In this document: positions 1 to 64,000 of the stretch, piece by piece
Layout: each line of letters opens with the position of its first letter
Position numbering within the stretch: the first letter of the stretch is position 1
Notes under the pieces: model-generated
What the model was told of the DNA's origin: nothing
Database searches by the model: none
What the model saw: the letters and a program-made list of their open reading frames with translations, nothing else
Position numbers and translations under genes: made by a program
Virus record (IMG/VR): IMGVR_UViG_2884379107_000001
DNA: 64,000 nt
DNA from: a virus
Strand: one strand, 5' to 3'

Positions 1-405
1 GGGCAAATCATTACTTTCTTCATCAAAGGCTGCATTAAACGACATAGCAGCCGGTTGACTCTGCGGAGCTGGCCGTGACTGCGGTTGTTGAGTCGCAGCA
101 GGGCGAGCGGGTGCCGAGCCAGCATCTCCTTCAGCTAGTTCAATACGGAAGGCTCGCAATTCAGTATACCAACGATCATTATATTCGCGGGATTCAGCAC
201 TAAATGTAGCTTTTAATGTGTCGCCACTAGCATACTGTTTTAGGTCTGCTACTTTATCACCCCAAGCCGTCAGGCATACTTTTTTTGGGTATGATGCATC
301 AAGGGTTTCGATAACGAATTCCTGCTTACTCCAAGGGCCTTTCTGGCTTTGCCCCGATACTTCAGGCAGAACTTTTATGAGTTTTCCGACTAATTCCAGT
401 GCCAT
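1..405 (-). CDS. DUF3127-like host protein (3' end cut by window edge; not in ORF track)
   Basis: Manual translation from ATG at 405: MALELVGKLIKVLPEVSGQSQKGPWSKQEFVIETLDASYPKKVCLTAWGDKV...SREYNDRWYTELRAFRIE...SNDLP. This matches the Bacteroidetes DUF3127 pattern, with an SSB-like acidic DLP(F) tail. Confidence 0.85.
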   Translation of the reverse strand, partial: MALELVGKLIKVLPEVSGQSQKGPWSKQEFVIETLDASYPKKVCLTAWGDKVADLKQYASGDTLKATFSAESREYNDRWYTELRAFRIELAEGDAGSAPARPAATQQPQSRPAPQSQPAAMSFNAAFDEESNDLP

Positions 406-556
406 AAAAATTGGACTTTTAAACGTGATTTAGAAGGATAAAAGTACGAAATTTTGGCCACTTATGAGCCACTTTCCGCTAAAAAAGGAAAAGTTTCATA
501 GTTCTGTTTGGCAAAAGAAAACAAGAATCTTATCTTTGCACCCGCATCGCAGAAAT

Positions 557-638
557 GGCCACGTGGTGAAACTGGTAGACACGCCATCTTGAGGGGGTGG
601 TGCTGCAAGGCATGGGAGTTCGAGTCTCCCCGTGGTCA
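557..638 (+). tRNA. trnL: tRNA-Leu (anticodon GAG)
   Basis: Acceptor stem GGCCACG/CGTGGTC, D-loop TGGTGAAACTGGTAGAC, anticodon arm CCATC-TTGAGGG-GGTGG, long variable arm, T-loop GTTCGAGTC. CCA is not encoded. Confidence 0.95.
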
Positions 639-653
639 CAAGGCAAAAACAAC

Positions 654-690
654 AATGCACTGAACTTCAATAAGTTACAGTGCATTTTTT
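654..690 (+). terminator. Hairpin plus T-run after the tRNA (terminator at the prophage junction)
   Basis: AATGCACTG-AAC...GTTA-CAGTGCATT followed by TTTT. Confidence 0.7.
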
Positions 691-698
691 GTTCCTCC

Positions 699-717
699 AC
701 TGAAACATGACTGAAAC
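699..717 (+). repeat. ACTGAAAC direct repeat x2, candidate integrase arm-type binding sites
   Basis: ACTGAAAC at 699-706 and 710-717 (11-bp period), about 60 bp from the tRNA 3' end. Confidence 0.5.
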
Positions 718-732
718 CCACCTGCCTCACTC

Positions 733-996
733 ATGCAAAATCCCGAATCACAGCTAATAAATAAACGATTTTTTCAGGCCATCGACGAGCTGGTCAGTCG
801 GCGGGTGTTGCGCGGAAAAATCAGCTTTGCCACTAAGTACGAGCTAAACCCCGGCAACTTCTACCAGCTGCGCAAGAAACCGGTGAACGAGTTTCAGTTG
901 TGCTATTTGACGTGGCTGGTGAGAGATTTTGGGGTTAGTTCCCAGTGGCTGCTGACTGGGGAGGGGGAAATGTTCTCCAGGCGATTTAAGCAATAA
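733..996 (+). CDS. Small HTH protein, phage repressor N-terminal-like
   Basis: 87 aa ending in VSSQWLLTGEGEM, a motif typical of CI/Cro-type HTH domains. No S24 peptidase domain. Confidence 0.7.
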   Translation: MQNPESQLINKRFFQAIDELVSRRVLRGKISFATKYELNPGNFYQLRKKPVNEFQLCYLTWLVRDFGVSSQWLLTGEGEMFSRRFKQ

Positions 997-1075
997 AAAA
1001 ACGATAACCTCAATATGGGCTACCGTTTCTGAACCTTCCTCTTTTTATAACCAATAAACAACTACTCTTCAGATT

Positions 1076-1720
1076 TTAACTCGTGGCGTCACGGGTAATT
1101 TCAATCCAGTCCTGTGCCCACTGTGTACCACTGACCCACTTAAAATCAATGGTGTTCATGCCTGATTGCAGGGTGATATCATTGGACAGGGTTGCCGTTT
1201 TGCGGGTACCGTCATTACCCGTCATCGTAAAGTTGACCCAGCTACCCCCGTTAATTCGGTAGGCACCAATTCCCCCTTCAGACGTATTGGTCTGGTAGCG
1301 ATGAACGAATTTAAAACCCGAAAGCGTCGCGCCCAGCGTGTTATTGACGTTATTATACGTCAGGTTGCCCGAACTATCGGTGATCGTACCCCGTACATTC
1401 TCATCACCAGGCGCATTGGTGTAGGAACCCGCCCCGGTGGCAAGTTCGGCCTGCATGTGCCCCGTCGAAAAGGCCGGATAGGTCGTAGCCGGCGCATCGG
1501 GCATCTCCAGTGGGGGCACGGTATTGGCTTCAATGACGGCCCCGTTGGAAACGGTTATGGGGTGCGGATAGGTGCCTGACTTGATCGCATCGGCCATCGC
1601 CGTTCTGCCTTCCAGCGTTTTGGGATAGATCTCGATATCCCGGTCCGTTTTGCCATCGTATAGGAACAGTCCCGTCAAATGGCTTTTAATGTTAACTTTT
1701 TGCAGCGCGACGTTTGGCAT
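1076..1720 (-). CDS. Protein with a C-terminal CBM6/CBM35-like jelly-roll domain, tail region
   Basis: Likely start MPNVALQ at 1720 inside track ORF 1076-1933. C-terminus ...INGGSWVNF...ITLQSGMNTIDFK...AQDWIEI resembles a carbohydrate-binding module. Confidence 0.6.
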   Translation of the reverse strand: MPNVALQKVNIKSHLTGLFLYDGKTDRDIEIYPKTLEGRTAMADAIKSGTYPHPITVSNGAVIEANTVPPLEMPDAPATTYPAFSTGHMQAELATGAGSYTNAPGDENVRGTITDSSGNLTYNNVNNTLGATLSGFKFVHRYQTNTSEGGIGAYRINGGSWVNFTMTGNDGTRKTATLSNDITLQSGMNTIDFKWVSGTQWAQDWIEITRDATS

Positions 1721-4700
1721 AATGGGGTTGGTTTGATGGTTTCTGAATGCGAATGCCCAATGTTTTCTTTCGGTGTCGGCCCGTGCCCAGCGCCAGGCCC
1801 AGTAACAACAGGGGTAATCCATTCTGCGTTGGTCCCGACGGATTGCCCGATATCCATTCGATCTGGATCCGCTCACCCACCGAGGATGGATTCGTAGACA
1901 GACAGGGGTTACTGATGGTGAATTGCAGTTCATTGATAATGCCTTTCCATTCCGTCTTACTTGTCATGTTCCACTCAGCGGTGTGCCATTCGCCATCGGC
2001 CTCCAGATTCTGGGTCACCATGTAGTCACAGCTTACGTTATGGCCATCGGGATAGATCTGGGTAAAGGTGGCGGGTAAGGGATTGGGCGAAAAGTCAGCC
2101 TGCCGCGCCCGTCGCCATTTGAGGGTGATGGCTGGGTTGCTCCGATTATAGGTCACATACCGATAGCGCATGTACACTTTCTTATAATTTACCGCATCCC
2201 ATGCCCCCACGGGTGAGCAGATCCGGCCGCCATCCTGCCAGGTCACATCCCAGTTACTACGCGCGGACTGATAACCCCCATCGGTCGCGTTGAACAGGCT
2301 CCACAGCTGCCGACCCGCCTGATTGAAGCGGTATTCAGGGGTGAGTGAGCGCCGGTTCTTGGTCAGATCGTAGGCCGCTTTCCGAACTTCGGCCAGCGTA
2401 CCAATGACGTAGACTACCGAAAACTTGAAATCGATATTTTTATCCAGCATCAACTGCGGCTGCCAGGACATATAGGACCGGCCAAACCCCTCTCCATCGG
2501 CATAGTTGAACAGGCCGTCGTACTGACCGATCTTAATGCTGGGCGTGGGCAGGATGATGCCAATGCCCCGACCTGTGTTATCATCCCCGCAAAACAGCCA
2601 GTTTTCCGTTACGAAATGAGATCCCTGGGTTTGTCCCGAATTTTCGGGCAACACAATCGAGCGGGACGGTGCGCCCGTATACGGGGCATCGCCATCGTAC
2701 CAGTGCCATCTGCCCAGGCTCCCGTTGGCATGACCGGCGGGCAATTCCTGAAAGCGTGGGTATTGCTGAAAATTATCCCCCCCGTTACTCGAATTTCGAT
2801 CCAGTTTCAGCCGGTACCAAACGCGGGTCATATTGCCCGTCTGATTCACCCACTTCTCCAGAATATCGCCCAGTTTGGTGCTTTGCCCTGTCGTTTCGTG
2901 GGTATTGGGGCCGTTCCACTGAGCCATATCATTCTTGGTATAGTCGATGGTCTTACCCCCCACCGTTCCCCGGCCGTAGGCCAGCAGGGCTGAGCTCTGG
3001 GCGTTGATATCACCAATCTCCAGCGGGTTATCACCAATCTGCATGGAAAACCCATTGTAGGTCCAGGGGGCAGGGTTTCGATACCAAGCCGCCTGAAAAC
3101 TCGACCCCAGATCAATGGTATTATTCTGGCGGCCCTCCTCATCCTTGCGGCCCGGAATGTAGCGCGGATTAGCGACCTGGTTGCGGCCAATGGTCTTATC
3201 CCATATACCCTGAATACCCCCCGCCAGCCCGTTACTGCCGTACGAGCCGGTTTTCAAGTTCAGGACCAGTTTCACCGTGTCCGACTCCTGCGCAACCGTA
3301 TAGCTGCCCGGAATGCTGGTGGAGGCTAATGGCTCATACGAAAAATCACCCGCCAGATTTTCCGCTATCGAATTGCCGATCACGGCCGTGGTAGAGCCCG
3401 TACAGCCCGATACGGTGATGGTAGCTACGGCCGTTTTAGGCGAACAGCCCGTTTTAGTGCTGGTTACCGTATAAGCATAGGGTCCGTTGGTGGTAGGCGC
3501 TACGGCAGTGACCGATTGACCCAGCGCCGAAAAGCCCGACCGTGCCCAGCTAAAGCCAAGACCCGTGGCGGCTGATCCCGAAACGGTGGAGGCTAATGTA
3601 AATGAATTACCACAACTAACGCTTAGACTCGTAGCCGAAAGGGTATAGTTACACGACACGCCCGTACTGGCCACCATGGACAGTTCGGATTTGACCACCG
3701 CCGGGGGCGTCGGATGTGAGGAAATAATGGCCTCCCGGTAATCCCCCCGCCAGGTGATGGTTTCGGATAGCAGGCTCTTGAACTGAAAATACAGATCTTT
3801 TGGCAACAGACCGACGGCCGCATCGGGCAGGCGGAACCATTCCACCCCCGCTTTTCTGCCCTTGATGCGAAACTCGTAGCCGGGCGTTACGGGGCCTGCG
3901 CCCTTATTGACCCAGAACGTCACGTCGGTGTAGCGATCGACATCCTGACAGGGCCACCACCAGTAGAGCCAAAGGGCCGGATGGCCATCTTTGACCGCAA
4001 TGCCCCCCACGATAATGGGCTTTCGATAAAACTGATCTTCGGGGGCCGGATTGCCATTGTTAAAGGTGCCCTGATTCTTGATCCAGAGCTTGGGTTGCAC
4101 CATTTGCCAGGGCGTGTCGAATATCCAGTCGAGCAATTTGGCCCGGTGGAATCCCTTCGTGTACATCTCCACACTGGCCAGCGATTTGCCGCCCATATTG
4201 GCCCCCAGTGGCGCTTTGGGCCGCGTTTCAGACCACCCCCTGAGGTAATCCGAAAACAGATACATGCCGATGGCATCGGCTTCGGTCCAGTCGGGATTCA
4301 GGGGCCGGGCATTCAGCTGGGAAAATTGGGCTTCGGTGGTACCAGTAGAGGCCGGCGAAATGCCCGATTCGCTTTCCGCATCAATTCGAAACTGACGAAT
4401 GAAGCGGGCCGCGCCAAACCCGGTCAACCGATCAGTTGACAGCGGCAAGTGTTTGCTACCCGCCCGAAAGAACCAGTTCGTATAATAACGGGCGAAAATG
4501 CCATAAAACTTAAGCTGGCTTTTGTAGGCATCCTCATTATAGAGGACCGTCGACTGGCCCGTAATGGTCGTATTGCGCACATCGGTTCGCCAGATCAGCC
4601 CGCCCGACGTGTTTTTCTTATATGTGCCATTGGGGTTTTTCTCAAATAAACTCTGCTCATCCCAGGTATGCTGAATGTAGGAGCCCACGCCCGCAAAGGC

Positions 4701-5801
4701 TTTGCCATCGCGGAACAGGGCCGCCAGATCGGTCGATGCGCCCAGGGGTACTGTTTGCGAACTACCCCGAAAGACCTCATCGACTGTATTCCAGGACATG
4801 TACCGGGGATAGCCCGTTGCGCCATCGATATTGTCAAAATTCGAGGGGTTGACATTGGTAATGTTGGCATGGTCCGACAGACCCGACTTCATGCCCGGCC
4901 CATTGACTTCCGACAACCGGATCAGTTCCTTGGTGATCCAGCCGACCTGATTGTACCACTGCTGGTAGTAGGAAATGCCGTTGTTACGCTCCTTGAATAC
5001 CTCATGATTGACGCTGAAGTAATCCACCCCACCGCCTTTCCAGTCGGCCTGCTGAAAGGTCTGGTACCAGTACTGGGCGTAGAGTTTGCAGGTTTCCTCA
5101 TCGTCGATGAAGAGGTGTTGCCCCTCGAAATTGCCACTCCCGATGCCTGCCCAGTCGAGTAGTTTTTGCTTTCTGGGATCGCTATTGGATAAGGACTGTG
5201 CCGCATTATAGGCAGCCTGATAGTTGGCCATTTCCAGCGCCCGCTTGAACTGGGTGGGATAGGTATCCCCATCGTTCCAGTGCGCCGATTCGGACGTTCG
5301 GTTCCAGCCCCGGCTCATCAGGGTATTATCATTCATATCCGAAAACAGGGTCCCCGGATAAATAATGATCTTACTGGCATGCGCCGTAAAGGGGGGAAAC
5401 CGGTTATACAGCGCCGTCCCAAGGGCCGTCTGGGGAGCCATCGGGTAGTAATTTCCCAGTAGCCTCGGCACATTTCGAACGCTGTCAGTCAGCACCGGGG
5501 CCGGGGCCGAAACGACCGGATGCGACTGGTAATCGGTACGCGTGTCGTAAAAATTATGGGTGTACTTACCCACAATGGACCCCAGTGAGGGATAGGGCGT
5601 AATGGGCAACGTACCGGTATTGACGGCCGTTAGAAACCCAATATCGCCCGCCTGGGTAAAGGGGTAGATTCGCTTATCGCGAAGGACCGTCTTTTTAACA
5701 ACGGCCCCGTTGACCGTCGTGTTAACGGGCTGAAAGACCAGGTTTTGCGACTGGGCCAGATAGGAGCCCAGCAGGAGCCAGAGAAGAACTAGTTTTTTCA
5801 T
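1692..5801 (-). CDS. 1369-aa protein with a Sec signal peptide, Ig-like middle region and a possible C-terminal anchor
   Basis: N-terminus MKKLVLLWLLLGSYLAQS|Q; Ser/Thr-rich beta repeats at about aa 715-810; C-terminal LPLLLLGLALG followed by RHRKK. Start overlaps the upstream stop. Confidence 0.8.
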   Translation of the reverse strand: MKKLVLLWLLLGSYLAQSQNLVFQPVNTTVNGAVVKKTVLRDKRIYPFTQAGDIGFLTAVNTGTLPITPYPSLGSIVGKYTHNFYDTRTDYQSHPVVSAPAPVLTDSVRNVPRLLGNYYPMAPQTALGTALYNRFPPFTAHASKIIIYPGTLFSDMNDNTLMSRGWNRTSESAHWNDGDTYPTQFKRALEMANYQAAYNAAQSLSNSDPRKQKLLDWAGIGSGNFEGQHLFIDDEETCKLYAQYWYQTFQQADWKGGGVDYFSVNHEVFKERNNGISYYQQWYNQVGWITKELIRLSEVNGPGMKSGLSDHANITNVNPSNFDNIDGATGYPRYMSWNTVDEVFRGSSQTVPLGASTDLAALFRDGKAFAGVGSYIQHTWDEQSLFEKNPNGTYKKNTSGGLIWRTDVRNTTITGQSTVLYNEDAYKSQLKFYGIFARYYTNWFFRAGSKHLPLSTDRLTGFGAARFIRQFRIDAESESGISPASTGTTEAQFSQLNARPLNPDWTEADAIGMYLFSDYLRGWSETRPKAPLGANMGGKSLASVEMYTKGFHRAKLLDWIFDTPWQMVQPKLWIKNQGTFNNGNPAPEDQFYRKPIIVGGIAVKDGHPALWLYWWWPCQDVDRYTDVTFWVNKGAGPVTPGYEFRIKGRKAGVEWFRLPDAAVGLLPKDLYFQFKSLLSETITWRGDYREAIISSHPTPPAVVKSELSMVASTGVSCNYTLSATSLSVSCGNSFTLASTVSGSAATGLGFSWARSGFSALGQSVTAVAPTTNGPYAYTVTSTKTGCSPKTAVATITVSGCTGSTTAVIGNSIAENLAGDFSYEPLASTSIPGSYTVAQESDTVKLVLNLKTGSYGSNGLAGGIQGIWDKTIGRNQVANPRYIPGRKDEEGRQNNTIDLGSSFQAAWYRNPAPWTYNGFSMQIGDNPLEIGDINAQSSALLAYGRGTVGGKTIDYTKNDMAQWNGPNTHETTGQSTKLGDILEKWVNQTGNMTRVWYRLKLDRNSSNGGDNFQQYPRFQELPAGHANGSLGRWHWYDGDAPYTGAPSRSIVLPENSGQTQGSHFVTENWLFCGDDNTGRGIGIILPTPSIKIGQYDGLFNYADGEGFGRSYMSWQPQLMLDKNIDFKFSVVYVIGTLAEVRKAAYDLTKNRRSLTPEYRFNQAGRQLWSLFNATDGGYQSARSNWDVTWQDGGRICSPVGAWDAVNYKKVYMRYRYVTYNRSNPAITLKWRRARQADFSPNPLPATFTQIYPDGHNVSCDYMVTQNLEADGEWHTAEWNMTSKTEWKGIINELQFTISNPCLSTNPSSVGERIQIEWISGNPSGPTQNGLPLLLLGLALGTGRHRKKTLGIRIQKPSNQPHYAKRRAAKS

Positions 5802-6103
5802 GAATTTAAGGAATCGTTGGGTTGACCGGGTTCGGTATCTCCGCCCTCAATAACGGGCTGACTAGGATCAAGTGAGAAGTTGCCTAGGGTCGAGCCGCCA
5901 CCACCCGCGCAATCGCGCAGCTTCCAGCCACTAAACCCGGTAGCCAGTACGGGCCGGGTGGTGGTAACAGCGGCTTTTTTTTGCTCGTAGGTATACGTGT
6001 TGAACAGTGCCAGCGATTCATCACAGCTGAGCGCTTCGCCGTCGTAGGCCCAAATGACAACCGAGCCGTCGGGCTGGGTAAATTCTTTCGTTGCTTGTAG
6101 CAT
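5798..6103 (-). CDS. Hypothetical tail-region protein
   Basis: 101-aa ORF packed between tail genes in the same orientation. Confidence 0.65.
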   Translation of the reverse strand: MLQATKEFTQPDGSVVIWAYDGEALSCDESLALFNTYTYEQKKAAVTTTRPVLATGFSGWKLRDCAGGGGSTLGNFSLDPSQPVIEGGDTEPGQPNDSLNS

Positions 6104-6108
6104 AGCGA

Positions 6109-7668
6109 TTAGGGGGCTAAGGTTATTGCGTCATACCAGGGGCCAAAGCAGCCCTTCGATCCGTTGAAGCCGCCGGACAGTACCGGATAGCCTGCTTTGC
6201 GTGGCTGATCTTCCCATACCATCGTCCAGGCGTCGGGTTCGGCTTGCAGGGCATTCCAGATCTTAGCGGAGAGTTTCGCCGTTGAACTGCCCGTTTCTTC
6301 GTACTTGAGTCGCAGGTAGTACCAGGTGTTCAGGCTGGTCGCAAACGAAGCGGTCGGGCCAATCCCTACCCCGTTATGTACAAACTGGATGGTTACGGCA
6401 TCTTTCAGGCCGAAGTAATAGCCGTCACTAGCTGCTGACCCGTAGCGCAGACCAAGCCCCAGCCGGGAATCAGTGGTAAACGCCGTTGGTTTCAGCAGAC
6501 AAAGCGCCTGATCAGCATTCAGCGAATTCTGGGAGCCGCCCGTAGTAAACTGGAGCATCCGCTGGTCAGCCGAACTGGCCGTATTGGTCTGGCAGAGTTG
6601 CCCGGTGGACCAGCTCCACGTTCCCGCGCTACCGATGAAAGCATAGCCATCCGAGGGGCCTCCCTCTTCGGTAAAGAAATTAAAGCTGAAGTCGTTGGAG
6701 TGGGTTGCCCAGCTGGTATCGGCTAGCTGTCGGGCCTGCGCCCGGTTGATGGTCAGTTTGTGAATGTCCCAGATGGACTGGAAGGCCGAATCGGTATCAC
6801 TGACCCAGATGTTGAGCACCTGATCGGATACACCAGATGCAACACTAATCCGGCGCAGGCCCGTACCCGCATCAAAACCGAAACTTACGCCCGTGGGCAA
6901 AGCCGCCACCGTCGTGGTTGCCAGATCCACAACCTGACGAACGATCAGCGATTGCGAATCACCCGGATCGGAAAACAGATCCGCGTTCAGATCGTAGTGC
7001 TGATCCCCCGATGCCGTAATGAGCTGATCGGCCTGATGGTGATTGACCGTCGGCACCGGGTTATCGGCTTCCCCTTCCCAGTCGGCGTCCAGAATTTCCA
7101 CATCAATACTATCCCCGTCGGTGCCTTCCCAGTCGGCGTCCAGAATCTCCACGTCGATGCTGTCAACGGTTACCACGGGAATAGCCTCATAATCCACCGG
7201 ATTGATGAATACCAATGTGGGTTCGGGTGTTACGACCGTATCGCAGGTGGCCATGAAGTCGCAAATGATCTTTTTGTAAGCCGGATTGGCCATGGCCTTG
7301 GTAAATAGAGTGACTAAGGCCAGGCCCACTTCGGTGTCGGTGGCGGCCGCAATGAGTTCGAATAGCGAACCAGTTCCAATGTCTACCTGCCCTCCGGGAC
7401 TACCCGAAACGACCCGGTTCGATTCGGTAATCTCAAACGGAGCGACCAATACTTTCCCCAATGAGCCGGGCTCATTGTCTGGAATCAAAGCATTGCGGGC
7501 GTAGAGCCAGTAGAGAATCCCGGTTCGAAAATCACCGCCATCGGGGTCCATATTAAAAATCAGCTCCGCCGACCACTCGACCCAGGGTGTGAACAGGCCG
7601 TTCCGTTCGATTCGGTATTCCCAATCAGGCCCCGTGGCCGTGCCGGTGGGTACAAAGGAATAAATCAT
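6109..7668 (-). CDS. Putative tail fibre / receptor-binding protein with a C-terminal lectin-like beta-sandwich
   Basis: Follows the tail-tip gene. C-terminal GYYFGL...TWYYLRLKYE...KLSAKIW...W pattern resembles a concanavalin/LamG-like fold. Confidence 0.6.
   Translation of the reverse strand: MIYSFVPTGTATGPDWEYRIERNGLFTPWVEWSAELIFNMDPDGGDFRTGILYWLYARNALIPDNEPGSLGKVLVAPFEITESNRVVSGSPGGQVDIGTGSLFELIAAATDTEVGLALVTLFTKAMANPAYKKIICDFMATCDTVVTPEPTLVFINPVDYEAIPVVTVDSIDVEILDADWEGTDGDSIDVEILDADWEGEADNPVPTVNHHQADQLITASGDQHYDLNADLFSDPGDSQSLIVRQVVDLATTTVAALPTGVSFGFDAGTGLRRISVASGVSDQVLNIWVSDTDSAFQSIWDIHKLTINRAQARQLADTSWATHSNDFSFNFFTEEGGPSDGYAFIGSAGTWSWSTGQLCQTNTASSADQRMLQFTTGGSQNSLNADQALCLLKPTAFTTDSRLGLGLRYGSAASDGYYFGLKDAVTIQFVHNGVGIGPTASFATSLNTWYYLRLKYEETGSSTAKLSAKIWNALQAEPDAWTMVWEDQPRKAGYPVLSGGFNGSKGCFGPWYDAITLAP
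7073..7174 (-). repeat. 51-bp tandem duplication encoding DSIDVEILDADWEG x2
   Basis: Two near-identical copies of CCTTCCCAGTCGGCGTCCAGAAT.TCCAC.TC.AT.CT.TC. Confidence 0.85.
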
Positions 7669-9551
7669 AATAGAATTTTATGGCCCACGGCCTGTAGTTT
7701 CGCAATCAGTTGCTGCTTCAAATTGTCGGGCGTACCCTGAAATACATTTACCTCCAGCTTATGGCGTACCAGCTGATCATTGATCAGGGCCGTGTAACCC
7801 GGCGGCAGGGGCTGAATGCCCAGTGTGTAATTAGTCGCATGCGCCAGCGGTCGAAGCTGATTCTTGATGCTCTGATCGAGTTGCGCCTTGATTTGCTCCG
7901 GGGTCAGGGGCTTGGCGGCCACCGGATCGGTGAGCCCATTGCCATTCAGCACCTTGACCACATCTTTCTGATGCGCCAGAATCCTAGCCAGTAAAGGCAC
8001 TTTGGGCGCATCGCCCAGGGTGAGCGTATACTTATAAGGCCGGATGACGTCGCGCGTAAAACCGATGATTCTTATATATCGATCAATAGCCAGTTCCGTA
8101 TCGACCAGGCGTATCTGATCGCCCACGGCAAAGAAACTGGGCGGATTGTCGATTGGAACGGGTCCCGTATCCCCGGCTAGTTTCTGTAAATACATCTCGT
8201 CGATGGTGAGGCTGTATTCCACGGAAGGCGTACTATTTTCACGAAGCCACTGCATGCCCGCAGCGAGAAGTTGAGCCTCAGCCGCCTGTACATACTCATT
8301 CGGCATGATGATATCCGTCAGTACGTAGGTATCCCCAGCGGCAATCCGAAACGGTGAGCTTTCCACCGGATCCGGGAACACCTGCCCCCGTTCATCGGTG
8401 AAGGATTTGATCGTAAAGGTCTTGGTACCTGCATCGAATTTGACCAGTTCAAAATCATAGCCCGCCAGACTACCCGTCTGAAAATGAACCTTCACTGACA
8501 GGCCCGGTACCAGATACTGATAATGGGGTATCTGTTGGCTATTCACCACATCATACCGGTCGATGGCGTGAGGGTTGAAGGGAATACTGGGGTCCGTGAA
8601 GGTTAACTGACCCGTTGCAGCCCCTACGGTACCGGTGCGGTGCGGGTAGATTTCCTCGAATACCTGCGTTCCTTCGATCAGCCCAAACGCGTTCACCGCA
8701 TCCAGATTCTGAATGTAGGAATCGTTCAGCGAGGAGGTACCCGAACCGGCGAACGGAAGTTGCAGCCGGGTAGCAAACCCCCGGTAGCCACTGGGCAGGT
8801 TTTTCGAACTACCAAATATGTATGCACGGGTAACAAACGGTGTCTGAGAAACCGACCGGCGGCTTAGTTCATATAAACCCTTCCCCTGTCCATATTGAAC
8901 TGTAAAATCCAGTACCTGCCCGGCCGGTTTGATGTGCAAAACCCGGTTGGGCGCATCGTTGGGCCGATATTCGATACTAAACTCCGTGCCCCATTCGGTG
9001 CATAAGCGTTGCAGCACCGACAGACAGTTCTCATTCTCGAAGGTGAGGTTTTTGGTCACCGTATCATCCCCATCAATGGGAGTGCCGACCGTGCCATTTT
9101 CATCCACTTCACCGGGTACCTGCACCGTGCCCAGCCCCCAGGCACCGCCGAATACGCGGGCCAGATTGGACATGAGGATGGTGGCGAAAAACTGAAGATT
9201 GCCCGTTAGTGAGAAACTAGACGACAGGCCATTGCCGTTCACCGCCGTATCAAAGAAAATAACCCGAAGCAGATGGTACTGTGGCCCCTCCAGTGACAAG
9301 TCGTATTCGAACTGATCCTCACCCAGTCGCTTCCAGGCAGGCAGTTGATTGACCGTGTACAGCTGACCATACACCGCTACCGTATCCCCAATGGAGATGC
9401 TAATGGGCGCATTGGACGTGGCCGTCAGGTTCACCGTATCTACGTTGAGCAGTTCGATCTTCTGTTCCCCCTTGGCGATGCCGCGTAAGGGAGATAGGCT
9501 AATCAGGGGATACTGGGGCCCGCCCGGTTTTATCAGTACAATCGGGACCAT
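7665..9551 (-). CDS. Tail tip/hub protein (Tal, prophage tail-like)
   Basis: Follows Dit. Contains YGQGKGLYELSR, VTRAYIFGSSKNLP and FEEIYPHRTG, typical of Bacteroidetes siphophage hub proteins. Confidence 0.75.
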   Translation of the reverse strand: MVPIVLIKPGGPQYPLISLSPLRGIAKGEQKIELLNVDTVNLTATSNAPISISIGDTVAVYGQLYTVNQLPAWKRLGEDQFEYDLSLEGPQYHLLRVIFFDTAVNGNGLSSSFSLTGNLQFFATILMSNLARVFGGAWGLGTVQVPGEVDENGTVGTPIDGDDTVTKNLTFENENCLSVLQRLCTEWGTEFSIEYRPNDAPNRVLHIKPAGQVLDFTVQYGQGKGLYELSRRSVSQTPFVTRAYIFGSSKNLPSGYRGFATRLQLPFAGSGTSSLNDSYIQNLDAVNAFGLIEGTQVFEEIYPHRTGTVGAATGQLTFTDPSIPFNPHAIDRYDVVNSQQIPHYQYLVPGLSVKVHFQTGSLAGYDFELVKFDAGTKTFTIKSFTDERGQVFPDPVESSPFRIAAGDTYVLTDIIMPNEYVQAAEAQLLAAGMQWLRENSTPSVEYSLTIDEMYLQKLAGDTGPVPIDNPPSFFAVGDQIRLVDTELAIDRYIRIIGFTRDVIRPYKYTLTLGDAPKVPLLARILAHQKDVVKVLNGNGLTDPVAAKPLTPEQIKAQLDQSIKNQLRPLAHATNYTLGIQPLPPGYTALINDQLVRHKLEVNVFQGTPDNLKQQLIAKLQAVGHKILL

Positions 9552-10186
9552 AACACAGTCAGGTTAGCTTTTGAGTGTTCAGTCAGCCGTTCCAACTCGC
9601 CGGCGATGATCAAATAATACGGTACGCCCGACGATCCGCCATAGGTATGGGAATAGCTCTGGTTAGCGCCAACGGCTTCTGTTACACTGCCATCCCCCCA
9701 GTGGAGTTTGATCGGCGTAACAACGGACAGCGTGATCGTAGCGGTCGTACCCCCTGTACCAATCAGGACGTATTTGACCGGCTGGGGTTCGATCAGAATG
9801 AGCGTAAACTCGCCGATCATCACCCCATCCCGCCATTCTTTCTTAATCGTTACACCCGCTTTACAATACACCTCAAAAACCAATGGCTTTCCCGTCACCG
9901 GCGTAAACTGAAGCCGCTGGGTACCGGATTTGACCAGTTCCGTGAGCAGGGCGTTTTGCTGGGTCAGGAAGTTATCGGCCGAACTAGCGACCATCCAGCA
10001 AGTCAGACGAATCTCTCTGGCCTCGTAGCGGGGGCGTGACAGATCCACTACCTGCCCATGGGCATCAGGCCAGTCGACCGCAAAGGGCTCTTTCAGGCTC
10101 AACCCATCGACAACGCCCTCCGAACTGGCCACTTTAATGCCCAGCTGGGAGAACAAAACGCCGTTGATCGAATAGTTTAAATTCAT
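9533..10186 (-). CDS. Distal tail protein (Dit-like)
   Basis: Immediately after the tape measure gene. Contains DWPDAHGQVVDLSRPRYEAREIRLTCW and LILIEPQP. Confidence 0.75.
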   Translation of the reverse strand: MNLNYSINGVLFSQLGIKVASSEGVVDGLSLKEPFAVDWPDAHGQVVDLSRPRYEAREIRLTCWMVASSADNFLTQQNALLTELVKSGTQRLQFTPVTGKPLVFEVYCKAGVTIKKEWRDGVMIGEFTLILIEPQPVKYVLIGTGGTTATITLSVVTPIKLHWGDGSVTEAVGANQSYSHTYGGSSGVPYYLIIAGELERLTEHSKANLTVLWSRLY

Positions 10187-10201
10187 CTGTTTACTAGCTA
10201 A

Positions 10202-10220
10202 CTACTTCCATTACAAGTAG
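10202..10220. promoter_or_regulatory. CTACTT-N7-AAGTAG palindrome upstream of Dit
   Basis: Same 6-7-6 dyad as at 14547 and 41570. Confidence 0.45.
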
Positions 10221-10250
10221 GTGAAGGATGCAAAACGAACGCCCTTCACC
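10221..10250 (-). terminator. Hairpin after the tape measure gene
   Basis: GTGAAGG...CCTTCAC stem between the TMP stop and the Dit start. Confidence 0.5.
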
Positions 10251-10257
10251 TGTATTT

Positions 10258-13200
10258 TTATAAAATACCCTTTGCCCGAAGGCCGTCATTCAGCCCATTG
10301 ATCGTCCCGTTCATCTTATCAAGTAGTTCATTGGTCTTTTCCAGCCGGGCCGTGTTGGTATCGATTCGGTTGAGGGCCAGTAACTGCTGGTTCATGGTCG
10401 CATTGACCGATGCCTGACCAATCCGAATGGCGTTGATCTGACCCGCCAGCACAGATGCCGTTTCCTCCGTTACGCCTTTGATAGCGCCCGACAAAGCCGT
10501 TCCCTGGCTGGCTTTTGAGCCGGTTGACTTAAAAATATCCAGCCCGTATTGCTTGGCCGCATCCTGCGCGGAGGCTAACCCATCGTTGAATAGCTTCGTC
10601 AACTCATCGGCTTTACCAAAGAACCTTCCAAAATCATCCACCCAGTTATTATCCCCGTTAGGGCCTACACTGGCTTCGAGTTCTGCTTGTAACTGATCAA
10701 ACTGTTTGGAGAAAACCTGATTAAAGATTAACTGAGACAACAGGTTATCCAGAATCTTCGAGACTGAATCCCCAAAGGCCTGCGCAGATGAAGTGCCGTC
10801 TTCAAAGGCCCCGACCAGCGCATCACGCAAATCACTACCCAGTGAACCGGCCAAAGTGCTGATTACTTGGGTTATTTTTTGGTGAGCCTCATCAATTTGT
10901 TTTTGCCACTCTATTGTGGTTTGAACGAGGGCTTTTGTGCTGTCGTCAAGTAAATTATTGTCTATAAGACTCTGAGCAAGGGAGACATTGAGTTCGTCTA
11001 CTCCATCTTTCGACTTCTGAATCAGGTTAGGGTACAAAGCCAATAGGCTTCCAAACTCATCTGCCTTTTTGGTTGCCCCGCCAAATAGTGAGGTAATTCC
11101 ACCCACAATTCCACCCACCAAGCCACCTATTACGGCTGTGACAGGGGCCGCAATACCACCAACAAGCGCACCGATAGCGGCACCCGTTGCGGCTCCTGAA
11201 CTAATCAATTCGAGTGCTGATTTACTATCAAGGACATCCTTTAGCCCCTCTTTCGCCCTCCCCTGTTGCAGTTTTTTAAGTGACTCCTGAAATTTTAGTT
11301 GTGCATCATTGTATTGATTGATGTCATCTTTCAACTCGCCAATGCTATCCTGAACAAAGGCATTTCCTTTGCTTTTTGTCTGCAATCCCAATTGCTCATT
11401 AAGGAGTAGATTATACTGCTGTTGTTGATTGATGAGCGATTGATAGTAATCCGTTTCGGCTTTCTTTCGCTTTTCGGCTGCACTAGTGATAGCTGAAAAA
11501 ATGCCGACCACCCCCTGAATGATTGTTCCGTATAGCTGGGATTTGTCAGCACCCGTTTTAAGTGCCTTGTTAACCAAATCCATGTTAGAGGCTAGGTTAA
11601 CAAGTATGTTACCTACCTCGCCAGCCGAACCACCAACCTGTGAAAGCGCCTGACCAAATTGCCCGATATAGGACGAATACTGGCCAATGATTTTCTGCAA
11701 GCCCGTTCCGCCAGCCTGATTATTTAATTCGTTAAGGTGAGCTAGAGCCTCCCTGTATAGCTCATTTTCAGTGCCAATGGTTGATTTTATTTTGTCAACT
11801 AGTTTTTGCTGCCTTTCTATCTCAATCTTTTGGCGTTTTTCACCCTCAGCTAAAATTGCCTTAGTCGTGTTTTTGTATTCGTCGGTTTGTTCGATTTGAC
11901 GACGCTGGAAGTCTTCAAGTGCCTGCTTTTCGTCTGCATTAATAGCATCTAAGCCCTCCTTATACTCCTGACCTCGATTGTTAACGTAACGCTTATCCAG
12001 CTCAGAACGTAATTGGTCATATTGTTTTTTAATAGCCAATTGCTGCTGTTCCGAACCTGCATAATTGACCAGAAACTGATTGAGCTGGTCTTTTAATTGC
12101 TGTTGGGTCTGGACAATTTCAGTGGCCACTAGCCGCCGAATCTCAAAATCCTCTTTAGAGATTGGTTTTTTATCAAATAGCTCACTTTGTTTCTGATTGA
12201 GAATAACAAGGTAATCGGAAAGGCTACCCGCTTCCTGCTGAGCTTTTTGTAGTCCCTCGTTAAAGGCATCAAGTGCCGTTTTTTTACCAACTATGTTACT
12301 ACGTTGATCAAGCAAGGTACCTAGATTGCCCGTCTGACCGGGTGTTAGCCCTGCATTATCCCGTTCGTTTTCAAGGTTTGCAATTTGAGTGTTTAGGTAA
12401 TCTAAATAGGATTGACCCGATACGATCAGACCCGCAAACTGTCTGTCGGAAGCCTCTTTTCCGTACGCTTCGACCCACTGTGTATAAAGCTCGTATTGCT
12501 TTTGCTTTTCGGCTAATTCTTCGTCAAAGGATTTTACGGCCAGTTTTTTCCTAACTTCTTCTGCCTGCTGATCAGCCGCCAGTTTTTTGGCATTTAACTC
12601 ATTGAGTTTAGCAATATCGGTTTTTGGAGTCTTCTGAATGAGTTCATCCATTTTCTTGCTGATGGACTCATAATACGAGATACTACCAAAGGGGCCGACC
12701 TTGTCAGCGTCTTTTTCGCTTTTGGTTTTTTCACCCGTCAACCGACGACGCTGCGCTTCAAGTGTATTGATTTGCCGCTGTATGGTCGCATTTTTGGCAT
12801 CAGAATTTTCTAGACTTAACTGCTCTTTGTGGGCCGATATGGCCTCATCTAATTGCTTAATGGTTACCGCCCGAACGGCTTGCTTCGTGGTTTCAGCCTT
12901 AACGGTAGCATTGGCCGTTTCATCCAGAGCCTGTTGTTCTAACTTTAACTGCTCGCGGTAATCCTGCTCTTGTTTAGCTTTGTCAGCATTGAGTTTTCTA
13001 TTCTGTTCGGTAATTGCTTTTGCTGCATCAAAAGTACCTTCACTGCCCGCCTGACTAAGGTAAAGCATTGCTTTGTCTACAAAGCCAATTTCATTCTTAC
13101 CAGCTTTGGCTTGAGATTCCCGCTGAAAGGATTCCGTAAACTTTCGGTCAAGTTCCTGTTGTTCGTATTTTCGCTTCAGTGCATCGACATACTCATTGAT

Positions 13201-14523
13201 AGACTTCGTGCCAGCCTGCGTTTTAATGCTATCCAGGGTTAAAGCGCTGAGGTGTTCAGGGGAAAGGGCGATTAAGTCCCTGAGTGCCTTATTGCGGGCA
13301 TCTCGACTTAATTTTTCATTGTTAATCGTGGTTTTTAACTGTTCGATTTTTGCCCGCTCTGTATCCGTCTGAGCATTTGCACTTTCTCTGGCTTCCCGCA
13401 AATCCTGTTCTATCTGTTGGGTAGCCGTTAGCTCCTTTTTATAGACAATAATGGCCGTTGTCAGGGCTATAATAGCCGTAGCCGCCAACACCCAGGGATT
13501 AGCAGAGGTGGCCAGATTAAAGGCAATCTGAGCATCTTTGGCACTGCGTATCGTTGTGGCCAGACTTAGCCACGCCTGAACGTTTCCCGCAATATTAGCC
13601 GCGGCCTGAACAATAGCTGTAAGGGCTATGGCACTTTTATAGGCCCCATAGGTTGCGATTAATATCTTTAAGGGACCTAAGATTTGCTCATAACTTTCAA
13701 CTATATCAGTTGCGCCAGAAATAATACTCACCAAAAGGTCTTGATTATCCTTGCCAATCTGATTTAGCATGCCTTTCCAGGCATCAGCCAAATTAGAGGT
13801 TAATCCCGTCAGCGATTTGGCCTGTTCGGCCATTAAGCCGCCAAAATTGAGCTTGCCTGTGCCATCCACAAGACTTGTGATCGCCTGCTCAACTTCTTTG
13901 AAGCCTATTTTGCCAGAAGCGACCATTTGCCTTATGTCACTTTCATTTACCTTTAGTAAACGAGATAATTCTGGAGTCAGATTTATACCCCTCTCTATCA
14001 GTTTGTTAAGGTCATCTTGCTGCGCTATTCCCTGCGTTTTAATCTGGCCGTATGCCGCAACTAACTCAAGCAAATTTGAACCAGTGCCAGCCGCAATATC
14101 TCCCAATGTGGTGAGCGTAGGTATGATACTCTGCACACTGAACCCGTAGGCCAACATTAACTTTTGAGCTTTGGCTATCTCATCAAGTTCAAAAGGGGTT
14201 TTGGCGGCAAATTCAATACCTTGCTTTAAAAATGCATCGGCTTTTGATTTGCTACCTAACAAAACTGTGTAAGCGACCTCTAAAGCCTGAACCTCTCCCC
14301 GAACTCGAATTAATTGTTGAGGCAATTCCGACAAGCCAGCGAAAGCAAATGCACCCGCGGCCAACCGGCCCAAGTTTTTGAAAGAATCATCAATTTTCCC
14401 AGTCTCCCGAACGGCGGTAGTGGACAACCCCAATATTCTTCTTTCCATTAGGTCCAAGCGGTTCATAAACTGAGAATCGTTTATGATCGCATCGAAGGAC
14501 AGGGCACCCGAATTGGAGGTCAT
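10258..14523 (-). CDS. Tape measure protein (complete, 1421 aa)
   Basis: N-terminal tape-measure motif (FAAKTPFEL...LGDIAAG...YGQIKTQG...DLNKLIERGI), long coiled-coil region, Gly/Ala-rich hydrophobic segments. Lies upstream of Dit and Tal. Confidence 0.92.
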   Translation of the reverse strand: MTSNSGALSFDAIINDSQFMNRLDLMERRILGLSTTAVRETGKIDDSFKNLGRLAAGAFAFAGLSELPQQLIRVRGEVQALEVAYTVLLGSKSKADAFLKQGIEFAAKTPFELDEIAKAQKLMLAYGFSVQSIIPTLTTLGDIAAGTGSNLLELVAAYGQIKTQGIAQQDDLNKLIERGINLTPELSRLLKVNESDIRQMVASGKIGFKEVEQAITSLVDGTGKLNFGGLMAEQAKSLTGLTSNLADAWKGMLNQIGKDNQDLLVSIISGATDIVESYEQILGPLKILIATYGAYKSAIALTAIVQAAANIAGNVQAWLSLATTIRSAKDAQIAFNLATSANPWVLAATAIIALTTAIIVYKKELTATQQIEQDLREARESANAQTDTERAKIEQLKTTINNEKLSRDARNKALRDLIALSPEHLSALTLDSIKTQAGTKSINEYVDALKRKYEQQELDRKFTESFQRESQAKAGKNEIGFVDKAMLYLSQAGSEGTFDAAKAITEQNRKLNADKAKQEQDYREQLKLEQQALDETANATVKAETTKQAVRAVTIKQLDEAISAHKEQLSLENSDAKNATIQRQINTLEAQRRRLTGEKTKSEKDADKVGPFGSISYYESISKKMDELIQKTPKTDIAKLNELNAKKLAADQQAEEVRKKLAVKSFDEELAEKQKQYELYTQWVEAYGKEASDRQFAGLIVSGQSYLDYLNTQIANLENERDNAGLTPGQTGNLGTLLDQRSNIVGKKTALDAFNEGLQKAQQEAGSLSDYLVILNQKQSELFDKKPISKEDFEIRRLVATEIVQTQQQLKDQLNQFLVNYAGSEQQQLAIKKQYDQLRSELDKRYVNNRGQEYKEGLDAINADEKQALEDFQRRQIEQTDEYKNTTKAILAEGEKRQKIEIERQQKLVDKIKSTIGTENELYREALAHLNELNNQAGGTGLQKIIGQYSSYIGQFGQALSQVGGSAGEVGNILVNLASNMDLVNKALKTGADKSQLYGTIIQGVVGIFSAITSAAEKRKKAETDYYQSLINQQQQYNLLLNEQLGLQTKSKGNAFVQDSIGELKDDINQYNDAQLKFQESLKKLQQGRAKEGLKDVLDSKSALELISSGAATGAAIGALVGGIAAPVTAVIGGLVGGIVGGITSLFGGATKKADEFGSLLALYPNLIQKSKDGVDELNVSLAQSLIDNNLLDDSTKALVQTTIEWQKQIDEAHQKITQVISTLAGSLGSDLRDALVGAFEDGTSSAQAFGDSVSKILDNLLSQLIFNQVFSKQFDQLQAELEASVGPNGDNNWVDDFGRFFGKADELTKLFNDGLASAQDAAKQYGLDIFKSTGSKASQGTALSGAIKGVTEETASVLAGQINAIRIGQASVNATMNQQLLALNRIDTNTARLEKTNELLDKMNGTINGLNDGLRAKGIL

Positions 14524-14531
14524 TGTGAGAT

Positions 14532-14579
14532 AGTTGGGCTTATAAACTGCTTACAATATAAGTAGTTTATAAGCCAACT
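14532..14579. promoter_or_regulatory. Long palindrome upstream of TMP containing a 27-bp site shared with 41566-41592
   Basis: AGTTGG(G)CTTATAAACT...AGTTTATAAGCCAACT. The core 14543-14569 matches 41566-41592 at 26 of 27 positions in inverted orientation. Confidence 0.65.
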
Positions 14580-14659
14580 TTAATAGCCAAATTCTTTTAT
14601 ATTTCTCAGTTTAGAGCAAAATGAATCAAGTAATGAAGCAAGTTTTGAAGCAAAAAAAT

Positions 14660-14694
14660 ACCCTTCAAATAACTAGTAGACAGCTATTTGAAGG
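14660..14694 (-). terminator. Terminator of the lipoprotein gene
   Basis: CCCTTCAAATA...TATTTGAAGGG stem with a T-run on the minus strand. Confidence 0.7.
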
Positions 14695-14736
14695 GCACGA
14701 TAAATGATCTAACGGTTATTGATATACGCAATCTAT

Positions 14737-15330
14737 TTACAAATGTGATAGCAAAGCAAGTTGAGTGGGCCGAAACATGACAACATCATAAACAAGGGGG
14801 CTTAGATTGGGATCTGCCTGAACCTTTTGCCTTCTAACCTCAACCTCAACCCCACCCTTAATCCATACATCTGAAACACTACGGGTGGACATGTACTCCT
14901 GCCCAAAATGCTTTGTGAGGTATTTACTTAAAATTAATGAACCGGCTGGCGTAGCACTTGTAGTTCCATGTGCAAGTAGTTTCAAGGCCACCAACTTATT
15001 CTGGTCAAACAAGGGTATAAATAAGGCATCTACGCTACCTGGTAAAGAGTCTGACTTAATTTCCAGAGCATAATCAGCTTTGCTATACCTAAATAAAGTT
15101 TTATTAGCCACCAATCGACTAAAATTATAATCATAGTCCTGCTTACTCATACCAAATCTAAAGCCCAAGATGATGTTGTTATCAACTTTCGCCTTAAGGT
15201 TTTCCCTTCTGACACTATCAATTTGTTCGCCAGAAAAGGCAAATGATTTGGTTGACTCGGATTCAGTTTTTTTTGAGCAACCCCATAACAAGGAGAGGCT
15301 AAATAGTAACAAAACAAGGCGTACCTTCAT
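14737..15330 (-). CDS. Lipoprotein moron (superinfection-exclusion candidate)
   Basis: Start MKVRLVLLLFSLSLLWG|C at 15330 with a lipobox Cys. Lies directly upstream of the TMP gene. Confidence 0.75.
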   Translation of the reverse strand: MKVRLVLLLFSLSLLWGCSKKTESESTKSFAFSGEQIDSVRRENLKAKVDNNIILGFRFGMSKQDYDYNFSRLVANKTLFRYSKADYALEIKSDSLPGSVDALFIPLFDQNKLVALKLLAHGTTSATPAGSLILSKYLTKHFGQEYMSTRSVSDVWIKGGVEVEVRRQKVQADPNLSPLVYDVVMFRPTQLALLSHL

Positions 15331-15378
15331 AGGTCTAGGGAATTTATTTCCAGTCCCCAATATAGATGAAGGTTTGTA

Positions 15379-15433
15379 GTTACGCAACGTGAAAATTACA
15401 TGTAGCTACATAAAATATTGCTTCTAGGTAAAG
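15379..15433 (+). repeat. Copy 1 of the GTTAC...CATGTAGCTACAT...GGTAAAG site
   Basis: CATGTAGCTACAT-AAAATATTGC-TTCTAGGTAAAG at 15399-15433, with GTTAC 20 bp upstream. Confidence 0.7.
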
Positions 15434-15539
15434 GAAGGGATTAACATATCATTTTAGTGTTGTGGGTAGGTCTTAACCAATTGCCTCTTGAAAGGAGGAA
15501 TTTTTGAGATTAAGACACGAGCCGCTTACTGGCTATCTA

Positions 15540-15576
15540 CCATTTTCGTACTTTACTTCCCAAAGTACGAAAATGG
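15540..15576. repeat. Palindrome CCATTTTCGTACTTT-N7-AAAGTACGAAAATGG
   Basis: Perfect 15-bp arms with a 7-bp spacer. Related copies at 17668-17696 and 17765-17791. Confidence 0.75.
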
Positions 15577-15800
15577 CCCCTTGACTCCTCTCCTACTCGT
15601 ATTGGGCATTGTGGTTGTGGAAGCCGACAAACTAGTGATGAACTTACTGCTACGGAACGATTAAATTTAAAAACCAATATTTATTGATATTTTTTATGTA
15701 AGTTGCTTACCTCTTAGGTAATCACTTCACTCTGAGGCTCCTTCTCCGCCCCCTGCATTCTAAGCTGTCGGTCAAGCTACTTCATTACTAACCCTAGTAA

Positions 15801-16514
15801 ATGACACGGCATGCCAACGAATGGTCTGGTTCGAACCAACAGACTTTCTCCCGCTTTTATGATACCTACGCCCCTAAGCTATGGGGCCTTATTCTACGCG
15901 CCAAGCTGCCTACTTCGCGGTCCGAACGTATTCTAAGCAGCACCTTCAAGAAGGCTTGGCCACAGCTTAGCCAGCAGACATCAACTAGTGCGTCTACGTT
16001 CACCTGGCTGCTCACCTTAGCTTACGGCGAGGGATTGCCGCCTATTCAACCAGCGGAACTCATGAAAAACGACAATCGTTCATCGCAACCTGTATACGTT
16101 CTACTGGCAGGCTGTTGCCCCGACGATCAAGCCCTGCTCGCCCAGAGTTTGAAAACCAGTATGCCTCAGATCGAAATTGGCTTTATTCCAACAGTCAATC
16201 AGACATTACAGCATTTGCAAAACACGTCGCTTGAATCCAGGAAATTTCCTCGGCTACTGCTATTGAATGTAGAGAGAGCTGATGGCCAGTCCAATTGGCC
16301 GATTTTACAACAGATCAAAGTCAGTTATCGTCAATTACCCATTGTGCTTATTAGTACGGATCAACAAGGTGAACTAGCGCTACAAGCCTATGACCTGGGT
16401 GTTAATTCATTTTTGGTCAAGTCGTTAGACTTGGATGAATGGCAAAAGAAACTGGATGCGCTTGCCGATTACTGGCTTTCCATTGTTACCTTACCTAATC
16501 AACAAAAAAGCTAG
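15801..16514 (+). CDS. ECF-sigma region-2-like fragment fused to a degenerate receiver domain
   Basis: N-terminal FSRFYDTYAPKLWGLI...TFKKAW...FTWL. C-terminal LPIVLIST...AYDLGVNSFLVKSLD. The usual phospho-Asp position reads LLLLN. Confidence 0.65.
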   Translation: MTRHANEWSGSNQQTFSRFYDTYAPKLWGLILRAKLPTSRSERILSSTFKKAWPQLSQQTSTSASTFTWLLTLAYGEGLPPIQPAELMKNDNRSSQPVYVLLAGCCPDDQALLAQSLKTSMPQIEIGFIPTVNQTLQHLQNTSLESRKFPRLLLLNVERADGQSNWPILQQIKVSYRQLPIVLISTDQQGELALQAYDLGVNSFLVKSLDLDEWQKKLDALADYWLSIVTLPNQQKS

Positions 16515-16551
16515 AGCGATTTAAAGGCCTGTCTTCCTACTTACTTGAGCT

Positions 16552-17061
16552 ATGGTATTTTTCTTAACGACGATGGATCAACAGGGGGCGTCTCGCGAGT
16601 TCTCCCTGATGGGTGACTTAGAGGTAGCCTGTAAACTCTTTGATCATATCGCCAAAAAAGGCCATATCCTGCTTAAAGCTAGCGTGGTAGATGGCGACCG
16701 ATCTAGTGATATTCCCCTTGAATCATTTTATGGACCAGCTAGCTGGCCCGTTATCGAAGCCCTTGAACGGGAATGGAGCAACATCTTGAGTAAGCCTATT
16801 AACATTCGATCTGTTTGTGCCCGCAAACTTCCTGATATGATTTCTCGGCGAGTGGAGAGGCATCAAGCGTGCATTTTTCAGTTAGAGCAAGCTGTTGTCC
16901 TAGCCGAGCAACGGCTTCAACGCGTTTCTGCCACCATTCTGCGCGAACCCCACCGGGGTCGGATGCTGCATCAACTTGAAGGGGTTCTAAATCGCCACCA
17001 GCAAAACCTAGTTACCGAGCGAGCGAGCCTATCCAAATTCCTGGATCAAGCGACTCACTAA
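16552..17061 (+). CDS. Hypothetical protein (paralog of 17361-17627)
   Basis: The N-terminal 80 aa align by eye with the 17361 ORF. Confidence 0.65.
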   Translation: MVFFLTTMDQQGASREFSLMGDLEVACKLFDHIAKKGHILLKASVVDGDRSSDIPLESFYGPASWPVIEALEREWSNILSKPINIRSVCARKLPDMISRRVERHQACIFQLEQAVVLAEQRLQRVSATILREPHRGRMLHQLEGVLNRHQQNLVTERASLSKFLDQATH

Positions 17062-17075
17062 ACAATCTATTAGTT

Positions 17076-17264
17076 ATGGAGAAAGACGTGACACTATTCT
17101 GGCAAGTGTATAAACAAACAGCTAGTATCGAAACATGCATAGCGGAGCTAAAGCGAAAGGGCTTTAGTCAACTGGCTACCATCAAGGTATTATTGGTAGT
17201 ATCTGCTATAAGCCTGGTAGACGCGGATAAACTAGTCTCCAATTCACTGGCTTGGAGCAACTGA
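17076..17264 (+). CDS. Small hypothetical protein
   Basis: 62-aa ORF in the same operon. Confidence 0.5.
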   Translation: MEKDVTLFWQVYKQTASIETCIAELKRKGFSQLATIKVLLVVSAISLVDADKLVSNSLAWSN

Positions 17265-17360
17265 AATTGGGGTAGTAAAACCCCGCTCGCTAAGTTTCAA
17301 CTCATTGGTCAAACCCTTACAAGTGGTCATATGTATTAGGACTATATAACCTGATGGACT

Positions 17361-17627
17361 ATGATCTTCTTCATAACTACCCTCGATCGACAAGGTGATT
17401 ACCGGCATTTTCACTTTGACCTGCCCGAATTAGAAACCGGCCTTGAGGTGTTGAATAGAATTGTTGCCAAAGGGGAAGTTTTAGTCAACGTGACTTTGAT
17501 CGACGGTAGCAGCATCATCCACCTGCCTATAGCTGCTTTTGATGGCCAGCCTTGCCAAGCAGCTATTCATGCGTTAGAGCTGGATTGGCGTGAACTTCTC
17601 AACAGTACAATTGACAAAAAGGGTTAG
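17361..17627 (+). CDS. Hypothetical protein (paralog of 16552-17061)
   Basis: MIFFITTLDRQG...ALELDWRELLN versus MVFFLTTMDQQG...ALEREWSNILS. Confidence 0.65.
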   Translation: MIFFITTLDRQGDYRHFHFDLPELETGLEVLNRIVAKGEVLVNVTLIDGSSIIHLPIAAFDGQPCQAAIHALELDWRELLNSTIDKKG

Positions 17628-18014
17628 TTCTACCCAGCATGTTAGCATGAATACGGCCATTCTGCCGTTTCGTACTTTTCTTCTTAAAGTACGAAAATAG
17701 GCATGCTTTTAGGCTTCCAAACCCCCTTGAAACTTCCTATTTGGACGTTTTGCAATGGATTTATTTTCGTACTATTCTAGGAAGTACGAAAGCGGGCTGT
17801 GTCGCTTTAAACGCCCGTTTTTACGAGACGGCCTGTCTAAGCTGAAAATGATATTTATAGAAGTTACTTAAGATCTCAAATTGCCATCTCGCGAAACAAC
17901 GTTTCCTTTTTACTATCACACTTGAGTTTGTGAGTAATTGGAAACTTTTTTCTATACTACTAATGCTGGTGTTGACTCTACCATTAATGCACTACATTAA
18001 AATGTAGAATAAGT

Positions 18015-18070
18015 GTTACCTAAGCGGGCCTAAATCATGTAGCTACATCAAATATTGCCGTTGGGTAAAG
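18015..18070 (+). repeat. Left 56-bp inverted repeat of the nuclease cassette
   Basis: GTTACCTAAGCGGGCCTAAATCATGTAGCTACATCAAATATTGCCGTTGGGTAAAG is about 80% identical to the reverse complement of 21861-21916. Confidence 0.8.
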
Positions 18071-18073
18071 AAA

Positions 18074-18107
18074 TAGGCCGACATCGTTTTAGGGGATTGT
18101 CGGCCTG
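18074..18107. terminator. Hairpin terminating the nuclease operon
   Basis: AGGCCGACA...TGTCGGCCT stem directly after the 18114 stop. Confidence 0.65.
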
Positions 18108-18113
18108 TTTCTG

Positions 18114-19514
18114 TTAATCAACATATTGCCATTTAAAACCAGCATGAGTGGTTTTTGGTCGATAGTCTTTTATTGCGGAGTCGTAAGCCTTGCCTCTGCA
18201 AGCACACTGCACACTACCAATACAAATACCTAACTCTTCTTTTATATCCTCTATTCGCTCCCACACCTTTATGACTTCACTAGACAATGGATCTATTTGG
18301 GCAATCTTTTTGCGCCATTTTTCATTTATGCCTTTATTTAGAGCCATTCGCCTTTCGGGTGTTATTGGCCTGCCAAGTTTGGCGCGATGTTCGGGCGAAA
18401 GGGTTTTGCCTATGTGAGATTCTGAAATTTTTCGCCTTGTCGCATCGGATGCCCTTCGCCCCCTATTTGGGTTTTCATTGTGAGCATAAAAATGTTTTAA
18501 TTTGGCCCTCATAACTTCTACTTGTTCGGCACTCCTTTTGACGCCCCTGCACGAACTGGCAACCTTAGCGATATTGTAGCCTTTTTTAGGGTCATAGCAT
18601 TGGTAAAAATCCATCCAATACTGTTCGCGTTCATCCAACCTAGAAAGGTCTTCTACTCGCTCCAAAACTTCAAGATGAAAATTACCGATGCCATACTTTT
18701 TTAAGGCATTGGGGAATAATCCTTTATTTCTTGATTCTCGGTGTCGGTAATATCGTTGGTAAATATCCTGAGCCTGACCAACGTAAATTTTTCCATTAAT
18801 CTTATTAGTAAACTTATAGATGCCCGCAAAACTACATTCGGGCAAATCTTGCGGGTCATAGTTAGGATTAAATAGTTGTCCTGCTGGTACTTCCTTTTTC
18901 GGCCAAACTTGCCGAATCTCAACACCATTCTTTCTAATAGCATCCCGAACAGTATTGGCTGATACCCCTAAACGCTTGGCTATTTGTTCGGAAGATTCGC
19001 CATTTTCATAATCAATGGCTACTTGTGCTTGCTGTTCCTCGGAAAGGCGGTAAAGGCTACGCTTTTCAATTCCCGACTCTCGAATAAGCTTAGATACAAT
19101 TACATTACTAAATCCAATCTCTCTGCCAATTTCGTAACTGTTTTTCCCATCAACGTAAGCATCCAAGATGTATTTTTTTTGTTCATCGGTAAGGTGCTTA
19201 CGAGTGACGACGTAGCCCGCTTCATTCATTATATTCGTAACGGTTCCCGTACACACATCAAACGCTTTGCTAATCTCAAGGCTGGAATTTCCATCCAAGT
19301 AGGCGGCAACTATTTGTTGCTTAATTTCCGGGGTAAGTATGGCCTTTTTCTTATTATACTTTTGTCTGGTAATACCAACCTCATTAACTATTCGGTTGAC
19401 AATTCCGCTACTCATTTTAAATAATGCCGCAACCGACTTAATTGTGCCACCGGCTAGGTAAGCATTAATGATTGAATCATTTGACACATTAGCTTTGGTG
19501 CATTGATTAGCCAT
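18114..19514 (-). CDS. GIY-YIG homing-type endonuclease with four N-terminal HTH repeats and NUMOD3/NUMOD1-like motifs
   Basis: AGIYKFTNKINGKIYVGQAQDIYQRYYRH; repeated Y.DG.SS.EI...G.S...V units; RRKISESHIGKTLSPEHRAKL; C-terminal HAGFKWQY. Confidence 0.88.
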   Translation of the reverse strand: MANQCTKANVSNDSIINAYLAGGTIKSVAALFKMSSGIVNRIVNEVGITRQKYNKKKAILTPEIKQQIVAAYLDGNSSLEISKAFDVCTGTVTNIMNEAGYVVTRKHLTDEQKKYILDAYVDGKNSYEIGREIGFSNVIVSKLIRESGIEKRSLYRLSEEQQAQVAIDYENGESSEQIAKRLGVSANTVRDAIRKNGVEIRQVWPKKEVPAGQLFNPNYDPQDLPECSFAGIYKFTNKINGKIYVGQAQDIYQRYYRHRESRNKGLFPNALKKYGIGNFHLEVLERVEDLSRLDEREQYWMDFYQCYDPKKGYNIAKVASSCRGVKRSAEQVEVMRAKLKHFYAHNENPNRGRRASDATRRKISESHIGKTLSPEHRAKLGRPITPERRMALNKGINEKWRKKIAQIDPLSSEVIKVWERIEDIKEELGICIGSVQCACRGKAYDSAIKDYRPKTTHAGFKWQYVD

Positions 19515-19866
19515 TTTTCCTCTTCTTTTCCTTCTTTAATTTACGAAAACTCTTCGGGTAACTCTCTGTCTGCTCATGGCAGGAATGGCATAGGGTATGG
19601 CCGTTGTCGGGACACCATAAAGCCAAGCAACTAATAGCATCCTCCACCGTACCAAGGCCGTTCATCCTGACAAGGGTAGACAACTCCATCAGGTGATGAG
19701 CCTCAATCACTCGCTTACGCCCGTTACGCTTGCCACATTGTTGACATTGAAAATGGTCACGCAAAAACACACTTCGTTTCCAGGCTTCGTACTGAGGCAA
19801 TTTGCGAATGAGTTTAACCAAGCCCGTAACACTCATACGGGCTTGGTTTTTTGTCTCACTTTTCAT
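19507..19866 (-). CDS. HNH endonuclease
   Basis: VFLRDHFQCQQCG...IEAHHL...DNGHTLCHSCH. Confidence 0.88.
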   Translation of the reverse strand: MKSETKNQARMSVTGLVKLIRKLPQYEAWKRSVFLRDHFQCQQCGKRNGRKRVIEAHHLMELSTLVRMNGLGTVEDAISCLALWCPDNGHTLCHSCHEQTESYPKSFRKLKKEKKRKNG

Positions 19867-20615
19867 TCCTCCACGTACTTGAGTTCCGCCATTATTAAGC
19901 CGTGGATTTTGTCTAAATGCCCATAGCGCTCAATGGCATCCAGCATGGATTCTCCACTCAAGCGGATCAAGCGGTATACGTTAATACTCCACACCTCGTT
20001 AAGCCGCTTATACAGGTAATTGTAGGTTTCTCCCTGTTCGGCTCCATGATACCCACAGTACTCGTTTACCCGATGCTTCACCGCTTGCCGCAAATCCGAA
20101 GCAGGTCGTTTGGGGGGATTGGTCAGCGAAGGGGTACGTTTTAGGTGAGGAGGAATAACCGATGGGCGAATTAGGCCCGAACTCCCTTTTATACTTTCCA
20201 CCTCCGCCCGTAGTTGAGCCAGTAGATTGCCCTGCTCCACCAACGCATGGGCCTGTTGCAGTAAAACCTGTTCCACTGACAGTAAAACCGGAGAAAGCTG
20301 TTGTTGGGCTTTCCGTTCACACTCCAAGAAGTACCGTCGGATTTCCTCCCCTTTATCGGTTCGGGCAAGCATGGACAGGCGTTTGGCAAAATCCACTGTC
20401 AAATGGAAATCCTTTGTCGCATTACCGCTCGACACTAGGTCGAACCCCTCCCAGTCTTCACCCTCTTTGCCGTAGGGATTATTAATGATGTTCTTTTTCG
20501 ACCAGCGCGACCATTGCGAAGGGTCGAACCCTAAGAAGTCATACAACTCTCGAGCGGAGGCTACCACCGACGAACCTTGTTCGTTGTTGGTAATTCGGAT
20601 GAGGTCGTTCATCAC
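19863..20615 (-). CDS. AntA/AntB-type antirepressor with a C-terminal ORF6C-like domain
   Basis: VASARELYDFLG...DFHLTVDFAKRLSMLARTDKGEEIRRYFLECERK. Confidence 0.85.
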   Translation of the reverse strand: MMNDLIRITNNEQGSSVVASARELYDFLGFDPSQWSRWSKKNIINNPYGKEGEDWEGFDLVSSGNATKDFHLTVDFAKRLSMLARTDKGEEIRRYFLECERKAQQQLSPVLLSVEQVLLQQAHALVEQGNLLAQLRAEVESIKGSSGLIRPSVIPPHLKRTPSLTNPPKRPASDLRQAVKHRVNEYCGYHGAEQGETYNYLYKRLNEVWSINVYRLIRLSGESMLDAIERYGHLDKIHGLIMAELKYVEE

Positions 20616-20959
20616 TTAGCCTTAGGGTCTTTTCGGTAGTTGCTGATAAAACTTTTCGTCCGATCTTCCACGGAAAAAATACTGACTTGTGGGTTAGAGG
20701 CAAGGTAATTGGCCTCAACAAGTTGAGCGGCTAACTCAAAAAGCGCATTCTGAATTTCCTGATAGGACTCTACCTCTTGCAGGTGACCCGACGCGGCTTC
20801 GTCGTCACCCTTTCCAAAGGCCAGCAATAGGGCGCGAATGGAATTATTCTTACTTAACTCCAAGGCCCAATAAATACGGGTAGCCTCGGAATCTTGCTCG
20901 GGGTCGGTCGCAAAGGAAACGTTTAAGGTGCCTATAAACTCTGCTGTTGGCTTAGTCAT
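20612..20959 (-). CDS. Hypothetical protein
   Basis: 115-aa ORF translationally coupled to both neighbours. Confidence 0.65.
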   Translation of the reverse strand: MTKPTAEFIGTLNVSFATDPEQDSEATRIYWALELSKNNSIRALLLAFGKGDDEAASGHLQEVESYQEIQNALFELAAQLVEANYLASNPQVSIFSVEDRTKSFISNYRKDPKAK

Positions 20960-21500
20960 GACTCACCTCCTTTTTAGGCTTAAAAGCAGTGGTGTAGCCT
21001 GAATTGGTATTGAAGAACTCAAATTCCTCTTTTAGCTTATTAACATCATTAAGATGAGAAACAAAATCGCGTATCTCATACCGATACTGATTTAGGTCCA
21101 CATTTTCACTACCTACCCAGTGCGAAAACATTTCGACCTGTAGACCTTCGCTTGAAGGAGTATCCCGAAAGTTCCACATTCGATACAACAGATCGAATAA
21201 GCCACTGAGGGTCTCTTCGTCACTGGCTATTTTTTGAAGGAAAGCCTTTTGCCAATCATCCGGCATAGAAAGGGTTTTGGCCGCATTTTGGGCCATTTGT
21301 GGAGGGGTGTTTGCATTCCTTCCCCTACCCACGTAACTTTGTTCCGTGTTACACATAACTCGAAAGGTTAAATTGTTGCACATTGCCCCTTTGCTGAGTC
21401 TGCCAAGATTTGCAGCATTGGGGTTTTTATTAACTATCAATTCATTGCATACTGTCCAGCGGGCAACCCTATAGGTATTATATCGCCTTTTCTGCATCAC
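20952..21500 (-). CDS. Hypothetical protein (start uncertain)
   Basis: First gene of the coupled operon, downstream of the XRE gene. Confidence 0.55.
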   Translation of the reverse strand: MMQKRRYNTYRVARWTVCNELIVNKNPNAANLGRLSKGAMCNNLTFRVMCNTEQSYVGRGRNANTPPQMAQNAAKTLSMPDDWQKAFLQKIASDEETLSGLFDLLYRMWNFRDTPSSEGLQVEMFSHWVGSENVDLNQYRYEIRDFVSHLNDVNKLKEEFEFFNTNSGYTTAFKPKKEVSHD

Positions 21501-21558
21501 ATTAACATAACAAATATATCAATTGTCAACATATATATCAACAATAAGAATAAAAAAA

Positions 21559-21765
21559 TTATTGATAGCGTACAATTAGGCCCAATCCTAAAACCTCCCC
21601 GATTTTTTGCAAAGTCACAATAGTTATATTCTGACTACCACTTTCATATCTACTATATGCAGATTTGGAGATACCTAATTTATCAGCCATTTCTTGTTGG
21701 GTCATTCCCTTGGCCTTCCTAGCCTCCCGTATCAACTGCCCTACCTGCTCTGTGATCTCTGACAT
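21559..21765 (-). CDS. XRE-family HTH transcriptional regulator
   Basis: IREARKAKGMTQQEMADKLGISKSAYSRYESG. Confidence 0.9.
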   Translation of the reverse strand: MSEITEQVGQLIREARKAKGMTQQEMADKLGISKSAYSRYESGSQNITIVTLQKIGEVLGLGLIVRYQ

Positions 21766-21860
21766 AACCCCTTTATCAAAATCTTATTTCGTATAAAGGT
21801 AAGCAGTAGACGTTTATCTACAGTAAAGTGAAAGTTTCTTTCATATAAATGAACTCCTCG

Positions 21861-21916
21861 CTTTACCAAGTGGCAACATTTGATGTAGCTACATGTTTTA
21901 GCCCCACTTGGGTAAC
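21861..21916 (-). repeat. Right 56-bp inverted repeat of the nuclease cassette
   Basis: Reverse complement is GTTACCCAAGTGGGGCTAAAACATGTAGCTACATCAAATGTTGCCACTTGGTAAAG. Confidence 0.8.
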
Positions 21917-21980
21917 TACTATCAATAGGTAATCACTCTATCTATTTGCCTTTAGAAAGGAAAGTACGATCCACCAAACT

Positions 21981-22280
21981 ATGAAGCTGCTTGAAGCAAT
22001 TTTTCATTACACAAAAGACCATCATTTGGAGCTAATAGGTCTACTAGTAGTCTATTTTTCTCTTATTGTCACCATTTAGTAGTATTTAGGCCAAAGAAAG
22101 CCCGAAGAGAAAGACAAGAGGTTCAATAATTATCATAGGCTTCTAAAAGAGCCTATCGGCGAAAACCCAAATCAAACAATGTATTTATCCAGGCAAGTAG
22201 CCATTGTATTTGAACCTAGAAATTACCCCGAATACAACGGAGTTAAAGAACGAATACTCATTGAGCTTCTTCAAACTTAG
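21981..22280 (+). pseudogene. Disrupted small membrane-protein gene
   Basis: MKLLEAIF...LIVTI stop, then protein-like sequence continues (KDKRFNNYHRLL...RQVAIVFEPRNYPEY) in a disrupted frame. Confidence 0.4.
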
Positions 22281-22398
22281 TCAGTTTCCTCGCAGTCTGA
22301 GAGGCTATTAATAGAAATTCAGTTTACATTAGAATATATCAAAAGCGGACTTTAAGAGTACTAACGTTAATATAAATTAATAGACTATCAAGAAAAAA

Positions 22399-23646
22399 AT
22401 GAATTATAACTTGGTTAGAAATATAGCATGGGGATTATTAGGCTTTGGCATTTCCATATTTATCTATTTTGTTGTGTCATCAAAAATTGACAATCTTCAA
22501 ATATGGAGTAGCAATAAAATAGATTTTGGTATAACAGGGCAGTTTGGCGATTTTATTGGTGGTGTTGTAGGAACCCTATTTTCACTATCAGGGACTTTAC
22601 TGATTTTCTTAACATTTCAAGAACAAAAAGAGCAAAATTATAAGGAGTCAATTCGAAACAATATTGACGGATTCGAGTCAACTTTTTTTGAGTTAATAAA
22701 ATTGCACAGAGAAAATATCAACGAATTGAGTTATACAAGATATGATGAGATTGATACTATAAATGGCGAATTAAGCTCAATGCGAACTGCAACAAGCAGG
22801 AAAGTGTTTAAAATGATATTTCAGCAATTTATTGAATGTTTTAATGAAATAAAAAACTACCCAATTAATGATATTGATAGCGAAATATTAACAAAACCTT
22901 ATAAAGAAAAACTGAAAAAAATTATAGCCAAAGTCAATCCTGATATTAATTTGCACGAAATGGCTTATATTGACATAGCCTATTCCATAATTTATTATGG
23001 AATAGGCTCAGAAGGAGAATCTATTTTAAAAAGTAATTTTTCAAATAGATATGAAAAGGGCTATATAAATAACTTATTAAACTATATTAAATTAAAGCCT
23101 AGGCAGGAGAATAAGCAGCTTTTTGGCGAATGGGTTAAGCTAAAGGTCTTAAAAGACGTAGAATTTAAAAATAAGTTAGCAGAATATATTAAAACTGATA
23201 ATATGAGTTTATTGTCAACTAATGCCTCGGAAACTAAGGATGTGCCTTCACTATTAAATAACAACTATATAAAATATTATGGAGGTCATCAACATAGATT
23301 AGGTCATTATTTTAGGCATTTATTTCAAAGCTATAAATATTTAAACACGTCCACAGTTTTGAGTGAAAAACAAAAGTACTTTTATGGGAAAATGCTTAGA
23401 GCCCAATTATCTACATACGAACAAGCCTTATTGTTTATAAACAGTATTTCAAGTTTAGGAATGAAGTGGGAATTTACCCCAGATACCTCAGATTTATCTG
23501 TACCCAATCCCAAACCTAATGAAAATATCGTTAGAACCGACTTAATTACTACTTACCATTTAATAAAAAACTTGCCCGGCACTCATATTGAAAATTTTGT
23601 CTATAAAACTTACTACCCAAATGTTAAATACGAAACTGAGGAATAA
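22399..23646 (+). CDS. Putative phage abortive infection protein (AbiC-like / putAbiC)
   Basis: N-terminal TM plus GQFGDFIGGVVGTLFS; FESTFFELIKLH; C-terminal LGHYFRHLFQ...YGKMLRAQLSTYEQALLFINS. Confidence 0.8.
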   Translation: MNYNLVRNIAWGLLGFGISIFIYFVVSSKIDNLQIWSSNKIDFGITGQFGDFIGGVVGTLFSLSGTLLIFLTFQEQKEQNYKESIRNNIDGFESTFFELIKLHRENINELSYTRYDEIDTINGELSSMRTATSRKVFKMIFQQFIECFNEIKNYPINDIDSEILTKPYKEKLKKIIAKVNPDINLHEMAYIDIAYSIIYYGIGSEGESILKSNFSNRYEKGYINNLLNYIKLKPRQENKQLFGEWVKLKVLKDVEFKNKLAEYIKTDNMSLLSTNASETKDVPSLLNNNYIKYYGGHQHRLGHYFRHLFQSYKYLNTSTVLSEKQKYFYGKMLRAQLSTYEQALLFINSISSLGMKWEFTPDTSDLSVPNPKPNENIVRTDLITTYHLIKNLPGTHIENFVYKTYYPNVKYETEE

Positions 23647-23664
23647 ATTCTATAAAGAGAATAT

Positions 23665-24489
23665 TTACTTAATCAATTTTTCAGGTGGTGACAATAATGT
23701 TGCAGTATTATATCCAAAATGGAGGGTGTTAAATAACATAACGAGCACAAGTAAACAAATACCAAAGAAAAGAATACGATCAAATATATTAGAATCTTTG
23801 CTACGAACACCATAATAAAATAGTACAGATATAGAGATAGCAGTTACTAAAAAAATAATATCACCATATTCTAGTTTTCTTTCCGGCTCAAATACCTTTT
23901 GAAACCCTTTGGGTGCTCCTTTTATTCTAGTATCTATATACCAATTACCGTTTACTTTGCCAGTATAAATAATAGAAAATGTTGCCCCATCATCAGCTTC
24001 TAATCCCTCATCCCCTTCAATCTGTAAATCAACTTGATCAAATTTACCTTTTACCTGATCTGGGTGAAATGTCTGCGAAAATTTCAATTCAGGACGTGTG
24101 GTTGCAATCATCTTGGCCTCTAAAATCCTAATAGGAACTGAGCATTTTATGGATATTGGTTTATCCCGAGAAAATGCTGACTTATCTAAGTATTCATTGC
24201 CCGCATTCCAAAGAACAACTGTAGCGGCCCTAACATTCTGAACCTCAACCGAATCATAGTAGACTTTGATTTTTGAATTTTGTCGACTTTCAGTTACTAC
24301 CACATCGGATATAACTCTATACACAGGTTTAGCTACCTTCTCTGACTGATAAGCCTGATAAAGTCCATATATACCAAGTACTGTACCAAGTATGGTCAAC
24401 CATCCCATAAGTGTAGGGTTGGTCAAAGGGTTGAACTTTGGTTTAGAGGATACTGGTAGTTGTCCCTGTTGAGGTAAGTCTTCGTCCAT
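23665..24489 (-). CDS. Membrane protein (one N-terminal TM, beta-rich domain, two C-terminal TMs)
   Basis: Hydrophobic segments near aa 25-45 and 210-262. Confidence 0.7.
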   Translation of the reverse strand: MDEDLPQQGQLPVSSKPKFNPLTNPTLMGWLTILGTVLGIYGLYQAYQSEKVAKPVYRVISDVVVTESRQNSKIKVYYDSVEVQNVRAATVVLWNAGNEYLDKSAFSRDKPISIKCSVPIRILEAKMIATTRPELKFSQTFHPDQVKGKFDQVDLQIEGDEGLEADDGATFSIIYTGKVNGNWYIDTRIKGAPKGFQKVFEPERKLEYGDIIFLVTAISISVLFYYGVRSKDSNIFDRILFFGICLLVLVMLFNTLHFGYNTATLLSPPEKLIK

Positions 24490-24903
24490 TTAGTGTGAGA
24501 TAATTTGCTGTACTAAGAACGACAAACTCCCTTATCATCGCAAATGTATTCCCGACTACCGGCAAGATTTGCTGTATATACATGATTTAAACCGGTTGGT
24601 GCAACTACCCATTGTTCAAATAATCGTCCAAAATGTTTTCACTATGATCTCTTAAACAAAACTATTCTGGTATTGTGATGCAGATCAAGAGGCAACCGCA
24701 GAAACTACGACTAGTGGCACAAAAACTACAACACCTTAAAAATCAACCAATTACTAAAGTTGCTCACAAAAATACTAATGATTTTTCTGCGAATACGCGT
24801 TTCAAGCTTGACAACTCCTTGACAAGGCGCTACCTTTATTTAACAATCCATTTGCCCTCACTACAGACGGAGCGCACACAATCTTTTAAAGACGTGTACT
24901 CCT

Positions 24904-25158
24904 ATGAGCCGGACAAGAACCCCCCAATCGGGCAACCGCAAGCCCTCCACCCCTACTTGGCTGGATAAGTTCGAACACCTTTCCCGAATCCTATACCGTT
25001 ACTGGCGCTGGCATCTTCAGTTTGCAGCTATTATTCTTTGTGGTATTTTCTTGAAGCCTGAAGTGGCCACTATTTTGATTCCGGCCATTACGTTACTCGG
25101 TGGAGCATCGACGATTAAGGAACTCAGGAGGGGGTATAGGACTAAGCCGGATGAGTAG
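24904..25158 (+). CDS. Small membrane protein
   Basis: 84 aa with two short hydrophobic segments. Confidence 0.45.
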   Translation: MSRTRTPQSGNRKPSTPTWLDKFEHLSRILYRYWRWHLQFAAIILCGIFLKPEVATILIPAITLLGGASTIKELRRGYRTKPDE

Positions 25159-25491
25159 ATGAGGTAATTGCAAAATAAATATACACAACTGAATATGTTC
25201 ATTGACTCAATAAAGGGTATTTTTCCCGTAGGAAGTGAAGGAAATAAAGGGTTATTTGCCTTTTTGAGTAAAGCTTTATATGACTAAGCTAATTCTCATA
25301 GTTTTTGGACTGTTCTTTATTTTGCTACTTGATAAGTAATAATTTGTTAGATAACGGGGCAAATAAATGACATATAGTCAATAAGAGTTCCTAACCATCA
25401 ATTTGCCTTGTGACAAGGTTTTTGGGATAAAAAAACAACTATTCACAAAGAATATTTTGTAACTAATTACAATATATAATATAGCAATCAT

Positions 25492-26358
25492 ATGGATATT
25501 GCAACGTTTGTTGGTATAGTAGGTGTCGCAATAGCAGTATTAGCATGGCTTAAGCCCAAAAGTCCAATTTTAACAACCCCGAAAACTCCAGTTAATTCTG
25601 TCCATGTAGATATTTTAACACATGTAAAGGAGACTAAAATATTACGTGTAGGTTACTGCCACTATCCTCCCTTTTGCTATTCCACCGTAGATGATGTTGA
25701 AAAACATGACGGCCTATATATCAATCTTCTTCGGGCATTTTGTCAAACTCAAGGTATCGAAGCTCAATTTGAACAGATACGTTTTTCATCCTCTATAGAC
25801 TATTTACTCGCCGATAAAGCTGATATTTTGTTATCAATTTTTCAAACTCCGAAACGTAGCCGAAGTGTAGATTTTACCGCTTTCTTACATACGGTGTCTG
25901 TATCTGGTATAGTACGCAAAACAGAGAATAGAATCACCTCACAGTCAGATTTATTACAGTATCCCCTCACCTTTGTCGTCTGTAGAGGTGAGATTGGGCA
26001 TGAACTTTTAGAGACGTCTATAAAGATCAGTCCGAGTAAAGTTACTGTAATAGATACAAGCAACATCGCTGATATCGTTGCCTTTGTTGCGGCTAAAAAG
26101 GCAGATATAGCTATTGCAGATAGCTTATCTTGCCAGCATGCATTAGATGCAAGAGGAGCAGAAGGTCCTCTTCTTAAGCCAGTTCTGCGAAGGCGCCCAT
26201 TATATCTTTGCCAAAATGGGATAATGTTACCCTTAAACCAAGAAAAACTCTCAGATTGGCTGGATAAAGGACTTAAATCGCAATTAAAATTACCAGAGTT
26301 CCAAATAATGGAAAATGATTTACTTGAAAAGTATAATGGGATAATATCAAAGATTTAA
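25492..26358 (+). CDS. Orphan class-3 (amino-acid type) solute-binding protein with an N-terminal TM anchor
   Basis: LRVGYCHYPPF...DGLYINLLRAF...ADILLS...TPKRSRSVDFT...ADIAIADS. No permease or ATPase gene adjacent. Confidence 0.8.
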   Translation: MDIATFVGIVGVAIAVLAWLKPKSPILTTPKTPVNSVHVDILTHVKETKILRVGYCHYPPFCYSTVDDVEKHDGLYINLLRAFCQTQGIEAQFEQIRFSSSIDYLLADKADILLSIFQTPKRSRSVDFTAFLHTVSVSGIVRKTENRITSQSDLLQYPLTFVVCRGEIGHELLETSIKISPSKVTVIDTSNIADIVAFVAAKKADIAIADSLSCQHALDARGAEGPLLKPVLRRRPLYLCQNGIMLPLNQEKLSDWLDKGLKSQLKLPEFQIMENDLLEKYNGIISKI

Positions 26359-26557
26359 TTTTCAAAATGAGTTGGACGCAGTTGCTCCCTTTAGGAAAGT
26401 TAATTAGTGAGCGAAAGTCATTATACCCTCTTATAAATTTCAGCAAAAAGTTAAATGTAGATCAAGACTGAGTACTATTATAACTGTAAAGCCAATTTGA
26501 GCCTAATTTTTTGAAGCATAAAAAGGGTATTTTTTTCGAAGGGTTTTTCGATTAATA

Positions 26558-26594
26558 ATCTTCTTTGTAGCTTGGGCAAAGCTACAAAGAAGAT
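26558..26594. repeat. Perfect 16-bp inverted repeat
   Basis: ATCTTCTTTGTAGCTT-GGGCA-AAGCTACAAAGAAGAT. Confidence 0.8.
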
Positions 26595-26745
26595 TTATCT
26601 AAACCTTAAAACTTGAATACCCCTATCAGTTCCATACATAAGTATGTGTAATCATAAAATAATTAATACTTTAGGACAAAAGGAAAAATAAGACAGGTAA
26701 TACATAAGTTCCTTGCTCAAAAATAAAGACACTAGTCTAAACTTT

Positions 26746-29250
26746 ATGAAGACAAAATACTTTTTCTTCTCGGTATCAATATTAATGTTATTTGCTTTCA
26801 TCATACCTAGAAAGGCTACTGCGCAAAACGAAATACATGAATATGTAGAAACATCTGACTTGGAACTATGTGAAGGAGATATTTTTACCGTTTTCAATCA
26901 ACAATTCATACAAGCCAAAGCTAAGGTTCTATTTAAAAAAGGATATTGTGGGTCATATGGTGTGCGTCAGTATAGTTACCCTAATGATGCAGAATTTACA
27001 TATAATACTGAAAATTTGATTGAAGTAAATGGTTATTACTATAAGGACTCCTACAATATTGACGAAAGAAAAATAAATTATATAAAGTATGTAGCTAAGC
27101 AATCGACCCAAATAATAGTGCAAAATGTTTCTAATATAGAATATGAATTTGAGGAAAAAACTTGTGATGCTCCAGATTTAATTCGGATTACATATAAATA
27201 CATTTACAATATTCATGTCTCTCCAAAGAAAGCTCCTCAATTATCATATAATAAAATCATTGTACAGAATAATGAAGAGTTAATAAAGCTATCGGTAAAT
27301 GGATGTAATACTCAATACCCTTATGTGCAGAAATTTATCTCTACTAATGAAAATCCCAATCCTCCTAAGTCAAATCAAGGAGGTGGCACGTTAATTAGTA
27401 GCTTTGAGGCTCCTTTTGCATTAGATAAATCTACAACATTTTATGTAAGATGCAAGAATGATTTTTGTGTTAGTGACTGGTCTAACCCTGTGCATATTGA
27501 CGTTCTCCCAACGGTTCAACATTTTCACCAACTCCCTCAAAAACCTTTATTTCAAACCCGAATAAAACTTGCCCAAGGAAGTAGTTTTAAGGTCTGTGCG
27601 GACGGTTCGCAGGCTTCTGTGTTTACTGTTTCACGAGGGGGGTATGATTACAGTCAGGCAGTCATTAAAATACCCCTCGCAGATGTTACTACAGCCGGAA
27701 GCTTTTCTATTATTCAACGAAACCGGGATAGTCTGGTTGTTAGCTATAAGCACCCGGATTATATACAAACAACAGGTATATCAATCACCCTTGTTGCAGG
27801 AGTGTATGCCACCCCAACCAGCACAACGGCCTTGTCTACGTTTGACATTACTGTTTACCATGCTCCGGTGGTGATGGTTCACGGATTTGAATCAGATGCT
27901 TCTGGTTTCAAAAAAATGGAAGATAAGTTAAGTATATCGGGTTGGCCGAGCTTCCTGTTACTTCGAGCTGATTATGGGCCTACCAGTAGGAAACATTTTG
28001 CCGTTAATAAACAAGTGGTACCCCAAGGTATCAACATCCTACTGGGTCAGCTTCGCCATATGGGGATAGCTGCTGGCAAAATGGATGTTATCGGCCATAG
28101 TATGGGGGGGCTATTAATTCGGCAGTATTCACAAAGTACTGAGTATGAAAATGATATTCACAAGGTTGTCACGCTAAACACACCACATTCTGGATCGCAA
28201 TTCGCAAACATAAGTAAAGACTTGTCGCTTAATCCCTTAAATGCTTTCCGTGACTTATTTGCTCTTGGAGTTAACGCATGGGTCGATGATGGGGCCGTAA
28301 CGGATTTAGCAGTTGGGAGTGATGCGATTAATAGTTTGAATCAAAGTGATAATCGAGTACGTCATCTTTTGCCAATTCATACAATTGTTACTACTTACCC
28401 TTATGTATATAAGTCACCTAGTGACCGAGAAGGTAATTTTTTGCTAAATAATTTTGTAATGGTATTAGGTGATTTGTTTAGTTTGAACCTTAATAATACA
28501 TATGGTGAATCAACTCATGATTTAGTGGTAACCCTAAGTAGTCAACAAGGAGGACTTTCTGGCTCCTGTGTTGATTTAATTACAAATCAGATTCATTTAG
28601 GATCAATGGAAAATGATCAAGTCATCACCAAATTCATGTTTTTACTACAACAGCCTAGCACTTCCCTTAATTTCTGTCAGAATGGCTTTTCTCCTCCTAC
28701 TCTTACATACACAAAGGTATTTTTAGCCCCTAAAGTAAATATTCAGTCCGCCAGAACAGCCTTGGCTTCCATAAAAATTAATTTACCAAATCAAGGTAAA
28801 ATAGTAAAAGGAGGTAGTTCTGTTCAACTACAGGCAACTGGAAGTGGCTTATCAAGTCTATGGCTTTTTGTTAGTTATTCGCCCGACTCTACTTACAATG
28901 GATTTAAGAACGGTAATACAGCCAATTTTACGTTTACAATAGATAAGAATATTGGAAAGCGATTAGTAGTTGCAATTGGTAAAACATCCACTGGGGAATT
29001 CGTTGCTGATTCAACCTACTTCTACGTCAGTAATAATTTCTGCGAATCCCTTCAATCAGGTAATTGGACAGCCTCCTCTACCTGGTCATGTGGCCATGAG
29101 CCAACCATAGCTGATATAGTAACGATCAATTCCAGTCATATTATTACCGTATCGACTAGCACCGCCCAAACCCAAAGAATTGTTTTTAACGGTGGAACAA
29201 TCAAGTATACACTTTCTGGAAATAAAATTTATTTAAAAATGTATGAATAA
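26746..29250 (+). CDS. Secreted alpha/beta-hydrolase (lipase/PGAP1-like) with an Ig-like domain and a C-terminal G8-like module
   Basis: Signal peptide MKTKYFF...ATA|Q; VVMVHGF, GHSMGG nucleophile elbow, TLNTPHSGS, DLVV; C-terminal SGNWTASSTWSCGHEP. Confidence 0.8.
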   Translation: MKTKYFFFSVSILMLFAFIIPRKATAQNEIHEYVETSDLELCEGDIFTVFNQQFIQAKAKVLFKKGYCGSYGVRQYSYPNDAEFTYNTENLIEVNGYYYKDSYNIDERKINYIKYVAKQSTQIIVQNVSNIEYEFEEKTCDAPDLIRITYKYIYNIHVSPKKAPQLSYNKIIVQNNEELIKLSVNGCNTQYPYVQKFISTNENPNPPKSNQGGGTLISSFEAPFALDKSTTFYVRCKNDFCVSDWSNPVHIDVLPTVQHFHQLPQKPLFQTRIKLAQGSSFKVCADGSQASVFTVSRGGYDYSQAVIKIPLADVTTAGSFSIIQRNRDSLVVSYKHPDYIQTTGISITLVAGVYATPTSTTALSTFDITVYHAPVVMVHGFESDASGFKKMEDKLSISGWPSFLLLRADYGPTSRKHFAVNKQVVPQGINILLGQLRHMGIAAGKMDVIGHSMGGLLIRQYSQSTEYENDIHKVVTLNTPHSGSQFANISKDLSLNPLNAFRDLFALGVNAWVDDGAVTDLAVGSDAINSLNQSDNRVRHLLPIHTIVTTYPYVYKSPSDREGNFLLNNFVMVLGDLFSLNLNNTYGESTHDLVVTLSSQQGGLSGSCVDLITNQIHLGSMENDQVITKFMFLLQQPSTSLNFCQNGFSPPTLTYTKVFLAPKVNIQSARTALASIKINLPNQGKIVKGGSSVQLQATGSGLSSLWLFVSYSPDSTYNGFKNGNTANFTFTIDKNIGKRLVVAIGKTSTGEFVADSTYFYVSNNFCESLQSGNWTASSTWSCGHEPTIADIVTINSSHIITVSTSTAQTQRIVFNGGTIKYTLSGNKIYLKMYE

Positions 29251-29379
29251 CTAATGCTCAAAGTGGATCTTATTTTGGAAAGTCCACCAATAAGTATGGA
29301 TTTATGTTCTCATTTATAGGCTTTTAATAAAACAAGTGCTAGCTACCATTTACCAACGTAATACTCTAAAAAGCGGACT

Positions 29380-29898
29380 TCACAAGTACAAAGTTTTTCT
29401 CCTCTTCAGGCGAACAAATTGATAGCGTTAGAAGGGAAAACCTTAAGGCAAAAGTTGATAGCACTATTATTTTGGGCTTTAAGTTCGGCATGAGTAAGCA
29501 GGACTACGATTATAACTTTAGTCGGCTTATAGCCAATAAAACCTTATCTCATTACAGTAAAACCGAATACGACTTAGATATTGAAGCAGACTCACTACCT
29601 ACCTTTGTAAGTGGCCTATTTACCCCCATATTTAATAAAAAATGAATTAGTTGCACTAAAGATGTTAGCACATGGAACGACTAGCGCCACACCTGTAGGC
29701 TCAATAGTTTTGAGTAAATACCTTTCCAAGCATTTTGGGCAAAAGTACTTGTCCGCTCGAAGTATTTCTGATATATGGATAAAGGGAGGGGTTGAGGTAA
29801 AAAGAGAAAAGGTTCAGACTGATCCGAACCTAAGCTCTCTTACTTATGATGTAGTTATGTTTCGGCCAACTCAACTTGCTTTGTTGGCGCATCTCTAA
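29380..29898 (+). pseudogene. Frameshifted, 5'-truncated inverted copy of the 14737-15330 lipoprotein gene
   Basis: GEQIDSVRRENLKAKVD...MSKQDYDYNFSRL, then a frameshift near 29636, then NELVALKMLAHGTTSATP...FRPTQLALLAHL. Confidence 0.85.
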
Positions 29899-29972
29899 TT
29901 TTCTCCTCCTAATACCTGGCATAAAGGAAGGCATAGCAAAGTGTTTATAGTTTAACAAAGATTCAACAAAAG

Positions 29973-30938
29973 ATGGAGGAAAATCAAAAGAAAAGTCTCA
30001 ATATCCGTTCTTTACCTGGTGTTATTGTTAAATTAGATAAAACAAAATTTTATTTATTAGAACAGACAAGTCAGAGCGAAGCATATGCCATAGAAGAACT
30101 TTCACAAGCCGACATTGATAAAATCAATTTTAGCAACAATGTAATGCTTGAGTACATGTACTTTAAAAGAAAAAAACTAGAAATAAAATTAAACTATGAT
30201 GAATTCCTAGAAATTAACAAAACATATAATGAGCAAATGGCAAAAATTGAGCCAGCTATATTTGACATAAACTATGATAGTGAAATAAGCTTTATAAATA
30301 CAAATAGAATCTTTACCAATTATATTAATTCATGTAGAATTTTTATTGATCATTTAGATGGAAAATTGAATCACAAATATGGAAAAGAGTCTTTCGAGTA
30401 CAAGACTTTTAAGCAAGCTAAAAGTTATTGTTACGATAATTATTTCTCATATAAATTCTTTTATCATTTAAGGAACTATGCTGAACATGTTGACTTCCCG
30501 ATACATGATGTAATTGTTGAACACAGTAGTGATGAAAAAGGTAGTGACAAAGAAATTGAAACTTCATTTAATTTATTCTTTAATAGAGATGAGTTATTGA
30601 AATGTCCTAATATTTTTAAAAAAATTGGAAATGAGTTAAAAGTTAAGGAAGAGCAAATTCCTGTTTTGCCATTAGTTGAAGAATATGAGGCCACTATTGA
30701 AATTATCCTTGATAGCCTTTTAATAGCAGAAAGAAATTTTTACATAAACAATATGAACGAATTAAAAAATATTTTTGATAGACGAAAAATGGGAGGCACG
30801 CTTTATTTACTTAATATTTATGAAGATGAAGAAAAGCAACTTAAAATGAACTTTCCAGGATTGCGTTTTGATGTTGTCAAGTTTATGATTGCGGATTATA
30901 AAGACTTGGATCCGCGCTATGGTTTTAGTGAGAAATAA
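29973..30938 (+). CDS. Hypothetical protein with a HEPN-like Rx4H motif
   Basis: Helical protein containing YKFFYHLRNYAEHVDFPI (RNYAEH at 30471-30488). Confidence 0.6.
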   Translation: MEENQKKSLNIRSLPGVIVKLDKTKFYLLEQTSQSEAYAIEELSQADIDKINFSNNVMLEYMYFKRKKLEIKLNYDEFLEINKTYNEQMAKIEPAIFDINYDSEISFINTNRIFTNYINSCRIFIDHLDGKLNHKYGKESFEYKTFKQAKSYCYDNYFSYKFFYHLRNYAEHVDFPIHDVIVEHSSDEKGSDKEIETSFNLFFNRDELLKCPNIFKKIGNELKVKEEQIPVLPLVEEYEATIEIILDSLLIAERNFYINNMNELKNIFDRRKMGGTLYLLNIYEDEEKQLKMNFPGLRFDVVKFMIADYKDLDPRYGFSEK

Positions 30939-30985
30939 CAATAAAAAACGATACTTTACAAATTTGAAATAATTGAAATAATTTT

Positions 30986-33292
30986 ATGGCTATAAACACT
31001 ATAGTTGATGAGGTTAAAAAAAATGCACCAAAAGGCCTAAGCGAAGAAGAGTATTGCAAATGGCTTTCAGACTATTTGAATTCAAAGCTCAATAAACATA
31101 ATTACTGTAGAGAGTATATTGAAGAAAATACCAAAAAGAGTGCAACAGCTATAAGTTTCTTGATAGATTTATCCAATAAGCTAGCTAATGAATTAGAAAA
31201 TAATGGTCAGCATTGGATGGCACTATTGAAAATTCGCTCAAATAGGTTTAAGTTTATAAATTATAATAAAGGTGAATTTTTATATTTTGACTTTAGCTAT
31301 CTAGCTAATATTTACAATGAGATTAATTATTTACATGAATCAATTTATAAAATATTAAAGGAAATTGATAGGTATAATATAATCTACATACTAGATGATA
31401 TTAATTATATTGTATCAATAGAAAGTGAAATAGAGTTGCAGAAAAAAAATAAACTAAAACTCTTAAGTTATAAGCTTATTAACATTAGAAAATCAATTAG
31501 TAAAAATATAAAATCTTTAATATATCGACCTAAAATCATATTACTAATTATAGCCTTTGTTGTTCCTGTAATCATATACTTTAATCCTTTTCATATTATA
31601 GTTAAGGCAGACTCACAACAAACTATTACATTATCTTTACTAGGCGCAATCACTTCGTTTCTAGGTTTTTTGGTCGTTTTCCTGCAAATATCCTATGAAA
31701 ATCAAAAGAAGCTATATGGTCAGTATGTCAAAAAACTATTGTTCAATGAAACATGGCAGGATTTAATATTAATTTTTACAATTACAGCTGGATGCTGTCT
31801 ATTATCATCATTATTAAAAGATGACGACTTTTTTCATGTCGGAGATATTGCCTTCAATGTAGCTATATTGGGTTTTATACTTTTTTTTATTTTCCTAATC
31901 CCGGGAACGAAAAAAATTCTCAACAATTCCTTTTCTATTACCGAATTAAAAAGACTTGTTAATAGGATCGACTTAGAAGCAGTTCAGCAACATGTACAAA
32001 CTGTTAGCCGAGCCAATTTTTTTGAAAGTGCATTAAATATTTATGAGCATAATCCGATAGCCATTCTTAATGATATAATAAAAAATAGTTTAATTAATAA
32101 AGAATATCGAATAGTTAATTTATTAATAAATGAAATTACTAATCGCTATGAATTCCTATTAGATGGGATAAAAAATAAATCATTTTTCGATGAATCGTTA
32201 ACTTGGAAAACTCATACTTATAAAGAAACTATTGAGTCATTTATAGAATTTAGTCATTTTGTATATAATAATTGTTTAAAGGAAAGTTCAGATAATTACG
32301 CATCTATGATTGTTAGTAGCCAAAGAAGCCTTGTAGTTAAAATGGCAATTCTTGGCGTTAAAATGGAAGAGATAAGGCCTTTATTAAATACTATTCGTGA
32401 ATTTGTTGAAACATTTGCTAATCAATCAAAATATAAATTAACAATTGATGGTCTTGATGAATATTATTATTGTTTATATGAGATTATTAATCATAACACG
32501 CCCAAAGAGGAAGATTTGTCCTATTCAGAAGGTAGTAGAAAGTTGATATATGATGACAAAAATTACGACAATTATAATGCAGAGCTGGAATGGCATATCA
32601 TAAGAGAAGCTATAGTAAGAAATTATGAAGATTTGATAAAATATTGTATTGAAAGATTGCCCAGTAATGACAAAAATTTGACAATAAAGATAATAGAAAT
32701 CTATAAGAGATCATTAAATTTCATATTGCCTGAAAAGTCAAATCTCGATGAACGTAGAATTTTTGAGCTTTTGCACTCATATTGTGCATTTGTTTCTGAA
32801 CTTTATAAAGAATTATTAAATAGTATTAGTAATAATGAAAAAATATGGTCCGAACCTTTTTTCTCTTTTGAAGTAATAGACCTTTTGAAGAAAAATAAAA
32901 ATTATTCATTCATCATGGCAAACTACTGGCTTTGGTGGATGGAATTTAAAATTAATGAAAAAAAGCTAAAATTAATTTTTTTTGACGAAATCAAGGAATT
33001 CATTTTTTCAATTCTGAGGGAAAATATTTCCATTGAAGTAACTTCAGAATATTTAATTGCGTGCATTAATCTATATAATTTAATTTTTGAAAACTATAAA
33101 AATGACACTTTTAAGCCTTATTCAAATATAATTGAGAGCTCTTTAAATCAACTCGAAAGTATTGAGAACAAATTAAATGAAAACCCTGATATTTACAACA
33201 AAGTCATTTTAGCTGTAAATAATGCAAAAACTTTATATGAACCACAAAAAGTTAAATCAATGAAGGCTGTTAAGAAACCTAAAAATAATTAA
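30986..33292 (+). CDS. 768-aa protein with four central TM helices and large helical N- and C-terminal domains
   Basis: Hydrophobic segments at about aa 183-310; very AT-rich coding sequence; 47 bp after the HEPN-like gene. Confidence 0.75.
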   Translation: MAINTIVDEVKKNAPKGLSEEEYCKWLSDYLNSKLNKHNYCREYIEENTKKSATAISFLIDLSNKLANELENNGQHWMALLKIRSNRFKFINYNKGEFLYFDFSYLANIYNEINYLHESIYKILKEIDRYNIIYILDDINYIVSIESEIELQKKNKLKLLSYKLINIRKSISKNIKSLIYRPKIILLIIAFVVPVIIYFNPFHIIVKADSQQTITLSLLGAITSFLGFLVVFLQISYENQKKLYGQYVKKLLFNETWQDLILIFTITAGCCLLSSLLKDDDFFHVGDIAFNVAILGFILFFIFLIPGTKKILNNSFSITELKRLVNRIDLEAVQQHVQTVSRANFFESALNIYEHNPIAILNDIIKNSLINKEYRIVNLLINEITNRYEFLLDGIKNKSFFDESLTWKTHTYKETIESFIEFSHFVYNNCLKESSDNYASMIVSSQRSLVVKMAILGVKMEEIRPLLNTIREFVETFANQSKYKLTIDGLDEYYYCLYEIINHNTPKEEDLSYSEGSRKLIYDDKNYDNYNAELEWHIIREAIVRNYEDLIKYCIERLPSNDKNLTIKIIEIYKRSLNFILPEKSNLDERRIFELLHSYCAFVSELYKELLNSISNNEKIWSEPFFSFEVIDLLKKNKNYSFIMANYWLWWMEFKINEKKLKLIFFDEIKEFIFSILRENISIEVTSEYLIACINLYNLIFENYKNDTFKPYSNIIESSLNQLESIENKLNENPDIYNKVILAVNNAKTLYEPQKVKSMKAVKKPKNN

Positions 33293-33344
33293 TTTTAGAT
33301 AGACATAATTCTCTAAAAGTTTCAGTATGCCTATCCCCCCCCTT

Positions 33345-33515
33345 CTACCTCCTCACTATCCGCCAAACCGTAGACCTCGCCTTAATCCCAAACTTTCTCA
33401 TCACTTCCTGCTCAACCGCCGTTTTCATCACTCCCGGCTTCACCACTAAGGCGCTATAACAGGCCCGTATTTTCTCCCAACGCTTTTCCCGTTTCCTTCG
33501 CTGAGGTGTTTTCAT
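33345..33515 (-). CDS. 56-aa basic HTH-like protein (below the track cutoff)
   Basis: MKTPQRRKREKRWEKIRACYSALVVKPGVMKTAVEQEVMRKFGIKARSTVWRIVRR; start overlaps the stop of the truncated TMP. Confidence 0.55.
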   Translation of the reverse strand: MKTPQRRKREKRWEKIRACYSALVVKPGVMKTAVEQEVMRKFGIKARSTVWRIVRR

Positions 33516-33796
33516 TTCACTAGAGTGGTTAAGTTTTTAAACATTCTCTCCAACAACTGCTGGAATTCACCCCGAACTTTGAGAATCTGGGCGGGTAGCT
33601 GAGTAAGGGCCGTAAACGAGAAGTACCCGGCTGCCAGTTGGCCTAACCGGGTAAACTGGGCATCGAGCTTATTGGTCTCCCGAACGGTGGTATTGGACAG
33701 GCCCAGCACCCGGCGCTCCATAGCGTCGAGTTGAGACTTCCAGTTCACATCGTTGATACTCGCATCGAACGCCAGTGGCCCGCCCAGGTTATTCAT
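33512..33796 (-). pseudogene. Truncated native tape measure gene (about 82 homologous codons)
   Basis: MNNLGGPLAFDASIND...MERRVLGLSNTTVRET...VRGEFQQL aligns with the N-terminus of the 10258-14523 TMP and is coupled to the chaperone gene. Homology ends near 33550. Confidence 0.88.
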
Positions 33797-34038
33797 ACTT
33801 GTAGATTCTTCAAGATTTCGTTAGCCGCTTCCGCCGTCAGGGGCACCGCTTTTTCCTCTTTTTTTGCCTCCTCCTCATCCGTACTGGATTCATAGCCCGG
33901 TGCGTCGATCAGAATTCGCTGCACGATTTGCCACCGTATCCCCCAGTGCAGATAGTGCCAACTCCAGTGGTAATGGGCGCAAATGGCTCCCCTGGAACCA
34001 TAGGGACTTTTCAGGCCTCTGGTACTGCCGGATTTTTT
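33793..34038 (-). CDS. Tail assembly chaperone extension (-1 frameshift product)
   Basis: GLKSPYGSRGAICAHYHWSWHYLHWGIRWQIVQRILIDAPGY lies in the -1 frame and has no start of its own. Slippery A AAA AAT at 34032-34038. Confidence 0.65.
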   Translation of the reverse strand, partial: KKSGSTRGLKSPYGSRGAICAHYHWSWHYLHWGIRWQIVQRILIDAPGYESSTDEEEAKKEEKAVPLTAEAANEILKNLQV

Positions 34039-34538
34039 GGATCCTTTGGCTTTTCCTCTATCCGAATCGGATCCGTCGTCCGGTTTGTCGACAGGAATCG
34101 AATAGAGTTGATAAAATCCCCCATGTTGGATAATTCTAAAATCAAAGAGGTGAATTTCCAGAGGGTTTTGGGGTTCACCCGCCACAGAAAGTAACTGGCC
34201 AGAAGCGGGGTAAACAGCTTGATTTTCCAATAAGAATTTAAGACCGATATGGCCACAATGCGGGCGCAGATGGGTGCATACCGGGCCAGCTTGCGGGATT
34301 CGCCCATCGGATCCTGACTGAGCACCGTTTCGTTCAGATTCATCTGGATGTATTCTTTTGAAAGCCAATCCAATGTGCCCAGATAGGGCTGATTTATCGT
34401 GAACGTGCGTTCGGGCTTTCCCCAAAAGCGCAACAAACTACGCTTGGGTGTGCCGAACTGGATACCCTGTTCAATCAGGGTATCCAGTTCGCGGTTTTCG
34501 GCGGCTAGGGGATCAAAAGAGGATTTAGTATCGGTCAT
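34011..34538 (-). CDS. Tail assembly chaperone
   Basis: Upstream of TMP; FTINQPYLGTLD...LSNMGDFINSIR. Confidence 0.75.
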   Translation of the reverse strand: MTDTKSSFDPLAAENRELDTLIEQGIQFGTPKRSLLRFWGKPERTFTINQPYLGTLDWLSKEYIQMNLNETVLSQDPMGESRKLARYAPICARIVAISVLNSYWKIKLFTPLLASYFLWRVNPKTLWKFTSLILELSNMGDFINSIRFLSTNRTTDPIRIEEKPKDPKNPAVPEA

Positions 34539-34572
34539 AAATTTTAGTTATCAAGCATCGTTATCGGTTTGA

Positions 34573-36930
34573 CTAGCGGCACCGAATAGAGACTACGCAA
34601 AAATTGCCAGCTGTCCCACTGGCCACCACCGCCTTTATGTACACGCCCGCTGCCAGCCCTGAAATTCCGCTTGGCCAGTTGGTTGCATCGGGCGTAAATG
34701 TTCCAAATTTTTGAAACTGATTGAAGTGGATGCGGCCCAGCAGATAGTCAGAACTGGAACTGATTGGCCCCAGAAAATAGCCCCCTGACTGATTGTTGGT
34801 GACGTACAGATCGACGTCCATTGCCTGCGAACTGGTTTCCCGGTAGGCCGTAACGGCGCTAAATGTCATTACCTGCGTGGAGATCGGAGCCGGTGCACCT
34901 CCTGTAGCTCCAACGGTCAGCGGAAGTGCCCCATTTAGATTGATCTGCATGGTTAGCGCATCAGCCTGAGTCGTCGCTAACCAGGTAAGATTATCTACAT
35001 ACAGCAGACATAAGCCCGTTCCTAGTGTGGTGTAATCGACCCCGGTTTTAGCGAACCGAAAGGGATAACTGCCTGCGCCGTTGGGATAACTTTTAGAAAA
35101 CGTGGCCGTTACGGTAAAGCTGACGCCTGTTGCAAAATTGTAAATCTTGAAGCCCGTTAAGCGGCTGACTTCCCCCACTTTTGAGGCTCCCCCATTCAGC
35201 ATGGCATCTTCGTAGCGAGTCAGGTTACTGAGTGGCCCCCGTCCTGTTGATCGGGTCACTGAGCCGAACACGCCCCCCAGAGCATCATTATTGATGTCGA
35301 AAAAACCATTACCCACGCTCACCACATTGACCAGCGTTGTATAATAGGCAGACAATGCCGCTGCCGGTGGTGTGCGCACTGCTGTTGTGAACGGCAAACC
35401 GGGACGAAAAAACCGTGAAATGCCCTGGGCGATTCGCTGACTGCCGATATTGGTTGGGTGTAGGACATCACCCTGAAAGTTACCCTGCCCTTCGGGTTCG
35501 AGAAACGTCTGCCAGTCGTCAACCCGATAGGCACCCAGGAACTTATGCGTGTCGAATACCTTCACCCGACTATTCCGGTTCATCCATTCGAGGTAGATGG
35601 TGCGGATGTTGGCCGATTTCTGAGCGGCATCATTGGCATCGACGTTGTTGGTGTACGTGAGCGGTTCAGTGCCAAACGCAATCGGTGGCGGCATATCCAG
35701 GATGATATCGGCCTTGGTATTAGCCAAAAGGAAATTCACGCACAACGCCAGATTGGCCCTTGCCGTGGCGGTGGCGTTCGTATTGAGTCGAAAGTCGTTA
35801 GTCCCAAGCGAGAACTCAATCGCCTGGGGATTGGCGTTGACGGCCTGCCACAAATTGGGGACCGTGTTATTGTTGGCGTAATCGACGGGCGCTGCATTCT
35901 GATCACCAGACGTAATACTAGCCGCCCATAAGGAAAGGGGCGAACCATTACTGGCCAGGTTGTAAGAAGTCCAGCCTTCGAATATACCACCCTTCGCCAA
36001 CCAGTCATTCTCGTAAGCGTTTCGCCAGGGCGATTGGCCCATTTTCCTCGAATCGCCAATATGCACCAACACCGACCCACGTGGATAACTATAGGCGTTG
36101 GTATTTGACCCGGCAGTGCTGTAAGCCGCTGCCTGATCCGCACTAGCCTGAGCAGCCGTTTTATAGCCTAGGGCCGTACTGGCCGATCCAGCCGCTTCGC
36201 CTGCCTTTGTGGTGGCGATATTCGCCTGCTGACTGGCCGTAGTAGCTGAACCAGCAGCCGCAGCTTTATCTTGCGCAACCTGAACGGCTTTCTGATTCAC
36301 ATCAACCTGCTGGGTGTCGATGTTGAATTTTATCGAGTCAATAGCTGATTTAACACCATCAACGTGTGCTGTATCATCCGCTACCTGTTCAGATTTCGCC
36401 GTAATGGTGGTCTGAACTAAATCGAAGGTGCCCAATAAGTCATTTTTTGCCTGTTCAGCATCAGCCGCAAAGCCCTGAGCTTCATCTCGAAACGTTTCTG
36501 TCTGATCTCTGTATTCAGCCGTGAGAAAATCCCCTGTATAGGGAACGGCTACGGTAACATCGGCAGCGGTATAGATCAGAACTTCCCCAGAATCAACAGG
36601 AGCAGAAAGACTCAGCCGTGCCCGATCCTTATTGGTAACAATACTACCTGCCCAGACAACGCGCCCATCGAACAGAATCTCCTGATAGCCCTCAACGGGA
36701 AGTAAACTGGTCTGGGCATATTCATGCCGAATTTTTCGACCAACCAGGTTAGCTGTAGGCTGTTGCTCATCCGGAAGTGGATCCGTCGTACTTGAATCCT
36801 TATAGGCTACTGTCGTAACCAGTGTGGGTAGAACATAGTCAACGGGCAGTGTATATTCCCGCCAGAAGGAATTTCCCCGAAAGATGGAATAATTAAGTGG
36901 AGCGATCTGGTCAGCGAGGGTATTGTCCAT
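34573..36930 (-). CDS. Fibre-like structural protein with an SGNH/GDSL esterase domain
   Basis: Ala-rich fibre repeats, then HIGDS, LGTND and DVLHP (complete SGNH motifs). Confidence 0.8.
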   Translation of the reverse strand: MDNTLADQIAPLNYSIFRGNSFWREYTLPVDYVLPTLVTTVAYKDSSTTDPLPDEQQPTANLVGRKIRHEYAQTSLLPVEGYQEILFDGRVVWAGSIVTNKDRARLSLSAPVDSGEVLIYTAADVTVAVPYTGDFLTAEYRDQTETFRDEAQGFAADAEQAKNDLLGTFDLVQTTITAKSEQVADDTAHVDGVKSAIDSIKFNIDTQQVDVNQKAVQVAQDKAAAAGSATTASQQANIATTKAGEAAGSASTALGYKTAAQASADQAAAYSTAGSNTNAYSYPRGSVLVHIGDSRKMGQSPWRNAYENDWLAKGGIFEGWTSYNLASNGSPLSLWAASITSGDQNAAPVDYANNNTVPNLWQAVNANPQAIEFSLGTNDFRLNTNATATARANLALCVNFLLANTKADIILDMPPPIAFGTEPLTYTNNVDANDAAQKSANIRTIYLEWMNRNSRVKVFDTHKFLGAYRVDDWQTFLEPEGQGNFQGDVLHPTNIGSQRIAQGISRFFRPGLPFTTAVRTPPAAALSAYYTTLVNVVSVGNGFFDINNDALGGVFGSVTRSTGRGPLSNLTRYEDAMLNGGASKVGEVSRLTGFKIYNFATGVSFTVTATFSKSYPNGAGSYPFRFAKTGVDYTTLGTGLCLLYVDNLTWLATTQADALTMQINLNGALPLTVGATGGAPAPISTQVMTFSAVTAYRETSSQAMDVDLYVTNNQSGGYFLGPISSSSDYLLGRIHFNQFQKFGTFTPDATNWPSGISGLAAGVYIKAVVASGTAGNFCVVSIRCR

Positions 36931-37016
36931 GAGGCAAAGAGGGATGAGGTACTTGCAAAATCAGGCAGCAAAACACCGGCGAGCGGGGTCTTACTGCCTG
37001 ATGCTGGAAAGGGAGA

Positions 37017-37517
37017 TTACTGCGTGAACTGGATGGGCCCCACACCTGATTTGGTGGGTTGCAGCGCCGTCACCGTGATGTCAAGCACGAACAACGTGTC
37101 ACGCGTCAATTCGCCGTTCAGTTTCGCCGTCAGCTGTCCACGTGGGATCGTAATGGCCTTGAAACCGTCCGAAGGAATGATCTTGATCGTTTGCTCGATA
37201 GCGACCACCGAAGCGGGCATATTCCAGACGCGGGCAGGTGACGTACCCGACGCCGTTCCGCCAAACACAGCAATCATGGTATCCACATCAGGGTTAGCCA
37301 GTGACCATGTAAGAGTAATAGCGCCCGGTGTTGATTTGGTGTATACGGCCGCATCCACCTCCTCCACTTTAAATTCGGTAACTGTGGCATCGGCCTGATT
37401 GAGCTTAGCCGTTTTCTCCAGCGTGTAGCCCAGTGAGGTCAGGCTGGTACCTGGCCCACCATCACCAGCGATCGCACCGACCGTAATACTGGTAATACCA
37501 ATTGTGTATAGTGCCAT
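37017..37517 (-). CDS. Major tail tube protein
   Basis: Follows the tail terminator; SLGYTLEKTAKL...EFKVEEVD...IPRGQLTAKLNG. Confidence 0.75.
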   Translation of the reverse strand: MALYTIGITSITVGAIAGDGGPGTSLTSLGYTLEKTAKLNQADATVTEFKVEEVDAAVYTKSTPGAITLTWSLANPDVDTMIAVFGGTASGTSPARVWNMPASVVAIEQTIKIIPSDGFKAITIPRGQLTAKLNGELTRDTLFVLDITVTALQPTKSGVGPIQFTQ

Positions 37518-37540
37518 TGTAAAAACTTGATTTAAATGCG

Positions 37541-37948
37541 TTAGGGGAAAAATTGAAACTCAATCCGAAAATTGAGATAGGTTTGGCCCGTGTCGGGCTC
37601 CTCAAAGACATCCGTTGGCCCTAGCCAAAACCGGTACTGCTGGCAGTTGAATTCGGTTAGCAGTGGCACGGCCAGTTCGGCTAATACCTTTAATCTGGCC
37701 GTATCGACGATGCGTAGCTCAGTCCCTGCCACCGTTTCCAGCAGGTCTGGCACATAGATGTTGACATTGCCCGCTCCCCGTTGCAACTGATCACCCGAAA
37801 CGGGGAGTGAATTGACCACCACATCCTCCAGTACTGAGCCCGTTGGCCGCTTTTGCTTGTAAACAGATCCGGTAATGGCTGTTTTCAAACTCGAAGCGAA
37901 CAAGAGCTTATAGAGAATCGTCAGGATGTCCAGTGGTGTTTTCTTCAT
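37541..37948 (-). CDS. Tail terminator protein
   Basis: Position in the neck module; RPTGSVLEDVVVNSL...NVNIYVPD. Confidence 0.65.
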   Translation of the reverse strand: MKKTPLDILTILYKLLFASSLKTAITGSVYKQKRPTGSVLEDVVVNSLPVSGDQLQRGAGNVNIYVPDLLETVAGTELRIVDTARLKVLAELAVPLLTEFNCQQYRFWLGPTDVFEEPDTGQTYLNFRIEFQFFP

Positions 37949-38427
37949 CGTTTCTCGAACTCTACCTTTAACTGACGAAGGATTGTTGGCACCACAGATT
38001 CAGCTAATTGTTCCGCTGAGGTCAGCACATCCAGCCCACGGCTTTCAACGGAGGCTGCATAGTTCATACCAGCGACTACAATCAGGGCGTAACCACTATC
38101 ATAGCCAGCAGCCAGTTGATTCGCCAGATCTTCACCCGTCCGAACCCCGGAAAACGAGCCTTTCGAAGCTTTCTTACCCGAACCTTTGACCGTTGCCGAT
38201 CGCGTAAACCCCGATTTGATCACCTTGCCATTGTGGACAATTACGTAGCCGATACTGTTTCTGAGATTGCCCGTCTGATCGATATAGGTGTTGGTACTTC
38301 TGGCCAGATTCACGCAAAGCTCCCCGACGTAGGAAAGATTGAATAGAATTACGTCGTGAAACTGTGGCGGTATTTTCTGGAAATACGCATGCACCTGGGC
38401 ATCAGACATCCGCCGGTTGATGGGCAT
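37945..38427 (-). CDS. HK97 gp10-like neck/tail completion protein
   Basis: YIDQTGNLRNSIGY...VAGMNYAASVESRG. Confidence 0.75.
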   Translation of the reverse strand: MPINRRMSDAQVHAYFQKIPPQFHDVILFNLSYVGELCVNLARSTNTYIDQTGNLRNSIGYVIVHNGKVIKSGFTRSATVKGSGKKASKGSFSGVRTGEDLANQLAAGYDSGYALIVVAGMNYAASVESRGLDVLTSAEQLAESVVPTILRQLKVEFEKR

Positions 38428-38759
38428 CAGACAAAGAGTTGACAGTGTAATTGCCCCCGAACGAACTGCTTAGCCGTACCGAATACGCGCACCATGGACC
38501 CGCTGCTAATTACTTTGATCGAACAACCCGGCTTAATATCCGGACAGGACAGAGGTAGCTGAACCAGAAAGTCATACACATGGGTCGTCTGATCTTCCAG
38601 CGTAATGGACTGCCCTTTTCCGTTCATTTCGTCCCGGCAGGCGCTGATCATCTCAAAGACCGCCGAAGCGGATCCGGTGAAATCACCATCCTGATTCGGA
38701 ACGGCGTTTGCGCCAACTGGACGAACCCACAACTGATACGGATACTGCTTAACTACCAT
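38427..38759 (-). CDS. Head-tail joining (stopper) protein
   Basis: Position and size after the adaptor gene. Confidence 0.6.
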   Translation of the reverse strand: MVVKQYPYQLWVRPVGANAVPNQDGDFTGSASAVFEMISACRDEMNGKGQSITLEDQTTHVYDFLVQLPLSCPDIKPGCSIKVISSGSMVRVFGTAKQFVRGQLHCQLFV

Positions 38760-39082
38760 AGGAATGAGGCATCAGAAACCGTTGGTGCTGCCTCAGCCAG
38801 TTCATTGACAAAGCCATTCCGGGCGCACAGCTGATTGTAGTAGGTTTTTACACCCTCTACATTGCGCTTCAATGACAAGCCGCCTTCGGTCACATCATCA
38901 CGGGGTAACAGTTCAGGAATAGCGTAGACGATGGCCTGTTCTGCCTGTATAAGCGTGGTTTTGCTTAGAACGGTGTTATCGTCCGCATCCACTCGCATCA
39001 GGAGCACATCCATTTTTACCTTGGAGAGTTCGTAACCGTACTGTCCAAGTGTATCCGTTACATATTCCCGAACTGTTGCCAT
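38753..39082 (-). CDS. Head-tail adaptor protein
   Basis: DVTEGGLSLK...YYNQLC, downstream of the capsid gene. Confidence 0.6.
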   Translation of the reverse strand: MATVREYVTDTLGQYGYELSKVKMDVLLMRVDADDNTVLSKTTLIQAEQAIVYAIPELLPRDDVTEGGLSLKRNVEGVKTYYNQLCARNGFVNELAEAAPTVSDASFLW

Positions 39083-39097
39083 GGTATCTGTGTCCGG

Positions 39098-39406
39098 TTA
39101 GACTTGATCTTCTGGATTTCCAGAACCTCCAGTTTCGCCCGAGTTCTCGCCGGTACCACCCGTTTTAGGAGCCGAAGCAGGCGTAGCTGGTTTAGCAGGC
39201 GTAGCCGGCTTGATTGGTGTTTTTGGCTTTTCAACCTCTTTCACCTCTTCGACGTGACCGTTTGTGACCAGTTTCGCCAGCCGGTCGGCGTCAAAGTGGG
39301 ACACATCATCACCGACTTCGTGAACCATGTTGAAATCAGCGATGTCGCGAAACTCCTTAACCACCTTGTGGGTCGGCTTTTCTGACTTCTCTTGTTGCTT
39401 TGCCAT
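39098..39406 (-). CDS. Small head-associated protein with a Pro/Ala/Lys-rich tail
   Basis: VGDDVSHFDADRLAKLVTNGHVE plus PATPAK repeats. Confidence 0.65.
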   Translation of the reverse strand: MAKQQEKSEKPTHKVVKEFRDIADFNMVHEVGDDVSHFDADRLAKLVTNGHVEEVKEVEKPKTPIKPATPAKPATPASAPKTGGTGENSGETGGSGNPEDQV

Positions 39407-39412
39407 GACGGA

Positions 39413-40495
39413 TTAAGACTGAACAGTCGTTGAATCGAGCAAATAGATTTGATCGACGTTGGAGATAACCGGAACCACACGCGCCTGGGAGGAGGTGAAC
39501 TCCGCCAATGGATCGTTCTTCCGATACTTCGATACCAGTATGAAGTTGCCCGCTTTCTGATACGTCACGTTCGTCACGGGATGACCTTCTTCTGCTAGTT
39601 TGGCATACACAAGCGTACCTACCTGGGTCGAGGTTAGGAATACAGCCGCGCCGGTTGCCCAGGGCTTCACCGCCGTTTGGGTACCGTTCTTTTCGTAGCG
39701 AACCGAACGCTCGACGATCTGGAAGGTAAAGCCGTAGCGATCCGAGACAAACGAATTCATCTGGCTAAGCGACGGAGCCGGAATAGCCGAACCCACAAAA
39801 CTCTGCGAGAAGGCGAAGAGCTGTTTTGCCTGCGTGGTGTTGACCAGGTTATTGAACGCTGACCGGTCCAGCATGCAGACCGTGATGGTATTACCATCCG
39901 CACTGGCTTTATCCAGAATGCGTTGGATATCATCGAACGGGGTTGCCGTCGAAGCCGACGACCACAATACAGCCACACCGAACTTATTGGCGCTTGCGTA
40001 CCCATAATCAATCCGAATACCTGTACCCACGTTCTCCGTGTCTTCAATCAGGGTAACCCCCGTTGACAGACCCCGCAGAAACATTTCTTCGCAGCGCTCG
40101 TATACGCCGGTAATGACCTTCGGGGTATCGGCAAACAGCTTGGCCACAATCTGCTGATCAGATGCACCCGTAGCCACCAGCGTATCCAGATCGGTTAGTT
40201 GCCGCTCGTTGAGTTGCAACTTCATACCCAGCTTAGGAATGTCTCCGTTGGCCTTGCTGATCGAGTCACGCTTTTTGAGCGGTAACGACGAATCCATCGC
40301 CACCACATCCGCCATAATCGCGGTGTTAGCCGTGTTGATGGCCTCCCATTTGCCGGTTACTGACAGATCTTCCCGAAGCATGCTCCGGTGCAGGTACGTC
40401 AGTGGGTTGTTGGTACCGTTGAGCGTTTCAACGATCCGAATGGTAATGCCGGGGAGGTATTTGGCAACCCATTGAAGAAATAACGATGTCTCCAT
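39413..40495 (-). CDS. Major capsid protein (phage capsid E-like)
   Basis: 360 aa; MADVVAMDSSLPLKKR...GDIPKLGMK. Follows the scaffold and decoration genes. Confidence 0.85.
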   Translation of the reverse strand: METSLFLQWVAKYLPGITIRIVETLNGTNNPLTYLHRSMLREDLSVTGKWEAINTANTAIMADVVAMDSSLPLKKRDSISKANGDIPKLGMKLQLNERQLTDLDTLVATGASDQQIVAKLFADTPKVITGVYERCEEMFLRGLSTGVTLIEDTENVGTGIRIDYGYASANKFGVAVLWSSASTATPFDDIQRILDKASADGNTITVCMLDRSAFNNLVNTTQAKQLFAFSQSFVGSAIPAPSLSQMNSFVSDRYGFTFQIVERSVRYEKNGTQTAVKPWATGAAVFLTSTQVGTLVYAKLAEEGHPVTNVTYQKAGNFILVSKYRKNDPLAEFTSSQARVVPVISNVDQIYLLDSTTVQS

Positions 40496-40498
40496 GAT

Positions 40499-40894
40499 TT
40501 AGTCAGCGCGGAAAAGAATTTGGGGAAGTGCCGTTTTCACAGCTGACAGAATGCTGGTCATATCGAAGGGCGTAGCCGATGGATTGACCGTACCCCGTAC
40601 CAGAATAGCCGCGAAGGGCTTTGCGGTGCGGACCGTAGCGACCAGAATACCCGCGTAGGTATGGCTGGCAGGGAGCGATGCGTAGGCAGTCGCCCCGCCG
40701 TTGAGCGGCATGGGCTTATAATTGCCCGTGCTCGTCTCCTGAATGAGAACGTGGCCCGCCTGAATGACTTCGGGCGTGAACCCGGACACATCAAGCGTAC
40801 GTCCCCCTTCAATGGTTTCCAGATTCACCTTGATAACGATCGACTCGTTACCGGTTAAAATCTGGCTCCCAGAATTGGACAGGTTTGCGTACAT
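40499..40894 (-). CDS. Head decoration protein
   Basis: GGRTLDVSGF...IQAGHVLI...YKPMP...AAILVRGTVN, between scaffold and MCP. Confidence 0.65.
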   Translation of the reverse strand: MYANLSNSGSQILTGNESIVIKVNLETIEGGRTLDVSGFTPEVIQAGHVLIQETSTGNYKPMPLNGGATAYASLPASHTYAGILVATVRTAKPFAAILVRGTVNPSATPFDMTSILSAVKTALPQILFRAD

Positions 40895-40898
40895 GTAA

Positions 40899-41525
40899 TT
40901 AAACTAAGTTTGGCATGACAGCATCAAGCTCCTCCTTGGAGGCTTGTTTGGTTGTAGTGCCCTTTGGCGTAATGGGCGGCCTTGTCTGACTTAGGCCGTT
41001 GTTGGCTTCAGTCTGAACAAATTCCGCTGCGTCCGTTTCGACCTCCTCCAAATACGCATTGAACTCCTCATCGTCTTTGAACTGCATCCGATTAAAGGCT
41101 TTCAGTGTCGTATTCTTAAAAGCATCTGTAGCGTCCTTCAGCTTAGCTTCCAGTTGCGACTTGCGGGTGTCAACCGTCTTCCCATTTTCGATGGCTTCCA
41201 GCCGCGTCAGCAGTTTAGGGACTGTTTCGGCAAATGGCTTAAACCAGGAGGGTACCTCAGCATTATCTGAGTCGTTGGTTTCGGTTTTGCTGTCTGGCTT
41301 TTTGTCGTCTGCTGGCTTCTGATCCTTGTTACCAAGTCCCCGAATCCGGTCATCCTGTTTGGCAATTTCCGCGAACGGAAATATGTCGTTTAGCTCTTCC
41401 AGCTTCCCCTCAATTTCAGACTCCTCAGTTACTTTCAGTTTGTCCGCAATGGCGTCCAACCGGGCTTTCGAGAGATTTATTTTTGGATATTTCTCTTTCA
41501 GCTTGGCAATGATTTGGTCCTTCAT
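40899..41525 (-). CDS. Capsid scaffolding protein
   Basis: Charged, helical; first gene of the head operon; VPSWFKPF...FNRMQFKDDEEFNAYL. Confidence 0.7.
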   Translation of the reverse strand: MKDQIIAKLKEKYPKINLSKARLDAIADKLKVTEESEIEGKLEELNDIFPFAEIAKQDDRIRGLGNKDQKPADDKKPDSKTETNDSDNAEVPSWFKPFAETVPKLLTRLEAIENGKTVDTRKSQLEAKLKDATDAFKNTTLKAFNRMQFKDDEEFNAYLEEVETDAAEFVQTEANNGLSQTRPPITPKGTTTKQASKEELDAVMPNLV

Positions 41526-41553
41526 GTGAAAATGGCAAGTCTATTTTATAGAT

Positions 41554-41561
41554 CGCAAATA
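41554..41561 (-). promoter_or_regulatory. Bacteroidetes -7 promoter box (TAnnTTTG) for the head-tail operon
   Basis: TATATTTG on the minus strand, about 30 bp upstream of the scaffold ATG. Confidence 0.6.
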
Positions 41562-41565
41562 TATC

Positions 41566-41592
41566 TAAACTACTTATATTGCAAGCAGTTTA
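41566..41592. promoter_or_regulatory. 27-bp imperfect palindrome (operator candidate)
   Basis: TAAACTACTTATATTGCAAGCAGTTTA abuts the -7 box; near-identical inverted copy at 14543-14569. Confidence 0.65.
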
Positions 41593-41747
41593 GCACAAAT
41601 CTATTGCCTTATAATTTACTTATATTCAGATAGTTACAGCTAAAATGTATGAGATTTTACGCGAGAATACCCACGATTATCCGGCCAATTATGGCAACAG
41701 GAAACAGTCCGTAAGTAGCTGATTGTGAAGGGCTCCAAAAACAGGAT

Positions 41748-41815
41748 GAAAGCAAGAATAGAAGCAAGATTGAAAGCAGAAATGAAAGCAAAAACAGAAG
41801 CAAAAACGAAAGCAA
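41748..41815 (+). repeat. Six phased GA(A)AGCA repeats with a period of about 12 bp
   Basis: AGCA cores at 41751, 41763, 41775, 41786, 41798 and 41810. Confidence 0.8.
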
Positions 41816-41816
41816 G

Positions 41817-42101
41817 ATGAACGATCTATCAACCCAGTTTTTTACCCAGCTCTTTCAGCGTCTGGAGAAGAAAACGCCCAAGTTTTTTAACATTCTGACC
41901 GTAGTGCTGGGCGTATTGGCAACATTAGCGGCCAGCGAAGAGGCCTACGAAAAGACGCTGGAGGTCGTACCACCCTGGCTAACGTATGTCGGCTACGGCT
42001 TAAAAGTAGCCTTCTTTTTATCGGGCATCATCACCGCACAGGCAGCCATCAAGGGACCTACACCTCCGCTGGGAGATGATCAACTGCCGAAAAAGTCATG
42101 A
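41817..42101 (+). CDS. Holin-like two-TM protein
   Basis: RLEKKTPKFF followed by two hydrophobic helices; first gene of the lysis cassette. Confidence 0.65.
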   Translation: MNDLSTQFFTQLFQRLEKKTPKFFNILTVVLGVLATLAASEEAYEKTLEVVPPWLTYVGYGLKVAFFLSGIITAQAAIKGPTPPLGDDQLPKKS

Positions 42102-42703
42102 TCGGAAAATGGATAATCGGGGCCATACTGGCCATCGCCATTGGGTACCTGCTGTTTACCTACGTTCCCGGCTTTCGATTCTGGGAAAAGCAACGCGCTG
42201 AGGAGTTGGCCAATCGGGATAAGCTGGAACTTCTGGCCGATGCCAATGTGAAGCTGATCCGGGAATTTGCCGACTTCAAAGCGAAGATCGAACGGGACAA
42301 ACAGCGCAGTGATGACCGTCAGGCATCGGTCCTGCCCAACATCAAAGTGGATGTTTCGGGACTCTCAGCCATCGCCCAGCGTCAGGCCAATCTGGAAAAC
42401 CTCATCCGGTCAAACCTGCTGACTCCTGCCGATACCAGTAAAGTAACGCCTGTGGTCGCCTACAACGAGCCTGCCAATAAGGCCATTACCATTAAACTTC
42501 GCCTGTTCGATAGTCTGCAAACGAGGGCCATGTACATTGACCGGGCGTATTCCTCTTTAAATCAGGCGTTCCGCTTTCGGGGGGATTCGATGCGAAAGGC
42601 GCGGGACTGGATTGATGAGGAGGTACGGATCAATCTATTGAAGGGTTGGTTCACCGGCAAGAATAAGCTACGCGAAGCCCACATCAGGAAACGGCCATTC
42701 TAG
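42098..42703 (+). CDS. Membrane-anchored coiled-coil protein (inner-spanin candidate)
   Basis: Single N-terminal TM followed by a helical region, in the lysis cassette. Confidence 0.5.
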   Translation: MIGKWIIGAILAIAIGYLLFTYVPGFRFWEKQRAEELANRDKLELLADANVKLIREFADFKAKIERDKQRSDDRQASVLPNIKVDVSGLSAIAQRQANLENLIRSNLLTPADTSKVTPVVAYNEPANKAITIKLRLFDSLQTRAMYIDRAYSSLNQAFRFRGDSMRKARDWIDEEVRINLLKGWFTGKNKLREAHIRKRPF

Positions 42704-42757
42704 CCTAACCCGCTCCTACTATCCAACTACGCTCAGCTAATACCCCACTCAATTACC

Positions 42758-43150
42758 GTGAAAGCGTTCATGAAAAGTTTAGTACTAACCGCTTGGGTGT
42801 CGATCATCTATTTACTCGACACGGTGGGGAATTTATTAGCTCCATTATCGGGCACGGTGGACTGGCAAATGGTCGGCTGGGCATTCGCCGGATCAACCAG
42901 CTTTGTCGTCTACGAAGCGATTCAAACCAAACCTCCGCAGCGCAAAGGCTGGCACCGGGTTGCCATGATCAGTCTGGGCATGCTCATTTCGCTGGGCTTC
43001 AACAGCTGGGTGACTGACCGACTGGGCATTCCACCCATACCCTGCACGATTCTACTGGGTATGGCGGGCTATAAACTCTACGGATGGCTCCAGAAGAAAG
43101 CTGATAAGCCCGAAAAGGCAATCAAAGATTTAACCGACTTAAAACCATGA
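42758..43150 (+). CDS. Holin-like multi-TM protein
   Basis: Three to four hydrophobic segments, in the lysis cassette. Confidence 0.55.
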   Translation: MKAFMKSLVLTAWVSIIYLLDTVGNLLAPLSGTVDWQMVGWAFAGSTSFVVYEAIQTKPPQRKGWHRVAMISLGMLISLGFNSWVTDRLGIPPIPCTILLGMAGYKLYGWLQKKADKPEKAIKDLTDLKP

Positions 43151-43905
43151 TCCCTTTCGCACTTGGACAGATCGGACTAGGCCTGACGGCCGTATTTGGC
43201 ATTTCCATTGCCCACATCACCAACCAGTTCCGCGTTCGACCGCCCTGGTACGTCACGGTCCTGATCTGGCTGGTATCGGTTATGGCCGTGTTTGCTCTAT
43301 CGGATCCGCTGGTATTTCCCCGGATTGATTATTTACCCCTGGTCGCCTACCTGTTTCGGTTTGTGGTGGGACTCTTTGCGCTGGCCTTCTTTGTTCGGCT
43401 TCGCTTCAGTCGGGGCAGACCCTTGCCCAAGACAGTGGTTTCTAGGCTCAATCACCTCATCACTTACGGCTGTGCAGCTATTGTTGTCATTGTACTGGGC
43501 TACTGGCAGTACGGGGACCGGCTGGACTCGAACCATAAGTTCAGTAGCCTGCAACGGGAAGTCAGAACCAATCAGCGCATGATGGTCCGGGATACCCAAC
43601 AGACGGCCAACCTGCAACGCACCATCGACCGGCAAAACCTTCAGATGGTAGCTTATCAGGCACAGATCAAGAATCTGAATGATCAACTGGCGGGCTCCAA
43701 TGTTCAGCTTAGGCAACTAACCAATGTAGTCGCTACACTGAGCCGCTACATCAAGCTCATCGGTCGTCAACAATCAACGCTCCATCAGGACATCGGCGAT
43801 ATCAAATCCGCGCAGGGGCCACAGAAACTACCGCCACCTGCCCCCAAAGTATGGGCTTTGCCACCCGACCGGGTGCAACCTTTTGGACCTAAACGAAAGC
43901 CTTAA
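43147..43905 (+). CDS. Membrane protein with a C-terminal coiled coil
   Basis: Four N-terminal TMs, then a Gln/Leu heptad region. Confidence 0.55.
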   Translation: MIPFALGQIGLGLTAVFGISIAHITNQFRVRPPWYVTVLIWLVSVMAVFALSDPLVFPRIDYLPLVAYLFRFVVGLFALAFFVRLRFSRGRPLPKTVVSRLNHLITYGCAAIVVIVLGYWQYGDRLDSNHKFSSLQREVRTNQRMMVRDTQQTANLQRTIDRQNLQMVAYQAQIKNLNDQLAGSNVQLRQLTNVVATLSRYIKLIGRQQSTLHQDIGDIKSAQGPQKLPPPAPKVWALPPDRVQPFGPKRKP

Positions 43906-43911
43906 TCCTGC

Positions 43912-44400
43912 ATGATCATGCCGCCAACCCAGTTCTATGATTTCGGCCACTGGCTAACCTTCAACGAGTCGGTCAAATCCGCTACGGCCATTCGTAAAGG
44001 GATTGCCAATATACCAACGCCGTTGATTTATGCCAACATGGTGAAGGTCTACAAAGACTTTTACGAGCCCCTTTGTGAGCAATTTGGCAAACTACCGGTA
44101 TCGTCGTTTTACCGGTCCCCTGCTCTGAATGCGGCCATTGGTGGAGCATCCAAATCAGCCCACATGTACGGCTGCGCCATCGACATTGATTGTGATAGTT
44201 TACCGCTGGTCACCAATCTGCAAGTATTCAACTGGGCGCGGGCTCACCTCAAGTTCGATCAGCTGATTCTGGAGAATCCTGATGCGCATAACAATCCCGC
44301 CTGGGTGCATGTGGCCCATAACCGCGATGGCCAGCCGGATCGTAATCAGGTGCTGAAAATGATCTGGGTGAAGGGCAAACAAATTTATCAGGCTATTTGA
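43912..44400 (+). CDS. Endolysin, peptidase M15 family
   Basis: SSFYRSPALNAAIGGASKSAHMYGCAIDI...DQLILE...WVHV. Confidence 0.9.
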   Translation: MIMPPTQFYDFGHWLTFNESVKSATAIRKGIANIPTPLIYANMVKVYKDFYEPLCEQFGKLPVSSFYRSPALNAAIGGASKSAHMYGCAIDIDCDSLPLVTNLQVFNWARAHLKFDQLILENPDAHNNPAWVHVAHNRDGQPDRNQVLKMIWVKGKQIYQAI

Positions 44401-44424
44401 AAAAAGTAAGGTAAAGTAAGGTCT

Positions 44425-45117
44425 ATGACGGACATCCAGAGACGATTTGTCGAAGAATATACGAAAGATTGCAAGGGGGCAGCGGCAGCGATTCGGGCAG
44501 GGTATAGCAAAGCCACAGCCAAACAAACTGCGTGGGAACTCAAGCAAGATCCAGAGATTCAGGTGGCAATCAAAGAACGATTAGCGCTACTCACCATGAC
44601 CGCTGATGAGGCTACCAAGCACATCAGTGACATTGCGGGTACACGGCTAAATCAGTTCATGGTGATCAAAAAGGTTCTTCGCCGGGAAATGGTTCGCAAG
44701 CCCCTGAAGGCGATCATTAAAGAACTTGAAGCCAAGATAGCCTTTGAAGAGGAGTATGCACACCTGGCCGACCTCGACAAAAAAGAGCAGATAAAACACA
44801 AAGCCATTCAGAAAGAGCGGGAACGGGATCTGATCCGATTAAAGCTTGAACTCAAGGAAAAGCCCAAGGCCTACCGGGACGTCGAGGGCGAACCTCAGTG
44901 GGTGGAACGGGCCGAACTGGACCTGGTAGCGCTGGCCAAAGCCGAAGAGGAGGGCAACATCTTTGAGTTATCGTTCACCGAGTTTGGCCCCAAAGTAAAA
45001 ATGTATTCCGCAGCGGATGCCATGGAAACGATTCTAAAACTTAATGGCAAGCTGATCAATCGGCACGATCATACCAATAACGGCAAATCCTTTGGGGATT
45101 ATTTAATGGAATCATGA
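44425..45117 (+). CDS. terS: Terminase small subunit
   Basis: QRRFVEEY...AAAIRAGYSKATAKQTAWEL; upstream of TerL. Confidence 0.88.
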   Translation: MTDIQRRFVEEYTKDCKGAAAAIRAGYSKATAKQTAWELKQDPEIQVAIKERLALLTMTADEATKHISDIAGTRLNQFMVIKKVLRREMVRKPLKAIIKELEAKIAFEEEYAHLADLDKKEQIKHKAIQKERERDLIRLKLELKEKPKAYRDVEGEPQWVERAELDLVALAKAEEEGNIFELSFTEFGPKVKMYSAADAMETILKLNGKLINRHDHTNNGKSFGDYLMES

Positions 45118-46670
45118 GTAACGCGCAGGCCATCGACGAGAAAGCACGGCAACGGGTCCAGCACTGGAAACAGGATTGGTGCAAGTTTGCGCGTGAGGCC
45201 CTGGGCGTGAACCTCGACAAAGAACAGGAAGCCATCCTTTCCTCCGTTCAGTTCAACCCCCGTACCAGCGTGGCCAGTGGCACGGCACGGGGCAAAGACT
45301 TCGTAACGGCCGTGGCCGCGATCTGCTTCATGTACCTCACTCCCCGCTGGAATGCCAAACGGGAACTGATTGCCAACACCAAAGTGGCGCTGACGGCTCC
45401 CACCGATCGACAGGTGAAAAACATCATGATGCCCGAAATATCCCGACTCTACAACCGGGCGAAACGAAACGGCATTCACCTCCCCGGTCGCCTGAATGTC
45501 TATGATATTCGCACCGATTACGAGGAATGGTTTCTGACGGGCTTCAAGGCCTCTGAGCATGATCATGAAGCCTGGTCGGGTTTCCACGCGGTCAATACCA
45601 TGTTTGCCATTACGGAGGCTTCCGGTATTTCGGATGATACATTCGGCGCTATTGAAGGGAATTTGCAGGGTAATTCGAGAATCCTCCTCGTATTCAACCC
45701 AAACCAGACAACGGGCTATGCGGCTAAATCGCAGAAAGGCGAACGTTGGAGCAAGTTCCGGCTGTCTTCACTGACAGCACCCAACGTTGTCGAAAAACGG
45801 CAGGTCATTCCCGGTCAGGTCGATTACGAATGGATCAAGGATAAGCTCGAAAACTGGTGTGAGAAAATCCGGCCCGATGAGGTCGATGAAGCACAGGACG
45901 ATTTCGAGTTTGAAGGCCAGTGGTACCGGCCGGAAGATATTTTCCGGATCAAGGTACTGGGCAAATTCCCCAAAGTGGGCGAAGATAGCCTCATCCCTGA
46001 GCAGTGGATTGAACTGGCTCAGGAGCGGTGGAAAAAATACCACCGGACTTTCCGGGTCGATCAATATCCTGAACCTCTACGAAGAGGTGTTGATGTGGCG
46101 GGTATGGGCAGGGATTCGACTGTCGAATGTGATCGTTACGGCAACATTGTGAAGTCATTCCACAAGTCGAATTCAGGAGGTCGGGCCGATCACATGCAGA
46201 TTGCTGGTCGAACCGTATCTATGTTTCAATCTGATCCACGATCAACGGCCTACATCGATACGATTGGCGAAGGCGCTGGCGTGTATTCGAGACTGGATGA
46301 ATTGGGCTATCAGCACCGGGCTTTCTCCTGCAAGTTTTCTGAAGCTGCCAAGGATGAGTACGGCGAATACCTGACGGATATCACCGGTCAGCGCAAATTC
46401 GCCAACCTACGGGCTTACCTCTTCTGGGCCGTTCGGGACTGGCTCAATCCAAAGAATAACCAGAATGCCATGCTACCGCCCGGTGACAGCTTCAAGGAAG
46501 AGGCTACCGAAATTAAATACAAATGGCTATCCACGGGCCTCATCATTATGGAAGATAAGGAGGAAATCAAGAAACGATTAGGCCGCTCCATAGATGAGTT
46601 CGATGCCCTTGCCAATACGTTTTACCCATTTAAGCCATTCGTTGCTCAGGATTTGACTGGATATTTTTAA
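45114..46670 (+). CDS. terL: Terminase large subunit
   Basis: SGTARGKD P-loop, ITEASG Walker B, GVDVAGMGRD nuclease motif, RSIDEFDAL. Confidence 0.92.
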   Translation: MSNAQAIDEKARQRVQHWKQDWCKFAREALGVNLDKEQEAILSSVQFNPRTSVASGTARGKDFVTAVAAICFMYLTPRWNAKRELIANTKVALTAPTDRQVKNIMMPEISRLYNRAKRNGIHLPGRLNVYDIRTDYEEWFLTGFKASEHDHEAWSGFHAVNTMFAITEASGISDDTFGAIEGNLQGNSRILLVFNPNQTTGYAAKSQKGERWSKFRLSSLTAPNVVEKRQVIPGQVDYEWIKDKLENWCEKIRPDEVDEAQDDFEFEGQWYRPEDIFRIKVLGKFPKVGEDSLIPEQWIELAQERWKKYHRTFRVDQYPEPLRRGVDVAGMGRDSTVECDRYGNIVKSFHKSNSGGRADHMQIAGRTVSMFQSDPRSTAYIDTIGEGAGVYSRLDELGYQHRAFSCKFSEAAKDEYGEYLTDITGQRKFANLRAYLFWAVRDWLNPKNNQNAMLPPGDSFKEEATEIKYKWLSTGLIIMEDKEEIKKRLGRSIDEFDALANTFYPFKPFVAQDLTGYF

Positions 46671-46681
46671 TAAAACAGACT

Positions 46682-48130
46682 ATGAATTTAACCGAATTAC
46701 GTACAGCCCTAGCCGTTGTTTCCGGTCAAGCTCTCGACATTCCGAAGGTAATCGAGATCCTTAAAGCCAAACAGACGCCGTTGGATATAAAGGATTTTAT
46801 TAAGCAGTACAGTCCATCCGGTCACAAGGCACTTGACCCTGTCTATCGAAAAGATAAGATAATCAAAAAGCCCACTGGTGAAATAAAAGATGGAGTAGAG
46901 GTAGTAACCTCCGATACCGTCAAGGTTAACCGGCAGGTGTTCCCCCTGCAAAAGCTGATCGTCGAGCGGGCTGTATCCTTTCTGTTTGGCAATCCGGTCA
47001 AAATCAATAGTGAGGGCAAAACCGATAAAGAAAAAAAGGTAGTAGCTGCACTGACCCGGATCCTGTATGACAATAAGATCAATTCGTTCAACCGGCGGAT
47101 TGCCCGTGAGATGTTCCGCTCCACGCAGGTAGCCGAGTGCTGGTTTCCGGTAGAAGGGTCCGAAACCCATAGTGACTACGGATTTGATACCAAATTCAAA
47201 ATGCGGGTCACGGCCTTTAATCCGTGGGATGGCAATGAATTCTATCCACTCTATGATGAAACCGGGGATTTGATTGCCTTCAGTCGACTGTTTGTTCGAA
47301 TGAACGATGAGGGCCAAAAGGTAACCCATTTTGAGACGTACACGGCTGAGGAGAAGATTGCCTTTAAGCAGGAAGGTGGCACCTGGGAACAGACCGAGCG
47401 TACGGTGAATGTCATCAAGAAAATCCCCGTCATTTATGGCCATCAGGAACAGGTTGAATGGCAGGATGTGCAGTGGTCGATTGAGCGGCTGGAATACCTG
47501 CTTTCCAATTTTGCCGATACCAATGATTACCATGCTGCGCCCAAAATCTTTATCGAAGGCAAAATTGCCGGGTTTGGCCAGAAGGGTGAACCAGGACAGA
47601 TTTTACAGGGGGAAAAAGACAGTAAAGCCTATTACCTCAGCTGGAACCATGCCACGGATGCGGTAAAGCTGGAGATCGAAACACTGCTTCGATTTATATT
47701 TTCCTTTACCCAAACACCTGATATCAGCTTTGATAGCGTGAAAGGATTACGGGAAATTTCGGGCGAAGCCTTGAAAATGCTCTTTCTGGATGCTCACCTG
47801 AAAGTTCAGAACAAGCGGGAGGTATTTGATGAATACCTGCAACGGCGGATCAATATCATTAAATCCTTCATTGCCTACATGAGTATTGACCTGAAAAAGG
47901 AAGCCTCCACATTGGCAATTGAGCCGGAAATTCAGCCGTTTATCATCAACGATGAAAAAGCTATGATTGAGAACCTAATGACGGCCACAGGTAACCAGCC
48001 CATCCTTTCCCAGAAAACAGCGATTGCCAAATCAGGCCTTGTTGATGATGTTGAGGCTGAATATAAATTGATTCAGGAAGAGGAAACACGGGCCAAATCA
48101 TTCGATATCCTAAACCCAATAGGTGCCTGA
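46682..48130 (+). CDS. Portal protein (SPP1 gp6-like)
   Basis: LIVERAVSFLFGNPV...SNFADTNDYHAAP...TPDISFDSVKG...SGEALK. Confidence 0.92.
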   Translation: MNLTELRTALAVVSGQALDIPKVIEILKAKQTPLDIKDFIKQYSPSGHKALDPVYRKDKIIKKPTGEIKDGVEVVTSDTVKVNRQVFPLQKLIVERAVSFLFGNPVKINSEGKTDKEKKVVAALTRILYDNKINSFNRRIAREMFRSTQVAECWFPVEGSETHSDYGFDTKFKMRVTAFNPWDGNEFYPLYDETGDLIAFSRLFVRMNDEGQKVTHFETYTAEEKIAFKQEGGTWEQTERTVNVIKKIPVIYGHQEQVEWQDVQWSIERLEYLLSNFADTNDYHAAPKIFIEGKIAGFGQKGEPGQILQGEKDSKAYYLSWNHATDAVKLEIETLLRFIFSFTQTPDISFDSVKGLREISGEALKMLFLDAHLKVQNKREVFDEYLQRRINIIKSFIAYMSIDLKKEASTLAIEPEIQPFIINDEKAMIENLMTATGNQPILSQKTAIAKSGLVDDVEAEYKLIQEEETRAKSFDILNPIGA

Positions 48131-49920
48131 TGAGTAGTCGTAAATTCTCCATCACCGACTGGAACAACCGGCACTTCAAACAGGTCGAAGACTATGCCCG
48201 GCGCATCGACCTCATCTACCTGACGGCCGTGCAGGAGGCTGTTCAGATTGCCCAATCGGTCGAGGAGAATCCGGATAAGCAATTCTCGTTCGATGATTAC
48301 CCCCGCACCAAAGATAGGATTGATAGCCTCATCCAGCGCATGGCCCTGAACATGATCCTGACCATCGACACCGGCATGGTGGCCGAATGGGGACTGGCCA
48401 ACGATCAGAATGACGCCCTGATCGAATCGGTTTTCTCCTCAACTCCTCAACCCCGGCAGAAAACTGAACCGGTTACCCCACCGGCCCGCTATCTGGATCG
48501 AAATGAAGAGGCATTGAAGGCTTTCCGAATTCAGAAGGTGGGCGGCATGACGCTATCAGATCGGGTGTGGAACTACACCAGTCAGTTCAAAGGCGAACTG
48601 GAGATGGCCATTGACGTGGGACTGGGGCAAGGTCGTTCGGCGGCTCAGCTGAGCATGGACATCCGCAAATACCTCAACAAACCCGACCGGCTGTTTCGAA
48701 AAGTCCGTGACAAGCGAGGTAATCTGGGACTTTCGAAGGTAGCCAAAAACTACCATCCGGGTCAGGGCATCTACCGATCGTCTTACAAAAATGCGATGCG
48801 CTTAACCCGTACAGAAATCAATTCTGCCTACCGGGAGGCTGATCACCTCAGGTACCAACAACTCGACTTTGTTGTCGGTATTGAAGTACGAAGGTCAAAC
48901 CACGTATTCAGTTGTGATGTGTGTGAATCGCTTAAAGGGCGATATCCGAAGACGTTCAAATTCAAAGGCTGGCACCAACAATGTCGATGCCATGCTATCT
49001 CCATTCTGGCCACACCAGAGGAGTTGCAGAAACTGACGGGCATGATCCTGAACGGTGAGGATCCATCTACGTTACGCAGCGTGAATGAAATCACGGATTT
49101 ACCCGAAGGATTTACCAGGTGGGTTAGCGACAATCAGGATCGGTTGAACCGGGCCAAACAGGTACCCTACTTTATCTCCGATAACTTTAAAAACCGGGAT
49201 TTATCAAAAGCGACGTTCACGAGAGTTCTGCCCAAAGCAGACCCAAAAGCCATTGACCTATCGAAGTTCATTGCGGGGGATGTGCCCACCAATAAGGAAC
49301 TAAAAGCGGTGATCATGGAGTTTGCCCGGACGCATCCCGAGAATTTCCGGAGTGGTCTGGAATCGGTCAGCATCCTGCATTCCAAATCGTATCTGTTGCA
49401 GCATAGCCAGTTGTATACTCCCTACACCAATCAATGGAAGGGTCAATCGACAATATCCATCAGTACCCATAGTTTTAGCCTGGGTGGTAGTACCTTCAAT
49501 CCAGCGGAGGAATTGCGGGGAGCCTTTGGCGCCATGAAAGCCCAAACGCCACTTACCTTCAATCAGGAATATGCGGTGGAAGGGTTGTGGCACGAAATCT
49601 TACACGCCAAGAGCAAAACCCCACCGCGTAAGCTGAATAAGTATGCCCTTCAGGATATGGAAACGCTGAATCAGTTTACGGCCCGTCACACCTACGATGA
49701 GTTTCTGAAACCCTTTGGTGTGAAGCCAATTCACAAAACCGATATTCTGGATAAGGGATATGGCTACAGCAACTGGGTAACTAATATTCGCTCTACCATC
49801 GCCAAGCGTGGACTCAGTGAGCAGCAGGTCGTTTCTGATTTATTGCCCATTCTGCTGGGCGATTATGCAGCCATCAGCAAAGGAATGGCCGACTACTTTA
49901 AGAAGCATCCTCTTCGATAA
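48130..49920 (+). CDS. Head morphogenesis protein (MuF/SPP1 gp7-like) with a C-terminal HExxH extension
   Basis: NAMRLTRTEINSAY...CDVCESLKGRYPK...GWHQQCRC, then a further approximately 230 aa containing HEILH (49591-49605). Confidence 0.85.
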   Translation: MSSRKFSITDWNNRHFKQVEDYARRIDLIYLTAVQEAVQIAQSVEENPDKQFSFDDYPRTKDRIDSLIQRMALNMILTIDTGMVAEWGLANDQNDALIESVFSSTPQPRQKTEPVTPPARYLDRNEEALKAFRIQKVGGMTLSDRVWNYTSQFKGELEMAIDVGLGQGRSAAQLSMDIRKYLNKPDRLFRKVRDKRGNLGLSKVAKNYHPGQGIYRSSYKNAMRLTRTEINSAYREADHLRYQQLDFVVGIEVRRSNHVFSCDVCESLKGRYPKTFKFKGWHQQCRCHAISILATPEELQKLTGMILNGEDPSTLRSVNEITDLPEGFTRWVSDNQDRLNRAKQVPYFISDNFKNRDLSKATFTRVLPKADPKAIDLSKFIAGDVPTNKELKAVIMEFARTHPENFRSGLESVSILHSKSYLLQHSQLYTPYTNQWKGQSTISISTHSFSLGGSTFNPAEELRGAFGAMKAQTPLTFNQEYAVEGLWHEILHAKSKTPPRKLNKYALQDMETLNQFTARHTYDEFLKPFGVKPIHKTDILDKGYGYSNWVTNIRSTIAKRGLSEQQVVSDLLPILLGDYAAISKGMADYFKKHPLR

Positions 49921-50191
49921 CATAATCGAATCCCAGCCGGTATTGCTGGGCTAGTTCGGGTACCTGACTCCAGTACTGTTCGGTTTTGGCGGCATCACCC
50001 CGAAAGTCGTACAATAAGCCTAGGTCAAATAATGCACCCTCGGCGCTAATCGTAGCCTGGTAACCCTGCGCAGTCAACGGATCCGGAAATTCCAGACCGT
50101 GGCGAAGGCTCAGCGAAAAGCTGGCCAGAAAGCCTAACTCGTCGATTTCGTCGGGCGTGAGGTTGTGATCAAATACGGTTTCCATATTCAC
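49898..50191 (-). CDS. Small hypothetical protein convergent with MuF (immunity candidate)
   Basis: METVFDHNLTPDEID...; overlaps the MuF 3' end by 23 nt. Confidence 0.65.
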   Translation of the reverse strand: MNMETVFDHNLTPDEIDELGFLASFSLSLRHGLEFPDPLTAQGYQATISAEGALFDLGLLYDFRGDAAKTEQYWSQVPELAQQYRLGFDYVIEEDAS

Positions 50192-50525
50192 TAAGTGATT
50201 TGTTTCGCCTAAATCGTCTACTATCTTCCTCTAATTCAACAATACCTGTTACACAACACTCCTGAAAAATAGCTTCCAGAATGACCACTTCCCGCTCATC
50301 AAAATAGCCACCCTGTGGATTCTCCCAAATCACATTGGACACATCCCTGTTTTGTCCATTATCATCCAGCTGACGAAGCTGTTTCGATTGGAGACGTTTC
50401 AATCGGTACTTTCCAACCTGCATGATGCAACGTGTTACCGGGCCTAAATCATCTAGTTCAACCAGCTTAACGTGCGGGCGTAGCTGGGTGATTGGACTTG
50501 CGAGGAGGTCAAATACAGTTTCCAT
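50169..50525 (-). CDS. Hypothetical protein sharing the METVFD start with the downstream gene
   Basis: 118-aa ORF. Confidence 0.55.
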   Translation of the reverse strand: METVFDLLASPITQLRPHVKLVELDDLGPVTRCIMQVGKYRLKRLQSKQLRQLDDNGQNRDVSNVIWENPQGGYFDEREVVILEAIFQECCVTGIVELEEDSRRFRRNKSLSEYGNRI

Positions 50526-50529
50526 ACAA

Positions 50530-50808
50530 CTATCCTTTTAAGGGTACACCCAATAACACCTTATGCGAACATTCACCTAACAGGTAATCCACGGCGAGTA
50601 CTGCAATGGCTCTGCCCTGCTGTGTCCTGAGTTTATCAATCCCATCGTAATTCTCCCGGCCTTCCACCAGAATGTTCACCGCTTCGGTGTAGCCTTCATG
50701 CACAGCCCGGTTTATGGGCTTATCCATGGCAGGCTGTTTGAGCCGCTTTTGCAGATCCTGAATCGTGTTTCTGATCTGGGTTTCCGTGGGTTTTATCGCT
50801 GCTTCCAT
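50530..50808 (-). CDS. Hypothetical protein
   Basis: 92-aa ORF in the small-gene cluster. Confidence 0.6.
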   Translation of the reverse strand: MEAAIKPTETQIRNTIQDLQKRLKQPAMDKPINRAVHEGYTEAVNILVEGRENYDGIDKLRTQQGRAIAVLAVDYLLGECSHKVLLGVPLKG

Positions 50809-51076
50809 CTGGAATAATTATTGTGATATTGATATAATCCATAAAAGGATCCTGCTTAATGAGTTTATGGCGAATACCAGTCGCATCAAGTTCCGACCTT
50901 AATTCGGCAATTCGGCGAGGTGTATCTTCGACACCATACAACACAATTTCACTCTTCGATTCATCATAATGCCCTAACTTATAGCCACCTGCCTGTTTGG
51001 GGTCCAAATATTGTTCATCCAAATCAAGTACCTTCTCAAGTAGACGCGAGAAGGGTTTTATCGCTGTATCGTCCAT
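50720..51076 (-). CDS. Hypothetical protein sharing an AIKP start segment with the downstream gene
   Basis: 118 aa; runs 89 nt into the next gene. Confidence 0.5.
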   Translation of the reverse strand: MDDTAIKPFSRLLEKVLDLDEQYLDPKQAGGYKLGHYDESKSEIVLYGVEDTPRRIAELRSELDATGIRHKLIKQDPFMDYINITIIIPDGSSDKTHGNPDQKHDSGSAKAAQTACHG

Positions 51077-51089
51077 ACTATAAAGTTAC

Positions 51090-51323
51090 CTAATTATCGT
51101 GACTGGGATAGCCCACAAACGTAGCCTGGTGATTGTAGTCTATGATCATAATCATGTACTTCAAATCTTCTAACGTGGTGATCATCGGACTAAATCCGTG
51201 AAAGTGAAACGTGCCCGTATCGGCTTGCAATCGACCCGTCACGCCCTTATAAACGTAGCGTTGGGGACGGTTGAAGAGTTCAGTAAAGCCCAAGTCAAGC
51301 AGGGCCGTATGCGTAATGGACAT
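51090..51323 (-). CDS. Hypothetical protein
   Basis: 77-aa coupled ORF. Confidence 0.55.
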   Translation of the reverse strand: MSITHTALLDLGFTELFNRPQRYVYKGVTGRLQADTGTFHFHGFSPMITTLEDLKYMIMIIDYNHQATFVGYPSHDN

Positions 51324-51550
51324 TAAAGATTACCCTTAGTTTTTTGCTCCAGTTCATGCACGATAATGGCCAGCTTTAACCACCGAGGGAACTGCTCAGA
51401 ATTGACAACCATATTCACACTCTTGGGTGTATTGCCAATCATAAAGGCAACATCGGAATCGGTCCACCCATAGTATTTCTTCATTTTAGCGTATCGTTCC
51501 TTCCAGGTCAGCATCGTAAGCAAATGTAGTAATCCTTTCCCAAATACCAA
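51323..51550 (-). CDS. Small HTH-like protein (start uncertain)
   Basis: KKYYGWTDSDVAFMIGNTPKSV. Confidence 0.55.
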   Translation of the reverse strand: MVFGKGLLHLLTMLTWKERYAKMKKYYGWTDSDVAFMIGNTPKSVNMVVNSEQFPRWLKLAIIVHELEQKTKGNL

Positions 51551-51607
51551 TATATATTGGTATTTATTTTGCTATTTTGGGGTAAAAATATTCCTAGCTC
51601 CTATTTC

Positions 51608-51796
51608 CTATCCATCCGCCACTTTCTTCACCTGATCCGGCGATACATTCTTTACCTCCCCCTTTCCATCGAGCTTGACTGAGATGCGCCCGGATTCGGT
51701 CCACCTTAGCACCGTTCCTTTCTGGGTGCCCCGGTAGTAGCCCTGCACCCGGATTTCCACACTGACCCGATCACCGGGTGAAATGACTGGCTTCAT
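51608..51796 (-). CDS. Small SH3/KOW-like protein
   Basis: [14 protein letters not shown]...[19 protein letters not shown]; ATGA overlap with the umuC stop. Confidence 0.6.
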
Positions 51797-53076
51797 CGTA
51801 CGGTCAGGATTTCTTTCCAATCAGTTGTATAACGTTTCGACAGGTATTCCTGCTTCATGGGCCAATCCGGATTGTAGAGTTGGGAACCAAGCCGCAGTTT
51901 GTCCTGTCCAAAGCGACGGTTAAGTTTATCAACGACCGCAGCCAGTTTGATCATCCGCTCATCGGGACCATCAATAAAAATGCCCCGTTGTCGGTAATCA
52001 CTGGGTACCAGATTGGTCAGGATAATGCCTACTTTCTGGAAGTTATAGCCATATTGGAAGATGGCCTTCAGCGACGCCTGGGCATAGCGGTTCAGCTCCG
52101 CCGTCGAACTGGTCGGATGAGGAAGCTCTACAGTTCGTGAATTGTAATACTGCCTGGCGGGCAATCCATTACCGGGCGTTTTTCGATAGCGATCCGTATG
52201 CAGAAAGACGGTGATAGTACCACAGAGCGAATCCTGACGGCGCAGTTTCTCACCCGCGCGGGTGAGATGAGCGGTCAGTGCATCGGCAATCGTTTCCAGA
52301 TCAGGAATTAATTTGCCAAAACTGGGAGCGGCACAGATGGCTTTTTTGGGCGGTGGATTCACTTCGAGCAGCTTGCAGGGAAAGCCCCGCAGTTCATGCA
52401 CCAGGCGAAGCCCGTTGACGGTCATGATCTTATTGATCCATTCGTCATTCACATCCCGAAGCTGGGCCGCCGTCGAGACACCATGCGATTTTAACGCTCT
52501 GGCATAGCGGTAACCAACACCCCACAGATCATCAATGGCGTACCCAGCCAGAGCCTCACTAATTTCCTCCTCGCCTGACAACACGCATACACCATGTAGT
52601 TCCGGGCGTTTCTTGGCGATGCGGTTAGCCACCTTGGCGAGTGTTTTGGTGGGGCCAAAGCCGATGCAAACCGGAATGCGGAGCCACTGTTTGACTGTAT
52701 CCCGAATGGATTGACCCAGGCCTGTATACGATGGATAGATACTATCATAGCCGTCGATTTGCAGGAAGGCTTCGTCGATTGAATACACCTCGACGTCCTC
52801 TACGAACCGGGCCAGTGTGCTCATTAGCCGGGCTGACATATCGCCATACAGGGTGTAGTTACTACTGAATACCTGAATATCATGCTGCTCCCGCAGGTCA
52901 GCCGTCTGGAAATAGGGAGTGCCCATCTTAATGCCCAGCGCCTTGGCTTCGTTACTTCGGGCCACTACGCACCCATCCCGGTTCGAGAGCACAATCACGG
53001 GCTTGCCTTCCAGGGCCGGATTGAAGCTACGCTCACAACTCACGTACATATTGTTGGCATCGACCAGGGCGAACAT
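51793..53076 (-). CDS. umuC: Y-family DNA polymerase V catalytic subunit
   Basis: [47 protein letters not shown]-terminal [10 protein letters not shown]. Confidence 0.95.
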
Positions 53077-53078
53077 GG

Positions 53079-53543
53079 CTAGAACTTTTGCAGGTTGAAC
53101 GTAACGACTCCCAGTACACTAAAATTCTCCCCTGGGTGTACGTAGATGGGTAAGTACCGGGGATTGGAGGACTCCAAGACAATTAGCTTATCGACATACC
53201 GAATCCGCTTGACGGCGTGGCCCCCGTCGTACCAGACAATGACGATCTTGCCATCGGCGGGCGGGCGGGAACAATCCACAATCAGCACATCGCCCGGCTC
53301 GATGCGGTCACCCGTCATCGAATCCCCCGTGACCCTGACGAAGTAGGTCGCTTCGGCATTGGTAATGCAGAGGTCATTCAGATCACAGACCTTCTCGATG
53401 TAATTCTCAGCGGGACTTGGAAAACCACCTTGTACCAGACTGGAAAAAAAGGGAATCAAGTATCTGGATGAAGCTGTTGCCTTCACCATATCCCCTTCCT
53501 CAATATGGTCTATGTGGTCTATCATAGCGGTGTCAAAAATCAA
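53079..53543 (-). CDS. umuD: UmuD / S24 peptidase
   Basis: [10 protein letters not shown]...RVTGDSM...AVKRI. Confidence 0.92.
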
Positions 53544-53819
53544 TCAACCGCTATATTATACTTTTGTTATATATGTTGCAAATCAAATACAATAAACTGT
53601 CTATTTAGTTATCGACGAACTAGGACTTCCTAACACAAAAAATGCTGACCCCATCAGAATCAGCATTTCTAGTATTCACCCTCCCTAGAGTGAAGTATTG
53701 ATGAGTGACCACTATCGGTCAGGCTTTTAGCATTTATAGGTTACTTTTTGGAGAAAGTACCTTTTTGACGAAGAGTTGGTAAAAGGTAACAACTTTTGTC
53801 TCGCAGCTAGACTACACTA

Positions 53820-55175
53820 TTAGTCCTGATGGTCGCCAAATATAGCTTGCATGGGATTAATTAAATCCGGTTCCTGAAGATCCTTGGTGTAGATTTCGGT
53901 AGTCTTGAATCGGCTGTGGCCCAGCATCATCTGGATATCATACATGGTTAGTTTTCCCCCTTGCTGCATCATTCGACGGGCCCGATCCGCAAAACTATGC
54001 CGGGCATTGTGCATCGTCAGCTTATCCGCTAAACCCGCTGCCTGCTTAAGCGGCCTCAGGCTCAGATTCACCTTGCGGTTCCAGTGGACGATGGTGTTGT
54101 AGAGTTTTCGCTTGATGGCAAAGGAAGCGGCCTTGTAGTCATCATAAGTGAGAAGTTTGGCATACACCCCCTGGTTATCCATGTAGGGTAGTAAGTAGTC
54201 GGTCGAACCAGCATCTGCCCTCCACCAGAGCTGAAGTAATTGACGAGCTTCCTCGAAAATGGGCATGTGGACCAGGTGTCCTGTTTTTAACATGCGGTAA
54301 CGCAACTGGGTTGGATGCCCCTCAGCATCCAGCGTAAAATGAGCATAGCGTAACTGGATCACATCCGAAAAACGCATCCCCGCAAACAGGTGAGCCAGCA
54401 TCCAGATCTGGAAAGCCTCCGTAGGGGTGATGCGCCAGTGCCGACTGGTGACCCGTAAGTCCGCCACCTGTTCGATCGTTGTTTCATGGAGTTTAGCCCG
54501 TTGCGTTTTAACTTCTTTCAATCGGATCACATCCGTCCAGGGGGAGAGAAGAAACGCCTGCTTGGGGGAAATGCCCGTTTTAATCAGAATGGCCTGGTGG
54601 AGCACATGCATCCGATCCAGCATCGTGTTGATGGTTAAGCCTACTCGCCGCCCCCCGTATTCCTTCTCAGACCTAACCAGATAGTCCTGATACTGCCGAA
54701 CCAGGACGGGGGTAACCGAGGCTAGGAGTAAGTCGGCCACGGCCCAGGTGCGGAATATATTCGCTGCGCTACGCTTATTGACATAGGTAGAATAGGCCTG
54801 ATCCTGGGCATCGACCAATACTTTATCGATCCACTCGAAGTACAACTCGGGAATACCCGCCCGAAAGCGTTCGGCCAGCAGCAGGGGCGAGAAGATGGCG
54901 GTGGGTTCGGCGGCCTGCCACTTTTCCACCTGATCTTCGACTCGATTGTGTTCGTTTTTGATCCGGGTGTTGAGTCGATCTTTATCGGGGTGTTTAATGA
55001 CCCACTGCCCCCAGGTCTTTTTGGGGTTCCAGCAGGTAGCGGGGGTATCTATTTTCACCTGCGTGAGCACCCGTCCCGGCTTTTGGCCTTTCATGTGCAG
55101 GCGTATACTAACTGTCGAGCGCCCTGTTTTGTCGGGCTTTGGCGACAATTCGATATGGTAAGTAAGTCGTGACAT
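53820..55175 (-). CDS. Tyrosine recombinase/integrase with an N-terminal arm-binding domain
   Basis: GMRFSDV, HNARHSFA, LGHSRFKTTEIY (catalytic R-H-R-H-Y set intact). Confidence 0.92.
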   Translation of the reverse strand: MSRLTYHIELSPKPDKTGRSTVSIRLHMKGQKPGRVLTQVKIDTPATCWNPKKTWGQWVIKHPDKDRLNTRIKNEHNRVEDQVEKWQAAEPTAIFSPLLLAERFRAGIPELYFEWIDKVLVDAQDQAYSTYVNKRSAANIFRTWAVADLLLASVTPVLVRQYQDYLVRSEKEYGGRRVGLTINTMLDRMHVLHQAILIKTGISPKQAFLLSPWTDVIRLKEVKTQRAKLHETTIEQVADLRVTSRHWRITPTEAFQIWMLAHLFAGMRFSDVIQLRYAHFTLDAEGHPTQLRYRMLKTGHLVHMPIFEEARQLLQLWWRADAGSTDYLLPYMDNQGVYAKLLTYDDYKAASFAIKRKLYNTIVHWNRKVNLSLRPLKQAAGLADKLTMHNARHSFADRARRMMQQGGKLTMYDIQMMLGHSRFKTTEIYTKDLQEPDLINPMQAIFGDHQD

Positions 55176-55352
55176 ACTGGGCGTATTAGGTTAAGTAGAT
55201 AAATGGATTCATCTCTGTGTTGGTATAAGTTGAGGGCGTTAAAAAAATAGGGCGGGCTATTCTTAATTTATTTCCTGCGCTCTCGAAGGTAGACAGTACA
55301 TGGGTATACCCAGCTAGTATCGTTACTTCCCATCGGCGGTGTTCTTTGTAGT

Positions 55353-55474
55353 AAAAAAGCCAGCCCCAACGAGACTGGCTTTTGAGACCTCCGTAACTTA
55401 ATGCTATTGCTGCTAAGACGAATTACTGGCAAAGCGTCACATAAAAAATGCCGACTCGAATTGAATCGGCATTT
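55353..55474 (-). terminator. Two tandem terminator-like hairpins upstream of the integrase
   Basis: On the minus strand: AATGCCGA...TCGGCATT-TTTT and AAAAGCCAG...CTGGCTTTTT. Confidence 0.6.
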
Positions 55475-55619
55475 CCAATATATCCATACCGCCATATCCG
55501 TAAAAAGGACATGATTGTATGTAAATAAGAAAATTAAATAACGATTATACTGAAGGTAATCATTGGGCATAGCCTTGGCTTTCCCCGTACATTTGTTGGT
55601 AGAACAGTATCTCAACGCC

Positions 55620-55919
55620 ATGAGCCTTCCAAGGTGGCCAGCTAATTCGCCCATAGCGAAACTGATGCTGGCAGAAGATAAATTACTCCGCCTGACACCC
55701 GAAGCAGAAACTGAAGCGGTCGTTCAACGCTATACCGAGTTTCGGGAATTACTCTGGAATGTAGTAGAATCGTCTCCTGATCCGGCTCCCTTTACGCAGG
55801 CCTGGAATATGATCAACCTGTATGCAAAGGTGGACCTGCTGGATTTTGAGCAGGGCAATAGCGGGGCACTGGCCAGAATGCAGGCGAAGGTAAAGGAAGC
55901 AATTCAACTGTTACCTTAA
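55620..55919 (+). CDS. Hypothetical moron protein
   Basis: Likely start MSLPRWP inside track ORF 55563-55919. Confidence 0.55.
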   Translation: MSLPRWPANSPIAKLMLAEDKLLRLTPEAETEAVVQRYTEFRELLWNVVESSPDPAPFTQAWNMINLYAKVDLLDFEQGNSGALARMQAKVKEAIQLLP

Positions 55920-56062
55920 CAATACTATTTTCTATAAGCTTTTGGGCCGGTCGCTTACTATATGGGCGCCTTACCAATACACTTGGTTATTAGTTTACAC
56001 GTGAATGTATTTGTAGTGAATAATCAGGACAGCCCATATCAACTTGATGTGGGCTGTTTTCT

Positions 56063-56230
56063 TTACTTATCCACTTTCCGAAGCAGTCGACCAATAACCG
56101 TAGCAACTCGCCCCGAATCGAACTGAACTAGCATACTCCCGTTTCGACCCCGTATGCACTTGTCATTGTCTTGCAGCACCGCCGTGCAGAGTTGACCCTT
56201 CAATTCAGGATCGGTCATGCGGTCCCCTAC
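56063..56230 (-). CDS. Small phage protein
   Basis: MKRYTYVGDRMTDPELKGQLCTAV...CIRGRNGSMLVQF. Confidence 0.6.
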   Translation of the reverse strand, partial: VGDRMTDPELKGQLCTAVLQDNDKCIRGRNGSMLVQFDSGRVATVIGRLLRKVDK

Positions 56231-56387
56231 GTAGGTGTAGCGTTTCATCAAAAAATTATTGCTGATAGGTTTACATTCAACTGAATATAAACCTATCAAA
56301 TAGTGATTTTCCTAAATACTTTATCTATTTTGCCGACAACATTTAGCCTTATAGGCATCAACCACACCCTTAATCAATCCCGTTGCC

Positions 56388-56705
56388 ATGAAATCTTTAT
56401 TCACAATTCTGATAATCCTGTGTGCCACTATAGGTTGCTCTAAAAAGGATACTGTCACGGCAAGACCATCTGTTTCCTTTTCGTATGACTATGTTAGCAT
56501 AAGCAATTCGCCAGGTGCAGTGAAATTTTACAATAGCTCGGTTAATGCCACTTCATACTCTTGGGATTTTGGGGATGGGCAGACTTCGACCGAAAAAGAA
56601 CCTGTAAATGTTTACAAAAAAGCAGGGACATATACCGTCAAATTAACTGCCAAGGGACCAGGTGGCGACAATAGTTATTCACAACCTGTAGCCGCCATAC
56701 TATAG
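56388..56705 (+). CDS. PKD-domain lipoprotein moron
   Basis: Lipobox ATIG|C; SYSWDFGDGQTSTEKEPVNVYKKAGTYTVKLT. Confidence 0.9.
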   Translation: MKSLFTILIILCATIGCSKKDTVTARPSVSFSYDYVSISNSPGAVKFYNSSVNATSYSWDFGDGQTSTEKEPVNVYKKAGTYTVKLTAKGPGGDNSYSQPVAAIL

Positions 56706-56950
56706 GACTTTCTTTTCAAACAGGTTGCACAAGTTTCTCCCATTTGTGGTGACCCATAAAAGTCTAAGCGATCTTATGGCCTAAGTGCAGTATAGCGCCA
56801 GCCCTGAAAGCCAGTCTGTGGAACGGGTGTAATCGGGTGCCAGTTAGCCAACACGAACACAAAGGGGACTTTACTGCCAGCATGATAAGGCCAGTCTTTT
56901 GTAGCGCCTACATGTTGGGTATTGATCGGTTTCGTTTGCCATGATTTCAC

Positions 56951-57340
56951 TTAAATGGATAGTATTGGGATTGGCAAAACACCTTCAGGGAAAATCCAGA
57001 ACCAGTAGATGTTGAACCTATCAATCAGTTGGCTTACGGCTGGATAATACTCAACTGCGGTGACCTCCCCACCAAAGATTTCATTTTTGATTTGTTGCAT
57101 CTCTGACCAGTGTTTCAGTATTGAGGTATTATCGTGCTTTTGCACCATTACCCGAATCGCAGGACCGTGGCTCGTTGGCGAGTCGTCATAGACCATCACC
57201 GTGTACCGTGTGTTCCGATAAGCTCTGGTCATACCATCAGGCACATAAGTAGCCTGCGTCAAATCAATCTGTTCAAAGGCAGTAACTGGCTTTTTGAATT
57301 CTTTGAGTGCCGCTTTTTGGCGATGTTTATCTTTATTCAT
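56951..57340 (-). CDS. Conserved phage hypothetical protein (DUF7694-like)
   Basis: HWSEMQQIKNEIFGGEVTAVEYYPAVSQLID. Confidence 0.7.
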   Translation of the reverse strand: MNKDKHRQKAALKEFKKPVTAFEQIDLTQATYVPDGMTRAYRNTRYTVMVYDDSPTSHGPAIRVMVQKHDNTSILKHWSEMQQIKNEIFGGEVTAVEYYPAVSQLIDRFNIYWFWIFPEGVLPIPILSI

Positions 57341-57513
57341 TTGGGCTTCTGTCTTAATAATCGTCTCCGTACTTTCTGTGCTGCCTGCAAATCAACCAGG
57401 CTGATATGACTCTGCCGTCGCATCGTGGGGCTTTTCTCCAGTTGCTCAATACCGATCTGAATCAGGTAGGCGGCAACGGAGTGGCCATCGGGTTTAGGTT
57501 TGGGCTTTCTCAT
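57337..57513 (-). CDS. 58-aa basic protein (below the track cutoff)
   Basis: MRKPKPKPDGHSVAAYLIQIG...RRRLLRQKPK, coupled to both neighbours. Confidence 0.5.
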   Translation of the reverse strand: MRKPKPKPDGHSVAAYLIQIGIEQLEKSPTMRRQSHISLVDLQAAQKVRRRLLRQKPK

Positions 57514-57728
57514 GAAGTCTTTTTCTGGAAAATGAAGAAATCAGCTCTCCACAAATGGGCCTCATGCGGATGGCAAATGATTGGACTAGGCGGGTTGAAC
57601 ACATTGTTTCGAACCTGAGCCCGAACGGGACATTTGAAGTGATCCGATACATAGGACGGCGCATCCGGCTTTATGCCGATGATGGTGACGTACCATTTGC
57701 CGACGTCAACGGTTTTTTGCTTTCTCAT
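57510..57728 (-). CDS. Hypothetical protein
   Basis: 72-aa coupled ORF. Confidence 0.5.
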   Translation of the reverse strand: MRKQKTVDVGKWYVTIIGIKPDAPSYVSDHFKCPVRAQVRNNVFNPPSPIICHPHEAHLWRADFFIFQKKTS

Positions 57729-57781
57729 GATCTATACGATTGAGAATAAGATGGATACAGAACAGGTACGTTTAATATATT

Positions 57782-58207
57782 TTGAGCCATTTTTTTGACA
57801 GTTGGGGATTAGGAAGGCTATCTATGCGAAAACGCACCAACCTCATGATCTCAGAAAGTAGTCCATCACACCTGCTGAAAGAATACATCCAATTCCTTAG
57901 TTACAACCGGGCAATATTTCCCGGCATTAAGCCACGGCCATGGGGCCAGGATTTTAGCCGATCTGAACTGGACTTGATTCAACTCGAGTTGAGCAGGTTG
58001 GTTGATCGGGCCAATGACAAAACCGATCAACTCCTGATTCGAACCTTTAATCGGCTAGGCCAACCGGGCTTTCATTTACACTGGTTTGTCATTCAGTTTC
58101 AAGCTGACATTGTTCGGTTGCTGACCCCATCTATTGACCTATCTACTTTGTATGATCCAGTTTTGGCAGCGGTGTCACTTACGATTGAACAGGTCGAATA
58201 CTTATAG
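57782..58207 (+). CDS. Hypothetical moron protein, opposite strand to the early operon
   Basis: 141-aa ORF with AT-rich upstream sequence; start uncertain. Confidence 0.5.
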   Translation: MSHFFDSWGLGRLSMRKRTNLMISESSPSHLLKEYIQFLSYNRAIFPGIKPRPWGQDFSRSELDLIQLELSRLVDRANDKTDQLLIRTFNRLGQPGFHLHWFVIQFQADIVRLLTPSIDLSTLYDPVLAAVSLTIEQVEYL

Positions 58208-58257
58208 CTCCATCAGTTCAATTTCCGCCAGTTTGTCCGTGGTGATGGTGACGTTGT

Positions 58258-60066
58258 TCATAGCAATGAAGCGACACAACGGGCCACTAACAGTTCCATC
58301 GTTGGGGGTGGGTTGGCGTTACCGATCTGCTTTTGCTTCTCAGACTTATTACCCAGTATGGCATAGTTGACTGGAAAACCCTGCGCTCTGGCCGTTTCGG
58401 CAGGTTGCAGCATACGGAAATAGCAATCGTCAATCTCAGGCTTTCCATCAATCAGGGCAATGCTATCTTTCGTTGGTACGGTCGAACAAACCTCAAACGC
58501 ATGATTCGCCTGCGGCTGGCCATGGTAGGGCATCATGATCAGGCTACTGTGCCCGGTTGTCATGACCGTTTCCATCGGCTCGTTACTGGACTTGGCGCGG
58601 GCCGTCCCATGAATGGGCACAATGAACGACATGGAATTGGGCTGGCCGGTGATCGTAGCCAGGGGCGCATTTGGATCACGCGCGGGCGTCGTTTTCCGAT
58701 TCGTAACAATGAATGAACCCGGTGGCGCAATCAGTATTTCCTGATTGGCCGTTGTCTGGGTGTGGATTACATCGGTAAGTGCCTTCGCTGGCGAACAATC
58801 GCGATTGGCCAGTAAAAAGGGCTGAGGGCTTACCATGGCCAGACTTTCCTGTGTGGTCTGGGTAACCATCGGCTCATCCATACCCCGCATGGTTGGATTC
58901 TTGGCCTTGGTATGGGCCATATTGAACAGAAAGGGTGCAAACAGATAACTACTGTAGCCCGTGGACTGAGCGTTCAATGGATCCGTTTCAGCTCCCCGAA
59001 TTCGGGCCGATGCACTACCCGACTGATTGCGCTGGTCGATGATGGTTGGCCGGATACCGTATTTATCCAGACCGTACTGAATTCGCTTCTGGGTGTTAGG
59101 GCTAAGCGGTTGCATGCCCCGACTGGCCCGATCACCAATCCGAATCATGGGAATACTTAAATCCAGCGCGTTCAGTGCAGCATAGTAAAAGGGAAGAACG
59201 GGCGTAGCACAAACCGAACACCGGTAGGTGTACTGCGTTTTGTATTTGCCTGACCGACGGCCGGGTTTCCACGTCTGAATGGCCTCCACCGTTCCGCAGC
59301 GTGGGCAGGGAGCTTTGGGCCGAATATCCAGATCAGGTTTGCGATTGCCCTTTTTCCAGAATACGATATAAATCCGATCCCGGCTCTGGGGGGCAAACCC
59401 ATTGATGTCTTCGCCATGGGCAAACATGGCATTCAGGTACACGCACTCATGCAGGTAACCCAGTGCATGCATGGCCTTGAGCCACGGATCGAACATGACC
59501 CACATGCGAACATCGACCACATTCTCCGTAATCACAAACTCGTATTTGTGGATTTCGGCAAAGCGGGGAACGTCCCACATGGTAGCCCGCGAACGTACCG
59601 CCGAGGCATCGAACGCCTTATCCTGAAAGATGTCCTGCTGGTGTAGATTCTTGCGCTTTTGTCCCTTGGCCAGTGAATGATTGGTGCATTCGGGCGAAGC
59701 AATCAGGCCCGTCGTTTTCTGATACCGGGCCGGATGGGTTTCGGAAATATCGGCACAATCATGATGCGTGTCGGGGTGGTTGGTATTGTGGCTTTCAATG
59801 GCCAGCTTCCAGTGATTCAGCGCGTACTGAATGTGGGTACCGGCAACGTTGCGGGCTCCCTCGCTGGACCCGCCACAGCCACAGAACATGTCGGTTAATG
59901 TAATCATACTCGTAGTATTTTGAAGGTGAATAGAACTGTGAAGAATCCCGCCCAGATAGGTATATACATTAATGAATAGGTTAAATTTTAGGTCTGCCGG
60001 GTCGGGATTCTTAACGTGGGGAGTATGCGGATCCGGTGGCCCGCGCAGGCGAATGAAGCTGCTCAT
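58258..60066 (-). CDS. DNA cytosine-C5 methyltransferase (start at 60066 or 59907)
   Basis: DMFCGCGG (motif I), SPECTNHS (motif IV variant), ENV (motif VI), QSRDRIY, KQIGNA. Confidence 0.92.
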   Translation of the reverse strand: MSSFIRLRGPPDPHTPHVKNPDPADLKFNLFINVYTYLGGILHSSIHLQNTTSMITLTDMFCGCGGSSEGARNVAGTHIQYALNHWKLAIESHNTNHPDTHHDCADISETHPARYQKTTGLIASPECTNHSLAKGQKRKNLHQQDIFQDKAFDASAVRSRATMWDVPRFAEIHKYEFVITENVVDVRMWVMFDPWLKAMHALGYLHECVYLNAMFAHGEDINGFAPQSRDRIYIVFWKKGNRKPDLDIRPKAPCPRCGTVEAIQTWKPGRRSGKYKTQYTYRCSVCATPVLPFYYAALNALDLSIPMIRIGDRASRGMQPLSPNTQKRIQYGLDKYGIRPTIIDQRNQSGSASARIRGAETDPLNAQSTGYSSYLFAPFLFNMAHTKAKNPTMRGMDEPMVTQTTQESLAMVSPQPFLLANRDCSPAKALTDVIHTQTTANQEILIAPPGSFIVTNRKTTPARDPNAPLATITGQPNSMSFIVPIHGTARAKSSNEPMETVMTTGHSSLIMMPYHGQPQANHAFEVCSTVPTKDSIALIDGKPEIDDCYFRMLQPAETARAQGFPVNYAILGNKSEKQKQIGNANPPPTMELLVARCVASLL

Positions 60067-60530
60067 CGACGTTTCGCTTTTGAGGTCCTGGGCTTGGGTG
60101 GACAGGCAAAACAGGACTGAATAGGCCGTTGCCATATGTTTACACCATCCTCTACGCCAATGTATTTCCAGCCAAATCCAATCATTCGATTGTCATGATG
60201 TTCCTGCTTTTCCAGTGTCGGATTAAGCCGGTACCCACAGGTTTGACAAACACAAACTACCCAGATGTTTCCAGTCGGTTTAGCCTGAAATTTACCACAG
60301 GCATGATACCTCGAATTGTGGTCTGTCTTTGGACTGGAACTCACATCCCACAGTTCACATTTGGAATACTTACTGGCGAACACCCGGAAAAACTGATGCT
60401 GACAGCTGATGCACTTGGTAGCGTCAGGTCCCTCGCCATACACCCGGATCATGGGGTTAGTTTTTGGCTTTTGGAGTTTGGGGAATTTAACGGGCAGGCC
60501 CTGTTCTTCCCCAAATAGGTTGGTGTTCAT
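60063..60530 (-). CDS. Cys-rich zinc-binding hypothetical protein
   Basis: CISC, C-x-C, CQTC and CFAC clusters. Confidence 0.6.
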   Translation of the reverse strand: MNTNLFGEEQGLPVKFPKLQKPKTNPMIRVYGEGPDATKCISCQHQFFRVFASKYSKCELWDVSSSPKTDHNSRYHACGKFQAKPTGNIWVVCVCQTCGYRLNPTLEKQEHHDNRMIGFGWKYIGVEDGVNIWQRPIQSCFACPPKPRTSKAKRR

Positions 60531-63055
60531 GCGGGTAAGAGGTCAAACAGGGTAGGCACCTGACGCTTGTATTCCGATTCACGGTGGTAGGCTACGTTGC
60601 ACCGGAAATAATCCGGATTGAGCTCACAGGAGCGACTCCGCCGGTTCAACAGAATCGCCCGGTTGCCTACCGTACCCAGCCCGCCAAAGGGATCATACAC
60701 CACATCGCCTTCATTGCTCCAGCGGGTAATGGCCCGGTCTACGATGTCGATCTGAAAGGGACAGATGTGTTGCTCCTCCCGATGCTGGGACTGGCGGCTA
60801 TTGAGCGTGTGCATCCGAACCACATCATCCCACACCCCACCCGTACGGGCCGCTACGCGCAGGCTCTCGAACGTAGCGGGCAGTTTACCCCGGCGGTCCA
60901 TTTCGTTAGCCGATTCGACGTGAGCGGCATACTCATAGACGGTCGTTTTAGATCGCTCCATGAATACGGAAGCAATTTTGTCGACCTGCCAGGCGGCTAT
61001 CTCTTCGGGCGTGAGCAACGTGTTGCCCGAAGAGTTCCATTTGGCGCGGGCGTCGATCTGCCAGCGGCCACGGGTATAGACTTCCTTGGATTTGACAACC
61101 GGCTCATCGGCATAGGCTTTGCTGGTATCGCTGGGAAGTTTGCGAAACAACAGCAGGTATTCAGGCGAACCCACCCCCATTTTCGACCCATCTTTACACT
61201 GCTCTGTCCAGCCCAGCCGGTAGGTGCCGTTATTTTCGCGCACCACATCGGTTTCAATGGTGATCATGCCAATAAACTCAAAGCCATGTTTCATAAAGTG
61301 AAACGTAGTCTTCATGTGAAAGGGGTTCACCGTGGGCATACCCGTTCCCGTTACCGAACCAAACAGGATCCGGTCTTTAACGTGAACAGCCGCTATTCGG
61401 CCGGGCTTTAGGACCCGAAGCAGATTGGGCGTCAGAAAATCCATCTGGGCAAAGAAATGATCATCGTTATTGGTGTGTCCCAGATCATTATAGGAGGGCG
61501 TGTATTCGTAATGATTGGAAAAGGGAATGCTGGTCAGAATCAGCCCCACACTGTTTTCTTCCATGCTGGCCGTCTCCAGAATGCAATCGTTATGCACCAC
61601 ACTGAATAGGTCCCCCCTCACCTCCTCCCGTTCCACCCCCATGGAGCGGTTCAATTCCCCCAGCATGGCCGTCTGGGATAAACCAAACTCCTTGACAATG
61701 CCTGTCATGGTCGCTACCAGCTCATCGTGGCGTTGCCATTTGGCTTCGAATTCCCGCCGAACGTGCTCCTCGGCATCGGTATAGATAAAATGGACGTGAC
61801 AGTCGTGGGTCTGGCCATAGCGCTGGATACGATGGACAGCCTGAATGATGTCATTAAATTTGTAGGTGATCCCCAGAAAGATGGCACTGTAACAGTGTTT
61901 CTGAAAGTTGCAGCCCTGTCCGGCAATTGAGGGTTTGGTAGCCAGGATTCGATAATTCCCGTGTTTGAAGTCGATGAGTAGCTTTTCTTTCAGGGCTTCA
62001 TCCTGGGAGCCATAGACAGACTTAAAACTAGTCCAGCCCAGCAGACCCGCCGTTTCTTCCAGCTTTTCGCGCTCCTTTTCCAGATCATGCCAGATCACCC
62101 AACTGGTATCATCCGCTTCCCCATCGACAATGCCGGTAGCCCGCAGTATCCTCGCATCCATACTATCCCGTTTTTCCTTAGCAGAGGACCGCAGATCAAT
62201 GGCCTCATCCCGAACCAGCTTTAACTGGCCATCGCGGTCGACTGCGCTTTCTTCGTTGGGTAACTTGACCAGGTGCCAGTGCCGGTGCAGCTTAGCTAAG
62301 GCAAAGCCCTCATCGGAATAGCCCAGATCGGACGGTTTGGTAATGAACAACGCCCACGAGGAGACCCATAGCCAGAATTCACGCTCTTTATGGGGATGGA
62401 TCGTCAGGTTGTTGGCCTTGGTCGAATCGCGTTTAAAAAAGCGGGTCAGGGCCTGCCCGGTATCCATCACCCCTAAAAATCCGGCGTAATGAATCAGTTC
62501 TTTGTATTTGTTGGGTGAAGGGGTTGCCGTGCAGACGTACCGGAACTGAACGCGTTGAAATTTGGCCAAAAACTCCTGATAGGTTTTCGAGCCGTACGAG
62601 CGCAGCACGCTGGCCTCATCCAGACTGGCAAACACGAAATAATCCGGCCGGATATCCCCATCCCGTACCCGTTCGTAGTTGGTGATGATGATGCGGGTTT
62701 GAGCGGCTTCCACTTCGGCCTGGGTTCGGCAGTAGGTCAGCGAAGTCGACAGCATGTCAGCGGCTTCGTAGAACTCCTGCTTGACGGCCAGCGGGCAAAC
62801 GATAAGGGCTTTGCCTTCGTTTTTGGCCAGACACAGCATGGCCAGTTGCAGCTGAATGATGGTCTTGCCCAGTCCGAAATGCGCAAAGATTGCCCGGCGG
62901 CCACCCTCGGCTCCCCACTGAATGGCATCGGCCTGATAGGGGAAACAAATGGGGTGAATCTCTGACCGGCTGACCGAAAAACCCGCTTTTGGCGTCGGTA
63001 CCATTTTGCCCGACAGAAAGCCCTGATACTCTTTTAGAAACTGATAATTGCTCAT
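60527..63055 (-). CDS. SNF2-like helicase domain fused to an N4/N6 DNA methyltransferase
   Basis: FGLGKT, LDEAS, TATPSPN, AVHRIQRYGQ, then TSIPFSNHY and YDPFGGLGT. Confidence 0.9.
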   Translation of the reverse strand: MSNYQFLKEYQGFLSGKMVPTPKAGFSVSRSEIHPICFPYQADAIQWGAEGGRRAIFAHFGLGKTIIQLQLAMLCLAKNEGKALIVCPLAVKQEFYEAADMLSTSLTYCRTQAEVEAAQTRIIITNYERVRDGDIRPDYFVFASLDEASVLRSYGSKTYQEFLAKFQRVQFRYVCTATPSPNKYKELIHYAGFLGVMDTGQALTRFFKRDSTKANNLTIHPHKEREFWLWVSSWALFITKPSDLGYSDEGFALAKLHRHWHLVKLPNEESAVDRDGQLKLVRDEAIDLRSSAKEKRDSMDARILRATGIVDGEADDTSWVIWHDLEKEREKLEETAGLLGWTSFKSVYGSQDEALKEKLLIDFKHGNYRILATKPSIAGQGCNFQKHCYSAIFLGITYKFNDIIQAVHRIQRYGQTHDCHVHFIYTDAEEHVRREFEAKWQRHDELVATMTGIVKEFGLSQTAMLGELNRSMGVEREEVRGDLFSVVHNDCILETASMEENSVGLILTSIPFSNHYEYTPSYNDLGHTNNDDHFFAQMDFLTPNLLRVLKPGRIAAVHVKDRILFGSVTGTGMPTVNPFHMKTTFHFMKHGFEFIGMITIETDVVRENNGTYRLGWTEQCKDGSKMGVGSPEYLLLFRKLPSDTSKAYADEPVVKSKEVYTRGRWQIDARAKWNSSGNTLLTPEEIAAWQVDKIASVFMERSKTTVYEYAAHVESANEMDRRGKLPATFESLRVAARTGGVWDDVVRMHTLNSRQSQHREEQHICPFQIDIVDRAITRWSNEGDVVYDPFGGLGTVGNRAILLNRRSRSCELNPDYFRCNVAYHRESEYKRQVPTLFDLLPA

Positions 63056-63132
63056 GTGGGTGACAGTTTAGAATGAGCGCTCCCAAAGCGGGCGTTGGCC
63101 GCTGAAAAGGGGCTAGCATGTGAGAATTGAGG

Positions 63133-64000
63133 TTATTGAGGGGTATTGGTTACGCCCTCGTTTTTGTAGTCCCGATACTCTTGATCCAGTTGAGTGGCAC
63201 GTCGGTTGATCTCAGCAGTGGCGATGTCATAAACCTCTTCCAGATTCTGAGCCTTAGCCCGTTTTTTTACATCGATAAGGTCTTCAAAGGCAATCGTCTG
63301 GGCATTCTCTCCGATGAATTTGGTATAAGTCGCATCACTTTTATAGGGACCGTAGTCGATAACTGGTGTTTTCAATAGCTTGCCTTTTAACGTCAGTTTC
63401 CTGATCTTCTCAAGCTGCTGTTTGGCCTCCACGTTATCAGTCGCCGTTGACAACACAGTTAGCAGATCATTACCTGATTTAGCCTGCTGAGCCTTAAGCT
63501 TCACTTTAGAATCGGCTAACCAGTCTGCTTTCTCTTCGAGGTATTTCCGAAAAAAATCACTGATAACTGTGCCATCCACCCGGTTAAATATGGGACCATA
63601 CCGGCCAGCCTTGACGCGTTTCAGACACAGGATGAGGTCTTTAATGGTCTCATTGGAAAAGGTTTCAGTCCAGATGTTGGCGTACTCAAGCAACTGACGG
63701 GCTCCCATTTGCAGGGTCGTGTTAAGGCCATCATTAAACAGCTTCAAAATCGCACAAACCAGCTTGGCAACGGTTTGCTCACCATGCACCTGCGTTACCT
63801 GGGCAACGGTCGAGGCTGTTGCGGCCACCTCGAGGGTCAGGTTCTTTTGCAGCGTCAGCAGGTTGATGTAGACTGAATCCGTTAGCTCCTTTTGCCGACT
63901 AATCTCAATTGGCGTAAAGCTGGCCAGCGAGGTCATCAAGCTCACTTCCGGTTTGGGCGAGGCTTTGGTGACTGCCTGCCCTCCGGTTGTTTGTAGATTT
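63133..64000 (-). CDS. Replication-region protein (DUF6633-like); 5' end lies beyond the window
   Basis: LILCLKRVKAGRYGPIFNRVDG. The frame stays open to the window edge (NLQTTGGQAVTKASPKPEVSLM). Confidence 0.65.
   Translation of the reverse strand, partial: NLQTTGGQAVTKASPKPEVSLMTSLASFTPIEISRQKELTDSVYINLLTLQKNLTLEVAATASTVAQVTQVHGEQTVAKLVCAILKLFNDGLNTTLQMGARQLLEYANIWTETFSNETIKDLILCLKRVKAGRYGPIFNRVDGTVISDFFRKYLEEKADWLADSKVKLKAQQAKSGNDLLTVLSTATDNVEAKQQLEKIRKLTLKGKLLKTPVIDYGPYKSDATYTKFIGENAQTIAFEDLIDVKKRAKAQNLEEVYDIATAEINRRATQLDQEYRDYKNEGVTNTPQ

Follow-up and report, generated by a model that had tools for sequence, protein, structure and literature searches.

What became of the tape measure gene in a tail operon whose chaperone-coupled tape measure protein (TMP) ends after 81 codons? 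This question is raised by the window analyzed here, a stretch of 64,000 nucleotides that holds a siphovirus-type prophage of a Spirosoma species. The tail assembly chaperone is intact, and its sequence shows at 34038-34032 the canonical slippery heptamer A_AAA_AAT for a −1 frameshift; in relatives its homologues directly precede TMP. Here, the gene that follows is a 94-amino-acid stub ORF (33796-33512, minus strand), whose start codon overlaps the chaperone T-frame stop as ATGA.

The match of the stub ORF to TMP family phrog_9959 (E 4.7e-17) is confined to positions 1-81, and the homology stops after ...KVRGEFQQL at window position 33554. The preliminary description had placed this end at about 82 codons and allowed that the truncated ORF might be unrelated to TMPs; the family match answers that doubt and sets the count at exactly 81 codons, which are free of stops or frameshifts. 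The 13 codons that follow resemble the C-terminus of the chaperone T frame by eye only, a likeness that local DNA alignment does not confirm. Because the stub is 84% identical to the N-terminus of the full-length TMP of Spirosoma sp. 48-14 and just 56% identical to residues 1-81 of the prophage's own full TMP, sequence identity marks the chaperone-coupled gene as the remnant of another TMP allele. Its identity to the S. terrae TMP N-terminus is 78%, and stub and full TMP also retain a 31-nt stretch at 87% identity (repeat D4).

The full-length TMP lies 19.0 kb downstream of the stub, immediately before Dit. It matches phrog_9959 (E 2.6e-133) and Pfam TMP_3 (71.5 bits, cut-off 41), is the sole full copy of its family in the 8.66-Mb genome, and compares with lengths of 1412-1487 amino acids in relatives. 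The palindrome upstream of it equals the late-operon palindrome in 26 of 27 bases, and the latter abuts a TATATTTG −7 box ahead of the first late gene. Three instances of the pattern CTRCTT-N7-AAGYAG, and no more, exist in the window (at 10202, 14547 and 41570; 0.01 expected), and a variant of the palindrome precedes the S. arboris TMP.

Base composition sets most of this TMP apart. GC3 lies at 0.35-0.50 in codons 1-1250 and rises to 0.55-0.64 in the final ~170, with values of 0.62-0.66 in Dit, Tal, p519, p1369 and the capsid gene. The maximum-likelihood change point falls at codon 1306 (support 1231-1318), with GC3 of 0.436 before it and 0.623 after it (log-likelihood gain 38.9). Composition differs over about 23 kb, from the stub end (~33.55 kb) to approximately TMP codon 1306 (~10.6 kb), a stretch that contains, in order, s56, AT-rich cargo, the XRE-AntA-HNH-GIY-YIG operon, a small cassette, a lipoprotein moron and the complete TMP. 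The working TMP is thus compositionally foreign and physically linked to the island. These observations bear out the earlier account of a full-length, divergent TMP with its own upstream palindrome, 19 kb away before Dit, AT-rich in its 5' and middle parts and phage-like at its 3' end. Coordinates are collected in Table 1.

Table 1. Features of the tail region and the island in window coordinates.
Feature	Position	Strand	Remarks
Tal-like protein	7665-9551	−	next to Dit
Dit	9533-10186	−	own palindrome at 10202-10220; block 7665-10220
Right compositional boundary of low-GC segment	10569-10830	−	within TMP 3' end; change-point analysis
Full-length TMP	10258-14523	−	1421 aa, uninterrupted; codons 1 to ~1306 low-GC3, cassette-linked
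Late-type palindrome	14543-14569		~25 nt upstream of TMP start codon
Lipoprotein moron (MKVRLVLLLFSLSLLWGC...)	14737-15330	−	own terminator ~14640-14690
Dyad element, ~55 nt, core ATGTAGCTACAT	15380-21916		3 copies: 15400, 18037, 21883; variant 24573
Small cassette	15801-17627	+	237, 169, 62, 88 aa
Selfish or regulatory operon	18114-21765	−	transcribed towards TMP; Pfam + PHROGs
 HTHx4-GIY-YIG-NUMOD3 homing endonuclease (putative)	18114-19514	−	last operon gene
 HNH	19507-19866	−	fifth operon gene
 AntA-type	19863-20615	−	fourth operon gene
 XRE	21559-21765	−	first operon gene; then p182, p115
AT-rich variable cargo	21920-33300		GC 0.26-0.41
 AbiC-like gene	22399-23646		
 274-aa ORF	23665-24489		
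 SBP_bac_3 protein	25492-26358		
 alpha/beta-hydrolase	26713-29250		845 aa
 two unknowns	29973-33292		321 aa + 768 aa
Inverted, frame-broken paralogue of lipoprotein gene	29388-29898	+	76-81% identical to 14737-15252
s56, basic ORF (...STVWRIVRR)	33345-33515	−	56 aa
Non-TMP tail of stub ORF = left junction	33512-33553	−	13 codons, LERMFKNLTTLVK, then stop
TMP stub	33554-33796	−	codons 1-81 of direct-junction-type TMP allele; GC3 0.69
Tail assembly chaperone	33793-34538	−	G frame 34538-34011, −1 T frame 34425-33793; phrog_15994 + phrog_11996
Reference late-operon palindrome + −7 box	41566-41592		before first structural gene (41525)

First in order past the stub is s56, for which no Pfam or PHROG family is found. 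A homologue of s56 directly follows the chaperone in S. validum and in genome G031; tblastn matches are 57% identical at L010:18831-18667 and 49% in L011, with a DNA alignment covering 33515-33348. At this site in S. arboris and S. validum, no match to any of the variable cargo genes is found. Within the cargo, the lipoprotein paralogue is seen as inverted repeats I1-I3, and its split ORFs match the S. arboris lipoprotein. The dyad elements mark the 5' ends of units on the minus strand and recur behind the GIY-YIG terminator; a copy behind the GIY-YIG gene is also kept in S. arboris. Their three exact 12-mers all fall within the island. Near-identical 31-nt hairpins (15544-15574 and 17668-17698) flank the small cassette. 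The lipoprotein moron has no hit in family searches and is 77% identical to a gene likewise placed before the S. arboris TMP.

Spirosomaceae prophages exist in two states. A search for related prophages with an intact chaperone-TMP junction finds at least 11, and three relatives have a split layout: S. validum (14.4 kb), S. arboris (19.4 kb) and Fibrella (F. forsythiae; 22.5 kb). These three have different cargo, no stub, and XRE-AntA-HNH-GIY-YIG just upstream of TMP in the same order. The cargo includes TIR and GNAT proteins in S. validum, and Ntox44, DyP, response regulators and an extra NUMOD4-HNH in S. arboris. In S. arboris and S. validum, the two measured, TMP has a low GC3 compared with the Dit and Tal of the same prophage, a contrast not seen in four prophages without the endonuclease module. 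By gene-by-gene identity, the stretch from GIY-YIG to Tal is closest to S. arboris (62-77%), and several head and lysis genes, along with the stub, are closest to Spirosoma sp. 48-14. The relatives are all 40-85% identical and neither side has a close parent, so the event cannot be reconstructed base by base.

The operon gene order also occurs upstream of TMP in genome G033 and in the IMG/VR locus L157. In its GIY-YIG domain, the putative endonuclease resembles the catalytic domain of I-TevI and has equivalents of R27, E75 and N90. At strong E-values, this GIY-YIG clade is found in only 5 of the 401 genomes of the family, and every copy lies 1.3-18 kb from a TMP of the phrog_9959 type; among more distant GIY-YIG loci in IMG/VR, 74 of 77 have no such TMP nearby. 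Inward-facing inverted pairs of the module bracket TMP alone in G033 and L157, and the TMP-Dit-Tal block in S. validum. Endonuclease-linked TMPs deviate in the conserved VRGEFQQLE motif (p=0.004). This 'immune allele' signature is weak, since the flanks of these TMPs are also more divergent (p=0.001), the ratio of motif to flanks is raised only weakly (p=0.04), and the Fibrella TMP has the consensus motif.

We give an even chance to an origin by recombination between a direct-junction phage and one that bore a cassette of cargo plus TMP linked to homing endonucleases, with homing as the driver. The second parent would already have had the split layout. The left joint would be non-homologous, with TMP codon 81 joined just upstream of s56, and the stub would be its scar. 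Given a donor lineage that had the split layout beforehand, a single non-homologous crossover would account for the stub, with no insertion into a resident gene. The GIY-YIG and HNH enzymes would cut TMP alleles of phages that lack the endonucleases, at a putative site at or near VRGEFQQLE (codons 74-82), and repair from the endonuclease-bearing genome would copy the module, neighboring cargo and much of TMP. Judged from its sequence, the split operon looks functional: TMP and Dit bear their own late-gene palindrome and are probably switched on with the other late genes, with no read-through from the chaperone needed. Juhala et al. 2000 reportedly described mosaic 'novel joints' with gene remnants in lambdoid phages. 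There, as here, a non-homologous joint within a gene is tolerated because the incoming DNA brings an intact copy of the function; what sets the present case apart is a break point that is shared with an independent truncation and goes with a cassette bearing endonucleases.

The proposed driver has counterparts in the free-standing T4-type homing endonucleases SegB, SegF and SegG (GIY-YIG) and MobE (HNH), for which intronless homing and marker exclusion, accompanied by co-conversion of flanking genes, are known (PMC2988022, PMC2330249, PMC2790892; overview PMC12724721). The window shares with them an I-TevI-like GIY-YIG catalytic domain with NUMOD and HTH DNA-binding modules, endonuclease genes that stand free between phage genes and are patchy among related phages, and an adjoining essential gene that looks exchanged along with the endonuclease gene. 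In contrast to the T4 enzymes, the window endonucleases have a cleavage site that is only putative, and their genes belong to an operon of six that also encodes an XRE regulator and an AntA-type protein. The phages that carry them are temperate siphophages of Bacteroidota, the modules are found as inverted pairs on either side of a tail gene, and the co-transferred DNA would reach ~23 kb, far above T4 co-conversion tracts.

A tentative but serious alternative is the same replacement by ordinary illegitimate or homologous phage recombination, with the endonuclease operon a passenger at a moron hotspot. In line with it, a third stub (G034), cut off at codon 53, belongs to a genome that lacks this GIY-YIG, which shows that stubs can form in the absence of the endonuclease. 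In Dyadobacter relatives, inserts of 3.6-12 kb in which no module was detected lie elsewhere, between TMP and Dit, and the motif 'immunity' signal is mostly due to overall divergence. HK97 gene 15, moreover, is a moron inserted between chaperone and TMP without any endonuclease (review PMC3594210). It resembles the present case in its place in the tail operon, its deviant base composition and its nature as an accessory gene with its own transcription signals, just as the window's lipoprotein gene, with its own terminator, directly precedes TMP. HK97, however, has one small gene and an undisturbed TMP, whereas the window has an insert of 19 kb (3-22 kb in relatives), a truncated coupled TMP, a working TMP that is a different, foreign-composition allele with its own late-type palindrome, and an endonuclease operon as part of the package. 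Ordinary recombination fits poorly with a GIY-YIG clade detected exclusively next to this TMP family, frequently duplicated in inverted orientation so as to enclose TMP tightly, and with a TMP low in GC3 in the window and in both measured split-layout relatives. A further difficulty is a second stub, on a metagenomic contig, which ends at the same codon 81 and also lies in an island with the module. Sequence identity indicates that the two truncations are independent: it is 84% between the stub of the window and a full-length TMP, against just 67% between the two stubs. The shared end point could be due to chance (about 3%, a rough judgement that allows for how the stubs were found) or to selection against longer, harmful TMP fragments.

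It is unlikely that two prophage fragments were fused by a chromosomal rearrangement with loss of virion production, the dead chimera considered in the preliminary description. An essential gene is truncated at the joint, the element spans at least 54 kb, and neither att repeats or clear prophage ends nor a replication module are recognized in the window. A chimera of two phage lineages is indeed what the data point to; a dead one is not, given head, tail, lysis and packaging ORFs that are all intact (endolysin, terminase, portal and capsid gene present), the intact frameshift site, the late-type palindrome of TMP and the undamaged reading frame of the stub. The layout is also shared, at 40-75% identity, with three other species or genera, which is unexpected for a decaying accident.

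The earlier proposal that a foreign segment inactivated the resident TMP and supplied a replacement stands as to foreign composition, a different allele and linkage to the island. Its extension to addiction by complementation, in which the island destroyed the resident gene and carries the sole replacement, so that the phage cannot lose the cargo, is improbable. The genome has a single full TMP, the stub cannot measure a tail, and cargo and TMP are contiguous with a common foreign composition. TMP, however, lies at the edge of the island and not inside it, so that any deletion from the stub to the TMP start spares it, and recombination between stub and TMP over their shared identity could rebuild a hybrid gene. 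The split layout is older than this prophage, and relatives with the same module and TMP type hold entirely different cargo, which implies that cargo is gained and lost freely. Misassembly is very improbable, and so is a site-specific integrative element that landed within TMP: nothing positive speaks for either, the genome is a single contig, independent assemblies of relatives show the same layout, and no integrase, transposase or flanking direct repeats are found in the island.

Under recombination driven by homing, the cargo may well be a large passenger carried along at a moron hotspot and tied to a TMP allele, not an addiction module, a reading we hold with middling confidence. Rousset et al. 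2022 are said to have described P2 and P4 hotspots of defense and accessory genes in prophages and satellites. The window is similar in having a fixed site between conserved phage genes and genome-specific, partly defense-like cargo (AbiC-like, TIR, Ntox44), and it differs in that here the tail operon itself is split by the hotspot within it, with the TMP flank swapped along with the cargo. The locus would thus represent a large version of the known phage 'moron' hotspot and not a new addiction system.

The tape measure protein (TMP) gene is present in this Spirosoma prophage as a 5′ stub coupled to the tail assembly chaperone and as a full-length copy on the far side of an island of about 19 kb. 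The full-length ORF matches the TMP_3 family (PF20155, 71.5 bits against a cut-off of 41) and phrog_9959 (E = 2.6e-133). It runs uninterrupted for 1421 aa, within the 1412-1487 aa spanned by eight relatives. No other complete copy of the family occurs in the host genome, and Dit starts 72 nt downstream. The stub is a 94-aa ORF whose ATG overlaps the stop codon of the chaperone T frame and whose phrog_9959 match is limited to positions 1-81. It lacks whole-length TMP homology: after ...KVRGEFQQL, 13 unrelated codons precede the stop. Its GC3 of 0.69 resembles that of the head and tail genes, and it is 56% identical to the N-terminus of the prophage's own TMP. The preliminary description had reported an early break in the chaperone-coupled TMP, a divergent full-length TMP 19 kb away before Dit, a palindrome upstream of it, and AT-rich 5′ and middle parts followed by a phage-like 3′ end, and each of these observations is borne out by the values given here.

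The tail genes belong to a siphovirus-type morphogenesis block on the minus strand, and the chaperone contains a canonical -1 slippery site, A_AAA_AAT. The 785-aa GDSL-like protein has no counterpart among the related prophages examined. The host genome is a single 8.66-Mb contig. Searches for prophage ends returned no direct repeats of 15 nt or longer between the left 40 kb plus the window start and 49.9-64 kb, nor between the tRNA-Leu region and the integrase side. A tRNA-Leu(GAG) gene lies just past the end of the tail genes, possibly at the attachment site, and next to it is an 87-aa ORF with 76% identity to an ORF of the S. arboris prophage region. A UmuC/UmuD-like pair adjoins the integrase, and a C5 methylase and an SNF2-plus-N6-methylase fusion lie to its right. 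The phage collection holds no close cultured relative, and the best TMP matches there are Riemerella phages at 33-35%.

Features of the window, including the prophage tail operon and the island within it
Feature	Position	Strand	Remark
tRNA-Leu(GAG) gene	557-639		
87-aa ORF	733-996		
Three further large tail genes	extending to 1692	-	
Tal-like gene	9551-7665	-	
Dit	10186-9533	-	
Full-length TMP	14523-10258	-	1421 aa
Palindrome before TMP	14547		
Lipoprotein terminator	~14640		
Lipoprotein gene	14737-15330 (14737-15252 matched by the second copy)	-	
Dyad element copies	15380-15449, 18015-18070, 21845-21916, 24560-24589		
XRE-(p182)-AntA-HNH-GIY-YIG operon	21765-18114	-	
GIY-YIG gene	19514-18114	-	
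HNH gene	19866-19507	-	
Second lipoprotein gene	29388-29898		inverted, frame-broken
56-aa basic ORF	33515-33345		
TMP stub	33796-33512	-	94 aa
Chaperone, T frame	34425-33793	-	
Chaperone, G frame	34538-34011	-	
Slippery site	34038-34032		
785-aa protein	34573-36930	-	weak GDSL-lipase match; between tail tube gene and chaperone
Tail tube	37517-37017	-	
Capsid gene	40495-39413	-	
Main late promoter	41755-41815		TTGCTTY boxes
Endolysin	43912-44400	+	
Terminase, portal, MuF-like gene		+	
UmuC/UmuD-like pair	51793-53543		
Tyrosine integrase	55175-53820		
C5 methylase and SNF2-plus-N6-methylase fusion	58258-63055		

The palindrome upstream of TMP is not a chance match. The pattern CTRCTT-N7-AAGYAG has three copies in 64 kb, where 0.01 would be expected, and they precede Dit, TMP and the first late gene. 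The TMP and late-operon copies share 26 of 27 bases, and the latter directly borders a -7 box, TATATTTG. The lipoprotein gene is followed by a terminator hairpin and a T-run, and the TMP transcript would therefore have to start within the ~120 nt that hold the palindrome. Repeated TTGCTTY boxes cluster only at the main late promoter, with none before TMP. GC3 is 0.44 from TMP codon 1 to about codon 1306 and 0.62 thereafter through Dit and Tal, with the change point at codon 1306 (support window 10569-10830; log-likelihood gain 38.9). The full TMP is itself mosaic, and the step in its 3′ end is probably older than the joint at the stub, because the TMPs of S. arboris and S. validum are likewise low in GC3 relative to their own Dit and Tal.

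Relatives were sought with the chaperone and the 81-residue peptide as queries in 401 family genomes and in metagenome, genome and viral contig collections, and about 75 loci were examined. The intact chaperone-TMP junction that the preliminary description proposed to look for is found in at least 11 prophages, including those of Spirosoma sp. 48-14, S. terrae and several Dyadobacter. Three relatives share the split layout, with chaperone and TMP 19.4 kb (S. arboris), 14.4 kb (S. validum) and 22.5 kb (Fibrella forsythiae) apart. All three carry the XRE-(p182)-AntA-HNH-GIY-YIG operon just upstream of TMP, in the same order and orientation as in the window, and none of them has a stub. The same lipoprotein gene (77%) lies directly before TMP in S. 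arboris, whose TMP shares 69% identity with that of the window along its length, rising to 84% across residues 82-600. Between chaperone and operon, each genome has its own, unrelated cargo. The window has an AbiC-like gene, an alpha/beta-hydrolase, an SBP-like protein and unknowns; S. validum has TIR and GNAT proteins; and S. arboris has Ntox44, DyP, response regulators and an additional NUMOD4-HNH. The window cargo is likely to be defence cargo, with weak PADLOC matches only (AbiP-like, 3.9e-5; LmuA-like, 2.5e-4). TMP GC3 is well below that of Dit and Tal in S. arboris, S. validum and the window, and matches the flanks in four prophages that lack the module; the low-GC TMP allele would therefore move with the module and the cargo site.

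Several TMP loci depart from these layouts. In five direct-junction Dyadobacter prophages (L044, L046, L048, L049 and L051), Dit lies 3.6-12 kb past the end of the TMP match, and the tail operon may thus have a second cargo site there. At locus L043 (G234:C24), TMP lies on the strand opposite to the upstream chaperone and the downstream Dit, and looks like an inverted gene inside the tail operon. In the TMP at locus L039 (G091:C1), a single frame of 1512 aa, the first ~75 residues appear to be duplicated in tandem within the protein.

Gene-by-gene identity points to two parents. The stub matches the TMP N-termini of two direct-junction phages, those of Spirosoma sp. 48-14 (84% identity, full-length TMP) and S. 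terrae (78%), and the capsid gene, p131 and the endolysin are also closest to Spirosoma sp. 48-14. From the GIY-YIG gene to Tal, the closest relative is S. arboris, at 62-77%. One non-homologous crossover therefore suffices. A 48-14-like phage would have been broken at TMP codon 81 and joined to an arboris- or validum-like phage broken just upstream of the 56-aa basic ORF, a homologue of which lies directly 3′ of the chaperone in S. validum and in genome G031. The preliminary description had a foreign segment breaking the resident TMP and bringing a replacement, with a dead chimera of two prophages as the alternative. A broken resident gene and a chimera of two phages amount to one and the same product; the difference is that the donor would already have been split. 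The stub's 13-codon tail superficially resembles a remnant of the donor's chaperone T frame, but local DNA alignment to S. validum and G031 covered the 56-aa ORF alone (33515-33348). The dS values of the stubs are saturated, so that dN/dS gives no age for the stub.

We infer that the split tail operon is functional, and nothing in the sequence contradicts this. The operon appears workable because its morphogenesis ORFs are open, the TMP length fits that of relatives, late-type palindromes precede TMP and Dit, and other genera share the layout.

Stub-sized relatives were sought among 5.8 billion proteins, which yielded one further stub, on a metagenomic contig and within an island bearing the same module. 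Its TMP homology stops at the same codon 81 (...KVRGEFQSL), and unrelated sequence follows. The two truncations are independent, because identity of the window stub is far higher to a full-length TMP (84%) than to the other stub (67%), and the coincidence of their end points is suggestive. The ~75 TMP loci from genomes and metagenomes added a third stub alone, in genome G034, which ends at codon 53 at a 3.1-kb insert. Upstream of the second stub (L056, Logan contig ERR12081944_5210, 7900-8350) are a late-type palindrome, GTGCTTATATTGCAAGTAC, and apparently the final ~13 codons of a chaperone T frame; the stub's neighbours are an eCIS_core-domain gene and two AAA-type ATPase genes.

The GIY-YIG protein (PF01541, E = 3.5e-10; phrog_314, E = 2.8e-30) and its HNH neighbour match phage homing-endonuclease families. 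Aligned to I-TevI (1ln0, 1mk0), the GIY-YIG domain has GIY...YVG and equivalents of R27, E75 and N90. Strong matches to its clade occur in 5 of the 401 family genomes, each copy near a TMP of this family, and these five are among the ~24 family genomes with this TMP type; the clade is thus patchily present at a homologous site among related phages. Of 77 viral contigs with more distant GIY-YIG genes, 74 have no such TMP nearby. Inward-facing module pairs enclose TMP alone at L153 (G033) and L157 (IMG/VR UViG_3300012890_000039), the TMP-Dit-Tal block in S. validum (L155), and ~13 kb of cargo in Fibrella (L047 and L054); at L157, 86 nt separate the end of one GIY-YIG gene from the stop codon of TMP.

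Codon 81 falls in the most conserved stretch of TMP, VRGEFQQLEIAFTTML. Conserved stretches are typical sites of homing endonucleases such as the T4 Seg and Mob enzymes. GIY-YIG/HNH modules may cut rival TMP alleles in the conserved VRGEFQQLE region, and through repair the rival phage would then receive the module, a resistant low-GC TMP allele, the TMP-adjacent lipoprotein and defence-like cargo of up to ~20 kb. The lipoprotein could be an entry-exclusion factor matched to its TMP allele. An essential virion gene would thus serve as both homing target and vehicle for spreading accessory islands between phages. The low-GC3 TMP that accompanies the module in the three genomes measured, together with the mosaic TMP, would be compatible with co-conversion. 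Motif divergence is a weak signature of an immune target site: in endonuclease-linked TMPs both the motif and its flanks diverge more, and the Fibrella TMP has the consensus motif.

Judged from these comparisons, recombination between a direct-junction and a split-layout phage with homing endonucleases as the driver has about an even chance of being correct. That the locus is a homing-endonuclease-bounded cassette specialised on the TMP of Spirosomaceae siphophages is a more tentative proposal. The same TMP replacement with no endonuclease involvement is less probable than replacement driven by homing: although the G034 stub lies in a genome without this endonuclease and module-linked TMPs are more divergent everywhere, not only in the motif, the clade's copies are all near a TMP of this family, often as inverted pairs, and the two independent codon-81 stubs both lie in module-bearing islands. 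Addiction by complementation, in which the linked TMP enforces retention of the cargo as the preliminary description proposed, has no support, since TMP is at the island edge, relatives keep module and TMP with unrelated cargo, stub and TMP are similar enough to recombine through a 31-nt repeat, and cargo loss does not equal loss of the essential gene. The linkage of cargo and TMP is real; enforced retention is not needed.

The island also contains repeats of its own. A ~55-nt dyad element with the core ATGTAGCTACAT is present in three exact copies, all within the island, and one variant. Copies lie at the 5′ ends of minus-strand units (lipoprotein, XRE and p274) and after the GIY-YIG terminator, the last being conserved in S. 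arboris; the element could act as an operator bound by the XRE protein or as a site of recombination. The second lipoprotein gene, within the cargo, is 76-81% identical to the first and inverted, so that the 14 kb between them are flanked by inverted repeats. A site-specific integrative element was considered and rejected, with no integrase, transposase, serine recombinase or att repeats in 14.5-33.5 kb. The sole repeat flanking the island is the 31-nt stretch (87% identity), which stems from TMP homology.

HK97 gene 15 occupies the classic moron site between chaperone and TMP (PMC3594210), and free-standing GIY-YIG and HNH endonucleases convert their flanks in T4-type phages (PMC2988022, PMC2330249, PMC2790892) and in lactococcal phages. 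The island resembles the HK97 moron in its position and in a base composition unlike that of its neighbours (GC 0.26-0.50 here, against 0.51-0.57 in the tail genes). Unlike these systems, the window and its split-layout relatives have 14-22 kb within a tail operon, the TMP allele is replaced together with the cargo, the island includes a six-gene XRE-AntA-HNH-GIY-YIG operon, often as inverted pairs around TMP, and the break at TMP codon 81 recurs.

If homing is the driver, selfish endonucleases would carry an essential tail gene from one temperate phage to another, along with defence-type cargo of tens of kilobases. This would join phage mosaicism, moron and defence hotspots and intronless homing, which are usually studied apart. 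It would also explain how a tail operon split by 14-22 kb still works, which it could do because TMP and Dit have their own copies of the late-gene palindrome. Without homing, the locus is a clear, datable non-homologous mosaic joint in an essential gene, rescued by the incoming copy, and it marks a place in Bacteroidota prophages where cargo varies and where new defence genes can be sought.

Follow-up and report, generated by a model that had tools for sequence, protein, structure and literature searches.

Gene organization around the repeated element

The window, a stretch of 64,000 nucleotides of viral DNA, carries a low-GC block (14.7-34.5 kb) that sits between the tail-tube and tape-measure genes of a Spirosoma prophage. 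At its left side, a lipoprotein gene (14737..15330, - strand) is divergent from c1 (15379..15433, + strand), one of several copies of a 55-56-bp motif. Following c1 are a leader (15434..15512, +) and a variable cassette (15801..17627, +), which consists of the gene for a response-regulator-like protein (15801-16514) and three small ORFs (16552-17061, 17076-17264 and 17361-17627), all on the + strand. The distal copy c2 (18015..18070, +) lies at the 3' end of this unit, ~45 nt past the stop codon of a convergent gene (18114..19514, -) that encodes a homing endonuclease combining a GIY-YIG domain and NUMOD3 with an N-terminal set of four HTH repeats. The sequence separating c2 from this gene contains a G+C-rich hairpin, GGCCGACA...TGTCGGCC (18076..18112), with T-rich runs on both strands, which is read as a putative bidirectional terminator. 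The same arrangement of c2, terminator and GIY-YIG gene is also present in S. arboris.

The endonuclease gene is the last of a - strand operon headed by the gene of a 68-aa XRE/Cro-like HTH protein (21559..21765). Next to it is the conserved partner of the XRE gene (20952..21398), whose product has the N-terminus NTEQxYVGxG, and then the gene of a 115-aa protein (20612..20959); neither product has a family match. An AntA-type antirepressor (19863..20615) and an HNH endonuclease (19507..19866) complete the operon, all on the - strand, and the CI-like S24 repressor of the prophage is encoded elsewhere, outside this operon. Copy c3 (21861..21916, -) lies ~95 nt 5' of the XRE start and is co-oriented with the operon. 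To these three known copies we add a degenerate one, c5 (24553..24607, -; core ATGTATATACAG), 64 nt 5' of a - strand gene (23665-24489) for a 274-aa membrane protein. Outside the window, the genome contains a strong copy, c4 (C1:4124433-4124490, +), and a half copy, c6 (C1:3308955-3308995, -). As the preliminary description stated, recombinases and transposases are missing here: Pfam detected no such domain in any ORF between c1 and c3.

Sequence and symmetry of the element

Direct reading of c1, c2 and c3 confirmed the three copies of the preliminary description, each with an exact match to the 23-nt core CATGTAGCTACATNAAATRTTGC. As 100 dinucleotide shuffles gave no core match, even with three mismatches allowed, these sites are real and far beyond chance. 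Copies c2 and c3 indeed form an inverted pair, whose identity of 85.7% (48/56 over the aligned element) is slightly above the ~80% given previously, whereas c1 is the outlier, sharing 40/58 positions (69%) with c2.

The conserved heart of the element is ATGTA-NN-TACAT, in a fuller form ACATGTA-NN-TACATGT, with half-sites conserved about one helical turn apart and a central dinucleotide that varies among copies, those of relatives included (GC, TA, GA, TC and AC). In c1-c4 the centre is GC, itself palindromic. The two sequences bordering the perfect 12-bp palindrome, CTAAAAC and CAAATGT, are both rich in A on one and the same strand, and the element ends in GTTACC and GGTAAAG. Palindrome and arms together are able to form a stem-loop. 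The near-symmetry of the outer arms noticed earlier is real but imperfect, with 73.5% of the arm cells complementary, compared to 29-50% after a shift of the partner arm by 1-3 columns. The best conserved portion is the 12-bp palindrome plus its right flank, not the stem.

Distribution and gene context

The family was found only in Spirosoma prophages and integrative elements, including those of S. arboris, S. telluris and a few others. There are at least six copies in the present 8.66-Mb genome, four of them within the 64-kb window, and ~12 in S. arboris. The copies are intergenic, for the most part between divergent genes: the left neighbour is divergent in 13 of 17 copies, and the right neighbour is a co-oriented ORF starting within ~150 nt in 11 of 17. 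At least eight copies are located ~100-150 nt 5' of a small XRE gene (67-80 aa) that leads an operon of XRE, unknown, antirepressor and nuclease genes, and a ninth, core-only site precedes the XRE gene in genome G056. The gene pair of XRE and its partner is present in 19 of the 53 other Spirosoma genomes searched.

Within the window, c1 (+) and c2 (+) stand at the head and the end, respectively, of the + strand response-regulator unit, whereas c3 (-) and c5 (-) head the - strand XRE operon and a - strand gene. The orientation of the copies thus follows the transcription units, contrary to the earlier statement that it does not track gene direction, and the argument against a promoter or operator built on that statement fails. 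Both copies, proximal and distal, are retained in two S. arboris operons, one of which gives no blastn match to the window at all; this retention argues for selection on both copies.

Copies at the boundaries of exchanged gene blocks

Comparison with the S. arboris prophage revealed that homology reaches the palindrome of c1 (15411) and restarts exactly at the start of c2 (18015). Between these breakpoints, the window has the 2.6-kb response-regulator unit, compared to an unrelated 1.07-kb DUF6169 gene in S. arboris. Copy c1 itself is chimeric. The left arm and palindrome have their orthologue in a half copy of S. arboris, whereas its right arm and leader are paralogous to the genomic copy c4; the core, right arm and leader of c1 match the region at and after c4, elsewhere in the chromosome, at 79%. 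The join lies within the palindrome, CATGTAG|CTACAT, ~15 nt left of TTGC. These comparisons support the earlier proposal that the copies bound variable cassettes, as they do coincide with the boundaries of exchangeable gene blocks, with one clear case of a replacement boundary within the motif. Inversion polymorphism was not found: relative to the tape-measure gene, the XRE-nuclease module points the same way in each of the three phages with the inverted pair, namely that of the window and those of S. arboris C14 and C7.

Promoter-like boxes and the XRE protein

In several relatives, the right flank of XRE-linked copies (S. telluris, c6, C7b and C14c) contains the box TAATTTTG, a perfect match to the -7 consensus TAnnTTTG of Bacteroidetes sigma-A, which occupies positions -12 to -5 (PMC9723704). 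The boxes of the window copies, AAATATTG, AAATGTTG or AAATCTTG, differ from this consensus by two mismatches, and a -33 TTG at a spacing of 17-23 nt is absent from these copies. Read on the - strand, the left half of c1 gives TAATTTTC, which is -7-like and lies ~55 nt before the start of the lipoprotein gene. Another -7-like box, TACCTTTA (21794..21801, -), is proximal to the XRE gene, 28 nt before its start codon, and is probably the gene's own promoter; equivalent boxes are found 18-28 nt before the XRE start codons of relatives. Since the XRE genes have such boxes of their own, the motif is not needed as an XRE promoter.

The conserved half-sites around a varying centre follow the pattern of dimeric HTH operators, and the 68-aa XRE protein is the best candidate binder of the palindrome. 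An R or K occupies the recognition-helix position before YExG in 7 of 8 motif-adjacent XRE proteins, compared to 3 of 17 without the motif, a count among relatives that are not independent. However, the core is present upstream in only 6 of the 23 XRE-partner loci examined and lacking in 17, and in the other groups no alternative palindrome was found at that place, which weakens a simple autoregulatory-operator model.

Proposed function and alternative explanations

We propose, tentatively and at somewhat less than even probability, that the element is a reusable operator/promoter cassette which also serves as a linker for homologous recombination, similar to the PeSL elements of T4-type phages; this is the best reading of the present comparisons. 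The element would be a cis-regulatory cassette belonging to a single lineage of temperate phages and integrative elements of Spirosoma, in which a protein-binding palindrome, ATGTA-NN-TACAT, adjoins a sigma-A -7-like box inside a longer imperfect dyad. Placed at the head of accessory transcription units, foremost the XRE-led antirepressor/nuclease operon, every copy may be bound by a dimeric regulator, for which the small XRE protein encoded ~100 nt downstream is the likeliest candidate, and one regulator acting on all copies would place several units under joint control. The distal copy c2 may act as an auxiliary operator or a roadblock at the convergent end of the operon. As the same 56 bp recur between genes that are unrelated, copies in relatives, whether co-infecting or resident, may recombine with one another, presumably by homologous rather than site-specific exchange, which could swap the intervening blocks and generate a cassette-like mosaic. 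Several observations are at odds with this reading: the boxes of the window copies are degenerate and have no -33 TTG at the right spacing, the XRE genes have boxes of their own, and most XRE-partner loci lack the core. In addition, a terminator rather than a gene lies in front of c2 and of both its S. arboris equivalents, and the arms carry complementary changes, which are not expected of a simple operator. Altogether, the preliminary description is partly supported; the multi-site operator that it offered as a fallback fits the gene context better than the recombination system that it put first.

All three operons with a distal inverted copy end in a homing endonuclease gene whose stop lies ~45-50 nt from that copy. 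It is possible, if unlikely, that this HTH-repeat endonuclease binds and cuts the motif wherever a phage or site lacks the endonuclease, and that the resulting double-strand breaks drive gene conversion and an exchange of cassettes around the copies; breaks at the site could also explain the chimeric c1. The nuclease domain varies (GIY-YIG in the window and S. arboris C14, LAGLIDADG in S. arboris C7), whereas the N-terminal HTH repeat array is homologous across these differing nucleases (26% identity, E 3e-8). In addition, the operon-spanning inverted repeat is absent for GIY-YIG relatives that match only residues 156/226-465 and have no array, and the distal copy is absent from endonuclease-free motif operons (S. 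telluris, G229, c6 and S. arboris C14c). However, these are just three operons, of which two are close relatives of each other, and at locus L125 a GIY-YIG gene without the array is nevertheless followed, ~780 nt past the gene, by an inverted copy made of left arm plus core. Moreover, the host genome retains at least four intact copies, which an active enzyme would be expected to cut, a distance of 3.5 kb separates the proximal copy from the endonuclease gene, in contrast to known free-standing homing genes, and many copies belong to elements without any endonuclease.

The preliminary description had taken the copies as sites of a cassette-shuffling, inversion or excision system, acted on in trans, possibly by the internal integrase. 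Such a crossover site for a trans-acting site-specific recombinase, either the tyrosine integrase (53820-55175) or an unlinked serine recombinase, by which c2 and c3 would invert and c1 and c2 would excise blocks, is in our view distinctly unlikely. Conserved half-sites around a variable central dinucleotide within a quasi-symmetry of ~56 bp do resemble serine-recombinase sites, the feature being present here by layout only, as inverted half-sites around a 2-bp centre. The palindromic GC centre of c1-c4 would confer no polarity, however, and serine recombinase domains (PF00239) were matched only at C1:4089262, 7371919 and 7405126 (4.09, 7.37 and 7.41 Mb), none adjoining an element. For a tyrosine recombinase, the right arm of TTGC, five variable nucleotides and GGTAAAG resembles the layout of the IntDOT core, in which a conserved ...TTTGC precedes a variable 5-bp coupling sequence (PMC2817482), but this segment has weak inverted arms only. 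Nor is there a 6-8-bp overlap with inverted arms, as the palindrome's flanks are A-rich on the same strand rather than inverted. The copies have no linked recombinase gene and the integrase lies 32 kb from them, although in S. telluris an integrase 49% identical to that of the window shares an operon with the motif-XRE pair, which keeps some place for the integrase of the earlier proposal. Half copies of left arm plus core or core plus right arm occur, and the join of c1 within CATGTAG|CTACAT is what crossover might leave; yet this join is not at TTGC, the tyrosine-recombinase-like overlap, and a single chimera is equally expected from homologous exchange within the conserved 12-mer. The identical orientation of the module in the three phages also speaks against a dedicated system.

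The complementarity of the arms is kept despite changes (T:A in c3 versus C:G in SarbA, matched indels in C7b, and a T:A further in in C14c), and four arm pairs are changed on both sides, a number reached by 12 of 500 shuffles. These changes, together with the location of all window copies on the sense strand of their own unit and of c2 in a 3' untranslated position directly before a terminator, would suit a 56-nt imperfect hairpin that acts in RNA or single-stranded DNA as an attenuator or insulator, a processing site or a recognised hairpin. We nevertheless consider this improbable: minimum-free-energy folds of the copies with their flanks disagree with one another and have z-scores that range only from -0.5 to -2.8, several arm pairs are broken in c1, c4, S. 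telluris and G229, and conservation peaks outside the stem. Symmetric protein sites would equally produce the covariation signal, and Rfam gave no match at gathering scores in the window, with only a chance-level E of 0.19 in 15300-22100. Barely plausible is a small non-autonomous palindromic mobile element (MITE- or REP-like) inserted in intergenic regions. The element is short, dyad-symmetric and intergenic, with several copies per genome, but target-site duplications are absent at the edges of c1-c4, S. telluris and SarbA, the copy number is low, and the copies are confined to prophage and integrative-element DNA, hold a constant position relative to the XRE gene and have no matching transposase.

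Comparison with known systems

Free-standing homing endonuclease genes adjoin their own target, as in the intronless homing of T-even phages. Similarly, the GIY-YIG or LAGLIDADG gene is within ~50 nt of a conserved site that is gene-free in related elements; by contrast, intact sites persist in the carrier genome, and the site lies mainly at the operon end far from the endonuclease gene. In the ...TTGC, five variable bases and imperfect inverted arm of its right side the element is reminiscent of IntDOT (PMC2817482), and in its half-sites conserved around a variable 2-bp centre of serine-invertase sites. It differs from both in having no linked recombinase, no att-type junctions, a join off TTGC and no inversion polymorphism. 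An integron attC site (RYYYAAC ... GTTRRRY) was rejected on the basis of the ends GTTACC and GGTAAAG, the mixed orientations and the lack of intI.

Like the OL/OR operators of lambda-type phages, related sites are inverted, a few kb apart, around a regulatory module. However, in lambda the operators form triplets at divergent promoters that point outward on either side of the repressor gene, whereas here single, inward-facing sites enclose a Cro-like/antirepressor/nuclease operon and the CI-like S24 repressor is elsewhere. The stoperators of Cluster A mycobacteriophages (PMC6550527, PMC9283540) share with the element a repressor-type site at many intergenic places, whose orientation follows transcription even at sites that are not promoters. 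They are 13-14 bp long, asymmetric, bound by a monomer and present at 20-30 per genome; with a symmetric palindrome within 56 bp and only four copies in 64 kb, the element was not assigned to the stoperators.

The precedent is given by the PeSL promoter/stem-loop cassettes of T4-type phages (Arbiol et al. 2010, PMC2839356; Comeau et al. 2014, PMC4122927). Those number ~50 copies per genome, compared to four in this prophage, and promoter and terminator activity and mini-circles are features of the PeSLs. The element further differs in its Bacteroidetes host and temperate phage, its -7-type box that is degenerate in the window copies, its 56-bp dyad with an operator-like palindrome, and the inverted copy behind a homing endonuclease. 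Nevertheless, both are short repeated intergenic motifs that join a host-type promoter element, putative in the present case, with a sequence capable of forming a stem-loop. Both also cluster in a hyperplastic accessory region, usually immediately 5' of genes whose function is unknown, and mark boundaries of insertion or replacement between related phages.

A near-palindromic motif in the accessory block of a Spirosoma prophage

By gene content, the window is a siphovirus-like prophage, which encodes a small terminase (44425-45117), a portal (46682-48130), a major capsid protein (39413-40495), a tail tube (37017-37517) and a tape measure (10258-14523), with further tail genes below 10 kb, in addition to UmuD/UmuC-like genes (51793-53543) and a tyrosine integrase (53820-55175). 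A search for attL/attR at the tRNA-Leu revealed no repeat that joins positions 450-1100 to the integrase side. The tail-tube and tape-measure genes are separated by a 20-kb block with reduced G+C content (0.27-0.45 vs about 0.52), which contains all four window copies of a 56-bp near-palindromic motif. About 6 kb past the window end (locus L077, C1:4990.3-4991.2 kb of the carrier genome), a 231-aa CI-like repressor with HTH and S24 domains is encoded divergently from two genes, one of 80 aa and one antirepressor-like (260 aa), with a 120-nt spacer filled with TTGCGAA/TTCGCAA repeats; this region is probably the real immunity switch of the window prophage or of a neighbouring prophage.

Direct reading confirmed the three sites of the preliminary description, namely c1 (15379-15433, + strand), c2 (18015-18070, +) and c3 (21916-21861, -). 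The 12-mer ATGTAGCTACAT occurs exactly three times in the window, against 0.09 occurrences expected with one mismatch allowed, and the 23-nt core CATGTAGCTACATNAAATRTTGC has three matches, compared to none in 100 shuffles even with three mismatches allowed. Copies c2 and c3 share 85.7% identity over 56 nt, and c1 is 69% identical to either. Profile search revealed a degenerate fourth copy, c5 (24553-24607, -), with the core ATGTATATACAG. The 8.66-Mb carrier genome has two further copies outside the window: the strong copy c4 (C1:4124433-4124490, +), ~800 kb distant, and the core-plus-right-arm copy c6 (C1:3308955-3308995, -).

On the - strand, c3 heads an operon encoding an XRE protein (68 aa), a 148-182-aa protein without family, a 115-aa protein, an AntA antirepressor, an HNH endonuclease and a GIY-YIG homing endonuclease. 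Copy c2 sits just beyond the end of this operon, separated from it by a G+C-rich hairpin that has T-runs on each strand, and together with c1 it brackets a + strand unit of a receiver-domain protein and three small ORFs, whereas c5 lies upstream of a - strand gene for a 274-aa membrane protein. Each window copy is thus oriented like its own unit, contrary to the earlier argument that orientation is independent of gene direction.

The best conserved part of the motif is TAAAnC-ATGTA-NN-TACAT-(C/G)(A/T)AAT(A/T)TTGCC, in which the half-sites ATGTA/TACAT are near-invariant and the central two bases vary (GC, TA, GA, TC, AC). In S. telluris, c6, the S. arboris copies C7b and C14c and some further relatives, the right flank reads TAATTTTG, which equals the -7 box TAnnTTTG of Bacteroidetes sigma-A, located at -12 to -5 (PMC9723704). 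The box of the window copies, AAATATTG, AAATGTTG or AAATCTTG, differs from TAnnTTTG by two mismatches, and these copies have no -33 TTG at the usual spacing. The outer arms GTTACC-AAGCGG / CCGCTT-GGTAA are complementary in 73.5% of cells, compared to 29-50% in shifted controls, which bears out the quasi-symmetry proposed earlier; four arm pairs have changed on both sides, a number reached by 12 of 500 shuffles. An RNA family was dropped as an explanation, as Rfam gave no match for the motif region and the RNA folds of copies with their flanks were inconsistent. Sigma-54 and integron attC readings were likewise dropped by eye, on spacing and box sequence.

Distribution of the motif and its gene context

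The 23-nt pattern is absent from 200 same-family genomes, save for one match with two mismatches. Using a 19-base pattern against three public collections (genome, viral and metagenome), we recovered full-length copies from two strains alone, Spirosoma telluris HMF3257 and S. arboris HMF4905, in both cases inside IMG/VR proviruses; the remaining matches have nothing in common beyond the pattern, and by our own estimate about four chance matches are expected in 596 Gb. Across 54 Spirosoma genomes, strong matches to a sequence model were confined to the genome of the window, S. arboris (about 12), S. telluris and the genome G229, with partial copies in a few additional genomes. Among isolated phages, blastn gave no match to window 17900-22000, and the IMG/VR relatives of the GIY-YIG protein match in the catalytic part only.

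Comparison of the gene context of 17 copies revealed a divergent gene on the left in 13 and a co-oriented ORF starting within about 150 nt to the right in 11. Eight copies lie upstream of a 67-80-aa XRE gene followed by a gene for one and the same partner protein, with the N-terminus NTEQxYVGxG, and a ninth XRE-linked site, in the genome G056, retains the core only. The XRE/partner pair is present in 19 of the 53 other Spirosoma genomes searched, followed either by an antirepressor and nucleases or by a tyrosine integrase, that of S. telluris being 49% identical to the window's integrase. In S. telluris (L067:5488-7997) and G229 (L075:11428-14918), the motif, XRE and partner precede a co-directional tyrosine integrase, in what looks like a lysogeny/integration operon. 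Separately, a pirin-like gene downstream of fpg carries a conserved palindrome ATTCATGTAGATACAT 4 nt before its start codon in five Spirosoma genomes (L041, L044, L045, L046 and L050), which has the core alone in common with the prophage motif.

Distal copies and homing endonucleases

Three operons, in the window and in the S. arboris prophages C14 and C7, have an inverted copy 45-50 nt beyond the last gene. The C7 operon has no blastn match to the window and still keeps both copies; therefore, the proximal and distal copies are probably both under selection. The last gene encodes a homing endonuclease in all three, of the GIY-YIG type in two and LAGLIDADG in C7, and the N-terminal HTH repeat arrays of these enzymes are homologous (E 3e-8). 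The C7 enzyme (L064:4769-6106) and its window counterpart (18114-19514) occupy the same operon position and share the HTH array but differ in the remainder, LAGLIDADG vs GIY-YIG plus NUMOD3, and thus represent a domain swap. The distal copy is absent from motif-bearing operons that end in an integrase or TnpB gene; such a TnpB gene (OrfB_IS605 / Cas12f-like; L073:10295-11431, S. arboris C14) ends a motif-XRE-antirepressor operon, at the position held elsewhere by the homing endonuclease. Other XRE...GIY-YIG operons, whose enzyme lacks the HTH array, have no operon-spanning inverted repeat, although in one of these array-less operons a weak inverted copy (left arm plus core) lies about 780 nt past the gene.

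Cassette replacement at the motif copies

The S. arboris C14 prophage aligns with the window through the tape-measure and lipoprotein genes up to 15411, the last base of the c1 palindrome, and again from 18015, the first base of c2, through the nuclease operon, at 72-75% identity. Between these two points the window has the 2.6-kb response-regulator unit, compared to a 1.07-kb interval in C14 with a DUF6169 gene on the opposite strand. The S. arboris counterpart of c1 consists of the left arm and palindrome only, whereas 15399-15512, comprising the c1 right arm and leader, matches the chromosomal c4 locus at 79% identity. Copy c1 is thus chimeric, with the join placed by shared differences inside CATGTAG|CTACAT. 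In the third phage, S. arboris C7, a small lipoprotein gene stands alone between the tape measure and the c2-type copy, and the genes past the c3-type copies differ in all three phages (AbiC in the window). The conserved XRE-nuclease module thus lies between two variable slots, one to either side, and motif copies mark the junctions. Of the cassette system proposed in the preliminary description, the placement of copies at the junctions of variable slots is supported, most strongly through the C14 comparison, but the dedicated recombination system is not.

A 158-nt non-coding stretch (17659-17816) with two hairpins of the form TTTTCGTAC-loop-GTACGAAAA is 81% identical to C1:4120387-4120545, 3.9 kb upstream of c4, and a third hairpin of this type lies in the c1 leader (15560-15600). 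Together with the leader similarity, the c4 locus thus has the start and end regions of the response-regulator cassette in common with the window. An 89-aa N-terminal fragment of a TrwC-type relaxase (L071:10061-10330, C1:4124060-4124329) ends about 100 nt before c4, and the next large genes beyond c4, from 540 nt, encode a 1180-aa PAS histidine kinase and a LytTR-type response regulator. Moreover, the window contains a 5'-truncated second lipoprotein gene copy (29382-29899, +), 73% identical to the S. arboris gene and inverted relative to 14737-15330, suggesting that a second related phage took part in an insertion or rearrangement that produced the 15-29-kb block.

Interpretation of the motif

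As the most economical account, we tentatively favour, at somewhat less than even confidence, a reusable regulatory cassette that doubles as shared homology for block exchange. The cassette would join a weak -7-like box to an operator-type palindrome, the probable binding site of the sub-lineage's XRE protein; placed where accessory units begin and, in the nuclease operon, at the convergent end, it would provide a short common homology through which relatives may swap blocks. In favour of XRE as the predicted binder, 7 of 8 motif-adjacent XREs have arginine or lysine at a recognition-helix position that contacts bases, vs 3 of 17 without the motif, although these relatives are not independent. 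Two observations speak against a simple promoter or operator. A separate -7 box, belonging to the XRE genes themselves, precedes their start codon by 18-28 nt. Among 23 XRE-partner loci examined, the core lies 99-130 nt upstream in only six and the other 17 have no replacement palindrome; XRE autoregulation as a general rule was therefore dropped. Binding by the host SOS repressor (LexA box) was also rejected, as the core is not enriched genome-wide (10 found vs 11 expected) and the palindromes present upstream of umuD and in the host LexA-like/dinB intergenic region are different ones.

Tyrosine recombinases require a 6-8-bp overlap between inverted arms, which the motif lacks, its flanks outside the 12-bp palindrome being A-rich on the same strand rather than inverted. 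The right arm, TTGC plus five variable bases plus GGTAAAG, is like the core layout of IntDOT (PMC2817482), but the c1 join is not at the corresponding position. In addition, no recombinase or transposase domain is encoded between the copies, serine recombinase domains are limited to 4.09, 7.37 and 7.41 Mb, and with respect to the tape-measure gene the XRE-nuclease module points the same way in each of the three phages. We consider a true site-specific recombination site quite improbable. The distal copy tracks the HTH-array endonuclease, a suggestive pattern with n = 3 operons; that the motif is an endonuclease target is unlikely. There is a small chance of a broader scheme, in which the motif would be recognised and broken by a family of modular homing endonucleases (HTH array plus GIY-YIG or LAGLIDADG) or would be the site of a trans-acting recombinase, with defence and accessory cassettes being actively shuffled among Spirosoma prophages through breaks or exchanges at the central palindrome. 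Arm complementarity fits a hairpin and a symmetric protein site alike and cannot separate them; we give a structured nucleic-acid element slightly less credence than a recombination site, and a mobile repeat hardly any.

Significance and comparison with known systems

Temperate Bacteroidota phages from outside the gut are little understood, and we know of nothing established on the regulation or exchange of their accessory and defence genes. The motif offers a concrete and testable handle, as one short sequence stands at the heads of several accessory units, marks a replaced cassette between the prophages of two species and contains a recombinant joint resolved to the nucleotide. Should the motif prove to be an operator, it would define a small phage regulon and provide the widespread XRE/partner pair with a candidate target on DNA; if instead an endonuclease or recombinase target, it would represent a dedicated cassette-exchange system without an integron integrase, and a new exchange route in prophage defence islands.

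Among known systems, the favoured regulatory cassette most resembles the promoter-early stem-loop (PeSL) cassettes, by way of which T4-type phages exchange blocks with their relatives (PMC2839356, PMC4122927), as the motif is likewise proposed to combine a regulatory cassette with exchange homology. By this analogy, it would be the first PeSL counterpart in a temperate Bacteroidota phage, with features of its own.

Follow-up and report, generated by a model that had tools for sequence, protein, structure and literature searches.

Two adjacent genes in a low-GC cargo block

At the locus two co-oriented open reading frames, gene 1 and gene 2, lie within a prophage in the window (the whole 64,000-nucleotide stretch of viral DNA analysed here); their coordinates, together with those of the other features discussed below, are collected in Table 1. 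An earlier sequence-only reading had singled out two ORFs 47 bp apart in AT-rich DNA as prophage cargo, and both descriptions hold up, down to the exact coordinates (321 and 768 aa). GC content is 0.277 in gene 1 and 0.264 in gene 2, compared with 0.465 for the window and approximately 0.50-0.55 for the flanking phage genes. Since real homologues of both occur elsewhere, gene 1 and gene 2 are true genes rather than chance ORFs. Relatives of the two adjoin integrases, IS110 and conjugation genes. The same cargo block also holds a putAbiC-domain gene with a weak AbiP-like match.

Table 1. Coordinates of features at the locus (positions in the window).
Feature	Coordinates	Strand	Description or basis
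Gene 1	29973..30938	+	321 aa ORF; stand-alone member of an unnamed HEPN-like family matching phrog_30874
Predicted HEPN-type four-helix core, gene 1 aa ~45-252	30105..30728	+	AlphaFold2 secondary structure; VIA-align spans; topology rules of PMC3710099
R122-x3-D126-H127, second conserved cluster, helix 2	30336..30353	+	R122, D126 and H127 at least 90% conserved (62 sequences)
RNYAEH (R167-H172), putative catalytic Rx4H	30471..30488	+	residues 167-172; alignment conservation
Intergenic gap, 47 bp	30939..30985	+	9-bp unit TTGAAATAA x2.2; one sigma-70-like match
Gene 2	30986..33292	+	768 aa ORF; rare membrane protein family
Gene 2 N-terminal helical domain, aa 1-160	30986..31465	+	match query ranges; model
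Gene 2 four-TM module, aa 181-307, DUF2254-like	31526..31906	+	hydropathy; relatives' PF10011 matches; ESM Atlas
Gene 2 C-terminal alpha-solenoid (helical repeat), aa 317-765	31934..33280	+	
56-aa ORF, phage-like GC	33345-33515		between gene 2 and the tape-measure fragment
Truncated tape-measure N-terminus	33512..33796	-	94-aa ORF; first ~80 residues of the tape-measure protein, then 13 unrelated residues

The right edge of the cargo block is marked by a truncated tape-measure protein (TMP) ORF, which matches phrog_9959 over positions 2-81 (E 7.5e-16) and is 76.5% identical to the TMP of a related phage (locus L002). The genes had been thought to sit directly at a junction that broke the native TMP. 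This stands in so far as a TMP truncated to its first 80 residues is found nearby, but a 56-aa ORF intervenes before gene 2, and a separate full-length TMP, 58% identical to the fragment, is present in the window at 10258-14523. There is no terminator hairpin in the 47-bp gap between the two genes. Across the region, promoter-like matches are no commoner than in shuffles, and scans for promoters, terminators and the Bacteroidetes -7 box return counts at the level of chance.

Gene 1 belongs to a sizeable family with an invariant Rx4H motif

The gene 1 family comprises at least 207 proteins from Bacteroidota, Bacillota and other phyla. The sole PHROGs match of gene 1 is phrog_30874 (E 1.9e-14), a family of unknown function. 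Aligning 62 relatives with 17-48% identity to gene 1 reveals six invariant columns, four of which correspond to R167, N168, Y169 and H172 (LRNYAxH). A single Rx4H in one protein would not be significant; it is the invariance of these four residues among the 62 relatives that lifts the motif beyond chance. The motif is kept as RNLAQH in WP_009968507.1, a family member carried by the 84-kb plasmid of Bacillus subtilis NCIB 3610, and we found no literature linking pBS32 with HEPN. In UniRef, one further member bears the name 'Cthe-2314-like HEPN domain-containing protein'.

A second conserved cluster lies upstream, in a helix predicted to span residues 101-136. HEPN domains possess a second, upstream acidic residue in helix 2, typically within Ex3[KR] (PMC3710099). 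D126 is the candidate for this residue in gene 1, where the cluster reads Rx3DH instead of Ex3[KR].

Predicted structure of gene 1: a probable HEPN-type fold

The AlphaFold2 model of gene 1 (pLDDT 91, pTM 0.86) contains, in order, helix 1 (residues 45-90), helix 2 (101-136), an inserted helix (141-156), helix 3 (158-172), a beta-hairpin insert (179-204) and helix 4 (231-252). RNYAEH had been noted in what looked like a helical context, and in the model it indeed closes helix 158-172, so that the motif occupies the C-terminal end of the third core helix and is followed by a loop. This is the arrangement laid out for HEPN domains, where the motif ends the third core helix with a loop after it, helices 2 and 3 may be separated by an extra helix, Csx1 has a beta-hairpin after the motif, and the residue directly after the conserved R is polar, mostly N, D or H (PMC3710099). 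Gene 1 shares with HEPN proteins a conserved Rx4-6H motif, a polar residue (N168) after the R, and, in the predicted model, the helix topology.

No Pfam, NCBIfam or PADLOC model matches gene 1, no HEPN model matches any of the 62 relatives, and none is found among seven named relatives at E values up to 10. Profile searches against PDB sequences, with alignments of seven and of 62 sequences, return nothing beyond designed helices and apolipophorin helices, all at E>0.2. A search of named ESM Atlas entries yields no credible family, and the ESM Atlas structure search returns three clusters of hypothetical proteins (TM 0.73-0.77). VIA-align matches to HEPN structures do cover model residues ~57-255, yet generic bundles outrank them. 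Structure comparison had been suggested as a check for a HEPN fold: AlphaFold2 puts the motif where HEPN predicts, and a Foldseek search of PDB and BFVD with the model gives nothing at E<=0.001.

These nulls in the sequence-model and structure searches, together with the better-ranked generic bundles, are what one would cite in favour of gene 1 not being a nuclease at all. Imagine a helical bundle with some other role, for example a phage regulator that binds nucleic acid or protein, in which RNxxxH contributes to binding or to structure. Loss of the motif is characteristic of non-catalytic HEPNs; here, R, polar N and H are all strictly invariant, the helix-2 Asp and His are likewise conserved (at least 90%), and the motif is located where the HEPN fold predicts. 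Although HEPN domains lacking catalysis exist, conservation of this kind is what HEPN families with catalytic activity display (PMC3710099). We therefore regard a non-nuclease role as unlikely. Judging by residue conservation and the structural model, gene 1 is a probable HEPN-type RNase, from a family for which Pfam, PADLOC and NCBIfam hold no model.

Gene 2 is a rare membrane protein with a large predicted solenoid

Gene 2 belongs to a rare family, with 35 representatives among 1.84 billion proteins. It had been described as four central transmembrane segments between two large helical domains, and the AlphaFold2 model (pLDDT 81, pTM 0.76) and hydrophobic segments at ~181-203, 213-235, 256-277 and 287-307 agree with this architecture. 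Counts of K+R in successive loops are 5/1/4/1/5, giving a predicted N-in/C-in topology that would place the two large helical domains in the cytoplasm. Only long family members (~720-765 aa) have the N-terminal domain; in locus L003 the corresponding part is a separate 215-aa ORF.

Scans of Pfam, NCBIfam and PADLOC return no match for gene 2, nor does PHROGs. The family bears a weak likeness to DUF2254 (PF10011), which concerns the TM module: 12/28 relatives match at E<0.01, over positions ~10-160 (best E 8.4e-9), and DUF2254 is carried by 12-24% of the members of the ESM Atlas clusters nearest gene 2. In two relatives scanned in detail the PF10011 match covers the TM part only and falls below the cut-off. 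Gene 2 itself, by contrast, has no PF10011 score; where DUF2254 has its C-terminal part, gene 2 has an alpha-solenoid of ~450 residues, and the N-terminal domain is a further addition of the long forms. Comparing the family with a true DUF2254 protein of the genome by hhalign gives E 0.054 over TM1-TM2, which we do not count as evidence. The same holds for weak first-pass matches to Bax1-I (E 0.096) and DUF4231 (E 0.23), and for the AbiC-like protein of the island, which was considered as a relative of gene 2 and aligns over short TM stretches only (hhalign E 0.05-0.06). Our literature search on DUF2254 found no function.

Many genomes carry DUF2254 proteins as ordinary chromosomal genes, and this genome too encodes one; the weakest family match (L019) sits among PGI, UvrA and RmuC genes. 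Both observations would fit a gene 2 that has nothing to do with defence, being instead a lysogenic-conversion or housekeeping-type membrane protein, perhaps a transport- or stress-related DUF2254 relative picked up as cargo. However, the DUF2254 likeness is limited to the TM module, while the 450-residue solenoid and the N-terminal domain are specific to the rare family. Moreover, the family is patchily distributed (2/400 genomes) and its contexts are mobile: a prophage, a neighbourhood with IS110 and a DUF3800 gene, an integrase and a cluster of small unannotated ORFs. On this showing a non-defence role is somewhat unlikely. From its architecture and surroundings we infer that gene 2 would be an independent inner-membrane protein, with a DUF2254-like four-TM anchor and cytoplasmic domains, whose alpha-solenoid would lend itself to binding a protein or a nucleic acid as ligand. 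Most likely it would be a factor encoded by the prophage that acts at the membrane, in exclusion or abortive infection.

The two families do not travel together

The pair had been proposed to form a system in which a membrane sensor is coupled to an RNase effector. In its most explicit form, gene 2 would be a sensor anchored in the membrane, and recognition of a phage component by its solenoid would lead to activation or release of the HEPN RNase encoded by gene 1. Co-orientation, a 47-bp gap without terminator and a very low GC content in common all speak for such an arrangement, and there is a loose analogy to DARNA, where HEPN and a helical-repeat sensor are found in one protein.

The distribution of the two families argues otherwise, as they never co-occur elsewhere in the loci and 400 genomes searched. 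The closest relatives of gene 1 are 50%, 45% and 43% identical to it, and these and more distant ones reside in an integrative element, a phage, a conjugative element, a Bacillus plasmid and other loci. None of these 11 loci contains gene 2 (0/11), and this includes the related phage L002, which has TMP, XRE, AntA and integrase-like genes in common with the window, carries a gene 1 homologue alone and encodes nothing resembling gene 2. Conversely, the sole close relative of gene 2 (44% identity) and three more distant ones occupy loci without a gene 1 relative. In 400 other genomes of the phylum, the gene 1 family appears in 4, the gene 2 family in 2 and both in 0. Most members of either family stand alone. 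A degraded partner is not detected by tblastn of both proteins against all 17 loci, and all-vs-all BLASTP across 15 regions (the window plus 14 loci) uncovers no conserved neighbour for either family. Searching 50,697 phage records by tblastn gives no match for either protein, and plasmid records give none for gene 2. The pair had not been recognised as a named system, and neither protein matches any model in PADLOC-DB v2 (E up to 1), whether for single- or multi-gene systems.

A dedicated two-gene system thus appears highly improbable. The fallback suggestion of two independent defence genes fares better: independence fits the data, whereas the defence function of either gene is something we can only suggest. 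Our preferred interpretation, to which we assign a probability of about 0.6, is that gene 1 and gene 2 are two separately acquired accessory (moron-type) genes lying side by side in a low-GC cargo block, gene 1 a stand-alone protein of the HEPN superfamily and gene 2 an independent inner-membrane protein. Given the shared low GC, the co-orientation and the lack of a terminator between them, the two genes might be co-transcribed and might have evolved a functional link locally. Their adjacency in a cargo hotspot is, in this instance, no evidence of a system; the two are best taken as separate cassettes, which should temper similar calls.

A proposed role for gene 1

If gene 1 is a HEPN enzyme, R167-N168-x3-H172 and D126 would form a metal-independent RNase site that, by analogy with other HEPN enzymes, would span a homodimer. 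A beta-sheet subdomain made up of N-terminal, inserted and C-terminal strands packs on the core in the predicted fold and is likely to be the regulatory or sensing part. Most likely, gene 1 would stay silent in the lysogen and, once a superinfecting phage is sensed, act in abortive infection as an RNase that cuts tRNA, rRNA or mRNA, like ApeA and DARNA. We infer, for gene 1, cleavage of RNA, dimer formation, a trigger and any phenotype against phages; it is plausibly a new stand-alone HEPN abortive-infection candidate.

HEPN toxins are often held in check by antitoxins, as in HepT-MNT or by the RNA antitoxin of AbiF, and one might ask whether gene 1 is the toxin of such a pair, with a small protein or RNA antitoxin encoded in the 722-bp stretch upstream. 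In favour of this, the region (29251-29972) is long, and its ORFs are just two weak ones, 57 and 95 aa in length. However, neither ORF has family matches, there are no tandem, direct or inverted repeats between 29200 and 30050 and no Rfam match between 29000 and 33700, the compared loci show no conserved neighbour, and upstream gaps measure just 67-160 bp in L001 and L002. For a Type III-like arrangement with an RNA antitoxin, as in AbiF or ToxIN, the same two scans turned up neither a repeat array nor a structured RNA beside gene 1. As candidates for a conserved upstream partner, a 379-aa ORF in L001 and a 329-aa ORF in L007 were considered and proved unrelated. We judge an antitoxin-controlled gene 1 quite improbable and continue to favour a stand-alone protein.

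Comparison with known systems

ApeA, which Gao et al. are said to have reported in 2020 as a single-protein HEPN anti-phage system, is like the working model of gene 1 in that a single HEPN protein stands alone, lacks a partner gene and has an additional part that is not catalytic. It causes abortive infection via tRNA anticodon cleavage (bioRxiv 10.64898/2026.01.26.701840). Gene 1 differs in having neither a PADLOC match, from models that would include ApeA, nor a Pfam HEPN match. Further, ApeA assembles into large, doughnut-shaped oligomers that have a pocket for a ligand. The accessory part of gene 1 is a predicted beta-sheet subdomain. DARNA (PD-T7-3) is one soluble polypeptide that combines HEPN with a helical-repeat sensor domain (bioRxiv 10.64898/2026.02.22.705581). 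Here, by contrast, the HEPN-like part and the solenoid are encoded by two genes found together at no other locus searched, the protein with the solenoid is anchored in the membrane, and there is no PADLOC match. Relative to HepT-MNT, in which a HEPN toxin is paired with a nucleotidyltransferase antitoxin (PDB 7ae2, 8xdj, 5yep), gene 1 is more than twice as long, carries beta-sheet inserts and has no detectable sequence similarity, and no gene 1 locus contains an MNT-type neighbour.

HEPN_Cthe2314 (PF18730) resembles gene 1 in its similar length (230-300 aa) and in being stand-alone, bacterial and equipped with Rx4H, and gene associations for the Cthe_2314 family are given as 'none detected' (PMC3710099). 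Neither gene 1 nor any of its 62 relatives is matched by the PF18730 HMM, which likewise finds nothing in the genome of the window or in that of the relative named Cthe-2314-like. Assigning gene 1 to the Cthe_2314 HEPNs was rejected, with hhalign against 10 genuine PF18730 ORFs, a shallow alignment, returning a probability of 0.1.

Should the gene 1 family prove to be an active HEPN RNase, it would be a sizeable addition to the stand-alone HEPN immunity proteins (ApeA, DARNA, AbiD/F), and since its accessory domain differs, so, probably, would its trigger. Being invisible to Pfam, NCBIfam and PADLOC, the family is currently missed by genome annotation and by censuses of defence systems.

Prophage-encoded inner-membrane proteins that act as independent morons, such as HK97 gp15, located in the tail-gene region, and P22 SieA, offer a possible functional parallel for gene 2 (PMC3594210, PMC10883804). 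This analogy is by setting only: we found no relation in sequence or fold, and gene 2 is far larger, with big cytoplasmic domains. More tentatively still, the gene 1 family might constitute an undescribed single-protein HEPN abortive-infection system with a beta-sheet sensor, and the gene 2 family a second undescribed defence or exclusion protein, in which a cytoplasmic solenoid sensor is joined to a four-TM module. As a less likely extra, both might now cooperate at this locus, like a split, membrane-tethered DARNA. Gene 2 is in any case an example of a rare membrane-anchored solenoid architecture, and for gene 1 the homologue on the NCIB 3610 plasmid offers a tractable test system.

No support for a gene 1-gene 2 pair

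The sequence-only reading had proposed that gene 1, as a HEPN RNase effector, and gene 2, as its membrane sensor, form a two-gene anti-phage system. ORF calling confirms that both ORFs were correctly placed, on one strand and 47 bp apart, and because homologues of both are found in other assemblies we regard them as true genes rather than chance ORFs in AT-rich DNA. GC content is 0.277 in gene 1 and 0.264 in gene 2, compared to a window mean of 0.465 and to 0.50-0.55 in the flanking phage structural genes.

As a system, the two do not hold together. Gene 2 relatives are absent from the loci with gene 1 relatives (L001, L002, L004-L007, L014-L017 and the NCIB 3610 plasmid), as are gene 1 relatives from the gene 2 loci (L003, L008, L009/L010, L018, L019). 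Searching all these loci with both proteins by tblastn excludes degraded partner copies, and an all-versus-all comparison of neighbouring ORFs reveals no conserved partner of either family. Of 400 genomes of the phylum, all searched for both families, four have the gene 1 family, two have the gene 2 family, and none has both. Most tellingly, L002, a related metagenomic phage that shares with the window prophage the tape-measure protein (TMP) over its whole length, XRE, AntA, an integrase-like gene and a gene 1 homologue, has no gene 2-like gene. All evidence gathered considered, genes 1 and 2 are not supported as a pair.

Might a link have evolved locally in this prophage? Both genes have very low GC and a terminator scan finds none between them, so that co-transcription is possible. 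However, given that the two families never co-occur in the loci compared and that L002 has the gene 1 homologue alone, we consider a local link highly improbable.

Positions of features in the window and in two loci from other genomes
Feature	Sequence	Position	Strand	Remarks
Full-length TMP	window	10258-14523	-	prophage; phage gene annotation
putAbiC-domain protein	window	22399-23646	+	415 aa, GC 0.295
Alpha/beta-hydrolase	window	26713-29250	+	845 aa, GC 0.368, hydrophobic N-terminal stretch
Region upstream of gene 1	window	29251-29972		722 bp
Gene 1 ORF	window	29973-30938	+	321 aa
Repeat	window	30964-30983		9-bp unit TTGAAATAA, 2.2 copies, directly 5' of gene 2 start codon
Gene 2 ORF	window	30986-33292	+	768 aa
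Basic ORF	window	33345-33515	-	56 aa, phage-like GC
TMP fragment	window	33512-33796		94-aa ORF, matches first 80 TMP residues only
GDSL/SGNH-type hydrolase match	window	34573-36930	-	785 aa
Major head protein	window	39413-40495	-	prophage; phage gene annotation
Gene 2 relative, N-domain ORF	L003	4492-5139		215 aa
Gene 2 relative, TM and solenoid ORF	L003	5196-6908		570 aa
Gene 1 relative WP_009968507.1	L033, Bacillus subtilis NCIB 3610 84-kb plasmid	4084-4923 (NZ_CP034485.1 79293-80132)		279 aa, motif RNLAQH

Gene 1 is a probable HEPN protein

Gene 1 has no match in the Pfam, NCBIfam or PADLOC models; its sole family match, phrog_30874, is functionally unannotated in PHROGs. A single-sequence search returned six relatives, and a profile built from these gathered 207 proteins (about 280-320 aa), almost all of which are labelled hypothetical. 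When 62 sequences (17-48% identical to gene 1) are aligned, invariance is confined to six columns (N111, R167, N168, Y169, H172 and P176), with R112, R122, D126, H127 and an FxYRFxYxL block preceding the motif conserved at 90% or more. The RNYAEH motif (R167-H172), already flagged from the sequence, is the most conserved feature of the family, and it is this family-wide conservation that makes it meaningful; a lone Rx4H in one protein would not suffice.

The AlphaFold2 model built with this alignment (pLDDT 91, pTM 0.86) has long helices at 45-90 and 101-136, a short one at 141-156, one at 158-172 with the motif at its end, and further ones at 231-252 and 254-268, along with a beta-hairpin (179-204) and a beta-sheet made of N-terminal, inserted and C-terminal strands. 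Anantharaman et al. (PMC3710099), surveying HEPN proteins, state that R is mostly followed by N, D or H, that helix 2 holds a conserved acidic residue, and that inserts typically occur between helices 2 and 3. Gene 1 fits on all points save the helix-2 cluster, which is Rx3DH instead of Ex3[KR]. We put the probability that gene 1 belongs to the HEPN superfamily, as a family of its own, at about 70%. One relative is named "Cthe-2314-like HEPN domain-containing protein" in UniRef; we reject membership of that family because the PF18730 model has no hit in gene 1, in its relatives, in the window's genome or in that of the named relative, and hhalign of the gene 1 family against ten genuine PF18730 proteins finds nothing.

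Gene 1 relatives reside on an integrative element that also encodes an integrase and a VapE primase (L001), on the phage L002, on two short contigs with an adjoining divergent XRE gene (L004, L005), on L006, a conjugative element carrying TrwB and ArdC, at the chromosomal locus L007, and in four Bacteroidota genomes (L014-L017). The B. subtilis plasmid homologue, which keeps both conserved blocks, is encoded between genes for a TPR protein and a DNA ligase, near prophage-like terminase genes and portal genes; it is also present on 41 similar Bacillus plasmids.

We propose that gene 1 acts as a stand-alone HEPN RNase, with R167, N168, H172 and D126 contributing to a putative metal-independent active site; like other HEPN enzymes, it would presumably complete this site by forming a homodimer. 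The beta-sheet subdomain might serve as a regulatory or sensing element and, by analogy with ApeA and DARNA, the protein could be a prophage abortive-infection factor against superinfecting phages. That an antitoxin, whether RNA or small protein, accompanies gene 1 is unlikely, since the gene has no associated repeats, Rfam match or conserved neighbour and the small upstream ORFs match no family. Those ORFs (57 and 95 aa, weak, overlapping and in different frames) are the only ones between the hydrolase gene and gene 1, a stretch that may be what is left of a gene in decay.

HEPN immunity proteins that stand alone are already known; gene 1 would add a new family with a distinctive accessory domain that lies outside current annotation models. 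It is a reasonable candidate for experimental follow-up, aided by the B. subtilis homologue, and not a new kind of system.

Gene 2 belongs to a sparse family

A word-indexed search recovered a single gene 2 relative; when 1.84 billion representatives were searched exhaustively with HMMER, 35 emerged. Long forms have 720-765 aa; short forms (555-630 aa), which are common, lack the first ~160 residues (the N-domain). Pfam DUF2254 is matched by 12 of 28 aligned members; two scanned in detail score under the curated cut-off, and their match is limited to profile positions ~10-160, the membrane part. Gene 2 itself has no DUF2254 score, although a genuine DUF2254 gene exists elsewhere in the genome. 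Independently, an ESM Atlas feature search led to clusters of 590-750-aa proteins, 12-24% of them with DUF2254.

L003, the only close relative, is split into two ORFs in different frames with the TM1 region poorly covered. A frameshift that turned it into a pseudogene, an error in the assembly or a natural split could each explain this.

As a tentative model, the gene 2 protein would be anchored in the membrane, with its solenoid binding a ligand on the cytoplasmic side and its four-TM module exerting an effect at the membrane. That effect could be superinfection exclusion, abortive membrane damage or something that has nothing to do with phages.

A mosaic cargo block

The window carries a minus-strand prophage of siphovirus type, with a major head protein, tail genes and full-length TMP. 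The genes had been placed at a junction that broke the native TMP. An N-terminal TMP fragment does adjoin the cargo; however, a separate full-length TMP lies 19 kb away, and the fragment shares only 58% identity with the N-terminus of this gene product, compared to 76.5% with the L002 TMP. Fragment and full TMP therefore derive from different but related phages, which disfavours simple insertion into one TMP gene; the arrangement suggests that two related phages recombined within the TMP gene's 5' end.

The fragment and the full TMP are separated by ~19 kb of mosaic cargo, which ends with genes 1 and 2 and includes genes for a response-regulator-like protein, a GIY-YIG homing endonuclease, an AntA antirepressor, a putAbiC-domain protein, a solute-binding protein and a secreted alpha/beta-hydrolase. 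The putAbiC protein (Pfam E 1.6e-16; weak PADLOC AbiP match, E 3.9e-5) is a further abortive-infection candidate. The hydrolase (lipase or thioesterase-like; weak PADLOC LmuA-like match, E 2.5e-4), directly upstream of genes 1 and 2, is unlike them in GC. Between the low-GC block and the TMP fragment, the basic ORF, without Pfam match, overlaps the fragment's stop by four bases (ATGA). Between the tail genes and the fragment, the 785-aa protein matches a GDSL/SGNH-type hydrolase (E 2.1e-6) and, weakly, a tail-fibre PHROG.
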